Assembly (NCBI GenBank): GCA_050084985.1
Contig: JBITNC010000001.1
Coordinates: 53,940,001-54,004,000 of the forward strand
Origin: Nageia nagi
Lineage: Eukaryota; Plantae; Pinophyta
Reading direction: 5' to 3'
DNA: 64,000 nt
The translations under genes and the position numbers were made by a program. Below the pieces are notes generated by a model that had not been told where the DNA came from, did not search any database, and saw nothing but the letters and a program-made list of their open reading frames with translations. This document shows, piece after piece, positions 1-64,000 of this stretch (position 1 is its first letter; every line of letters begins with the position of its first letter).

Positions 1-346
1 GAATGAAAGCAATGACTCAAGAATATCTTTACAAAACTCAACTTTCTTTGGTACCATGAAAGGAGAGAGGAAAAATGAAGTTCCTCACCTAGGATGCAAG
101 AGCTGAAAGAATATCACAAGAGCATAAAAGATTACTCACAATGAATAAAATAATGGATGAATTATACATAAGGTACACCTTGCTTAAATAGCAAGTGAAA
201 TGAACAATAGCCACATGATAAAAAAAAATTGACCATCAGATTAAAACAACTTGATAAAGATGACAATTAAGTACACCTAATAGTGAACTTAAGATAATGT
301 TAACCTAGATACCTAACTAGGTAATAAATAAAATAATTCTCTAACA
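1..346 (-). repeat. Possible LTR fragment (minus strand), truncated by window edge
   Basis: Ends ...ataattctctaaca (reverse complement TGTTAGAGAATT, a typical LTR start), with a TATA-like motif on the minus strand near 185. No second copy in the window. Confidence 0.3.
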
Positions 347-2270
347 AAGTTAACTATGTTACCAATGAGGAATCAAATAGAGAAATTGATTTATGTATGA
401 AATCTGATGATCATGGATAAGTTGTTCACGGATTTGAAATATTTACTTTGTTCATGCTAACATTATTACAAGTGTTATTAGAGATATATTTGATTCTTTT
501 AGATAGGTTAACTCAATACAATCATAAGATGATGCATACCTTTCACAAGATACTGAAAAGGAAATGAAAGTGAATATGAAGATAAAATAAAAGGAATAAA
601 TCACAAATGAAGACATTCACAAAATAGTGAACATGGTTATCCATGATGATAACCAAGAAGAAGAAAAGGAAGAAGAAATATAGGAATATAAATTTGAAGA
701 AGTAAACATGAGGATATCAAGTTTTATATGAATATACTTGTCAAGAAACTTGAAGCAACCTTAGATATTGAGCATCAACACTAGGGGCAATGACCACCCT
801 AGGGGTAATGTTAATGGTACCATCATAGATTAAGAAAAAGAATAATTTTTCTTAGAATAACCACTCACACATGTCTAAAGAATGTTATGCAAAAGGATTC
901 TACTTGCTTGCCACATTCAGTTAAGTTTGAAGATTCAAGAAAGGTTGCTTCATTCAAGATGAATAAATATCAAAGGTGTATTTTGCAAGGACAATCATCA
1001 GGTAATTTTCTTATATTTCTCATATATGTTAGAATTGCATTTTCATATAGTTATGCATTTTAAAGTAGCTTAGATTGTATAATGCATTAAATACATCCCC
1101 TTTGCTAGTTGGGGGAATAATTAACCATCATCCATTCCCTTTATTTTTTGAGGATAAAATGAACCATCATTTGTATCTTTATAGTCATGTTAATATTTTG
1201 ATCTATGTTGGTCAATATTTGTCATTTTGTTTGTTTAGTCATAATTTTTTAAGTTTTTCATGGTTTTTAGTTTGTCAGTTAAGTATTTATAACCCAATGC
1301 TGATGCTAAGAAAAATTAAGAATTTTAACAAAATCATTTTGAGGGCATGCCCTCTAGACCATAAAGGTTTCTTCCCTTAACTCCCTTATCTCTTATATGT
1401 ATAATTTATGATCTTTATTTACATATTATGATTGTTATGATAAAATATTGTTATGCTCTTATTATGATCACTTCATTATTACCACTTTATGATCACTCCC
1501 TTTGTTGGTTGGATATTAACCATCACTTTATGATCACTTTTTAAAAACTTATTATTACCTTTTCTTATGATCTATTTTTTTATAATTAGGCCACTAAGTA
1601 TCATTATTATGGCATGATTTTACATGATATTATGATCTAACATGTGTTTTAAGGTCCATATATGTTTTGGAAGATGTTATTTTCTATCTCTATTTTTCAT
1701 ATTATTGCTTGCTCTTGCTTGTTAACACTCCATGGGAGCCATTCCATTTTATAATCAAGACTAAGGGGGTAGCATATATCATAAATCCTTGATGATTGGA
1801 TAGTTCTACAACAAAAATAGGGAAGTATCCAATTTTTCTTCTCTTTCTTTTTCTACTTCCTTTGCAAACACAATTATATTTCAAGGTCATTTCATTTCAT
1901 TATATTTGGAAAGGGGGGAATCTATTGACACCTAATTTTGGTTCACCTAAGGTGGTCCCACTTAGGTGTTTTATTATGTTAATATTATATCATTAAGTAT
2001 TTCATTATATTAATATTATATTTTATTATATATATTATGTTTGCCTACTTAAGATACCTCTCATGTAATTTAATCTTTATTTGTGCAAGTACCCCAACAT
2101 CGGTGGTAGCTTTTATGTGGAGGTTCTCTCACATATTTAAAGGTAAGTATGATTACATGGGAAAGCATCAATATTTCATCTTGATAATTGGTATTGTTGA
2201 TTAGTATGATCTACCCTAAGGGTTTGGTCTAGCAAGTTCTCTATCACCTGATGATAGCAAGGTTCTTTAA

Positions 2271-3892
2271 TGAGCAGAAAGTAGTGGGACAATGCACTCA
2301 TGGGGTTTTCTGCTAAATCTTTGAGTTATAGATCAGTTCCTATCTATGTAAAATGTTTAAAGTAATAGGAAAGAGATGAAATCTAAACTATTTAACATGA
2401 AAATGCAAAGAACATAAAAAAAACTAAACTAAGTAGATCAAGCATCATCGCACAGGTAGTAATCCATGGCCAAGATTAAGAATAGATCAACTACCTCACT
2501 CTTGGGGTCTCACAATTCCAATACATAGCCAAAAATTTATATAAAGCTTTATACACAATAATTACAAAATAAGATGATAGCCACATAATGCAAAGGGTAA
2601 AATACCATAGTATTGCATTACCATATATGAAAATAGTGCTTACACTAGGCAACTTTGCTAAAATGTTTGACCTTATGGAATTCAAAGAGTCCACTTTATA
2701 ATGTTCTATTTCAAAAATGGGTGGTTTTCCATCATTAATGACTATAACTACCCTATTGACTAAGAATAGAATAAACCTAAATATTTATAGTATTTACAAA
2801 AAATCTACAACTACAACTAATTGAGGAGTATTGTCTAGGTGCAACGTCGATTCTTGGAATTTGCATACCTTTAATCTTTGTACCTATCCAGTAGCAATCC
2901 ATCACTTTTATATTTGAAATTGGTTAATATAGGATTGTTATCAAATTTATGAGGTATGGTTCACCATCTTTATAAGTACAATCAATCTATGTTAGCAGTT
3001 AGCAACCACCTAAATCTCTGCAACCATTAAATACTTTCGTTTGTAGTCCTAGTGTTGAATACTGTAAGTGTGAAGGAAGATGTAATCATTCAAACCTAAG
3101 AGTGAACTATTACTTCCATATTGAAATGATTTGCATTCAATATGTTGGCAAAGTATAAAGGGTTATACACCCTTGATAAAGTGGACCCAAGTGTTCACCT
3201 CCTCTTACAGTCTTTATTTATCCTTGGTGGGTCTTGTTACACTCGATGGTTATTGTAGAAACTTGAGATTGCTTATGGGCTTACTACCCATTGATTTGCT
3301 TGAAAAAATATGATATCATCACTCAAAATTTGTGGGGTCTATTGAATATAGAGTTGTGAACATCTCTTTCCTTGATGAAGTATCTGGACCACCCACTAAC
3401 TAAGTCATATGGAGCCTGTTGATTTTTGCCTAAAAGTATGATGTCACCATTGGATTTTCATGGGCCATACTTTACTTGAATATTACAACAATGCCTATTA
3501 CATGACTTAACCTAAACTAACAATTATGTGTAATAGGTCCCAAAAATAATTCCTGGACTATACAAGATCGAAATATAATTAACTAAAGTCATAATAGGGC
3601 CTAAAATTAACTCAAATAAATACATAGACTCTATACAATACTACCTAGACATGACTTATATAAATTTGTATAAATGACTCTCTCCTTGTAACAAAATGGT
3701 GGTTTTGAATGAATTTCCACTTACTATGACCTAGTAATATGAACATGACCTAAAAATTCCTGAAACAAAACTACACCTTGACTAAGAGCACATATAATAC
3801 AAGACTCTTGAGAAAAAGACTAAGTATATATAATGTAAACTTAGGATTGAATTTTGTAAATTTTTACAATTGAGAAAGAAAGGGGAATAACA
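2271..3892. repeat. LTR-like non-coding repeat, boundaries uncertain
   Basis: Right end ggggaataaca resembles a Gypsy LTR terminus. No convincing TSD or left end found. Confidence 0.25.
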
Positions 3893-4669
3893 AATGAGAA
3901 ATATAGAAGAAATTTTATTAGCAAGGAAAAATGAATGGATGAATGTTACAGACAAGAGAGAAGAATGAATGAATAAAAAAATAATGAATACAAAAAATAT
4001 TACCCCTTAGAGTGTAATTTTACAAGAATAACATGTACCTACATTTAGGTATTTCCCAACACCACCTATTGAGATTGGGATCTTATTATCACATGAGCAT
4101 ATCCTATTATTTCATCTTCCATAATTATATGTTTGGCTTGACTTTTTGATACTCTTATATATACTAGATCTTGATTGTGAACTCTATTCTTAAGATTCTC
4201 TACATCCACATTACCATATGCACTAGCAGTACTATTCAAGGCTTTGTGTTTATGGTCCCTTGGGCATCCATGCTAAGTTTCTAGTTTACTTTGTTGTGTG
4301 GGGATTCACATATCAAGATCACTATCTTTGAGAAGCTCTTATATGCATATAATCTTCATCATCCTAGGTAAGGTTAGGTATGTGGCTATCTCTTGATCCC
4401 TTTCTCATTAGTGCATAAATATTATCTTGATACAAAAGTATGAGTATTGCTTTATTCATTTCCATTTTGTTATATTTCAGATTATTATTCTTATGATCAA
4501 ATGTAAATATTTTAATATAGTTGCTACCTATTTTAATATTAAGGGTCACTTAAAATATTTCAACACACACTCTTTGATATTGGATGATGATTTCACAAAA
4601 AAAGTAACTTGATAACAATCAATAGGGTGATCATATGATCAACTATGCCTTAATATCCTCTTCATTTAT

Positions 4670-5740
4670 TAGGTATCCAACTTTAAAGAAGCAACAATGG
4701 ATGAATATTGGAGAAATACCATGGAAGATAAGATAGAACAAATGTAGAAAAAAATGACTCTTGGGAGATATAATATCAAGCATAATGTTGATGGTATAAT
4801 TACCAAGGATAAAGATCACATTTTATAAAAAGTCTACATTCAAAAAGAAGGTTTGGAATATGAAGAAACATTTTCTCTAGTCATCAAATTAGAGACAATA
4901 AGATCTCTACTAGCTTTAGATTCAAATTTTAGTATTATAGTTTACCAAATGGATGTTAAATCAAACTTCTTTAATGGTGATCTTGAAGAAGTGTATGTGA
5001 ATCAAACACATAGTTTCATAGTTACATGATATGAAGATAAAGTTTTCAGGTAGATAGAATCTCTTTATGAACTCAAACAAGCACTTAGATCATGGTACTC
5101 TAGAATTGATATCTTTTTTTTTTTTTAGAATGTCTATTAGAGGTATTAAGCGGAAATACACTTTACCCAAAGCTATTTGAACCTAACTTCATCATAATTT
5201 ATTTGTATGTTAATGATATTATCTTTATGAGAAGCTCCACTTCCATGCTACAATAATTTAAAATTACCATGGTAAATGAATTTGAGATGAATGATCTAGG
5301 TGAAATGTGATACACTTCTAGGTATGCCTTATTCTTTGGTGAATAATCTATTTCCTAGAGCATCAAGAAGCAATATACAATTCTATATCTAATACCAAGG
5401 AGAAGTACATGGCTACATCATTTTCTTAGCACTCAAGCCATTTGGATGGCAAGATTATTTGAAGAATTGGGTATGGAAATTCATCAGTTTATCAAAATTC
5501 ACTATAACAACACCAACTCTATTGCTATGATAATGAATACAATGTTTCACAATAGGACCAAGAAAATAAACATTCATCATCATTTTATGAGGGATTTAGT
5601 GCAAGATGGATTCATTGAATTTAAAATTTGCAAGTCCAAGGATCAAATTACAAACATCTTCACTAAACCACTAGTGAAAAATCAATTCCTTTATTTAGAT
5701 ATACGATCGACATACAAAGTATTAACATTAATGGGGAAAT
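4670..5740 (+). pseudogene. Degenerate Ty1/Copia RT-RNase H remnant ending in a polypurine tract
   Basis: Translates in pieces as EATMDEYWRNTMED, YQMDVKSNFFNGDLEE, YELKQALRSWYSRI, LYVNDII and the RNase H ORF 5446-5742 (MFHNRTKKINIHHHFMRDLV...DQITNIFTKPL). PPT-like atggggaaa at about 5731. Many stops and frameshifts. Confidence 0.85.
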
Positions 5741-6099
5741 AAAGAATTTAATCTTCAATGGTTCATATTTTAATTTTTATTTCATAACATCATCGGTAGG
5801 TGAAGAGTTTTATTTCTCACTCCTCGAAGAAGAAAATTTCCTCACTTCTTGATTGCCTCATGTACTTTCCAAGTATAAAACCTTTATTTCTTTCTATAGG
5901 CATGTATATGAGTATTTAATGTTTACAAATTAGATTTTGAATTGTTAGGATTTGATTTTGTACTCTTTATTTGACTTTGTTGAGTGCCATTACTTCTATA
6001 ATTATTTTGGAGTATTAAACACTCAAATTATTATCAATGAACATATCAGGATTAATTCCAATTATATTATAACAAGTATTGTATTAATTTTTACACAAA

Positions 6100-9000
6100 A
6101 ATAGTAAAAAAATCATCTATTACTTTTCCTTGCAATTATGTTCGTATTTCTTATTTTGTCAGGGTGTAGTGATTAGAAATCACTTCTACATTTTATATAC
6201 TAGTCCTCAAGCTAAACTAAGGTAATATTTACCTATTTCATGGTATTTTTATTTAGTAGGTACTTGTTTTTTATTTTTCATTTCATGCACTTATTTTGGA
6301 GATATTCACTTTATGCCTTACCACCTTATTATAGGTCTATAAGCAATTAGTTTGCCTTTGGAGACCAAACTTTCATTATAGATATCCATTTAATGTGATT
6401 CCTTTTGTTTTTGATGGTTTTTTCAAATAAATTTTTAACTATATAATATAACCTATACTTTTCATTGAAAATATCATCGCAAATAGTAATTTCTCATCAT
6501 GCATGTACCTAGTTCTCCTTAGTTGTAGTCCATGAACACTTTCATTTCCATATGAAATTATAAATACTTACATTACTCCATAGTTTTCAAACCTTACATA
6601 TTTTTAAATTTCACATCTTCACCTTTATATTAATATATAACATGCCATCTTTTGAATATAAGTCACTACCTTACTAACCTATTCCTTTGGCACTATTTAT
6701 CCAATGCTATTTTGTTGACCCAATGAACACCTTTCACTCCTTCCCCATAATTATAGAGTTTGATAACTCCTTTTGAGTTGATTATTTTTTCATTAGAAAA
6801 AATAATTTACTACCTTTTCAATGGTATATAATGTAACATAATTTGTTGTTAAAATTCTTTAGCAAAATTGCTAATCTTTAGCAACCATCCAATTTTAGGA
6901 CTATATTTGGAGACCTAGCGACCTCAACATCAGAAGTGAATCACTTAAGATATAAAAATCCAAAATTTTGATGTATGAGTACTCATTGGAAATGTCTCTT
7001 TGATAAATTTTAAAGCATATCTAACACTTGATATTTTAATTAATTAAAAATTAATAAAATTAGAAAATTTGTCATACTATATTTCTACAATTGCCAAAAC
7101 TCATCAACGAAATATTCAAACTCCACAATGTTAGAAGTTATTCATCAGCACTTTGGGGTTTTACAAAAATTAAATTATTCATTTGGAAGCATTTGAGTGT
7201 TAATCCTTGTTAGAAATTATAATACATTATTGTGTAATACATCTCTTTAATGTAACCCACAGATAGGGTAAAAGGGTGGTTAAAGAGAGGATCGCATACT
7301 ATAAATAAAGGGATACCCCCCTCTCATTACACACTTGGAGAAGCATAAAAATGCTAGTCTTTTATAATTTTAGGAATTCTCTTGTAGGATTTTTATAGAG
7401 GAATTATTATAGAAGAACTCTTGAGAATTTGTAGGAGAGTTATCTTGTGACAAGTAATAGAAAATATGGTTTAAAGTCGATGTACTCTCAAGATATGGAG
7501 GAACCACTATACTTATTGTATGTTCAAATTGTGAGATTAGCTATTTGTTGTGTTGGTTTAGAAAGCCTTCTAGAGAACTTGGTAGACTAGGATTTTACTA
7601 TTTAAGGTGTAAATACAACAATCTTGATAGTATTAAATCCTTCAAAAAATGGTATTACTCCCACCAAGAATGCCACTTGAAACTATTAATTGCAAGAGTG
7701 TAATATGAAAAAATGCACCCAAATTATGCTAAAAAACTCTTACTACCAAAGTTTCATGGAAAGAATTATGAGTGTGGGATAAGGTGAATTTAGTAATCTT
7801 TCTCTATAGAGATTTGGTTCCCAAATAAAAGTAAATTTCAAAGTTAAAAATTTGAAATAATAAATGGTTAGAGACATAATCCAAGTTTGCAAATAACTTA
7901 TGAGTTATAACAAGCAAGTTTCAATAATGAGACTAAACTCAAGAATAGGAAAGATATTCTGACCTTAATTTCAAGCCTAACCAATTGGCACTAATAATCA
8001 TAGACTTAATCTAAACCATACAAACCATTATATCTTAATGAAATAATACCTAACACTTACAATACCTACCAAATAGAGGGTAAATAATATCATCTTCATT
8101 AATTAGTGGAAAGTATATAACAACATAGAAATGGTAAATATACTTAATGATCTAAATTTAGCTTTGGCATATTATCTCCTAGATGTATTCTAAACTAATT
8201 TAACTAAAAACAATATTTACAATTTCATAAGCATAATCTATTTTGATTAGTACATCAACTAAAGACCTCTTAACACTTAAGAATATAACAATTTCATGTC
8301 TTCAAAATGTCTTCTTCCAGTTATGTTGTTTTCTTATTATAGAGTATCTAACTATTGGCATGATTGAAGTTCTTGATAGATCATTATCGACTTGCATAAT
8401 TAAGCAACCATAAATTGATTAGATCTTGATCTTGAATCAAATCACAGATCATATCTTTTGACTTACCAAGATATTTCTTACGCATGAGATGAATCATTTG
8501 AAAGGAGAACACAAGATTTCATTATTTTTTCATAAAGCATATGATTCCTAGTTGAGAAAAAGAACTAGAGATTTCTCTTAGTCTTGAGTATATTTGAAAT
8601 TTGATTTATACTAATGATTACTTTTTATAGATCACTTTTTGGTCATCAATTTACAAATTGCTTTTTCACTAATTCCTCATCTATGTTTGAAGCTTAATTA
8701 CAATAATAAGCAAAAAGCCGTTTTTAAATATTCAACTTATTCACTAGTATTTTTTGAAGTTTAAGAAAAATGAATTTTTGTACCTTGATGATTGTGATAA
8801 ATTTGACTCAAGATATCCCCTCATTATTTTCATTAGAATGGAAAAACTTGTTGGGAAGTTGTAATAAAAATTAATGGATAGCTTGAAAATTTCTGCTATC
8901 TTTGTGAAGTGCCTACTAAGTTTATGGGTATTCATTTATCATTTGGGTAGATCTTCTATAGAGGTTTTCTTCTAATAGTATTCATTTGTTGCTAAATTAT

Positions 9001-9100
9001 GCTAACCATATATTGAAGCAACACTTATTTCTTTTGCCTCTACATTCCATGTAGAAAATTCTTCTACAAACTCATCTTTTGGAAGACTTATTTATCCAAG
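6100..9100 (-). pseudogene. Very degenerate Ty3/Gypsy (Tat/Ogre-like) pol remnant
   Basis: Minus-strand fragments loosely resembling DMPGxDP (about 8170), KTxFT and MPFGL (about 7740-7800) and the RT-RH connection (about 7150). Motifs are barely recognisable. Confidence 0.3.
7208..7620 (+). mobile_element. Solo LTR (413 bp), Copia-type
   Basis: TGTT...AACA termini; TSD ATCCT (7203-7207) / ATCTT (7621-7625); TATA ctataaata at about 7299. Start resembles the LTRs at 23769 and 44072. Confidence 0.8.
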
Positions 9101-9139
9101 ATTTTTTTGCTTTTAATTATACCTTTTATTATCTTCATT

Positions 9140-11371
9140 TTTTTTGGATGAAAAAGACCTTGTATTAAATTAAAATCTCTTTCATACAAAAAAAGGGTGA
9201 GTAGAATTAGGCACATCCCATGATCAAACACAGCTAGAAAACACAACCCCTTCAAACTAATTCGAGTTAGGAACTGAGATGGTTAGACAAAAACATAAAA
9301 ACCCATTAGTACAAAATAGTTAATGATAGCTAGAAAACACATGACATCTAATCATTAACATAAAAATTAGATAATAAACTAGGCAAAATATTATGGTGGG
9401 AAAAATTTGTCCAAATCACCTAGATACTCCCAACCTTTGCCACCAGGGATCAATGTGCACCATCCATAATCATTTGGAGCATTGATATGCCCATTATTCT
9501 CTACCTTAGTAGCATGTGTATTAACAACATACTTCTAGGTCATGGAAGACGTTCCTGAATCACCCTAACCAACTAGATCAAAAGGTGGTTGGCAAACATC
9601 CTAGCCACTCTAGAGGTAAGGAGAAATAGGATACATAATATGAATTCACTTAGTATTTAGAGGAGGTTATGACCAGTGATGGCTCTGTGAAGGTCTAAAA
9701 GAATTACACCCACCAGAGAAGTGTCTGGTCTAAGAAAGACACCCACATTCACTTTCTCTACTTGAATAATTATTTACAACTAGCATTCATAGAAAATTAT
9801 ATATTTATCAACCAAAGAAAAGGAAGAAGAAGCTTCTTGTCTTGCAAAAATAATATCATTCCTAAATTTCTATATATGATATAAAATACTGAGCTAAAAA
9901 ATATGTCAAAATTCCCCCAAAGGTTCAAAAACTTGTATAGGGTCCCCTAATAATGAATTAACCCAAGAGCAGGGAGTGACCAAGAATGGGTTAAAAAAGG
10001 ATAAAATCCAACCCCAAGCAATTGAAGCTTTATAACATGATCAAAAAATATGAAAAAAAATGTTGGGTTCCCCACAAAAAGCATAAATAGGGTTTTCCAC
10101 CCCCAAATGTTGTAACCTATGACTAATAGGTAAACCTTGATATAACAAACTCTAAGCAATAAAACTTTATTTAGAATTAATATTCCACTCCTAGATTATA
10201 GAAAACCTTAATCTCCATCTAGATTGGGTAGAAACAATATTCCATCTATTATTTAATCAATAAAAAATAGGGACATTAGGGTAGCATCAATCATCCCACT
10301 AGGGCCTATGAAAACATCTTCCCAACTTTCTCCAAATTGGAAAATGGATTTTATCAAGAACAACATCAAAATTGGCTTTATCATCTTGGTGCAAATTAAA
10401 TAGTTTGTGAAACTCCTCCCAAGGAAATCAATGATTGGTTTAAAAATAAAAAATTTCTTAAGAGAGTTGATTCCCTTCCTATGGAAGCAAAGGGATTTGA
10501 CCCACTGAACACTTGCTAAAGGCAAACCATCAAATTTGAGAATAGGAGATCATGAAACATTCAAGGAAGAGAGGAAGGACCCTGATCAAATTTGCTTCCC
10601 ATTCCAATGAAGCCAAGGCTTGAAATCTTCCCATGCCTTCCAAATACCTTTTGCAATAAATGAACTAGAGATCTTGATTTTATTATTATTATTTTATTAT
10701 CTTTTGTTGAGGAAGTCACCAAGTTGGCTATGATTTCACAAAAAGGTTTCCTTGAATAAACTTTCTTTATAAGGAGCTTTTTTAGCAATATTTAACTTTT
10801 CTTTCAACTTGATACCATGAAATGGTGGAAAAAAAAATTATATACAAAAAATGTGGTAAGTATTTTTAAAAAATAGCCTAGCAAAATTCTACAAGAACAA
10901 CACTTAGCTAAAATTCAAGGTTTAAAACCTTCTATCCTAGAGAATGAGTCTTCATTTGATATTTTACAACTCATATCCTAGCCTTAAAAATAATATAAAA
11001 TAAAATGAATGCAAGGAAAGAATGCATTCATTGATGTTACCAATTTATTAAGAGTTTATATAAAATAGTATTGTATTGTATCTAACGAATAGTATGTAAA
11101 AAGGAAATAGAAAATGGCATAATATACCTAACAAATCCCATAGCTCTAGAGTAGTAAATAGGAATTATTATAATGCTTTCCATTATAGACCACAATATTT
11201 CCTAACTTAGACCATATACCAAATAGAAAATATTTTCAAATTAGTATTTCTTCATTCTTATAATTAAGCTTTCTTTAGGATGAAATAATCATCATAACAA
11301 ATAGAAAAAACCTAAAAAATGACCTCAATACCAATGTATGAACCTACTCAATTTATTGAAAAAGGATTTAA
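9140..11371 (-). mobile_element. Degenerate L1-type LINE ORF2 3' part (RT, zf-RVT, RNase H-like)
   Basis: Minus-strand remnants resembling RG(L/I)RQGDxLSPxLF (about 11100-11150), LPxxYLGxP (about 10860), GDGSxxxF (about 10600), KIKFxxW zf-RVT (about 10165) and an RNase H-like tail (about 9500); A-rich 3' end near 9140. Interrupted at 11372 by the large Copia; may resume at 63025-63095. Confidence 0.6.
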
Positions 11372-12637
11372 TGAAAGAAAATAATGCTCCATGGTTTAAA
11401 TATTTAGATTTTAACATCAGTAATTTTTTCCTATCTCTCTCACACCAATGAATACTACTAAGTTACTATTTTAACTAGTCGATTTAATTTCTATTTATTG
11501 TATGTAGTTGAAATTTTAATGCTCACAATCCTATCTTACTACTAATAGGTCTTCTTATATTGTAAGGACACATCATTTATACTTACATTTATGTTTTTTC
11601 TTAACTTCCTAGGAAGATATTGTCCTTTGGTCAGAATTTTTAGAGTGTCAAAAACTTAATATTCTTGAGCAAGGCATGTAAAGGGATACTTTCCCACATC
11701 TTATTGTAATCTTGCATTCATTTTGTAATAGCAATAAATATTTATCTATAACTCTTTTTTATGGTTATGGAGTGTTATTTCTTTTCTAAGCATATTTATA
11801 GAAGAAAAATCTTGCATATCGTTATGTGATATGGAATAAAACCATTTAACTAGGTGATTACTCATTATTTTTTCATTTTGTGCAATAGATTTGGATATTT
11901 TTGTGGTCTCAAACTACATTTTTTTTTATCAATATTCTTTCAAAGCCTATAAGTTTCATTAAATATCTACTTTGATGTGATTATTTTTACATTGAATAAC
12001 ATGTTTCAATAACTTTCAAACCATGATTTTCATACTTGCACTTTCATAGTCCTACTCAATAAGCCTTATAAATTATCTTACTTACATATGGGTTTTGACT
12101 CATATATTATCTTATATATTCCCTAGGAATTTAACCATTAGATAGATATTTTAATTCCATTTCTAAAAAATATATAACACTCCCATATTTTGATGAATAT
12201 CAACCATGTTACATCACTTTTTTGTGATTGCTATATCTAGATTCATCTTTATCCCACACCTATGTTTTGTCTCTATCCTAGACTCAATTGTTTTTACCTT
12301 TGCCTCTATCTCAAGCCATGATCATGTATTTTTGATATTATCTTCTCAAAAACCTTGTTCATCATATATATTGACCTTTGTATCCACCAAGGAGGCCCTT
12401 ATATGACATTGAAAGCTTTGTATTTACCCCATGAACTTTAAATTTAGATTCCTAGAGATCCATAGCTTCTTTTGAGGTATGTGAGTACTCTATAGAAAAG
12501 TATTTTTGATATATATTTAACCATATTGAAAAATTAACATTTATAAAAAGTTAATTTTATTTTATATCCTTTTAAAGTCCTAGTGGTTCTATCATTCCCA
12601 TATCACTATATTTAGCTTGAGCACCATAAAATATTCA
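11372..12637 (+). repeat. LTR1 of tandem Copia (1266 bp)
   Basis: TG...CA; colinear similarity to 15994-17296+22886-22934 and to 56263-57097+62537-63019; followed by a PBS. Confidence 0.9.
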
Positions 12638-12639
12638 AT

Positions 12640-12651
12640 TGGTATCAAATA
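12640..12651 (+). promoter_or_regulatory. Primer-binding site (tRNA-iMet type)
   Basis: tggtatcaaata 2 nt after the LTR end; consensus TGGTATCAGAGC. Confidence 0.8.
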
Positions 12652-13562
12652 GGGTCTTTCTATTAGGTTGAAATGGATTAGAAAAATAGAAAATCAAGTG
12701 AAAATTCTTGTATTCAATAGTGAATTGTTTGAATATTGGATTATTCGAATGTAGAAATTGATACTACAACCTTTGTTGCACTTATAGTAGATGAGAAAAA
12801 TGAGATTTTGGAGACCAAAAAAAGGATGCCAAATCCCTATTAACCATATAAAGTGGGATAGATATGGCTATCTTCCCCTAGATTTTAAAATGCATATAAT
12901 CAAAGGAAGCATGGGAGATTCTTGAGAATGCCTAAAAGGGATCTTCCAAGGTAAGAGTAGCTAAACTTCATATCTTATTTGAGGATTTTGAATCCTTAAA
13001 AATCAATTAAGATGAGATCATTAAGGTTTATAACTAGAGTTAAAAATTAGTAAATGGCATTCATTCACATGATTAGGCACTATATGATACTAGGATCATT
13101 AAGAAGGTGTTGACAAGGCTTCCAAGAAAGTTTGATCCTATCACCATTGGAATTGAGGAGTTTATAGAATTATATCATATCACCCTAGTTAAGTTACTTA
13201 AAATATTACATACTTATGAGAATTGAATCAGAGATAAGTAAGATAACCTTAATTAAGCATTCCAAGGAAAGTTGAGAATGAATGATCAGTCGTCAATCTC
13301 TAATGAGTCTAAATCTAGTAGTTCATAATCTACATCAAGAGGTTATGGTAGAGGTCATGGTGGATCATGCCATGGAAGAGGCAATCTTGATAGAGGAAGA
13401 GGTTAGTTATCCAATAAATTTTGGAACTTAGCCCAAATATATTGTAACTAATATGAAAAATATTATCACACTAAACAATAATATTTCAAGAAAAGAAACT
13501 AGCAAAAAGCTAACTACAATGAAGAACAAGGTGTTGCCAATCTCTTCCTCACCCAAATAATT

Positions 13563-14506
13563 AGAATTTCAAATAATGACCATACACATAAGGAGAAAAT
13601 GAATTTAACTAAAGCACTAATAAGTAATGGTTATTCTATTAAAGAGATTAGAAATGCATGAAATAAGATATAAAGAGGAAGAACTAATGAGATAAATGAT
13701 CATAATAATACTAATTCATACATAGGGGTAGCTTACCTTCCATATATCAAGGTTCAAGTGATAATTTACCTAAAATATTAATCAAAGCACATATTAAGAT
13801 AATTTTTCTTTCTCTCAATAAATTAGAGAATGTGTTCATTTCTATGAAAGACCACTTAGAACCCTTCCAACATAAAGGTGTATATAAGATAATATGTGAG
13901 TATGGAACTTGTTACCTTAGTGAAATAGGTAGGTCAATACTTGAAAGAATTAAAGAACATTGTGCAAATTTACAATATAATAGAATAATGAAATCTTCCC
14001 TTGCTAAAATATGGATAAGACTAAACACCATATACTCATGGATAAGGTTGAATTCTTGGCTAAATGTGATAAATTACAAGAACAAAGAATTCAAGAAGCT
14101 ATTGAAATTAAACTTAACCATAATAATATTAAAAGAGACCAAAGTATTGATATTAGTAGGGCATGGTTACCTATTTTTGACCTAATTCATGAACATAGAA
14201 TGAAAAATAATGTGATACTAAATTAGCCATAAATTTTGCATTTTAATTTGATTTTTCATGTTCTTTACATTGTTGGGAAGATATTTTTATGTAAAATTTA
14301 ACTATATTAATATTTTTGGTATTTTATAATGATATAGGTATGACATTAATCTATAAAACTTGGGTATTTCTAATCTCTACTTAAAGAAGAAAGTTCCTCT
14401 TTATTTGTTTTTCATTCAGTAATTATGAAGATGGATCCCATAGATTGGAATCAAAAAGTCAATAATTAAAATTCATATGCAAGTAAACCTCAAACCATTA
14501 AAGAGA
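13563..14506 (+). mobile_element. 5'-truncated Penelope-like retroelement (Dryad-type): RT C-terminal domain, GIY-YIG endonuclease and 3' end
   Basis: RISNNDH...LISNGYS, AYLPYIK, then GVYKIICEYGTCYLSEIGRSILERIKEH (ORF 13832) and, after a frameshift, RIQEAIEIKLNHNNIKRDQSIDISRAWLPIF (ORF 14011). Absent from the paralogous gag-pol at 31190-31205, so it is an insertion. Confidence 0.9.
14420..14468 (+). ncRNA. Decayed minimal hammerhead ribozyme of the Penelope terminal repeat
   Basis: aTGAAGA-tg-GATCCCA-tagat-TGGaATC-aAAAaGTC matches CUGANGA-stem II-GAAAcGUC with core substitutions. taatta on both sides could form stem I. Position 3' of the GIY-YIG ORF is as expected. Confidence 0.65.
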
Positions 14507-15983
14507 AATTTGAAGTTGTTGATGAATATGATTCAGAATAGAAACTTGTTTAAAAAACTTGAAAATAATATCAATAGATAAGTTAATTTTGGTGATAAAA
14601 ATTAGGTGAGCATTATTGATAAAGGAACAATTATATTCAAATTAAATATCAACAAGAATATGCATATGCATAATACATTATATGTTCTTGGGTTGAAACA
14701 TATTCTCTTAAGCATTGGTCAATTATGTATGAGAAACTACAAAGTAGTTTATACAAAGAAGAGCTATAAAATCACAAATGAGACCAATAATTAAGTAGTT
14801 GTTACTATTCTCATGTCTAAGAATAGAATGTATATGTTAAAAATGTATTCAATTATAAATTATTTAAAGACTAGAGTTGATCTTGCATGGTTATAGCATA
14901 AGAGGTTCAAATAAGAACCCAGAGCTTGGTACTCTAAAATTGACACCTATTTCCATTAAAATGGTTATCAAAGGTGATCAATAGAAGCTATATAATTATA
15001 CACATAGGTAATTGGATTTGACTTCATAATTAGATATTTATTTGTTGATGATATTATCTTTGAGTACTTCCCATACCTTATTGAAGCAATTTAAAATTGC
15101 CATGGTGAATGAGTTTGAGATGAGTAGTTTAGATGAAATGCAATATTTCCTTACAATGCAAGTGAAGTAATCATCTAGTGGCATTTTCATCATTTAAAAA
15201 AATTAAGTTGAAGATATTTTGGTAATATTTTCCATCAAGGACTACAAAGCAATTACTACATCAAAATTTGTTGGTTGCAAATTGATGAAAGAGGAACCCA
15301 CTTTTCTTGTTAATGTAATCTTATATAGGTCTCTTGTTGGTAGGCTATTGTATCTCATAGCTACAATACCTAATATTATATTTATAGTTAGTTTAGTAGC
15401 AAGATTAATGCATTATTCACATGAATCATATTTGAAAAAAGCCAATATAATTCTTTGATATGTAAGTGGCACAAAACTTTTGGTATGTATTATAAAACAC
15501 TAATTATAATAATCTTGAAGAGTACATAGATGTTGATTGGGCAAAAATTCTTGATAACTAGAAAAAGCATTTGACTATGCCTTCTTCTTTGGCAAATCCT
15601 AAATTTCTTAGAGTAGCAAGAAGTAATATATTGTTTCTCTTTCCACTATTGAAACAAAATATATGGTCACCCCCTCTACTTGTACTTAATCGACTTAGAT
15701 GCATAGATTCTTTGAATACTTGGGCATGTAAACTATCCATCCTATTACAATTCACTATGAAAACACTAGCAGCATTACAAGAATAAATAATCCAATGTTT
15801 TTACATCTAGAGAAAGCATATAGCTATTCACCATCATTTCATGAGCAACTTGTGAAGGATGAATTCATTGAATTCAAATTTTGTAATTTTGAATATCAAC
15901 TTGCATATATATTCACTAAAGCATTGGAAAAATATTGATTCCTTAATTTTCAAAATTTAATTGGAATCCAAACCTTTGACATT

Positions 15984-15993
15984 AAGGGGGGAA
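15984..15993 (+). promoter_or_regulatory. Polypurine tract
   Basis: aaggggggaa immediately before LTR2. Confidence 0.85.
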
Positions 15994-17296
15994 TTAAAGT
16001 AAATAATGTTTCATGGTTTGGATATTCAAATTTTAACAACAACAATTTTATTCTATCTCTCTCCTAGAAATAACTACTACAAGACTACTATTTCAACTAC
16101 CTAATTTAATTTCTATTGTAGAAATGTAGTTGAGCTTTTAATTCTCATAATCTAATTTACTATAGTAAGATCTTCTTCTCCTATAAGGACATGGGTGTCC
16201 ATTACTCTATTTACATTTTTTCTTGACATCTTTTATGGATTTTGTCCTTATGGTTAGAATTTTGGACTGTTGAACACTCTATCTTCTTGAACAATGCATG
16301 TAAAGATAATTTTTCCCTCATTGTATTATAATATTACATTCATTTCACAATAGCAATAGCAATAAATATTGCTTTTCAACTATTTTTTATGGTTGTATGA
16401 TATGCTTTCTTTTCTAGGCATGTTTGTATAAGAAAATACTTGCAAATATTTACATAAGAGATATGGAAAAAAACCAAGGTGATATTCATCTATTTGGTAG
16501 CATTTTCACTATGTGAGTAATTATTAAATTTTCATTTTATGCAATAGATTTGAACATTTTTGTGGTTGTCCAAAACTATACTTTTTTCAAATCAATTTTC
16601 TTTTGGAGTTTATAAAATTTATTCTAGACCTCCATTTGGTGTGATTCATTTTATTTTGGATAAGTGGTTTCACCATCTTTCCAACCATATATATAATTAC
16701 CTAAGTTTTTGGCATATCACACTCATAAACCATGATTTTGAAACCTACACTTACATAGTCCTACTTAGTAACCCCTATGAAGTGTTTTACTTATAGCTAA
16801 GTTTGGACCAATCTATTATATTCTATATGGCCCAATCCTTTCACCATTGGATATATATTTGTATTTAATTTATAATGGTATATATAAATCTTATATTTTG
16901 ATAAATATTGATGAAGTTACATCAATTTATCATGATTACATATAACTAGATTTGTCTTTGTTTTGCACCTAGATTTTATCTCTATTTTCTATTTGAAAAA
17001 TTTGCCTTTGTCTCCATATTAGACTTGCATATTATATTCCTAAAACCATATAATTCTCAAAAACCTTATGCATCATATATATTGACCTTTTTATCCACTT
17101 GGGAGACCCATATATGACTCAAAAAGCTTTGTATTTACCCTAGGAACTTCAAATTCATATTCTCAAAGATTCATAGCTCCATTTGACACATGTGAGCACT
17201 CATTGAAAAGATATTTTTGAGATATATCAAACCATATTAAAAAAATACTTATGAGAGCACAATTTTATTTTACAACCTTTGAAATTATTGATGGTT

Positions 17297-18608
17297 TATG
17301 AGGATCCAAAATCACCTTCAATAAAAAATAATCAATACTAGGGTTTTTGCAACCCCCAAACACCAAATAGCTGAAATCTAATGCAATCACATCCCAACAA
17401 TTGCCTTCTAGGGCACACAAAAATCCCACAATACCAACATGGGTTCTCCTAATACCCCACACCTCACACAACATCAAAAAAGGGACACATAATGTTGACA
17501 TCAACCTATAGGGATTCACCAACACCCTATAAACCCTATGAATTCCTTACAACAATAATGCACAACACAAGAATGCTAACAATGAGTACAAAAGTATGAA
17601 GCTTTCAACACTAGTATATCACCAAACATGGAACATATAATGATATAATAAGAACGTAATTATATGGGACATAATGAATTACCTTTTGGATTATGAGAGA
17701 TTATGAATATACAATGGAGGTACACCAACTGATCTAGGGTTCCAAACCGTCTAAAAAACCAAACCAAACTATAGGATAGGCTTACTCTCTCAGTATTCAA
17801 ATACCCTCCTACGAAGGACTCTCCTCAAATCCTAGAGACTAATGAAGGTAGAAACTTATCCTTGAAATTCCACCAGATGGGCTAGGTGACCCACCTAAGT
17901 TGTATAATGTAGGCTCCTAACCCTATCACTCCTCTAGACACCATTTAGGAATAGTTGTTTAGCACTGCTAAGACTTTATTTCCTGATCAAAATTGGTATA
18001 GAAAGTGTATGATAAGTGGTAACCTCATAATGGAGCTTCATCCCTTATATATAGTCTCTCATGTACACATATCATGCCTTGTTATCACCCCAAGCCATTT
18101 CTAATCCAACATTAGGATCAATAAATCAACCATGCCAATGTGGGGATCATATTGGCCTAGTATGCCAACTAGGGTTCATAAAGATCTTTAACATTGATGT
18201 GGGGTCTAAATGGCCTTTTAGGATAATGTGCAATCCAAATGGCCTTTAAGGTTGATGTTGGGATTTGTAAGGTCTCATAAGCCAATGTGGGATATATGAG
18301 GTCCTCCAAACATTAAAATGCTCCTTCATGCACCTCCAACAAGCATGACACATGACTACCTAGGGTTTCCCACAATTTGAGATTACCCATGAACTACACA
18401 CATCACAATGGGATTCCCACAATCTAGGATAACCCATCACAACACACAACATTACTACTCAAGGGATACATCCCATTATTGGGCTCATAATAGTTCCATA
18501 AACCATAAGCTCCTACTTGAGTTACACAATCACAACATGAACATGAACAAACACTAGAATACAAAGAGTCATTACATAATTTCCCATTGGTCCAAATGGG
18601 ACATCACA
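17297..18608 (-). repeat. 3' LTR of Gypsy element (1312 bp)
   Basis: Direct repeat of 21583-22880; t(a/g)tga...tcaca termini. Confidence 0.95.
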
Positions 18609-19279
18609 AAGCCTCTCCTCTCAAATTAATTACCCTTAATAAATGGTAAGAGATAGCTATGGATTATCTCCTAAGAATCCTTTGGTGCCCTCAACTGCAC
18701 CATACATCATTGGAAGATCATTATGACCCCTAGTCCCTTTAGCTATAGTGAATCATCAATGTTGAATACCTTTGTGAATTGTAGACTCCTAAGCTGGCCA
18801 TGGCATTATTCCCTCAGTGTGTGTTCATAAAAGAATCTCTTCAACCATGGAAGTGCATGCACTCCTACATTGAATTGTACTTGTAATGATCTATGATAGA
18901 TGATTATTAGTGTAAATTATATTGGGCCTAGATCCATCTTAGGATTTAAATGATCCTCAATAATGATGGCATTCCCAAGCCTCAACATGGGATTTCAAAA
19001 CTCTTGGACCCATAGTATTGACTTTCCTACCTCCCTAAAGTCCAACATAGGGTCCTCTCCTCCTTGGACTCTCAATGTGGTTGCTCCAGGTAGTTCCCTA
19101 TCTAACATGGTCATTATAGACACCTCATTGCTCAACATGGTATCTTGACCTATCCTCATATCCAACATGTGATAACTACTCACTTGAATTCCCAATGTGT
19201 CTATTCTGTTCTCCTCCTTAGTCAACTCGACCAGATCTAACCTATTGTTGGTATGTTATGTGTCCTTATCCCTTAACCC

Positions 19280-21546
19280 TTATATTATGTACTCCACTCC
19301 ATCTATTTCAAACCTCATAGTAAGGTTTTGGTAGTTGGTATGAATGTCACCCAACTCAAACAACCATTGTACCCCAAGGATGATGTGCAAATGCCCTTTC
19401 AAAGGGTAGAGGTAGAAATCCTCTCTCACTGCATAGCCTTGCATTCTTACTCCTAACCTCTTTATAATCATGTCCACCAATGTGAGCTTCCTATTGGCAT
19501 TTGAAACTCAAAAACCCTTCATTTTCAACTCCTTTCTCTCTAAAAAAGTTGATTTCGATGAAGTTGTGGGATTCTCTTGGATCTATCATCACCATAACAT
19601 CCTAGCTGTAAGCTTACCCAATAAAATTCAATGTTAAAAACTTCTTCACCCCATGGAGTGAAGCCACCATGATTCCTAAAATGGCCTCTACACAAAGTAG
19701 CTATGAGTCATCCAACCATTCATTCAAGTCCAATTTTGACTCTTCCAAACTCTCCTCATAATACACCTTGATAAAGTGCACTTGCCCCTTACCTAAGTAA
19801 TGGTGTCTAGGCTTCCAAGTCTTCTTGCAATAGAAGCACTTGCCCTCTTCCCTTAGTTTCTTATTGCATCCAAATAATATGATCTAGGCATGGAGGCTGC
19901 CTTGGCCTTACTAAGCCCTTCCAACAATCTTTGACTTGGTGGTGCCATGTTGGCTAATCCTCCCCTAAGGGATTTCATGGAAGGATCCAAGTCATATGCA
20001 ACCTAAATAGCATCATCCAAGGTTCTAGGGTTAGAAACCTTGACCATTCCACTCAATGGCTTGATCAAGACCTTGATGAAGAAAAATGTCAGCCTCTCCT
20101 CTAGAATATGGTGGATCATTACTAGTAATTTATGAAACTCAATCACAAACTCATCCACTATCTTCATTTGCCTTAATGAATTTAAGTCCCAAAAATAATT
20201 ATTCTCCTTTTTTTTGTCAAATCTCTTCAAATTCATCTAGTGAATTTCTCAAACATGGTGATGTGTGTATACCATTGGTTTACCATGACATGATGCCACC
20301 ATTCCAATGCATCACCCTCTAGATGCAAAGATGCAAAGTTTATGGCCTCCTCCTCCACCATGCTAGGGTTCAACATAAAGTATGTCTATAATTGGTGCAA
20401 CCAAACCCTTACTATCATCTTCTTTCCATCAAATGTGAGAACTTGCATTTTGTTGATCTTATGCTACAAGTCCCTTTTTCCTTCCCACTATCCTTCTGAC
20501 TAATATTGGCCATGTGGCCCTCCTTTCAAACTTAACAACTCCAAGTAACTACTGAAATTGATATCTTATCTCACTTTTGTATGTAGCATGTTGTAATACT
20601 TGTGATGCTTATTTAGTTATAATGCACTAGGTACCCTTACCTTTGAATCCTTGCCTCTTTTTGTGCAAACATAGGTTTATTCAATCTTGGAATGATGGGC
20701 TACTATTCCATTCTTCCAACATTGGCCTCCAAGTAGCATTTTAAGAGGTGGCTTTCCTACTATAGCATCTTTTATAATTGAGACAACTAGAATTAGGGAA
20801 CAATTTATTCCCTAAATCCTTAAATGGAATCCCTATCCCTCACACTTTTGGTTCTCCTCAACAAGTTCTCTCCATCCATCTAATCCTCCTTCAAATACTC
20901 CCTAGAGTCATTCACAACATGATGTGGGGGTGGGGTTGCCTCCTTGGTGTGATGTGGGTTCCTATAACCCTAATAGATTTGTTGTAACCCCTCCTAATCA
21001 TCACTATGTTGACATGGGCTTTCAAGATCTTCTCTATCACCTAGTTGGGCCGGTAGCCTTCTTGAGTATGATGTGGCTCTAGATATTCTACCTCATCTTC
21101 TTATGGATCCACTCCTTCATATCTGGTTCTTCATCCATGCCTCCTATCTGAATCATGCTGTGAAGGATTTGAATCCTCCTATACATGGAACTATTCCTTG
21201 GGTTCTCCTCTCCCTATATTCTATGTTGATCTCCTTCTTGAGATTAACCCTAGTATCGATTCATCCTTTGCTCCATGGATTTCATGGCTTTGGTCATGGT
21301 ATGTAAGGTTGAGATCAATGCCCTAAACTCCCATTTAGGTGTGCCATACTAATTCTTCCCCCTTTCAATCTATGGTTCCTCTTGTGTAGCTTCCTCATAA
21401 CTTTTCTTTTTAATATCTATCTTGTCTTCCATCTAGTGTCTTGGCCCTTCCTCTTGGTAGCCATCTTTAGATCTCCCACCCTTCTTGGTGGATGTCATCT
21501 CTCTCTTACTAGATATGGTGTAATATTTGTGAACCTTGGGTTTCAT
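19280..21546 (-). pseudogene. Gypsy gag (Retrotrans_gag, Zn knuckle) and aspartic protease remnant
   Basis: RFDKKKENNYFWDLNSLRQ...PRTLDDAI; CFYCKKTWKPRH knuckle (about 19810-19840); MIDPRESHNFI protease site (about 19560-19590); IILGVQWLFELG. Start coordinate approximate. Confidence 0.85.
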
Positions 21547-21582
21547 AAAATAGGCTAGAAAGATCCAAGATCTGATACCACT

Positions 21583-22880
21583 TGTGAGGATCCAAAATTA
21601 CCCTCAATAAAAAATAATTAATACTAGGGTTTCTACAACCCCTAAACACCAAATGGCCACACTCTAACATAATCACACCCTAATGATTGCCTTCTAGAGA
21701 ACATAACAATCCCACAAAACTAACATGGGTCCTCCTAAGCACCCACACCTCACACAACATCAAAAAATGGACACACAATACTAACGTTAATCCCTAGGGC
21801 TTCTCTAACACCTTGCAAACCCTAAGAATGCCTTACAACAACAATGCATAACATAAGAATGCTAACTATGGGTACACAAGCAATATAACACAAGTATAAA
21901 ACTTTCAACACAAATATATCACAACACATAGAACATACAATGATATAACAAGAACATAATTATATGGGACATAATGAATTGCCTTTTGGATTATGAGAGA
22001 TTATGAATATATAATGAAGGTACACCAACTGATCTAGAGTTCCAAATCATCTAAAAAACTAAACCAAACTATAGGATAGACTTACTCCCTCTATATTTTA
22101 ATACCCTCCTACAAAGGAGTATCCTCAAATCCTAGAGACCAATGAAGGTAGAAGCTCATCCTTGGAATTCCATTAGATGGGCTAGGTGACCCACCTAAGT
22201 TGTAGAATGTCAAGTTCCTAACTCTACCACTCCTCTAGATGTCATCTAAGAATAGTTTCTTAGCACTGTTAAGAATTTTTTGCCTAATTGGTGCTGATAT
22301 ATAAAGTGTATGATAAGTGGTAACCTCATAATGGAGCTTCATCCCCTAGATATAGTCTCTCATGTACACAGATCATGCTCATTATCACCCCAAGCCATTT
22401 TTAATCCAACATTGGGATCAACATGTCAATCATGCCAATGTGGGGGTCATATTGGCCCAGTATACCTACGTGGGGGTCATATAGGCCCTTAAGGCTAATG
22501 TGGGGTTGAAATGGCCTTTTAGGCTAACATGGGGATCTGTAAAGTCTCATGAGCCAATGTGGGATATGTGGAGTCCTCCCAAAATTGAAACCCTCCTTTA
22601 TGCACCTCCAAAAAGCATGACACATGACTACTTAGGGTTTCCCACAATCTGTATTACCCATGAACTACACATAACACATTAGGATTCCTAAAATCTGGGA
22701 TAACCCATCACAACACACAACATTACTACTCAATGGGAGATGTCCCATTACTAGGCTCTGAATGGGGTCCACATACATAAGATCCTGCTTGAGTTACATA
22801 ATCACAACATGAACATGAATAAACACTAGAATACAAAGAGTCATTATATAATTTCTCATTGGTCCAAATAGGATGTCACA
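21583..22880 (-). repeat. 5' LTR of Gypsy element (1298 bp)
   Basis: TGTGA...TCACA; adjacent to the PBS on the minus strand. Confidence 0.95.
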
Positions 22881-25800
22881 TGGTTATACCATCATCAGAT
22901 CACTATATCTAGACCATGCACCTTAAAATATTCATTTGATATTAGAGATACTCTTTCTATTAGATTCAAATGGATAAAAAAAGTGGAAACTTGGTGTAGT
23001 TAAATATTCCTATATTCAATGGTGAACATTTAAAATATTAAAGTATTCAAATGAAAACTTTTCTTATCTCTCAATACCTATGAAGTCTTATTTCATAGGG
23101 TTATGTAGATATTGATGTTGCATCCTTTGCTCCACTTACAATAGATGAGAAAAAGGAGATTTTAGAGGCCAAAAAAAGGATTCCAAATCCATATTCACCA
23201 TACAAAGTGGGATATATGTGGTTATCTTCCCTAAGATTGCAAAATGCAAGCAATCAAAGGAAGCATGTGAGACTCTTGAAAGTGCTTACAAGGTATCTTC
23301 CAAGGTAAGAGTAGCTAGGCTTCAACACTTGTGTAGACATTTTGAATCCTTAAAAATGAATTAATATGGTACCATTGAGGTCTTTATAACTAGAGTTCAA
23401 ATTTTAGTAAATGGAACTCATTCATGTGGTAAGGCACCAATTGATACTATGCTAATAGAGAAGGTGATGAGAAGTCTTCTAAATTTTTTTTGATCCTATA
23501 ACCATTTGTATTGAGGAGTATGAAGACTTATCTTAAGGTAGACTAGAGAACCTTATTGTAGCATTCCAAGGCAAGTTGAGAATAAATGACTAACCATCAA
23601 GTTCTAAGGAGTATACATATACTAGTTAATCATCTACATTAAGAGGCCATGATAGAGGTCATGATGGATTAGACCATGGAAGAGGAGGTTTTGGTAGAGG
23701 AAGAGGTCGATCAACAAAAAAACTAGAACTCAACCTAAAGATATTATGACTAGAGTGTAAAAGATGATTGTTAGAATAAATAATGCATTATTGTATAAAT
23801 TATTCTTTATATGGTATCTAAAGAATAATATCTCTTCTATTTATGTAACTCACTATTTAATCCACTTAATACTTAAAAGTATTTCTAAATACCTTTAAAG
23901 TATTTAGAAAAATTAATATGGAGATTTATCTTACAATAATCCCACTTGAGGATATTTTATCCTTTGGTCTATGTTATTCTCCTTGGGTAAAATGGTGAGA
24001 CAGAGTGATATTTTTTCCAATAAATAGAGGGATTTCCTTAAGCATTAGATACACTTGTAGAAAGCATTTTTATGCTATCAGTTTGTAGGAGAGTTCTTGA
24101 GAAGAGTTGTAAGAGAGTTCTTTTTCTTGAGAAATAATAAAATTTAGTTTTAACGGATGTTTCTATGGGAAAATTCCTCCCATAGTTTTACCACTTAAAT
24201 CTTGTCTCTAATTTTTGTGATTGCTCTTGAGTTGTTGTTTAGAAGAATATTGCTTCAAGAAGATCTTAGATTAAGAGGATTTTAGCTTCTTTCAATTGGT
24301 ACTGTAGCCATCTTGGAGGCATTTTCTTCCTCTTCTCTTCATATTGAGAGGTAAAATCCATCAAAGGTATAATCTTCTTACCCTCTTTCTCTCCATTTTG
24401 AAGCTATTTTTTGCACTTTTTTGTTAAATTTAGCTTCTCTTTGCTAATTTTTTTTCTACACATAAGGTCTTTTTTTCTTACATACAGAAGTTTTTTTTTT
24501 TCTCAAATAAGTTTATATTTGATAGCTTATTGTTGTTAAATAGCTTATTATTGTAGAATAACTAAATAAGAAGGAGAATTTTTATTCACTTTTACCATTT
24601 TATTTTGGTAAGAAGCATTCTTTTTTAGGAAATTAACTTCATTTTATTAAAAATTTAGAAGGGGGAGGAATATTTCAGTTATGATAACAAGTTAGAGTAC
24701 CCATTAAATTTTTGGACAAAATGAATATTTTTCTCTTAAAAAACACTAAGTAAATTAATTTTTGCAAAAACAAAACTTCTAAGTATTTTATTTTTTTCCA
24801 AAAAGAGAAAAATGGAGCTTTTTCACTAGAGCTTCATCGTAAAGCTCAAATATCTATGTTTTTAATTTCTTGCATGAAAGGGATAAATTTTCTTGTAATT
24901 AATTTGTAATTAATTCTTTAGTTGTTGCTACAAGCTTGGCCATTCTTATTACAATCAAGCCCATGCCTCCTTTAATGTAAATCTTAACTAGTAAATTTTT
25001 TTTCATGCCTTGAATGCATGTGCTCTCTTTGACACCATCATTATTTTTGAAGAAAACAAAAAATAATAAATAACATATATCTATGTAAAATATTTGTGGC
25101 TACCCCAAATGGGAAGGAGCATAGCCCATAGCTTGCAACCCCCTTGGGTGGCTCATAAGGTGCAATGCCCATGAACGAGGCACACAACCACTGCGAACCA
25201 TCCCCTTATAAAAAGTTATTATTATTATTTTTGTATTGATTAATAATAATAATAATAATGTATTAAAACTATTAATATTTTTTACAATATGCTAAAAATA
25301 TATCTATTTTTTCACACACGCACACACACACATATATGAGAAAATTAAAATATTTCTTAAAGAAATAAAAAAAGGAATTTTTTCCTTTAAAAAGGAGGAG
25401 AATAAAATTGTGATCGTTATTATTTTTTGGCTCGCTCCTTATCATATGAGGGTTTTGTAATCATTTCCTAACTCTTCGTTGTTAGTTTGTGGTTATGGTT
25501 GTCCATGAGGTGTGCTTAACTCCACCCAACCTTTTTGTATGAAAAAGTTTTTAATAATATAAATTTTTTTTTTCATCCAAAAACATTGTGATATATTTTT
25601 TTACCATTAACAATAATAATATTTTAATTTTATTATAAATAAATTACAATTTTTAATATTATTTTGGTTGGTAAACTAAGAGATTTTTCTTCCCTAATAC
25701 ATGACACTGTTTCCCTTAGGCTTCGAGCCAAAGATTAAGGGGCATCCATGCTATCAAAATCCACCAAGGCAATGCACCTCACAAGATTTGAGGTGTAGCT

Positions 25801-26377
25801 CCTTGCTAAAGCTACACCTTAAGTTAAAAGTGAAAACCTATATATACATGTCACTTATGTTTTAACTAGTACATGTGGGATTTTTTTTCTAAATACAGAT
25901 AGTAAAAGCAATAGTGTTTTATGTGGATGATTTTTTTTTAGGCACAAGTTGATGCCTAACATTATTTTTTTTGCAAATGATTGCAATGCTTTGGTAATTT
26001 ATTTTCTAAAAGACCATTTTTTGCAAATGTTGCAACTTTATATGTCAATTCTTTTTTTTTTTTTTTAACTTGAAAAGTTTCAAGATTAATTTTTTACAAA
26101 ATGTTAAAGAATTTTTAAATGATGATTTTGCACAAAAGAATTATGATGTGCATATCTAAGAATGTACATCCCAATTTGACATTCTTAATGCAATATTTTT
26201 TATCAAAAAATTTGTGTACATACATTTTTTTATCAATGCAACATTTTAAGGCAAAATGCAAATTTGACATTTTTAAGTTTTTTTTTTGAATAAATTTGCA
26301 ATATTTGATCAAACTTAAAGAATTATTTGCAAATTGAACCTTCTTAATATGACTTGTGCAATTAATCAAATGTTTAA

Positions 26378-26550
26378 ATAATCTTAAGATAACTCTTACA
26401 AAGTCTTTGTAAATATTTAGATAATCTTAAGATGACATTTGCAAAGTAAATATTTGGCTTTCTTAAGATGAATTTTAAAATTAAGGAAATATTGGACAAT
26501 TTTAAGATGAATTTTGCAAAGTAAGAAATCATTTGGACAATCTTAAATAA
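26378..26550. repeat. Degenerate tandem repeat, unit about 40 bp (aatcttaagatga...gcaaagt)
   Basis: Four to five diverged copies seen directly. Confidence 0.6.
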
Positions 26551-26911
26551 GACTTACAATATTATGCCAATATTTTGTACAAATAATGGTAAGTTTAGAA
26601 CAACTTTTATGATATTTTAATTATATCATATCTAAGCTCAATTTGTGGAGTTTAGATCTATGCTTCTTTTTAAGTTTTGTTTAAGTGAATGTTTAGTTGA
26701 TGGCAACTTCATTCTAAAATGACTAAGTTGCATTTTTTTTATCAAAAGGGATTTTGATGTAGATTTGCATATTGGTTAAAGTGGTTTTTATTTAATCTCA
26801 ATTTTGGTTGTGCACTTATTGATATCATTGTTTCATTGTGCACAATTTAGATATCCTTAACTAGAAGTGAAAGTTGTGTAAACTTCCTTCCATTATTGAT
26901 TGTGAAAAGGT

Positions 26912-27040
26912 GAATATTTTGTATATCACCATTTTTTAATGCATATTTGAATATTTTGTATATCACCATTGTTATGCATAGGTTGATAGTATATCACCAT
27001 TGTTATGCATATATTGATATTTTATCACCATTATTGTGCA
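26912..27040. repeat. Tandem repeat (atatcaccattgttatgcata), 4 copies
   Basis: Seen directly. Confidence 0.75.
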
Positions 27041-29099
27041 TTTTCAACGTGCTTAACTAAGCTAAAATTGTAGAGCTTAGTAATATGATATAATTATTAA
27101 TGAAGTAACCCATAAGGGGGAGAGTTATTAACTTCATAAAAAATCATATTTTAAAATCCAAGAACTTCTTTGTCAAGGAGAAATTTTTTGGATATGAATT
27201 TGCAGTTATTATCCATCAAAATAAAACTTTGTTGATATTTTCACCTAAACCCTAGTTTCTTGGATTCGTGAAGTTGTCATCAAGAAGGATTTAAGTATGA
27301 ATTCTTCACATGATTAATTCATCCTTAGGAGGGTTTTTGTATTTTTTATCATATTGGATTATGTATACATTTGTTATACATTGATCATACAATATATGAC
27401 TATAAGTATTGGCTTGGCATCCTTATGATGACTTATAGTGCACCACTTTATACCATATTTAATTTTGTATTAGAAAATTTATAATGTTATACCATATTTG
27501 TATCCATGTTGATGTATTTATTCTTGAAATATTGGGTCTTGAGGTTAAAAATACAAAGATCTCAAAATCAATTTTTGTAGTCATAGATTAGATTGAAAAA
27601 TATGACTTTCAGACAATCCTTGTTGGAAAGATATCAACAATAAGTACCTTATGCTTTACTCAATATTAAGGCTTGGATGTTGAATCCTACAACCTAAAGG
27701 ATTAAAATATTGAGAAAATTACCTCATATTTACAATTAGTTAAAGAAATCCTTCTATAGCCTTAAGAAAACTCCCAAGAGTTTAGTTTGATAAAATCTCA
27801 AGGTATTTTTTATATAATCAAGTACTTTTAAAAGTTAAGATCTATATATAATTAGCTCTTGAGAAACTTACATCTTAAGGAAGATAAGTAAGCAATTTAT
27901 TTTAAGCTATGAGAGCCATTAAGCCCTTTTTTATATGGGCCTTTCCTTTTTAATGCCCTGAGTGAAGTATCTTTTATCTTCACTTTCATTGATGATATTA
28001 GTAGGATGAGTTTTTGCCTATCCACTTAAGAAAAAATATGATTGATTGAAGAAATAAAACTTTATGATGCTAAGGAGGAAAATATATCAATAATTTATTT
28101 TACATGAGGGAATTTGAATTTTAAAACTTTTGGATATGAATTTATTCTAAAAGAGAAAGTAGTTACATAATAGAGTGAATCATTATAATACATGACATTG
28201 AATATTATAGGCTCTATTCTTCTCCTTGATAATCAATATTTGTATTTTAAGAGAAATGAATATTGCTGAACTTTTAAAAGAAAATGGGATCATACTTCAT
28301 GAGGAGTTTAACAAGAATATTCATAAAAACTAAGTGTTGGACCAAACCACTAATAAGTCACCTAAAGAGAAAAATTCTTCATCTCAAAGGATGACTAGAA
28401 GTATGGCTTTAAATATGTCTCTCCTTGCCAAAATTAAAGGTCATGATGAACATGTAATGAACCTTCAAATTTTAAGAAATATTCTCTTCATTCTTGTTGG
28501 ATGTAAGCTATAATTTAATGCTCTATTGAAAAATAGAACTTAGGACTTAGTCCCATATCCAATTAAGAGGAATATAACTGGAAACAAATAGGTTTACAAG
28601 ATTAAGTATAAATAGGTTTACAAGATTAAGTATAACTCAAATGGTGAAGTTAAGAAATATAATGCAAGGTTGATGGCTAATAAATTTACTCAAAAGTATG
28701 AATTTCATTATAAGGAAATATTTAATCAACTTACAAGATGTCTACAATTATACTAATACTTGAACTTTCAACAACCCAAGGTTGGAAGATACTCAAATTT
28801 AATGTGAAAAGTATCTTTGGTGACTAATATGACTTGGTATTAACCTTACTTTATGTGGATGACCTTTTTGATAATATAGTAAAACTCAAGATAAAATAAG
28901 AGATTATACATACCTTGGTATGAAAGGATTGTACCTACCTTATTTAGTCTCAAATAAATGCCACATTATTTACTTCCATGTTGATGGAAGAATAACCATG
29001 TTTATGTATGGATGCCACATTGTTTACTTCCATGTTTATGGATAAATTATAGATTTTTTACTTCAATTTTCATTGTAACAGTATCCATGTATAGATATA

Positions 29100-29352
29100 A
29101 TTTGCTACTTATGGCTATACTTCTTGAATAGTGGTATGGTCAAGTGAGCATTTGATACTTGTGTTTATTCTTCTTGACTAGTTGTATGGTCAAGTGAGCA
29201 TTTGATGCTTGTGGCTATGCATCTTGATTAGTAGTATGGTCAAGATGGCATTTATTCTTATGGTTATGCATCTTTACTAGTGGTATAGTTAAGTTTGTAT
29301 TTGAAGCTAGTAGCTATGTATCTTAACTTTTGGCATGGTCAAGTTGGTATTT
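29100..29352. repeat. Tandem array of 50-bp units with internal hairpin, 5 copies
   Basis: caag core at 29141, 29191, 29241, 29290 and 29340; each unit contains atcttgac...gtcaag(a/t)t. Confidence 0.85.
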
Positions 29353-31530
29353 TGTGTTTTTTTCTTTAGCTAGGATATAGTATTATTGAAGGAGACCTTA
29401 AACCTCCAAATCAAGATGTTTGTAAATAGATAAGAACTTATGTCAAACTTAACTTGTGGAATAATAAAGTTATCATTTGATGGTTTATGGATTGGTTAAG
29501 ATAATATGAATTCTTGGCATATAAAGTAACTAATGGAAAAATTAATCACTTTCCTTCTTTCATTTATGAAGTATGATTTTGTTTATGAAGTTGCCCTCAA
29601 GGGGGAGACTTATTATGATATGATGTGAAATTCATAGTGAAATCATATATGATATCAAATTACATAAAAAAAGAATGAAAAAATTATTATAAATAGATCA
29701 TAACATAAAGTAGGAAATCATAATATCTCTTAGGATGGTAAAGTTTTCCTTTTAAAGGGGGAGTGAAGTATGAATTATTATCATGAATAATTCACCCCTA
29801 GAAGGATTTTTTTTATAGTGTTTATCTTTGGACTTGTGCACTTTTGAGCATATGATGAAATTTGTGTGGACTATTTACTTATCCATGTTTATGCATTACT
29901 TATATCACCATCTTCATGAATGTACATTTGTGCACTTTTATACTTAGTTATCTATGTGTGATGAATTTGTTTATGCATTAATTTATGTTATCACTTATGA
30001 ACATTTATATATGTATATTTACTTAGTTAAACACATATGAGTAACTAGTATGTGCACTTTAGACATAAATTATCATATGATATTTTATGATCAAAACATA
30101 TTTTGTTTATACAACAGGTGACCATAGGATTTCTTGGCATCTTTATGAGGACTTATAGTGCACCATTTGATCAATTTATGGATGGTGTTTTTTATTTTTT
30201 ATATTATGTTGAAATGAATTTAATATATATATGATTCATCTAACTGATCTTATTTATGACCTACTTGTAGCTTGCAGGTTTATTCTTGAGATTTCAAATT
30301 ACTTTTAGTATGTAGGTTCCTAGAGGCTCATCATGTTAACATGTTGGAATACTAGTACTTGTACATTTAAACCATTTATATTTCATGAATATTGTATTGT
30401 AAACCATTAATTAAAATGTTTAAGTAGTTTATCCTTGTTGAGGTTGTACAACCATTTAAATTCTATTACTTCTCAAAGTTCTCAAGTTCTCATTTCTAAT
30501 TGTATTTTTTATGAAGGATAACTTTATTATAGTCTTACATTCTTTTCTTCTTTATTTCTCAATATTACATTAAGGGGGAGTGTTAGAAGAAAAAATGTAT
30601 TATTGTATAAATTATTTTTTATATTATATCTAAAGAATAATATCTCCTCTATTTATGTAACCCATTATTTAATCCACTTAATACTTAAAAGTATTCCTAA
30701 ATATTTGTTAAGTATTTAGTGAATTAAATATGAAGACTTATCCTACACTCATCCCACTTGAGGATATTTTTATCCTTTAGTATATTTTATTCCCCTTGGG
30801 TAAAAGTTTCTCCAATAAATAGAGAGCTTCCCTTAAGCATTAGACACATTTGTAGAAAGCATTATTATTCTAGCAGTTTTTAGAGAGTTTGTAGGAGAGT
30901 TCTTGATAAGAGTTTAAATAGAGTTTTTGTTCTTGAGAAGTAATAAATTTAATTGTAGAATATGTTTCTATGGGAAAATTCCTCCCATAATTTTACCAAT
31001 AAAATATTGTCTCTACTTTGTGTGATTTATCTTGAAGTAGTTTAGAAGAAGATTGTTTCAAGAATATCTTAGGTTAAGAGGATTTTGGTTTCTTTCAATG
31101 ATCACATCGAGAAGCAATGCTTCAAGAAAAGAAACTAGAAAAAAGCTAACTATAATGAGAAACAAAGTAATACCAATCTCTTTCTCACTCACAATAACTT
31201 TGAAGTTATTAATGTTCAGATTGGGTACCTTGATAGTGGTTTTTCAAATCATATATCTAGGCATAGAAATTTATTTGAAAATATGTGAAGAGAATGTTAG
31301 TAGACAAGTCAAGTTTAACGACAATAACTAGGTGAGCATTGTTGGTAAAGGAATAATTACATTCAAAGTAAATACTAGTAATATTATACATATGCATGAT
31401 ACATTATATGTTCCAAGGTTGAAACATAATCTCTTGAGAATTAATCAATTATGTATAATCAAATACAAATTAGTTTTTATGAAGAAGAACTACAAAATCA
31501 TAAATTAAACCAATCAAGTAGTTTCTATAT

Positions 31531-33435
31531 TGAACCATAAACCCTACTATAGGATTTAATTTGAATCTTCATACTTTATTTCTTTTAGTGCTTGTAGAAA
31601 TAAAAATTAATCACACAAAAAGATTGACACAATTTTACCCTGGTTCAATTGATGTGGTCTACATCTAGCAAAAGTCGATCCATTATTGTAGAGTCCATTT
31701 TACAATGTCATTTTTCATGGTCCATATTGCTCAATTCTTTTGTATCCAAAACATGCAATCACTATAGGATATCCATTAAAATAATTTGTTGAAGATGACT
31801 CTCTTTTCAACAAAAGTCCTCAAGCATGATTCCATGTCTCTTGTCTCGAGTTGACATCTTTGGAATCATTATTTTTCCCTTGTTGTATTTGCACCATGGT
31901 GATTATTTCTTCCACTTCTTTTCTTCTTTTTCCATGAAAATAATTTCATTATTGGATTTGTACAATATGTGCAAGTTCTAAATGTAACTCCAAAATTACT
32001 CTCATGGCTATAATATTATCCATTGAGTTTAACAACAAATGGAATTTTGGTACATTTCTAAAACCTACACACTCTCCACTTGGGAGGATTTTCCCACTAA
32101 GGGATCACCACTTTTTTCCTTCAAGTACCCCTTTTATAACTTCTAAGGGTTTAAAATTTGGAGTTTACAGTTTTAAATAAACAAATATTCTAAACTTACA
32201 ATATTTACCTAACCTCTCAATAATATTCTTCTTATTTTTATTCCTGTAGCCTTTTCTCCTTGGTTTTAGGATCTCTTTTTGATTTGGTTTAAAGTTTATT
32301 TTCCTCCATTTTTTTTATTTTGGCATCTAGTTGATTTTAAGCCTTTGAAATAGTAAATTTCATTTACTATTTCAAATACTAACAACTTTGTTAAAAATAC
32401 ATCAAACCAACAAACTATTTATCTCCCTTTTGACTAGCATCTAATGATTTTGGTGGTTCCAACAAAACTCATTAAAATTCCTTTCTCCACACCATGTCTG
32501 ATGACATATCAACTAAATAGATCTATGCATGAGCATTTGGCATATGCTAACTATAACTACGACCTCCTTCATTACGTAGAGTACACATTTTAGTCTCCCT
32601 TATCTTTATGCATGCATAGATTGAAGATATGAAAAATTGAGTCATTTTTTCACATAGTTAGCCTTGTTGTCATGTTCCATCATCCACCTCTCCTTGTACA
32701 TAATCAAGTTACATTGGCTCTAATAGGAATGATCAGTGTTTCCTCATGTCAATGATGAAGTGATGATGTGGTGTTTAGTGGTTGGTTGGTTTTTGGGTCT
32801 CGTGCAAATGTTGTATGATTGACTGATGGCTAGTGGATGACTTGGATGGATGCAATGCATTGTATTCTTTTCTTAATGGTGTTTTAAGTTGATATTATCA
32901 ACCTCCACATGGTTCTGATAGGTAGTGAGTTGGAGATCGATAGATATCAAATAATGGTCAGTTGGTTAGAAATATCCCCTTTGAACAATAGTCTAGATTC
33001 TTCTTGCATTATCAAAGTTTATCCAAGTTCATTGGTGACTTAGCAATCCTCATGAATGTTAGATCTAACATCTAGTGGCAATGTGTGGGTCATCTTTGAG
33101 TCTAATGAGCATCATTTTCCCAAATATAGGCTTCAACCAAACTCCAATGCACAATATTCATTACAATGTTGATTAATTTTATACTATCATTTAAATTTAA
33201 ATGATATTGTAACAATATTAAATCCTTTGGCATTTAAAATATTTGCACATAATAAATAATAATATTTAATTATTATTTATTAAAATTTTGAATCTTAATA
33301 TCTCATCCATATGACTTTAGATTTTATTTCCATTGAAGACATCGAAGAGTTGGCAAAGAACACTTTGTCTTGAAGAGAACAACTACACATTTTGAGACTT
33401 TTATTTTTTTCACTTTCAAAATCCATTTTGGATCA
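31531..33435 (-). mobile_element. Solo LTR (about 1.9 kb)
   Basis: Termini tgaacca...tggatca; imperfect TSD (tatat / actat). Host Copia sequence is contiguous across it compared with 14795-14830. Conserved plant U5-like motif gatgtagacc...gaaccagggtaaa on the minus strand at about 31635-31665. Confidence 0.75.
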
Positions 33436-34454
33436 ACTATTCTCATTTGTAAGAATAGAATGTATATGTTAAAAATACAACCAACTATAAATTATTTAAA
33501 TATCATAGTTTATATTACATGCTTGTGGCATGAAAGCTTTAAATACCTCAATTTCAACTTATTGAGTGGGATGAAAAAGCTCATGAAAGGTATATCCACA
33601 ATTTCACATCCTTTAGATACTTTGTGTGAAAGTTATATCTTTGGAAAATAACACTAGGATAAGTTTTCCCATCACCAACATAGGGATAAGAAGCCTTTGG
33701 AATTGATGCATGCTAACATTTGTGTACCTATGCAAACTCCAAGCTTCAATAAATGTAGGTATAGATTGATTTTTACTAATAATCACTCTAGAATGAGTTG
33801 GTTGTATTTGTTGAAGGCTAAATCATATATATTTGATTGCTTTTTCAAGTTCAAGGCACTACTAAAGAATCAATCTAGTTACCCTATTAAGAAATTTTGG
33901 ACTAATAATAGTGGTGAATTCATTTCAAATAAGTTCAAAGAATCATGCAACAAACATGGAATCAAGTGAAAATATACAACAACCACTAGACCAAAAAGGG
34001 CTATTCGGGGCAATTTGAAATTGTCACCTAATATATTTTTTGATGGTTATTCACCTAAAACCTATGAGTTCACCATTAAAAGTCCCCTCTCTATGGAAGC
34101 AGCTAACAACCATCAATATATATACCTAAAATTGTTATTTAATGTAAAAAAGAGGCATTTATAAATCACCTCTTTATTGACTAATGAGGGTGGCTTAAAC
34201 TATCACTCAACCCATCTTGTTATTCTTTTACATGGTGGTTTTAATTATCCCTTTATGATTTTATATGATGGTTTAAAACCATCATATAGTATTTTTTAAT
34301 GGCATAGTATGGAAGCATTATTCCAAATGGAAGAATGCTTCCAAGCTAGTCCATCCTTAGTTGGCTAAGGCATCCAATCCCAATCATAGTAAGCCCAATT
34401 ATGATGTTGGCCATGGGCTCTCAAATAATGGACAAATGGAGTTAGCCACTCATC

Positions 34455-34457
<3 letters not shown>

Positions 34458-34494
<37 letters not shown>
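34458..34494. repeat. (TA)n microsatellite
   Basis: About 18 TA units. Confidence 0.95.
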
Positions 34495-34497
<3 letters not shown>

Positions 34498-34529
34498 AAT
34501 AATGAAAGATAAAGGCATGTTCATGATAA

Positions 34530-34815
34530 GTGCACCATATGATATAAAATGATCCAAATGCAGCAACATATGATATAAAGCTATCAAAATGCACCATCAT
34601 ATGATATGAAATGATCCAAGTGCATGATATGATATATGAAATGATCCAAGTACACCATATTTGTTTAAAATAATGCAATTGCACCATATGCTATGAAATC
34701 AACATATAATATGAAATTCATCTAAATACACCATAGTGTCTAAAATTATGCAACTATGCCATATGATATGAAATGATCTAAGTACATCATATGATATGAA
34801 ATTATTCAAATATGC
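34530..34815. repeat. Degenerate tandem repeat, unit about 28-35 bp (atatgatatgaaatgatccaagtgcacc), in the CACTA left arm
   Basis: About eight diverged copies; a related copy at about 44503. Confidence 0.75.
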
Positions 34816-35601
34816 TTTACAATTCTAATTATTTCTCAAATGATTCAAATATGCTCTACAATACTACTACCACAACATTCAATTTATAAGAACCAAGTAG
34901 ACACATCCATATTCAAATATGTTCTATAGTTTCAATTATTTCTCAAATGATTCAAATATGATCTATACTACTACTACTACAACATTCAATTTACAAGAAC
35001 CAAGTAGACACACACACCCAAGAAGAATTTTTTGAAAATTTGAAATGGAACATAAAATCTTATAGACATGTATGCAAAATGTGGAAGATACATGATGCAA
35101 ACATAGTTTCATGAGTACAACAAGGATGCCAACTTAGCACTTTGTATTGGTTTTTGACACTTAGAAATTTTTTGGGTTAAATAGTTGTTTTCCTTCTTCA
35201 AGAGAATTTATGGATTGAACAGTTGATTTCCTTCTCCAAGCTAGTTTTTGGATCATATGGTATATTTAAATCATTTAATATCATATCATAATTTATTTTA
35301 TAAAACTTTTCTCATACAATCTAGGCAATGAAAAAGCCCACAAGTGATAAGTGATACAAGCAAAGGTATTAGGTAGAAGAGAGGAGAGGTGATATGAGGC
35401 AATTACAATTATACTATATGACTTAAAATGATTTTCCCTATATACATATGCATAGATGAAGAAAAATATTTTATACCATGTCTAGTAGGTGATTCTCAAG
35501 ATAGCTAGCATGAGCCACAACATTTGATTTACAAGCACCAAGTACATACATGTATACACCCAATCTAATATTTATAGGTATTTTGGTAGTGAAGTTCAAA
35601 G

Positions 35602-38600
35602 TTAAGGAACAAGCTTATAAGACTAAATTCCTAATAACCAAGATCACATGAAAGCTCTCTAAAACGTCACTACATTTTCATGAAAACAAAGTTAATCTTA
35701 TAAAGTTGATACCAATATAAAGTGGTTCCTACAACCATGGGAGTATATAAAATATTATAAGATATCATTATCAAAGAGCACCCTCTTACAATTCATTTTC
35801 TTATTTCTCCTACAACCTAAACAAGAGCATAAAATTTCTACAAACTTAAGTAACTAATCTCAAGTAGAGGGCCTTCTATTTATAGGAAAAACTCCTCCCT
35901 TGAATCACCCTATTAACCAATGTACAATATCATGACATGCATCACCTTTTTACCCAAGGGGCATGCTCTTGAGATGGAGTGTAGGAAAATTTACATTATC
36001 ATATTCATAAATACTTAGAAGGTATCTATGGATACTTTTAAGTATTAATGAATTTACATTATCATATTCACTAAATACTTCAAGTATTTAGGGATAGCCT
36101 TAAGTATTAAGTGAATTTACATTAAGATAACTAACAATAATGCATTATGCATTCCAACACTTCCCTTTAATAAAATATTAAGGTAAAGCAAAGAAGAAGG
36201 GAAGAAAGAGAAAGTAAGAAAGATTTCTCCTCCATAGAGATACAATCATAGATGAGGACATTTACATCTTTGAGAAATAAGTAAGATTTTAAATTGAGAC
36301 TCACTATTTTACCATTTGAAAAACTAATTTATAATACAATTATTAATTGTAACTAATTTCACTATACAAAGTAGTCATTCAACAATAAGTTGACGTGATG
36401 AGCCTCCATAAATCTACCCAAGTTCAAAGTAGATGACTTGCACTCTTAAGAAGAAACTTGCAAGCTACAAGTAGCTTATTAACAAGATTAGTTAGATGCA
36501 TCATATAAAAATTCATATCAATATAAGATAAATCAATCAATTAATGCTATCCTTAAACTGATAAATGGTGCACTATAAGTCATCATGAAGATGTCAAATT
36601 GATATTCATAGTCACCTATTGTATAGAAAATATGTGTTGATCAACATAAAAATAAATCATAAGAACATATGAGTTCCTCGCATATGGATAACTTAATAGT
36701 GCTAAAAAGCACATATTGGTTCTTCACATATGGATAACTGAAATAGTGCTAGCAAAAGCTATTATATACTCAAACCATATACAACTAGTTCCTTATATAG
36801 AGTGAACTAACCATGAAGATGTACATAAGGATACCATCTAAGATTCCCTAAGATTACTGAACTAAGCTCTAGGAAGAAGTTTGGTGAACAAATTAACAAA
36901 GTTTAGAATTGATGGACAATATTGCAATTGTAGGATACCATCTAGAACCTTCTTCTTGATAAAATATGCTTGTATTTCAACATATTTTATTCTCTAATGG
37001 AACATAGGATTCTTTGCCAAAATAATATCTAACTAATTATCTAAAGAAATTTGAGATAGGTGAGCTTGCTCATACCTAATTTCTTTCAAAATATGCCTCA
37101 ACCAAATGGCTTCTTGGTTTGCAACTGACATTGCTTGATATTCTTCCTCGATGGTGGAAAAAGTAGTGGTAGGATACTTCTTGTAAGCCTAAGAGATAGC
37201 ACCTAAACTAATTTTAAACATATAAGAAGAAAGATCATTCCTATAACATACATATAAGAAGAAAGATCATATCTATCTCCTCTATAGTCAATTTGAGTAC
37301 CTTGAGAGAACAAATGAGGGCAACTTAGAATACTAGAGAGAAAGATCATTCCTATAACATACCTCAAGATTTGCTTAATAGTATCAAGGTTCTTATAATA
37401 TGGTTTCTACATAAAGTATGCTATAATATTTACTACAAAGGTAATATATGGCCTATAAATATTTAAATAAAGAAGACTACCAATTAATTGTAGTAAGCAA
37501 TGGTATCTACCAACTGAGAGTTGGATCTAAGATAATGAGAGATTCCAAGAGAGACAAGGATTGTAGTAAATTTGCACACCTCTATTCTAAACTTTTGCAA
37601 TATATATGAGATATACTTGGATTGACTAAGGTAAATACAATCCTTGTATTGGTACACTTGCATACTAAGGTACTAGTGTAAGAGATTAAGATCAATTATT
37701 TCAAATATTACCTTCAATTTGGATATGCACTCTTCGATAATTTTATCATTATTTTCTATGATCATAATATCAACCACATAGAGAAGAATCAAGACCAGGT
37801 CTTATCCTTGATCAAGGACCTATAGATCTAAATTGAAAAAATAATTAAAAAACCTAATTTTTGCAAAATATCCTAAGATCTTTTTGTACTAAGCTCTAAG
37901 TGCTTGCTTAAGTCCATACAAAGACTTATTTAGTTTGCAAATAAGAGACTCTTTTCCTTTAATAACCAACCCTTATGGTTGATACATGTACATATCCACA
38001 TCTAAGTCACCATTGAGAAAATCACTTTTAACATCAAGTTTAAAAACTTTCTATCCTTAAGCTACTGAAGGAGCAATGATTTACCTAATGATGGAAATCT
38101 TTACCATTGGATAAAAATCAACTTTGTATTTCTAAGCAAAACCCTTAACTACTAACCTTGCCTTATATTTCTTAATTTTCCCAACTAAATTGTATTTGAC
38201 CTTGTAAATTCACTTATTGGTAATCATATTTCATTCATTGGGATATGTAACCAAATCCCAAGTTTGATTTTTTATTAGAGCCTCATACTCCACTTTAATA
38301 GCTTCCATCTAGCATTCATGCTTCAAAGCTTATTTGAATGATGAGGGATCATTCTTTCTATCAATTTTAGAAAATAAGGATTTGTTTAAGGTCATACTTC
38401 TCATTATCATTTGTGTTGGAGAGTTTTTCTCCTAAGGTGACTTATCTACACTAACATACAACTAGTTAGGTGTAATAGAAGAGTCATAAATATCATCTAA
38501 GTCCTCATAAGAAGCATATTCCTCAGGAAGTTCATTTAATTTTACATCCCTTGAGATAAACATTGGTCTAGAGGAAGGAGATTAGAGCATGTAGCCTTTA

Positions 38601-41600
38601 TGCTAACTACCATAGTCCATAAAGATGCACTTTTTAGATCTCTTTTCTAGCTTCTTTCTTTTATCAAAAATAATGAAGGCATAAGCATCACAACCAAAGA
38701 CCCTAAGGTGAGATATGTTAGGTCTCTTTCTTTTCCATGCCTCATATGGGGTTTTACCTTAAACTAGTTTCATAAGAAACCTATTCAAGATGTATATCAC
38801 ATTGTTTATAGTTTCACCTTATAAGAAACTAAGGAGATTTACCAACATGTAGCTAACCATTTCTTGAATGGTCCTATTATTCCTTATATCAACACCATTT
38901 TACTAAAGGGTGTAAGGGATCATGAACTACCTCTTGATCTTGTATTTGGAATAAAAATTATTAAATTCATTGCTATTATATTCACCCCCATTATCAGATC
39001 TTAACATCTTTATTTTGAAGTCAGTTTGGTTTTCAACTAAGGCTTCAAAATATTTGAAGTTGTCAAAGGTTTGATCCTTGTGCTTGAGAAGATAATGAAA
39101 TGTCATCCTACTAAAATCATCGATGAAGGTTAATATATAAGAAGCTTCCCTAAGATACTTAGTCTAAAATAGACCCATCAAATCCAAATGCATAAGTTAA
39201 AGAGGTGGTGTTGCCCTATCTTTCTCAACTTTTTTCCTATTCATCTTACCTAAGATGCACTTCTCATAAATATTAATAGTGGGTGATATTTATAGAAAAT
39301 CTTCCACAAGTTCTTGATTTTTCATAACTTGAATACTCTTGTGGTTAAGATATCATAATTTATGATGCCAAAGATTCTCCCTATAGAAAACATTTGTAGC
39401 AAGGTACATCTTTTTTGGCACTTAATCTATAATGCAGGGATCATCTTTCATTAATCCTTTCACTAAAGTGGTAAGTCTCTTCTTAATGCACCAAAAGTGT
39501 GAGTTGAACTCGAAAGAGAACCCTTTCTTTGCAACTTGAATTATGAAAAGAAGGTTCATACTAAGTTTAAGCACATATAACATATTTTTTAAGAACTTTT
39601 TCATGTATTAATACACTCCCAATCCTTTGAACTTCAAGGATTGAATTATCACGTATCATAACTACATCTTTTCTATACTTATGAAAAATTTCAAACTTGA
39701 CCTTTTCAAAACACATGTGATTAGTGCAACTAGAGTCAATAATCCAATCATTCAAAAAAGTATGAGACTTGGAGTAAAAACCATAAATAAAAGTAGATTT
39801 ATTATTCTTTTTCTTACCTTTGAATTTGTTTGGTTTTTCATATCCTTTGCCACCTTGTTCTTTCTTTTTCATTTAGCAATTTGATTCCTTATGATCATAT
39901 ATGCCATAGAAATTACAATTTCCATTAAATATGGATTTGGATTTGGATTTATCAAACTTTTTGTGGCCATTGTAATTTTTGTTTCCACCTTTCTTGAAGT
40001 ACTTTTTTAGATTATGAGATTTCTATTGATTGTGGAACTTATTTTTGAAGTGAGTCTTTGTTGGTCCAAGTGCCATAATATGCTCCTTAGGAGTGGATAT
40101 AAATAAATGTTTTTGAGAGTTTCCTCATGTTTCAAAATAAATCATGAAATATTTTCCATAGAGTACACTTCTTCCTCATCATTGAGTCTTATCTCAATAA
40201 CTTTCATGAAGTGACTAAATCTAGAAGAGAGACTTTGAAGGATGATCAATACCATAAACTCATCTTTGATCAAATTATGACCACACTCAATAGGTTAGAT
40301 CCTAAGATCAACAATATTATTTAATTATATTGCAATGTTTTCATTTTTCTCTTAACATGATTGCAATAATTTTTGAAGAATGGATAACCTCCTTGAGAAT
40401 TTGGAGCTGAGGTAGATTTTCTTCAGCCTATCCCAAGCTTCTTTTGTAGAGTTTGAAGAAGAAATCATAAGAAAGACTTCATCTAAAACTATACAAAAGA
40501 TCATATAAATTTTCAACTTGTTCTTTGTGTTGTAAGCTTCAAGTGTCTTCTCATCTATTGAAACAACTTAATTTTCATTTACCTTCTTCCATAGTTTCTA
40601 TGCTTGGACCTCTGGTTTTATCCTAGGTTCTAAAATATTGTAGTTGGAACCATCTAGGATGTGCTTGGGTTTAAGGGAGTCTCCCATTTACTACACAAAA
40701 GGTGAAAGTGTTAACCAATGTAAGCATGTTAAATTTTAAACTAAATTAATCAACCATGTTGATTTTAACCATACATACATGTTGAGATTTGTTCAAATTA
40801 ATTAATCATTCATATTTAAATTAATCAATCATACATGTTAAATTTTGACCACGGGTAGTTAATAAGGTATGCTTAAATTATTTAACCAAGTTCACATAAG
40901 CAAAAGGTTACAATCAAATCAAATGATATATCCCATATTTATCATAACCAAGTTACATAGTTGTAAAGAGGGATAAAGTTGAGGCTTGTTTTCTTGTTTA
41001 AAATTAGGCCTTCACCTAGATGCCCGCATGGAGCCCAAGTCCTACATACAATTCTTAACTAGTTCCCCTTGGTTAGTAATATACTTTCACAAGGAGTACT
41101 AACTATTTTCCAAGGGTGTGATGTATATTGGATCGGCCAAATTATTATCTTAATTAGGTTTCAAATTTTCCTTCTATGTTATCAGGATAATCTTTGAATG
41201 GACATGCAGACATATGGTATCAATAAATATATTTTTCCACCTATATGGAGTTATGTCCATACCATCATAGGACTTAAGGGTAATTAATAAGTATGGAATG
41301 TATACCATTTGGATTTTTTATATTGAAGGCTCCAATCTACCTTGTCCTCTCCTTATGGCTCCCCAAATAGGTCTGTTACATAATAAATATTTGGATGTGT
41401 TCATTTTAAGAGGTGCACTTTTAATATTTACAATTTATTTGTAAAAATAAAAGCAAAGTTCTTAACACAAAGTAAAGTTATTAAAAATGATATATCATCT
41501 CAAAAAAGAAACCTAATAGTCCAATAGGTTTTGTTACCAACCCCAAGAGGACCTCTTTACAATGCACGAGTTCATTATTTTTAAAAATGGAGTCTCATCC

Positions 41601-44072
41601 ATTTTACTTAAAATTTTAACTTTAGCAAATAAAATGTTCCCCTTCAACATTTAAAAAGTACTTAGGTAAAACTATCATTGTAATTTTTCATTAGGAAAAA
41701 AAATGAACTTTTAACACTAAGGAAAAAAATTACCACATTTGTACCATAGCAAAAAATTAATCATCCCTTTGCAATTTTACCTTAGAGGAAATCCAATTCA
41801 CTAAGGAAAAATAACACCACACTTAAAAAATTTCTCTTAAAATTTTCTCCCCTCCTATTTTTAAGATTAAAAAAAAATCCCCTTTTTAAAAAATTTAACT
41901 CCTTAAAAACTTATCCTCCACCCATCCCTTTCTTTTAAAAAAAGGATAAGGTGTTATTACTATTATTTTTTAAAAAAAGTAAATTTTCCTCAAAAATGGT
42001 ACATCACCCCATAAAATAATTATTATCATTTAAATAAGGTAAATTTAATGATACACCATTGAGTACAATTAACCCATCCACCAGTCCTACAATAAATTAA
42101 AGAGGAGTGCACTTATCCACTAAATGTAATAAGCAAAACAAAACATGCACTCAAATCTATGTTGCAAGAAAGAGGGGTTAAAACTAATTTACATAGAAAA
42201 AACCATCTTCCCATTTTAAAAAAACTTAAAATTCTATGGGTGCTAGCAGGGGAGTATGGAGGGCAAGGTGACATAGTATCAGGGCATTAAATGGAAATCA
42301 TAAGGTGGAGTTCCACAATGGTGTGCAAGTTTTTAAGCCACAGTTGGGTAGAGTGTTTCAACCATCAAGGATATAGGAGTTGAATATTAGTGGGGAGATG
42401 GGAGGAATGGAAATGGGTGAGGCTAAGACCTTAAGGGGATGCATATGGGTTGGGATGATCATGGTGTAGAGAGGAAACAAAGTTGGAGGCTATACAGTCA
42501 GTTGAGGTGATTTGCAGTAGTCATTGAAGGTGATGGATGGATATAATGTGGAAGGAATAGGGTTAGCACTTATGAGTGGGGTTGAGTGGAGTTACAAGCT
42601 TGATAGTGTCTACATTGGTTGGTCATCAATTTCCACCTTCCCTCTCCATCTCTACTCATGGAAGCGACATCATTTTGGATTATCACTTTGTAGTGGGTTG
42701 AGGAAGTTCCATAGAGGTGGGACAAAAGGGAGATAGGCCACCAAGGAGAGGTTAATAAGTGGGGTGATGTTGAGAGGTATTGAGCCACAAGGGTTATAGG
42801 TTAGGAGCATCAACTTAGAGGGCATCGGATGGGACTGCAATCCAATGGGAAAAAATGGTGGTGTGTTATCGCTTTGTAGGGGGTGGATAGGTCCCCCTCC
42901 TTTATATTTAATTTTCTTTAAAAAAAACTTTATTATAGTTAAAATATATTTTTTAATCTATATATATTTTTTGAATATAATTGTCCCTCCTTTTTTATTA
43001 TTTATTTTGAAATGAAATATTTTCAAACAACTAAAGTCCCCCTCCTCTTTTGAAGAAAAACTTTTACATTGTAAAAAATTTAAATGATTTTGAATTTATT
43101 TAAATGTAAACAAAGTTATTACAAGACTACAAATGTGTAAAAAAAATAGTATTTTTTTGTACACAACCAAATCTAAAAAAATTGCAAATTTAGTCAAACT
43201 AAATGCTCCTAGTAATATATTGTTGTTACATTCTATTTTAGGCAAAATTTTATCCCAAAACAAATTGCAACTACCATAAAAAGTTAGTAGAAAATTGTAA
43301 CAACAATATATTTTAAGCAAATTTTCTCAAGAAAATTGCAACTAACACATAAACAATGTTAATAACTCATGAGGTAAAAAAATAGTCTTGAAAGAAGAAG
43401 GAGAAAATTATACCTTAAAATATTTTACCTCACCAAAGGAGATGGAAGAATGAGTAGGATGAACCTTCAAGGATGTTGAAGATGAACCTCCAAGTATGGC
43501 GCTAAATACCAATTGAAGAAACAAGCCTACAAGAATAAATTCCTAATACTCAATATCATATTAAAGATCTCTAAAATATCATCTAAATTTCATGAACATA
43601 AAGCCAATATCATAAATTTGAAACTAATATAAAGTGATTCCTTTAACTATGGGAGTACATCCACTAATCTAAGATCTTATTCTCAATTAGCATTCTCTTA
43701 CAATTCACTTTCTCACTTCTCCTACAACCTAAAAAAGAGCATAACTTTGCTACAAACTTGAGTGAGTATTCTCAAGGAGAGGGTCTTCTATTTATAGGCA
43801 AAAATCCTCCCTTGGATGATCATATTAACCAATGTACAATATCATTATATGCATCACCGTTTTTACCCAAGGGGCATGCTCATGATATGGAGTGTAGGAC
43901 AAGTTACATTATCATATTCATAAATACTTAAAAGGTATATAGGGATAATTTTAACTATTAGTGAATTTACATTACCATATTAACTAAATACTTAAGGTAT
44001 TTAAGGATACCCTTAAGTATTAAGTGAATTTACATTAAGATACCTTACAGTAATGCATTATATATTCCAACA
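35602..44072 (-). mobile_element. Full-structure degenerate Ty1/Copia element nested in the CACTA
   Basis: Perfect TSD CAAAG (35597-35601 / 44073-44077); LTRs 35602-36159 and 43514-44072; PBS-like sequence at 43497-43511; PPT complement cttcccttt at 36160. Confidence 0.95.
36850..40687 (-). pseudogene. Copia gag-pol remnant (gag, protease, integrase, RT, RNase H)
   Basis: MGDSLKPKHILDGSNY start; WIIDSSCTNHMC protease; LTFIDDFSRMT and LRSDNGGEY integrase; LDVKSDFLNGDL and LLYVVD RT; LAKNPMFH RNase H. Many stops. Confidence 0.92.
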
Positions 44073-44077
44073 CAAAG

Positions 44078-44130
44078 CTCCCTCAAGATAGCTTGTGCGA
44101 TTGAGTAGGTCAACAATTCATGTATAATAA
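44078..44130 (-). pseudogene. PPR S2/E1 fragment, continuous with 35490-35601 across the Copia insertion
   Basis: Rejoined minus strand reads YYT*IVDLLNRTSYLEGALNFTTKIPINIRLGVYMYVLGACKSNVVAHASYLE. Confidence 0.85.
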
Positions 44131-45159
44131 TTAATCTTACGAGTGCAGGATATGCACAAAATGAAATATTGTAGAGATTGTTAAGCAAGTGCAATTGTTA
44201 GGTGTAAAACTAGGTACATGATGAAACACTATACTTTACAAAAGTATCAAAAATTAGTCCAAAAGTGTTAAGTTGGAAAAAAAATGCTTGTAATACTTAG
44301 CAAATGTTCAACCTAGAAATTTAAATTTTATGTTGTTTTACCTTCACAACAAGATATCTTTCTCCCAAGCTAACCTATTTAAAAAATCATGAATTAGATA
44401 ATTCAAGGCTAGCTACATTTAGAAGATCTCAATAGATGTATCATCATTATACTTCAGCATTGTTCATGATGTTATCACACAACCAACCTATATGCTTCAA
44501 ACATATGATATGAAATGATACAAGACCATCAAATGATAAGAATTGTGAACTTTTAAGAAGATGTAGGATGTAAGGTCTGGGAATTATTTGACAAGATGTA
44601 TGATGCAAAATATAGTTTCATTGTCTGCAATATCTATAATGATTTCAAGATACTTGTTACAAAATGACATGTATGCAAAATTACATGTAATGCAAATTTG
44701 CTCTACAAGCATTAAGTAGACACATTTCAATTTAGAAGCACCAAGTAGATAGATCCACGCATCCAGGTAGCATATTTTGAAAGAAAATGAAATGGAACAT
44801 AAAACTTGATAGACATGAATGCAAAATGTGGATGATGCATGATGCAAACACAATCTCATGGATTGTAATGGTTAGAGAAAATTCAATTCATGGCTACAAC
44901 AAGGATGCCCTTAAACTCTGATCTAATGAACCACTTGGGAACCATATATTTTTTATATTTTGGCTAAGTACTACAAGAATGTTTTTGTCAACTTATCACT
45001 TTTGGACTTATTTTTGATACTTAGAAAATTTTTGAGTTGAACAATTTCTTTCCTTCTCCAAGCTAATTGTTTGAGGATATGATGTATATAAATCATTTCA
45101 TATCATATCATATAGTGAAAACCAAAAAAAACTTCATATCACATCATATGGTATATTTT

Positions 45160-45235
45160 AGTAGTGAGTTTCAAAGCTCCCTAAAGATAGCCTACATGAC
45201 CAAGAAGGTCAACAATGCATGTATAATGATTAATC
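45160..45235 (-). pseudogene. PPR S2 motif fragment
   Basis: Minus strand reads RINHYTCIVDLLGHVGYL*GALKLTT. Confidence 0.85.
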
Positions 45236-45699
45236 CTCCAATTGTAAGATATGTAATTCATGGATACAATAAGGATGTAAAATTCATATGATGTATTTAA
45301 TCAATTACACATCACATGTTATTATTTAAATATAATCATAATAAGATTCAAATATGTTCTAAAATTATGCTCAAATAATTTAAATATGCTCTATAGTTTC
45401 ACACATTACTCAAATATTTTAAATATGTTCAACAATATTGCTACATCTAATATTTTAAGATAGGAAAAAAACTTCTTTTTAGGGCCAAGCAATAAAAGAG
45501 CCACATATATTTTCTTGTAATGTTCCATAATTTCCACATGGTCTATACAACTTGACACACACTTTATGAATAAACCTCACATTGAATTTAAAATAATTTG
45601 GACCCAAAGGTACATGATGCACTATATCCTTAGGGTTATCACTAAACTATATGGCATCAGGCACTACTGACTATCTCCATTTAGTAAGTAGGATTTTCT

Positions 45700-47700
45700 A
45701 TTACATTTGTAAGTTGGTATCATTCACAATCTTGCATGAAAAAATAACAACCCATATAAATACACTGCATAACATCTAAGTTCATAGTTTTAAACTTGAG
45801 ATCATAGTGATCATACCATATCTAGTAAGCCTTGGTTAGCACCTACAAAGTTTATGTTTATGCTTTGATCTACTTGGGTATCCTATTTTGCATTGGCCCA
45901 TGCAATTATGTACAAGGAATCATTACAATTTAGGAGTGCAACATATGAGCATTTCAAATATGAAATCATGAACAAACTAACACACCTTTATTCATGAATC
46001 CCAAAGTGTCACATCATGTATCTTTTATTCATAATCTTCCCAAATAGTTACAATCTTTTCCTCCATCTCCTCTTTAAGTGTTTCCTTTATTTTTTCTAAT
46101 TTGTTATGCATGTGGAAAATTTCTACCTTACAACCATTTATAGTAATCATATCAGTTTGTAATACATCTTTGTCAATGCCTCAAACTTGACCCACTCTCT
46201 TGAGTCCTAAAACATGGGTAAGGGAATCATCCATAATATATTGATTTACAGAGCTTGACTTAGTATACGATATTGCATTATTTTGGTAATATCACATGCA
46301 TAGTTAACTTGGAACATATTAGAAAAATGATTGATAAAATAATTTTTGAATTTAATATTTCTAAGGGAATTAATATTTTTGAAGTAACTTATGGTGACAC
46401 AAAAGAGCCATCCTTTTTTTATGAGCTGACAACTACACAGATACCCTAGGTAGTGGAATATTTGCATTTGGCTGGCTTTGCCTTTATAATATATATAGTT
46501 GGAGATACATGAGGATAAATATATGATAAAACAATATGGTATAATAGATGAGTATGATAGAATAGCACTTTCATAGTCCAATTTAGCATATATTTTTTGA
46601 TCGATAGTGTGCATGACATGGTATTGAGATCTATTTTTTTATTCCTTTGCCTAGCCATTTGCAACGAAATAAAGGAAATAATATAGTAATTTATTAGAGA
46701 GAGCAAGGTGAACTATAAAAATCTCATGAACATAAAAATGATATGAAATACCATCACTTAATGGCTATTACTTAACACAAAGTTATTTTTGCTCCTCCTT
46801 TTCACAAAGGCTTCTTAATCTTGTACTAGTAGATAAGGTGGGGGTTTAACAATTATATCTTCATCATTGTCATACTTATCATAATGTAGTTTCACTAGTC
46901 AATATTTATTATCACATAATAATTTGCCAATGGTCATCATCATGCATTTCTTTATATTATTTATAATGTCACACTTTTGCTACATCAAACCATTATCTTA
47001 TTAGATTGCAATATTTACATAAGTATTCAAAAATGGACACTATAAAATATGTTGGCTACTAAGTTACCTTAACCATTGTCCAACACTTATTTTTAACATC
47101 TTTTAAGACTTATTTCCAATCTGTATAGGTGATAGGGACAAGCTCCCTTGCTATTACCTCCCAAAAATATGAAAAGTACTTTGCATTATTTCCAATAGGT
47201 TGTCCAAACATATTGGTCTTGACCTCCATCTTATCTATTTTTCTCTCCCTTAAGTGTCAATCTTGTGGAACCTCTCATTTTACGATGTGATGGTGTTACA
47301 TCAACATGTATATAAGCATTATCATCCTCATTATGCAAAGCATTATCACCATCATTTCCCAAAGCATTATCATCCTCATTTCCCAAATCATTCTCATCCT
47401 CATTGCCCAAATCATTCTCACCCTCATTTCCAAAAGCTTTCTCACCCTCAATGACCAAAGCATTCTCACCCTCATTGCCCACAACATCGTCAAACTAATT
47501 TGCAAAATCATCATCAAATTAATTGCCAAAAGTATTATCACTTACAACATCCCCATTTGATTCAATTATGTTATGACCTGCATCTTTATCAACTTTGTCA
47601 ACCCTATAACTCTATCATTTTTTAATGATTGAAGTCACTAGATTCTTTTTTGAGACATCCCTCAATACCAGTTGTATTTTTCTTTTGAAGTTTTTTTGGG
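45700..47700 (-). pseudogene. CACTA TnpA/ORF2-like (Ptta/En/Spm, Transposase_24-type) remnant with introns
   Basis: RGSTRL...NMFGQPIGNNAKYFSYFWEVIARELVPITYTDWK...CWTMVK followed by a GT donor (about 47067); YAKLDYE (about 46580); DSLTHVLGLKRVGQV*GI (about 46175-46230) matching DxLxxVLGxExxGRVRG. Confidence 0.8.
47316..47485 (-). repeat. 24-bp coding tandem repeat (GNEDENAL-type), about 7 copies
   Basis: ORF 47231-47482 shows an 8-aa acidic repeat in frame with the TnpA N-terminus. Confidence 0.9.
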
Positions 47701-47744
47701 TACCTCTAGTCATGGTAATTTCCAACTACAAGCATATACTAACA

Positions 47745-49135
47745 TTGATAAATAAGTTTTTGCATCGAAGTATTATGAATTCCTTGATAGGCATGTATGC
47801 AAAATATAGAAGAATACATAAGGCATGATGATTGTATAACAAGATGCAAGCAAAGATAGTTTTATGGAATGCAATGATCATAGGATATGTACAAAATTAT
47901 TTTTTTTAAAAGGCTTTATAGAATTTTAAGTAGATGCAATTATCAAATGTAAAGCTAGACTCTGTAACCTTTTACAACATTCTTCCAACATGTGCCACCA
48001 CAAGAGCTCTAGAAGAAGGTATGGACATCTATCAAAGAAAAGTTAAAAATGGTTTTGCATTGAATGTTGTCATTTTTAAAGGCCTAATAGGCATGTATGA
48101 AAAATATGGAAGAATAAACAAGGCCTGAGAATTGATTAACAATATGTAGAGATAGTTTCATGGAATGCAATTATCATAGGATATGCAAAAAAAGAGTTTT
48201 ATGAAAAGGATCTAGAGACTTCTAATTAGATGCAATTGTTAGATGTAAAGCCAAACTCTATAACCTTTGCCATCAATCTTTCATCATATGCCACCATGAT
48301 AGTGCTAGAAAAAGGTATGGACATACATAAAAGAGTAGTTCAAAATGGTTTTACATTGAATGTTGTGGTTATGAAAGCCTTGATAGGCATGTATGCAAAA
48401 TGTGAAAAATACACAAGGTTTGAGAATTATTTAATAAGATGCATGATGCATATATAGCTTCATAGAATTAAATGAATTAAATGTGTCTATGTGTATACTT
48501 GGTGCTTGTAAATTGAAGATATACCAATTCCAAATCACTAATCAAAGATATATTCTTAGTACACATTCTAAATAGATCCAAAACCTTCTTCTTCTATTCA
48601 TATTCATAATTTGAATAAATATCTTGCTAGAAGGTCTTTAATATATCTAGATATGTACTAGAAATTCAAATCCATGTACTATCTCACTTCGTCTCCTCTC
48701 ATCTTGTCTCTACAAAATGCCTATTCTCTCCTTTATCCCCTTTTCTTGATAAAATATGGAAGAATATATAAGTCTCAAGAATTATTTAACAAGATGCATT
48801 ATGCATAAATAGTTTCATGGAATGCAATGATCATAAGGATATGCAAAAAATTGGATTTTTGAAAAGGTCCTATAGACTTTTAAGCAGATGCAATTATCAG
48901 ATGTAAAACCAAAATTTGTAGCCTTTTCGAACATTTTTCTAGCATGCGCCACCACAAGAGCTATAGAAGAAGGTATAGATATCCATCAAAGAGTAGTTGA
49001 AAATGGTTGTGCATTGAATTTTGTGGTTATGATAGACTAGATAGGCATGTATGCAAAATGTGTAAGAATATGTAACGTCTAATAATTGTTTAACAAGCTG
49101 CATGGTGCAGACATAGCTTCATGGAATGCAATGAA
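47745..49135 (+). pseudogene. PLS-class pentatricopeptide repeat gene fragment (about 3 S-P-L triplets), frameshifted
   Basis: NSLIGMYAKYRRIHKA, VSWNAMI, MQLSNVKLDSVTFYNILPTCATTRALEEGMDIYQR, VKPNSITF, VVMKALIGMYAKC. Filler sequence at about 48480-48750. Confidence 0.92.
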
Positions 49136-49254
49136 TTGGGTGTGTGTACTTGGTGCTTGTAAATAGAATGTTGTGGTTTGTGTATGCTATCTTGAGGAAG
49201 CTTTGAACTTAACTAAAAAAATACATATAAATATTAAATTATGTATGTGTATTG

Positions 49255-52200
49255 TTAAAATTTTTATAAATGTTGATGGATTATTTGCCACATTGTTACT
49301 TCCATATTAGGAAGTTATATTCATGTTGATGTATTGTTTGCCACATTACTACTTTCATTTTTGAAAAGTTTATCCTTGCTAGAAAGTTTTAGTGGATGGA
49401 ATGGTTAAAAATGTTCATTATTCTCCATGAATACAAATTTATGGAGTGGTTAAAAAGGTTTTTCCTTCTCCAAAATCATAATTTTTTGTATTCAAACCAT
49501 TTTACTTCTATTATCAAGAAGTTTATCCATTATGAATTAATGCCAGTTTACTCCTATTGTTGAGAAGTATGTTTATGGATTGATGGAAATTGAATCCATA
49601 ATCTACTCTTCCTTCATATGCACCTTGACTAAGTGGCATAATTAAGTTGGCATTTTGTGGCTTGTGCATCTTGACTTGTGGCATAGTCAAGTTGGCATTT
49701 TGTGCCTTATGGCATGCAAATCTTGACTAGGTGGCATAAGTCAAGTTGGCATTTTGTGGCTTGTTCTTCATCCAAGTATAATATTGTTGTTGGAGATCTT
49801 AAACCTCTAATTCAACATATTTATAAATGGATAAGAACATATGCATATTAAGGTGGCATTTGATGCTTGTGGCTATGCATCTTGATTAGTGGTATGATTA
49901 AGTTGATGTTTATCGCTTTGCATATTAACATGTGGCATGGTCAAGTTGGCATGTTATATTTTGTGGTATATGCATATTGAATTATGATCATTTTATTTTG
50001 GTCAAGTTGGCATTGAAAATAATTTAAAATTCTTTGCTTGAATCATAATTAGTGTAGTATGATTGGAAGTGTAGTATTAAATGAAAATTAGTAAAAATAA
50101 AAGAATGATCCTCACATAGCTGATAATATTAGGCCACATCAACTATAGGAACATTCATATTATACATAATAAAATCCTTATATAAGGATTACCAAAAATC
50201 TTACATTTGAAAGTTGCAGCTTAGAAAAATGCAAGACAAAACTATTAGTGCATCTCAAGTCTTATAAAAAGATTAATTTCAAACTAATTCATCTTATGAT
50301 AACTTTGACCTTTTCTTATCTACTTAAGCATAAAGGTAAAATTCATGAAATAGTTTAATAACTTGGTAGAAAATTAAACCAAGAATAAAAATGTTAAGAA
50401 TATAATTTCAGCAATTCATAATCTCATTTACCCCATAGGGTCATGACTATATGCATGTTTAAAAATCTTTCCAAGTCTGTTTTAGGTAAAATTATGAATA
50501 TCATTATCTACACCTTAAGGTGTTCAACCAAGGTAGTTAAAACAAAAATTATTTATGAGGGATGGATAGAAAGAATCTTTATATCTCTCTTCTAAGGAAT
50601 TCTTGTTGTGATAATTTTTAGAAAGAAGAAATAAGTTAAAGATTATAAACTCTCTCCTTCTTCAAAAACAATATTTTTTTTAAAGAGAAGTCAAGTGAAA
50701 AAACCTTGAAGACCCTTCTCCAATAGACTCAAGAATTTGGACCTCATATCAAATGAGTCATCTAAAGACCAAACTTTTTTATAAAATAAAAGGCAATTTT
50801 TTTAGTCATACTATAAAGTAAATTGTGGTACTTGTATAGTTATGTGTACACTATTTCAAGTTACCAAGTATTCTATAAAAGTACAACTAATTATCTATCT
50901 TCTTGCAATACAACTTTTAATATGTCTCTCCTTACCAAAATTGAAGGTCATGTTTAAGCTTCAAACATTAAGGAGGTTTTTAAATATTCTTTTTGGATGG
51001 ATGCTACAAAGATAGAATTTGAGGCTCTTATGAAAAATGAAACTTAGGACTTAGTTTCATATCCAACTATAAGGAATGTAATTGGTAATAATTAGCTTCA
51101 CAAGGTTAAGTACAACTCAAATGGTAAAATTGATAAAATATAAGGCAAGGTTGGTAGCTAAGGAACCTACAGTTGATTATAAGGAAACCTTTACCCTAGT
51201 TGCAAAGATGACTACAATAAGACTTATCATTACCCTTTATGTAGCTAAGGATTGGAAGGTGTTCCACCTTGATGAGAAGAGTGTTTTTATCAAGGTTACT
51301 TAAATGTTGAGATCTGCATAAGTTAGCCTAAGGGATTTATAATGTCTAGAAAAGAATCTCATGTGTGCAAACTAAATAATTCTTTGTATGGATTTCAGCA
51401 AGCACCTAAAGCTTCGTATGAAATGATTTCAGGATACTTTAAGGATAATGGGTTCTCAAAGTACCACATGGATTCATATTTATTTTTGTTAAAATAAGGA
51501 AAAGAATTGGTCTTTATTCTTCTCTATATTAATGATATTTTGATTACAGGGAATAATATGATAATCATCAATGAGTGCATAGCCAAACTTAAGTTAGAAT
51601 ATGAGATGTTTAACCTTGGTCTCTTGCATTACTACCTTGGTATGCAAGTGTATCAAAAATTATGTAGAAGTTTGGAATGGAAGAGTGAAAGCCTTTTGCT
51701 ATCCCATTTTCCCCTAAAACCAAGCTAAAATTGAATATACTTCAACATATAGGAAGTCTTCTATATTTGATCATCTCTAGGCTAGATATTACCTATGTAA
51801 TTAATATGATGATAAGGTTTATGTAGAAACCTTATGATGAGCATCTTCCTACAAATAAGAAAATATTAATATATATTGAGGGAACTATGAATCTCTCCCT
51901 CAAATATAATAAGTTACCTTTTGTTGCTCTTTCAAGTTTTTTATATGTTGACTATCGAGGATACAAAGATAATAGGAAATCCACCTCAACTTATATGTTC
52001 AACATTGGTTTATGTGTTATCTATTGGTATTCCAAGAAGCATCATATTTTCATTACATCCACCATAGAGGCACAATATAGAGCTATGTTAGTTGCATCCT
52101 AGGATGCTATTTGGATTAGAAATATGCTAAAAGAAATTGGGATTGAATAGTCAGCTCTTACTAAGATCTCCTTAGATAATCAATCAACTATTGCTTTAAC

Positions 52201-52930
52201 TAAGAATCCTACTTACCATAAGAGAATAATGTATGTTTAAATCAAAGCATTTTTTTTATCAAGGAAAAGTTTTAGATGGCACTCTATATCTTCAGTATTG
52301 TCCCTCTAACTCTATTGATTTTCTCACTAGACATCTCCTGGAAGCTCAATTTTGTGAGATTAGGGAGTCTATTTGGTTGGTAAAGTTGCTTTCAAAGAGA
52401 GTGGAGTTTTTAATTCATGTTTATGATGTCAACTTCACCCCTAGGAAGATTTTTTAGTTGTATGAGTGTTGACCTTTGTTGGTGTTGATCTTGTTTATGC
52501 ACTTTGTTTCATCTTAGTGTGTACATTTTTTTTATACTTAGTTCTCCATGTGTGATGAACTTGTTTGTACACCTTAAGAATATATTGTGAGTACTATGTA
52601 GTGATCCATGTGTGAGGAACTAGAATGTGCATATTTTATATTATATACTTTAATGATGATCAACACATGTTTATTTATACAATAGGTGACTATAGGTTTG
52701 ATTGACATCTTTGTGATGAATTATAATGCACAATTTGATCAATTTATGTATGGAAGTATTTGATTCATTTATATTATGTTGATATGAATTTATGATGCAT
52801 CTACCTAATCTTTTTATGATCTTCTTGTAGCTTTCAGTTTTCTTCTAAGAGATTGCAAGTTACTTACTTTGGATATGCAAGCTCATGGAAGCTCATGATG
52901 TCAACATATTATTGAATGACTACTACTTTT
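49255..52930 (+). mobile_element. LTR-less Copia internal fragment (hairpin repeats, integrase scraps, RT-RNase H, 3' UTR) inside the CACTA
   Basis: YKARLVAK, LLYINDILITG, DNRKSTSTYMF ORFs at 51082-52457; 3' UTR similar to 29770-30360 and (inverted) 36370-36800. No LTR, PBS or TSD seen. Confidence 0.85.
49622..50015. repeat. Hairpin tandem repeats (cttgac...gtcaagttggcatt), same family as 29100-29352
   Basis: About six copies in two clusters. Confidence 0.85.
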
Positions 52931-52931
52931 A

Positions 52932-53220
52932 CATCACTACCAAAATACACAAATAGTGAATTGGGTATGTGGATGTGTATACTTGATGCTTGTAAATCAA
53001 ATGTTGTGGTTTATGTAGGCTATCTTGAGGGAGATTTAAACTTCATTGATTAAATACCCATAAACCCTAAATTAGGTATGTGGAAGTGTCTACTTGGTGC
53101 TTGTAAATTAAATATTATGGTTCATGCAGGCTATCTTGAGGAAGCTTTGAACTTCACTACCAAAATACCCATAAACCCTAAATTGGTTGTTTGCATATGA
53201 CTACTTGGTGTTTGTAAATA
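52932..53220 (+). repeat. 111-bp in-frame tandem repeat derived from the PPR S2-E1 junction
   Basis: tgtaaa at 52991, 53102 and 53213; reads ...MWKCLLGACKLNIMVHAGYLEEALNFTTKIPINPKLVV...; another copy at 49138-49250. Confidence 0.9.
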
Positions 53221-53244
53221 GAGTATTATAGTTGTGAGTTTCAT

Positions 53245-53600
53245 GATACACAAGACCTAGGATATTTTTAACAAATGCATAACACAAATATAGTTTCATA
53301 GTCTGCAATGATTAAACAATACAACAAAATGGGTTTTCTAAAAATTAAAGGCCCATAGACACATGAAAAATAAGATCACAAACTAAAATACTAAAATGGT
53401 TTTGAAAATATGCATGATACTAATAAAGTTTAAGAGTATGCAATGATTATGTGATACACAAAATGGGTTTTCTAAAAATTAAAGGCCCATAGATATATGA
53501 AATATATGGAATATTAACCCAAGACTTGGGATTTGTTTGACAAAATGCATGAGAAAAACATAATTTCATGGTTGTAATGATGAAGGATTTATGAGTTTTC
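53245..53600 (+). pseudogene. Short scrambled PPR S/P motif fragments
   Basis: WDLFDKMHE, NIVS*SAMI and QNGFS-like pieces repeated; similar pieces at 35055-35115, 44578-44630 and 44805-44875. Confidence 0.7.
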
Positions 53601-53752
53601 TAAAAGAATGCAAAAAAATACAAAGCATAGATATTTAGAAGAATATAAGCTCATGGATGAAGAATATAAGATCACAAACTAAAATACTTATTATCACCTT
53701 ATCTTCCCACATCTCGCTTCATCTCACCTCATCCCGTCTCTAGTATCGCCTC

Positions 53753-53872
53753 CTCTCCTCTCATAATCCTAAATGCCCCTCTCTTCCTCCAAACTCCTTA
53801 GCTTGAAATGAAGAGAACATTCCTCTCCTCTCATAATCCCATGAAATGCCCCTCTCTTCCTCCAACTCCCTC
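53753..53872. repeat. Direct duplication of about 45 bp in the CACTA right subterminal region
   Basis: ctctcctctcataatcc...aaatgcccctctcttcctccaa occurs twice. Confidence 0.8.
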
Positions 53873-56800
53873 ATCTCCAAAAACTCAAAATGATAAGAAC
53901 ATTCCTAGTGCACCTAAGCTCCCCATGTGTGCCTTTTTATATTTTATTTTCATTAGTTCTAAGTGTTTATTGCTTAATAATTTTTTTTGGGGGCAATTAT
54001 TAACCATCACTTATTAAAACAAAAATTGGGGCAGTTAAAAATCATTGCTCATAAACTGCCTCAAATTATTCTTCCTCTAATGCTCTTTTTTGGTCTAGTG
54101 AACATACACTTATCAATAAAAATGGAGTGGTTGAAAGAAATAAAGAACAATTATTTAGATGGTTCGATGTATGTTGGAGGAGATAAGACTATCTAACAAG
54201 TTGTGGGGTGAGGTTTTTCATACTACAATGTATATACTTAATTATTATTCTACAAAGGTAATGCAATATTACACTCCCTTTGAAGCTTAGTTTAGAAACA
54301 AACCAAGTATCTCTCACATAAGGATGTTTTCCTCTACTTGTTATGTGCATGCTCCTAAGGAGAATAGGAAAAAATGGATGAAAAATCCATTAAGTGTATC
54401 TTAGTTGGATACTCTATTGAATCCAAATACTATAGGTGTTATGATCTAATTTCTTGAAAGTTGTATATTAGTTGGGATGTGATCTTCAATAAAGTAGGAT
54501 CATACAAAAAGGAGGATGATAATATTGGAATCACTATAGATTTAAAATACTCTAGTTATAATGAACATTTTGAGCCATTACAGCCCTAACAAGCCAACAC
54601 TCTAGAGGCAAGTTCACCTTCTAGGAAGAAAAGGATCACTAGGGATCATCCACAATCTTAGATGTTGGATAAATACTTCACAAGAAGGGTCATAAGATAA
54701 TAATCAAAGTAAGGTGGTCATTTAATTAATTATGCTTTGATGTTCTCTCTTTTGTTAAGCCTTCCAACTTCGAAGAAGCAATAGAAATTGAGTATTTAAG
54801 AAAGGTCATGGAAGATGAAATAGAACAAATTCATAATAATGACTCTTGGGATTTTTTCCTTCCTCCAAAAGGTAACACCATCATTGGTGTCAAGTGGATT
54901 TACAAGCTACAGTATAATGTTTATGGTAGTATCTTCAAGTAGAAAGCTTGCTTAGTGGTAAAATGTTATGCATAGAAATAAGGATTAGATTACGGAGAGA
55001 TATTTGCACCAATTACAAGACTTGAGATAGTCATATCTCTTCTAGCATTAGCTTCCTATTTTGATCTTTTTATTTAGTAAATGGAAGTAAAATTAACCTT
55101 TTTAAATGTATAATTAAATAAATAATTATATGTGGATCATCCATAAGGATTCACCATTCCAAAAATGAAGATAAAGTGTACATATTGAAGAAAGCTATTT
55201 ATGGGCTCAAACAAGCACATAGAATTTGGTACTCTAAAATTGGCACATATTTAGTGAAAGCCACATTATACACAAAGGTAAGTGGAACTGATTTCATCAC
55301 CATTTATTTGTATATTAATGATATTATATTCATGAGTACTTCCCATACCTTTTTGAAGTAATTTAAAATTGTCATGGTGAATGAGTTTGAGATGAGTAAT
55401 TTGGGTAAAATGGAATATTTTCTTGATATGCAAGTGAAACAGTCATCTAGTGGTATTTTTATCACTTAAACAAAATATGTTGAATACCTTTTGGTTATAA
55501 TTTCCATGAAGAACTACAAACCAATTACTACATTAATAGGTGTTAATTGCAAATTAATGAAAGAGGACACTAATCCTCTTGTTGATGCAACCTTGTACAT
55601 TTCTCTTGTTGGTAGTTTGATGTATCTCACAACTATAAGACTTGGTATTATATTTGTAGTTATTTTAGTAATGAGATTCATGCATTCTCCACATGAATCA
55701 TATTGGGAAGTAGCAAAGATAATTCTTTGGTATGTAAGTGGTACAAAAATTTTAGTTTGTGGTATAAACCCATTAATTTTGATAATCTTGAAGCATACAC
55801 AAATGTTTATTGGGTTAGAAGTATTGATTATTAGAAAAGCAAATCCAAATATGCCTTCTTTGATAAACCCTTAATTTCTTAGAGTAGTAAGCAACATATG
55901 GTTGCTCTTTGCATTGCTAAAGTAGAACATATGGTTTCCTCCTCTACTTGCATTAAATCCATTTGGATTGCTAGAGTATTTGAAGACTCGGGCATAAAAA
56001 TTAGCTAGCATAGTATAATTCGTTATGATAACACTAACACCATTGCAATGATAAAGGATCTAGTTTTTCATAGTCAGAGAAAGCATATAGACATTCACCA
56101 TCACTTTATAAGAGACTTAGTGAAGGATGAATTCATTGAATTTAAATCATGTAAGTCAAAAGATCAACTTACAAATATCTTCATTAAAGCACTAACAAAA
56201 TATTGATTTCTCAATCTTTAGAATCGAATTGAAATTCAAACCATTCACATTAAGAGGGAGAATGAACGAAAATGATGCTCCATGATTTGAATATTTAGAT
56301 TTTGACATCAACAATTTTGTCATATCTCTCTCTCGCCAATGGCTACTACCAGACTATTATTTCAATCACCCAGTTTAATTTTTGTTGCTTGAATGTAGTT
56401 AATATTGTAATTCTCACAATCTAATCTTGTTAATATCATATATTCATCTATTACAAGGACATGGGCATCCATAACTTCATTTATATTTTTTCTTGACTTC
56501 TTGGGCAAATTTTATCTTTTAGTCAGATTTTATTTAGTGTAAATAGTCAATCTTCTTGAAAAATATATGTAAAGGGATATTTTCCCTCATTTTATGGTAA
56601 TCTTGCATTTATTCTACAATAGTAATAGCAAGAAATATTGCTCTACAACTCTTTTATATGGATTTGTGGTGTGCTTTCTTTTCTAGGCATGTTTGTATAA
56701 GAAAACACTTGTATATCTTTGCATAAGTAATCTAGAGAAAAATGAATATGATATTCAACTATTGGTGTAATTTAAATAGGTGAGTATTTATTATTTTTTC

Positions 56801-59800
56801 ATTTATGCAATAGATTTAGATATTTTCATGGTTGTCCCAAACAACCTCTTCTTTAGATCAATTTTCTTTTAGAGGTTATAAGTTTCATTCTAGAACTCCT
56901 TTTGATGTGATTATTTTTGTGTTGGATAAATGGTTCCAATACCTTTCCAACCATATATATAATTACATACATTTTTTTTCATATCATTCTCAAAAATTAT
57001 GATTTTTAGACCTATATTTATGTAGTCCTACTTAGTAAGCCCCATGAAGTGTTTTAATTCAAGTTGAGTTTGACCAATTTATTCTCTTTTATATGCTTGT
57101 CACATCCAAGTAATAACTAATACCATATATTTTTTCTCATAACCTATGCACATCATTACGTTGCTACAAACAACTTGAAAAATGCATAAGAATCCATATT
57201 ATAAGAATTAATATTCGCACTATTTATTAACCAAATAGTATCAAAGCTACTACTTAACCAAATAATATTGAAGCTACTACTTAACCAATAAATCATCATG
57301 AACCAATTCTCACTATTTCTTAACCCAATAGCACCAACGAGAACTATAAGAATCCTTGATATCCTTCAATGAATTCTAAAGGATCTTTTCCATACATATG
57401 ATCATAATAGGAACTATGGGACTTAGTGTTGACTTGGCTTAACTCAAGTATGATTATTATGATCTTGGTCATATACCTATTTGTTCTCCAAATTCACAAT
57501 CCTATTTTGAACAATCTTAAGGTTGGAAGTTCTCTCAGTTGGGTAAATGATCAAAGTAAATCATTCTTAGATCTACTCCAATACTTTTTTTCTAAATAGG
57601 TTCATTCATGCCACATCCCTTGGCTTGGTTTTTTGTGTATTTGAAATACACTTAAGAAACTTCACCTTAAGTACTAGGACTATTGTATTTAGACCTCTAC
57701 TTACTACCTATTCTCAATGGATCAAACCATATCCATTTCCCAAAAATTATTATATACTTGGTTAAAATCATTGTTGAATAATTCAATAGATAAATACTTA
57801 TCATTTGTAGTTGCAGTGTTGTAGGTCAATATTAAATTTATTTATTTCACTAAATATAATTTATTTTCAGCTACAAGTATTTATCTTGTTGACTAGTTGT
57901 AAAAGCTTAATCTCTTACTTTCTTTGAGAGTTTTTAATTACTTTTGATGATATATGTTTGGGCAGACTTGCCTTATTAATCATTCACATCCATTTGGAAG
58001 GACTATCCTTTATAACTATGAACTTAGACCAATAAGTTCATTCATTTGATTTTGCCAGAGAAAAAGATCAAACATGATTAATGATTACCATTTTTATTTT
58101 ATTTATTGTTGGTTCAATAATCTTATTATTATTCAATAAAATACCATACTAGAAACTTTGGTTTACGCTTTGCATATGTGATCTAAGTTTCTTTCTCATA
58201 GTATAAACATTATAATTAAGTTGAAAAACTATAGAGGACTAATATCATTGAGATTTCTTTTTTATAGAAATCTTTCAATGTTCCTATATTACATTCTGAA
58301 ATGGAAAATACTTTGAACTTTCATAAAGCTTTAATCAAATTCCATGCTTACTTTGATGAGATCATATTTACATTAGCAAAAGTAGGAGGATATATCTCAC
58401 TACATCTTCCTACTACATCATTAAAATATTTTCTTGATATTTCCCATTACAATATTTGTTAGGAACAAATAGCCTCATCATAACATGTTATCGATTATCA
58501 AAGTTTTCATGAAACCTTACAACATATTGCATTAGTGATTTCAACAATCAGAAAGATCCATAAATTGTAATTATAAACAATCCAAATATGGGTCATGAAT
58601 TAGTACAAAAGTATTATTAAACTTGCAAGAAACATTCTTAGTATAACCATTAATCAATTTCGAGATTTGTACCAATTTACATAGTAAATGAAATCAAGAA
58701 GTAATGCAGACATTCAGAGTTGAGGAGTTCATTCTTCCATGAAAATTAGGTTATCTCTCAATCAATGGGATAGTGTGTTATCTCATTGGTTCTTACACTA
58801 TCCCCCCTTGAACTTATTGGAGCTTTCACTTCATGCACATACAACACTCAACAAGCAAACATGCATAGCCTACATGATGTCAACCTCATAGACTTCGAGG
58901 CTATAAAATATGCCTATATGATTTAGATAAATGATCATGAATGATCAATATGATATATTTCTAAATTTTAGATTAAAGGAAAGCTTCCTTTATTAATTTA
59001 CTCAAGTGTAAGGGGATGTGAAACTATGATGTATCAAACCATATATTATCCTTTTTTTTCATAATGTTATTATAAAATGAAGCAAGGCAGTAATATGTAA
59101 ATGCTAAACTAATGCATCCATTATATTCTTTATGCTGAAGGTAAAACTCATAAGATCATCATGGTAATATATTATTTTATTTAATTCCAGGGCATATAAA
59201 ATAATACGTGTAAGAGGTTACTTCATTGTCTATTAGAATGTTTGTTATATGTAAAGAATAGGATCAAAACAACAATATGTTAAAAGTAAATTCATATGTA
59301 TGAAGAGGCCATAACTAATTTACCTTTGTGACTATTCAAAATATATTCATGTAAGTAATTGTACAATAGAAAAGATGTATGTATGGGAAGCACAATGCTT
59401 TAATAAAATGTAGCCATGTTTAGTAATATATCAACGATGTATGAACAAGAATGAGCAATTATTTTAGTAAATAACATGCATTACTAATGTGTATTTATGA
59501 ACAACAAAACATAGTAGAAGGAAAGAGTCAATAAGTCACCAATATTTTCCGTTCTCGTAGAATAAAATATCAACAATATTGTACTCGAATAAAGTGATAA
59601 ATCATTTGGCAATGTCTCATCGATATGCAGCCTTATTCAGCCTTATATTTAAAAATATGCCTTTGTGAAATGGTGTGTAAATGAAAACATTGTTTGTGCA
59701 CATAAAAAGAACAATAATTTATCCATTAAGTTGCCTCATTAATAAAATGTTGATTAAGTATGAACAAAATTGCGTAATGGAATAGTTAACTATATATAAA

Positions 59801-59859
59801 TATGTCTAAACTGAAAAACTTTAACCATAGTATATGTATAAGAAAGGGAAGCCAATACG

Positions 59860-60735
59860 CCTCTACAAATTGCAGTCATGATACAGTGTGTTCACAAGAA
59901 CAAGGATAACAATTATATAACAATTGTACAAGGGATAGTAATAAATTGTTTGGCATTGGTCCTTAGTAAAATGAAGTCATATAGAACAGTAAATATTCAG
60001 GATATTTTAGAAAATCAATTGGTATAATGCCTCAAACAAATGTAGACATCTTATAATCAAGTGAACGGTATTAATGAGCATTTTGTCGAATAGTTGTAGG
60101 AAGACGTAGTCCAGAATACAACCTCACAAAAATGATAAGTTCTCGTTATGTACTATAAAAATCGTTGAATGGTTTTTGGCTTTTATTCTATTCCTTGTTA
60201 GTGATCTACCCTCAAAATTCAGCTTCAATCGTGATAATATGAAGAAGTTATGTACAAAATACAAACAACACATTTTCCAAAATTTTAAAAAAGAAAGTGA
60301 TGAATTTCACCGACTAATCTAGATGGCATAGACTCATATACTTACATGGAAGTGATTATAAATGAAGGCTTAATCACTATCTGAACAAACATAGACCCGA
60401 GAAAAACCTAACCAAATGAAATAATTTGTGCAATACCCACAAATTGTTTGATATGATGCATAATCCAGATGCAGAGCAGGATACACCCAAAACTAATTTT
60501 TCTTAAGGAGGTTGCAGATTGTTTGACAAAATACCAAATTAAATATAGTCCGATGGGATGTAGTAATTCTAATTATTCACACAATGTCTACTCGTAATTT
60601 AACAAATGCCTCATCAAAATGTTAACATATATGACTTTAATTTCAGCACAGAGGATACAATAAAAATGAAGACAAGAAGTAATTTTCAAAGAAATCCTAT
60701 TCGACATCAGCACAATATCAGGAGCAGGATACCAA
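59860..60735 (+). pseudogene. Possible very degenerate PPR (S-motif array) remnant
   Basis: EGCRLFDKIP-like and NIVRWDVVI at 60510-60570, MPQTNV at 60027, MPHQNV at 60606; frameshifted throughout. Confidence 0.4.
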
Positions 60736-60755
60736 ACTTCAAAAACGAACAAAAC

Positions 60756-60820
60756 GTAGGGTAATAAATGGCTTACTTGGTCATAAAATATAGGGCAATA
60801 AATGGCTTACTTGGCCATAA
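60756..60820. repeat. Tandem duplication of about 33 bp
   Basis: taggg(t/c)aataaatggcttacttgg(t/c)cataaa twice. Confidence 0.85.
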
Positions 60821-60991
60821 ATTGAACTAACAAAATCACAGATTGTGCCTATAGACATTCTTCTCAAACGCTCCTTTAAACTCTTTGGCTAAATCTCATG
60901 CCTCTGCCAGAAGAAACCCTTTTCTATTTCTACCATGAAAACAAGATAAATTTCAAGATTTTCTGAATTTCCTTCCAAATCAAAATTTAAA

Positions 60992-61522
60992 GTGAAAATA
61001 TCCAAAATACCCTTATAATTTTACATAATATCAAAAATACCTCTATATTTTTTGAAATATCAAAAATACTTTCAGAGAAAAAAATAAAAAGAAAATTAAA
61101 TACATGAATAAATATAAGAAAAACTCTATTAAACTAAAAATAATATATTTTATATAATATAATATAATATATTTGCTATCAATGAAATATAAATATATAC
61201 TATTTAAATTATTGAAAATATAATATAATAAATTATTTAAAGCTTTTCATGTACACAATTCTTTAAAGGGATAATATCCAAAAAAAATATTACATGAAAA
61301 TGTATTAAATAATTAATTATATTTTATTTTTATTAATTTAAATAGTATATATTTATATTTAATTAATACTTAATATATTATAGTATATTAGAAAAACTAT
61401 ATTATCTTAATTTGATAATAGCTATCATATTTCATATTTATTTATGTATTTATTTTTATTTTTATCTTCAAGGGTATTTTTGATATTATATGAAATTACA
61501 AGAGTATTTTGGATATTTTTCC
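60992..61522. mobile_element. Mutator-type foldback MITE (531 bp)
   Basis: Arms of about 250 bp are inverted (gaaaatatccaaaatac / gtattttggatattttt inward to tttcatgta / tacatgaaa); 9-bp TSD AAATTTAAA / AAATGTAAA. Confidence 0.85.
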
Positions 61523-63099
61523 AAATGTAAACCCTCTAAAATTCATATCCGAAGGAGGATTCACCATTAAATGCAAAGATTTCAATCAACCGTTGGAGGA
61601 GATCAATGTTATAAATCGTAACATCAAAATAACCAATATTCTATAGAGCATTCTAATAATCAAATTTCCCTTTTCATTGATATTTTGGTGATTCTATGGT
61701 TTTTATAAGGTGTACATGCTTAGAGGTCGCCCTGACACCCTTTATTTATTATTTACATGTAATTTAACAATAGTTTCCCTAGTCTGCAAACCTCATACAT
61801 TATGTTACTATAAAATAATTATTATGCCTTATGCCAATGTAACAATATATTATGCCTTTTGTAATGTAATCGCAATTAAATTATTATTCAAATTGCATAA
61901 TTTCAACAATATACATCGAGTATTTAAAAGGCATTATGATATTATATCTTTTCTATGCCTTGAATGCAATTATACCTTTTTAAGGTTTAACCTTGAATAT
62001 ATGTGGTGTATCATGTGTGATATCATTTATAATATTTCAAATGTATACAAGATGATTATATGCATATTGTAGGTTTGAAAATTCAAGGAGTGTTCCAATT
62101 CCATGAAATATTTTAAAATAATTGAATGTTACCTATGATACTACTTGTTTTGAGTAAATGGAGGTAAGCATTATTTTTCTAATGTAAGAATGGTGTTACA
62201 AAGATCTAAGTGATAAAAATGAGAAATGCAAGTAAGGGAAACCATGATACAGTTTTACCATCTATTTCGAGCATGATGTGCACTTTTGACTTGAAAAGAG
62301 ATCATCCTTGAAAACTTGTATCTCGCAAAATAAAATCCTTTAATAGTACTTATGCAATCATCGATACTATCAATATAATTGCAACATTAAAATATGATAA
62401 ACATATTTTCATTCAATCAAAGTACAAAAATATCATCAAACAATTACTAAGTTTAACCAGTATGAAGCATACTCCTAACATATAGCCTTAAGTGTTCTCA
62501 AACGTGGGGTCTTGAGAGGTGGGCCATGATAATGTCCTCATCCTTTACTATTGGATAGATCTTTTCATGTCATTTCCAATAGTATCTAACACTCATATAT
62601 TCTAATAAATGTTAACTAATTTACATCACTTTTTTGTGACTATTAATAACTAGATTCATATCTATCTTGAAGCTAGACTTTATCTTTGTCCCATACTTGG
62701 ATCTTATATTACTAATGTTAGCTTCTCAATAACCCCAGACATCATACATATTTACCTTCTATCCATTCAGAAGGCCTATATATAGCTTGAAAAGCTCTAT
62801 ATTTACCCTGAGAAATTCAAATTCAATTTTCCAAAGATTAGTAGCATTGTTTGAGGTGTGTGAGTACTTGTTGGAAAGGTATTTTCAATATCTATCTAAC
62901 CATATTAAAAAAAAATTGATGTTTAGGAGAATTTTATTTTATTTTATAGCCTCTAAAAGTATCGATGGTTGTATCATCCCCAGATCACTAAATTTGGCTC
63001 GAGCACCTTAAAATCTTCACTTAATATGTATGGGTATCAACAAAATAAATTATGAAAACTTGATGATAACATGTTGAAATCCATTAGATATAAATTCTA

Positions 63100-63240
63100 A
63101 GGAAACTTACCAAAATACCCCTGTAAGTTCATGAAATTACTAAAATACCCCTCAATCTTTAAAAATTACCAAAATACCCCTATAAGTTCATGAAATTACC
63201 AAAATTACTCAAAGTATTAATAATATTTCTTTACTAAATA
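63100..63240. repeat. One arm of a related Mutator-type TIR with tandem aaattaccaaaatacccct units
   Basis: Four to five copies of the aaaataccc motif also present in the MITE at 60992; no partner arm in the window. Confidence 0.6.
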
Positions 63241-63244
63241 TAGA

Positions 63245-63620
63245 AAGTTCATTGTCACAACTAGTGAATAAATGCTAATCTCATACTAGATTTCTTAAGA
63301 AAGATGTGAACTTTATTTGAGATAAAGAATATCAAGAATCCTTTGAAAATATCAAGACATGTTCTTTTCTCACCTATTCCAATACGTTATATTTCATGTA
63401 AACCTCTGTTAGTGTGTATATTTAAGATACTATGCATACATTAAATGGCTTATTTGCACAAAATAATGATGAAGAAAAAAAAAACAAAAAATTACTATTT
63501 CAACAAAATTCTAATTTATTATGAAGTTAAATATTTTTCCTATTGAGAAATTGGTGTTTATCTATTGTATTTGCAATAAAAAAATATAGACACTAAATTG
63601 TAAACTATGATACAAATATA
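63245..63620 (+). pseudogene. Gypsy (Tat/Ogre-like) RT-connection/RNase H remnant
   Basis: FLKKDVNFI*DKEYQESFENIK; LFAQNNDEEK; YEVKY...IEKL. Confidence 0.65.
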
Positions 63621-64000
63621 ATCCTAGGATTTCACTTGTTGATGAAAACGTTCAATTTAAACGTGAAGACCTTGATTAAATTTCAAAAGCTCATAATTCT
63701 AATAATATATCAAACCAACATTATCAATTACATATAAAAATATATATTATTATCAAAATTAATTTTTAAACCTTATTTATTAAATATAAATGTAAATTGA
63801 ATAATGTTTTGCCTAGAATCCAATTTACATTTTATTAGATGAATATCAATCAACATATGAGTAATTGGAAATCAATTAGCAGATACTTTGATTTCATGAG
63901 TATGTTATGAATTGAGGACCTATTTCTTCCACGTGGCATAGTCTTATCCGCTCTTTCTGGTTGCAATTAATTAGTAATGATTGAATTTGTTTAATATCCG

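Follow-up and report, generated by a model that had tools for sequence, protein, structure and literature searches.

The window analysed here, a 64-kb stretch of the Nageia nagi genome, contains a CACTA element of 20,117 bp (33984-54100). It is bounded by the terminal inverted repeat CACTAGACCAAAAA, an exact 14-mer read on the plus strand at 33984-33997 and on the minus strand at 54087-54100, and these two ends are the only exact copies of this sequence in the window. The end repeats begin with 5'-CACTA, as in the CACTA (En/Spm) superfamily, and are flanked by a CACTA-type 3-bp target-site duplication, AAC at 33981-33983 and again at 54101-54103. When the element is removed, the flanks join as a single reading of a degraded copia integrase (...HGIK / NGVVERNKEQ), with Pfam matches to rve upstream (E 0.018) and RVT_2 downstream (E 7.8e-10). 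The boundaries proposed in a previous sequence-only reading of this DNA are thus borne out by the exact ends, the duplication and the continuous host reading, and the element is an old and inactive copy of a non-autonomous CACTA (En/Spm-type) transposon.

The interior was compared with a complete 8,135-bp copy from a public metagenome contig (L005), which has a different flank and is collinear with the window copy at 74-81% identity. The left arm (33998-35600) aligns with L005 10810-9159 at 74% identity and carries the sub-terminal motifs GGGGCAAT and GATGGTTA as well as 31-bp repeats (34532-34814). The right sub-terminal region (53728-54086), 68% identical to L005 2674-2918, holds the motifs GGGGCA and TAACCATC in the sense opposite to the left arm. 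GGGGCAAT and GATGGTTA occur near both ends in opposite sense, and the k-mers shared by the two ends beyond the end repeat are only weakly above shuffled controls.

Between these arms lie fragments of a PLS-class PPR gene. A 64-aa piece of the main array (47934-48125) matched 3,677 proteins at E<=0.001 (best 5e-67), all of them many-repeat PLS-type PPR proteins. Using 150 of these proteins as tblastn queries (E<=1e-3, with a reversed-sequence control), we mapped PPR matches to 44803-44918 (+), 45154-45387 (-), 47616-49322 (+) and 52970-53290 (+), with a best E-value of 4.6e-53; there were none outside the element within the 64-kb window and none in the reversed control. The longest block (47616-49322, +) is a degenerate PLS array, about four triplets long (each roughly 296-300 bp), interrupted by stops and frameshifts and collinear with L005 5486-4270 at 80% identity. 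The array contains an S2/E1 unit (49137-49249) and, twice, a chimeric joint leading from the start of a P motif into the head of E1 (48396-48520 and 49055-49171). Toward the right end follows a tandem array of about 2.7 chimeric units of 111 bp, or 37 codons (52931-53233, +), each made of the S2 tail and the E1 head, with a loop back into S2. Beyond it are short S- and P-motif pieces (53265-53727, +; E 0.019), of which KTWDLFDKMHEKNIISW at 53521-53571 is one. They have relatives in L005 at 3067-3600 and include two units of about 135 bp (53265-53506).

The left arm carries 107-bp units with S2/E1-derived sequence (34803-35012, -), an S-motif piece reading LIDMYAKCG (35059-35085, +), and one half of an S2/E1 piece (35495-35600, -) whose other half (44078-44156, -) lies beyond a nested copia element. 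There, a second unit of the left arm (44078-45450), alike to 34500-35600, holds PPR pieces at 44172-44208 (+), 44572-44643 (+), 44693-45014 (+) and 45154-45387 (-). Several of the short pieces are weak when taken alone (35059-35085, 35522-35602 with 44073-44156, 44572-44643 and 53401-53727; E 0.02-0.5); what links them to the strong ones is a nucleotide identity of 77-88%. In both the window copy and L005, the S2/E1 units on the two arms stand in opposite sense. Together, the fragments match the P, L, S and P2-L2-S2 motifs and the head of E1, which is part of the architecture of PLS-class editing factors (P1-L1-S1...P2-L2-S2-E1-E2-DYW). No E2 or DYW match was found in the window copy, while a piece covering E+ and the start of DYW was found in another copy, L004. 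No donor gene emerged from the protein searches, whose best matches are PLS-PPR proteins of another species, Cryptomeria japonica, at 45-50% identity. The presence of rearranged PLS-class fragments (P/L/S triplets and S2/E1) in a CACTA had been proposed from the sequence and is confirmed by these protein matches. The description of the element as built largely from PPR sequence is an overstatement, since PPR-derived sequence accounts for 12-18% of the 20 kb, or for 30-45% when the family core of roughly 8 kb is taken as the whole.

The PLS array runs antisense to a conserved non-PPR middle part (45482-47494, -), which is 80% identical to and collinear with L005 5054-9132 and has an acidic 8-codon (24-bp) tandem repeat at its 5' end (47299-47514). 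Its motifs resemble, as we take it, those of plant En/Spm TnpA-type proteins, and a TnpA-like gene remnant is a plausible reading of this part. The one tool result in favour of TnpA is a Pfam match to PF03017 (TNP1/EN/SPM) that falls below the cut-off (E 0.051); the better-kept L005 frames gave no family match, and further searches added nothing. The TnpA remnant named in the sequence-only reading thus stays plausible, short of confirmation, and the second half of that statement, that no TnpD is recognisable, agrees with our scan: 91 stop-free pieces (38 aa or longer), together with the other pieces scanned, gave no match to any transposase family, TnpD/TNP2 (Pfam Transposase_21) included. This is expected because the copy is non-autonomous. 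The search turned up no autonomous partner that combines CACTAGACCAAAAA ends with a TnpD gene, and movement in trans is accordingly something we infer.

More than half of the window copy consists of later retrotransposon and other insertions. An 8.5-kb copia LTR retrotransposon (35601-44072, -; Pol_BBD 3.4e-11), particular to this locus, is delimited by LTRs that are 85% alike (35601-36160 and 43512-44072) and by a CAAGG-type 5-mer target duplication, CAAAG (35596-35600 and 44073-44077). It is missing from L005, where the alignment is unbroken across the insertion site. Since this copia splits an S2/E1 piece, the PPR cargo is older than the insertion. A 3.7-kb stretch (49250-52930) also has no counterpart in L005, whose alignment passes directly from 49249 to 52931; it begins with a 45-54-bp repeat of high copy number (49393-49990), continues as low-copy DNA (50000-50990) and closes with a fragment of copia pol that has no LTRs (50996-52924, +; RVT_2 2.8e-9 to 1.6e-8).

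Apart from these insertions, the organisation of the element is shared by its relatives. L005 shares with the window copy the ends, the PLS array, the 37-codon S2/E1 tandem repeat, the middle part without PPR sequence and the S2/E1 pieces that are inverted between the two arms; it differs in having no clean target duplication (CTT versus TAT). Three further partial copies were found, among them L004 and L001 (the latter representing the same locus as L002 and L006). CACTAGACCAAAAA ends the family copies in L001 and L005 and, with one mismatch, in L004; the number of 37-codon units is about eight in L001, four in L004 and six in L005. The possibility that other members might lack PPR sequence, under which the fragments would have accumulated at this site only, was examined in these copies, and they carry it. 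From the collinear L005 copy it follows that the PPR cargo is a feature of the family and was not added at the window locus. Each of four sequencing runs contains 11,000-50,000 short contigs that match 48200-54150 at 80% or more; at their loose ends they run on as PPR sequence, and their joints vary in unit number. The family is thus abundant as well as old. Contig depth, which is not copy number, drops toward the element ends in the four runs. This fall may simply reflect the lower identity between copies at the ends (68-74%, against 80% inside), or the PPR repeats could also be carried by other vehicles. Immediately beyond the termini of the copies in L005 and L004, PPR debris of the family was also observed.

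All PPR pieces in the window copy are broken by stops or frameshifts, the motif order is scrambled, and the longest open PPR frame is 75 aa; open runs reach 91 aa in L005 and 102 aa in L004. Differences among 17 units of the 37-codon repeat number 104/83/68 on codon positions 1, 2 and 3. Of the single-base codon changes, 26 are synonymous, 132 are non-synonymous and 10 create a stop, for which 22/74/5% would be expected without selection. The unit evolves neutrally, free of coding constraint. No RNA run on record contains the stretch. The earlier suggestion that such a family could spread PPR motifs or supply new motif arrays is not upheld, given that every piece is broken (75 aa at most), that the 37-codon repeat shows no coding constraint and that no RNA run contains the stretch. 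The PPR sequence is passive cargo in neutral decay, and no PPR protein is made from it.

We consider it highly probable that the window holds an old copy of a high-copy, non-autonomous CACTA family with a body of about 8 kb, in which captured PPR sequence is carried passively and decays. The conserved order of this body is a left arm with S2/E1 pieces in one sense, the non-PPR middle, the antisense PLS-PPR pseudo-array, the 37-codon S2/E1 tandem array in the other sense, and the right arm. A master element would have acquired a portion of the 3' half of a PPR gene of the PLS-E/DYW type before the copies, now about 20% apart, diverged. The cargo would span P-L-S triplets and the P2-L2-S2-E1 head, to which relatives add the E+/DYW-start piece, and would occupy the place that the transposase has in an autonomous CACTA. 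The chimeric joints may then have arisen by illegitimate recombination and slippage, as may the tandem units of 111 bp and roughly 300 bp and the copies inverted on the other arm. Mobilised in trans by the transposase of autonomous relatives, the element would have multiplied. After landing in the copia integrase, the window copy grew to 20 kb through the nested copia and the 3.7-kb stretch.

The extent of this later growth (35601-44072 and 49250-52930, both missing from L005) is what could suggest that a plain CACTA landed here and that the PPR pieces arrived afterwards by separate insertions or rearrangements. We find this scarcely credible: the PPR blocks recur in L005, within an unrelated flank, with their order and sense unchanged, the 37-codon chimera adjoins the same end sequence in L001 and L004, and one PPR piece predates an already old copia insertion. 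That L005 is merely a segmental duplicate of the window locus is disfavoured because the flanks differ. It is also very unlikely that the PPR blocks belong to some other mobile element or satellite (a Helitron, a MITE or a tandem-repeat family) that is frequently lodged in CACTA copies without being their true cargo. Such a vehicle would account for the summed contig depth, which is far greater in PPR-like than in terminal bins, and for the PPR debris that lies beyond the termini in L005 and L004. But depth does not measure copy number and the ends are the more diverged part of the copies (68-74%), debris outside the ends fits family copies nested in each other, and the blocks hold position and sense across independent copies. 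Termini of the PPR pieces' own, which would speak against capture by the CACTA, were searched for, and no inverted ends or duplications were found around the array, the best flanking inverted pair being no better than in shuffled sequence.

A further reading would give the PPR parts a function, as new reading frames, as co-opted arm repeats bound by the transposase complex or as an inverted-repeat source of small RNAs against PLS-PPR genes. The opposite orientation of the S2/E1 units on the two arms in the window copy and L005, a unit length kept at 111 = 3 x 37 and the open runs in L005 and L004 point in this direction. In gymnosperms, moreover, donor genes are reported to show higher exon methylation than genes without transposon capture (PMC13477047, 2026). 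Against it, the 37-codon unit lacks coding constraint and most units have stops, the arms lie 4-18 kb apart and are only 76-88% complementary, and no RNA run on record contains the stretch; we regard function as highly improbable. For the narrower proposal that the transposon co-opted the 37-codon S2/E1 unit, as an arm structure for the transposition complex or as a source of double-stranded or small RNA, we see a slim chance. If the small-RNA version were true, the RNAs would match the conserved S2/E1 of many PLS-PPR genes, and silencing of the transposon would be linked to how the PPR family is regulated or methylated.

Soybean Tgm-Express1, the Ipomoea Tpn1 family and the sorghum and maize CACTAs are the classic carriers of gene fragments; they are En/Spm-type deletion derivatives with host exon fragments in place of the transposase region, flanked by arms of sub-terminal repeats. 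Their fragments stem from several unrelated genes, whereas the cargo here is PPR only and includes a new 37-codon chimeric repeat oppositely oriented on both arms. A functional PLS-PPR gene differs from the window copy in having a continuous open frame with ordered P-L-S motifs that runs into E1-E2, with or without DYW. Pack-CACTA and other Pack-TYPE elements (Catoni et al. 2019, PMC6379663; Gisby and Catoni 2022, PMC8903248) share the CACTA ends, the 3-bp duplication, the lack of a transposase and an interior of rearranged host coding-gene fragments, several per element. As in Pack-TYPE elements, the cargo is common to several copies (L005 complete, L001 and L004 partial). A transposase-hit filter like that of packFinder might class the present element differently on account of the possible TnpA-like remnant. 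In the published model, capture proceeds through tandem insertions that are later moved together (PMC6379663, PMC8903248), and the adjacent or nested family copies in L005 and L004 fit it. Compared with the Arabidopsis Pack-CACTAs, the present element is much larger, far more abundant and known from sequence alone; its cargo, unlike theirs, comes from one gene family only and is tandemly amplified inside the element.

The capture of gene fragments by this transposon is real, though ordinary, and the Pack-type CACTA is already a known kind. In the literature searched, the family itself is not described. On average, about 400,000 coding-gene fragments are reported to have been captured by transposons per gymnosperm genome (PMC13477047, 2026), a pattern of which the present family is one concrete case; PPR does not occur in the main text of that study and CACTA is mentioned just in passing. 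The family is not directly relevant to the evolution of RNA-editing specificity because there is no sign that working PPR proteins are made. It offers a clean and datable example of CACTA capture, in which tandem amplification and inverted spread of the cargo are conserved between independent copies. Its value for annotation is that an abundant family scatters PPR-like debris through a giant genome: unless masked as transposon sequence, it will make PPR genes and pseudogenes look more numerous than they are and give rise to false gene models.

The 20,117-bp element (33984-54100) belongs to an abundant, non-autonomous CACTA family, of which it is a dead copy. It ends in the exact 14-mer CACTAGACCAAAAA, at 33984-33997 on the plus strand and at 54087-54100 on the minus strand. 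These are the only two exact copies in the 64-kb window, and AAC lies on either side of the element (33981-33983 and 54101-54103), bearing out the sequence-only reading of a CACTA bounded by terminal inverted repeats and a target site duplication. Beyond the 14-mer the two ends are loosely similar, with the motifs GGGGCAAT and GATGGTTA in opposite sense, weakly above shuffled controls. The left arm also holds a (TA)n microsatellite (34458-34486). The upstream flank (...SGEFISNKFKESCNKHGIK) matches Pfam rve (E = 0.018, profile positions 3-93 of 102), and the downstream flank starts with NGVVERNKEQLFRW... and leads into RVT_2 at 55122-55358 (E = 7.8e-10). The flanks were joined by script minus one AAC, the joined string being read for continuity only, and the integrase motif order GIK...T.YT.Q.NGVVER was restored. 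Both flanks thus belong to one degraded copia-type element, into which the 20,117 bp arrived as a single CACTA-type insertion. This degraded host occupies 32800-33983 and 54104-56300, with integrase followed by RVT_2.

The element in turn carries a nested copia element (35601-44072, minus strand), recognized by its long terminal repeats (LTRs; 35601-36160 and 43512-44072, 85% alike over 559 nt), a CAAAG target duplication, Pol_BBD (E = 3.4e-11) and reverse transcriptase similarity. Since the CACTA host is itself a degraded copia, the locus is a three-level nest of copia, then CACTA, then copia. The nested copia interrupts an S2/E1 PPR piece: on the minus strand, 44156-44078 reads ...NYYT*IVDLLNRTSYLEGAL and continues at 35600-35522 as NFTTKIPIN...VLGACKSN. 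The PPR piece is therefore older than this old insertion. A copia pol fragment without LTRs and cut at both ends (50996-52924, plus strand; RVT_2, E = 2.8e-9 to 1.6e-8) lies directly against the S2/E1 tandem (52931-53233); read in opposite sense, it shares 67-76% likeness with 36370-38309 of the nested copia. It may have entered by truncated insertion, deletion or capture. Without its retrotransposon parts the element measures about 8-10 kb and consists of the arms, a non-PPR middle part (45482-47494, minus strand) and PPR-derived blocks.

The PPR identity of these blocks rests on phmmer and tblastn, Pfam giving no better than sub-threshold matches on single short pieces. A 64-aa stop-free piece (47934-48125) matched 3677 proteins at E <= 0.001 among 1.84 billion representative proteins (phmmer, best 5e-67), each in up to 12 stretches; no homologues fell within the piece's own length band, a result that says nothing on longer relatives. 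The most similar proteins looked up are annotated Cryptomeria japonica PPR proteins (45-50% identity). When 150 of the 3677 proteins were used as tblastn queries (E <= 1e-3), matches were obtained at 44803-44918 (plus), 45154-45387 (minus), 47616-49322 (plus) and 52970-53290 (plus), none beyond the element in the 64-kb window and none in a reversed-sequence control. The short pieces at 35059-35085 (LIDMYAKCG), 44572-44643 and 53401-53727, also read as PPR from the sequence, are weak when taken alone and have 77-88% nucleotide identity to the strong pieces. PPR-derived DNA amounts to about 2.4 kb by the strict criterion (E <= 1e-3; 12% of the 20 kb, about 30% of the roughly 8-kb family core) or about 3.6 kb by a lenient one (18% and about 45%). 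Stops or frameshifts occur in every PPR piece of the window copy, open PPR frames reach 75 aa at most, and neither E2 nor DYW was matched there.

A pattern derived from the S2/E1 unit, a 37-codon (111-bp) chimera of PPR motif pieces, was scanned against public metagenome contigs and returned six plant-like contigs (GC 0.29-0.32). One of them, L005, contains a complete second copy of 8135 bp whose flanks are unrelated to those of the window; CACTAGACCAAAAA is exact at 2676, and the end at 10797-10810 has one mismatch. Window positions 33984-35601 align with 10810-9159 of this contig (74% identity), 44104-48171 with 9132-5054 (80% over 4165 nt), 48045-49249 with 5486-4270 (80%), 52931-53733 with 3873-3067 (81%) and 53860-54102 with 2918-2674 (68%). 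This collinearity makes the PPR array, the S2/E1 tandem, the inverted S2/E1 piece of the other arm and the middle part features of the family. The PPR cargo is thus common to the family and not an accretion at one locus, so the refuting condition set with the sequence-only reading, other members lacking PPR sequence, does not hold. The L005 copy has no clean target duplication (CTT versus TAT).

The alignment is uninterrupted across the nested copia site and passes from 49249 directly to 52931; L005 has neither the nested copia nor 49250-52930. Most simply, both would have been added later at the window locus, although 49250-52930 may instead have been lost in the L005 lineage. Within this stretch, 45-54-bp repeat units (GTGGCATAATTAAGTTGGCATTTTGTG...; 49393-49990), absent from L005 and with many contig matches in four sequencing runs, probably represent an independent short repeat or transposon that entered at the window locus.

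The cargo is itself rearranged. The PLS array is built of units of about 296-300 bp, mutually 73-80% alike, and a 420-nt block (48101-48517) recurs at 48751-49168 with 78% identity. This block holds a non-genic joint, in which the start of a P motif (SWNAM) runs directly into an E1 head (..VLGACK), and because block and joint occur twice, duplication followed rearrangement. Unit identity does not separate post-capture duplication from capture of a ready-made multi-triplet array (triplets within Cryptomeria proteins, 53-76%; window units, 50-58%), so that only the duplicated block with its chimeric joint shows duplication after capture. The tandem 111-bp unit at 52931-53233 (plus strand) joins an S2 tail (GYLEEALNF..KIPINP) to an E1 head (W..LLGACK) and loops back into S2. 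Comparison of the cargo identified a further looped unit in the same sense (49137-49249) and, in the left arm, looped units in opposite sense (34803-35012, 35495-35600 and 44726-44762). The left arm is also duplicated, 34500-35600 resembling 44498-45450. A 19-nt inverted pair (47297-47315 and 49315-49333) was considered as the ends of a nested element around the PPR array and rejected (alignment score 33; shuffled mean 22, maximum 37).

Four independent loci supplied 17 ungapped 37-codon units, with 104/83/68 departures from the majority sequence at codon positions 1/2/3. Single-base codon changes comprised 26 synonymous, 132 non-synonymous and 10 to stop; against a no-selection expectation of 22/74/5%, these counts indicate that the unit evolves neutrally.

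None of the 91 stop-free pieces of the window copy matched a transposase family, in agreement with the absence of a recognizable TnpD. The proposed TnpA remnant is less clear. The middle part, which we take to resemble plant TnpA-type proteins, has one sub-threshold PF03017 match (E = 0.051), and six further searches lent no support: Pfam gave nothing more on further window pieces or on the better-kept L005 frames, a homologue search with a 48-aa window piece did not favor TnpA, a 113-aa L005 piece returned only itself, and two ESM Atlas searches added nothing. The TnpA-like frame opens with a 24-bp (8-codon) tandem repeat of at least 7 units (47299-47514), acidic and of GNEGENDL type on the minus strand; it is retained in the L005 copy at 5742-5900.

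Other copies differ in unit number. L001, L002 and L006 represent a single plant locus (99.99-100% identity) in three JGI metagenome assemblies (Ga0068631, Ga0181467 and Ga0115846), and the samples contain DNA of one AT-rich plant, probably a host or substrate plant. The locus is a shorter derivative consisting of an end, the right arm, about eight S2/E1 units and then left-arm sequence. In four runs with four organism labels, 11,119 to 50,243 short contigs per run have at least 80% likeness to 48200-54150, most being 80-95% alike; contig depth is no copy number and was used solely for abundance and age. None of the listed runs with this stretch is on record as RNA. Loose contig ends run on as PPR sequence (e.g., ...CCCTAATAGACATGTATGC, reading ..LIDMYA), and at the joints the sequence either returns by 106, 219 or 222 bases or passes over 354, as copies with other unit numbers would produce. 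The depth drop towards the element end fits the lower end identity between copies.

L004, the right part of another copy, retains an open 102-aa P2-L2-S2-E1 piece in gene order (Pfam PPR, 2.2e-6). At 8189-8670 it has a second right family end (GTTTTGGTCTAGTG), again followed by AAC and then by further PPR debris containing ...SWIEVDKRVHDFLVRDRSHLQTQETY, a possible E+/DYW-start piece (PF20430, E = 0.03, below cut-off) not seen in the window copy. The L005 copy, too, has family-type PPR debris immediately beyond each of its ends (2039-2662, 10828-10902 and 14611-14712), which fits copies nesting in or beside one another.

Pack-CACTA elements are already known (PMC6379663, PMC8903248), gene-fragment capture by transposons is reported to be massive in gymnosperms (PMC13477047), and the window element is of this known kind; no description of this CACTA-PPR family was found in the literature searched. 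Most probably, an ancestor of the family took up a portion of a PLS-class PPR gene, with later rearrangement and tandem amplification of this cargo within the element. The family seems to insert into or next to its own copies, the kind of arrangement from which capture by tandem insertions has been proposed to start.
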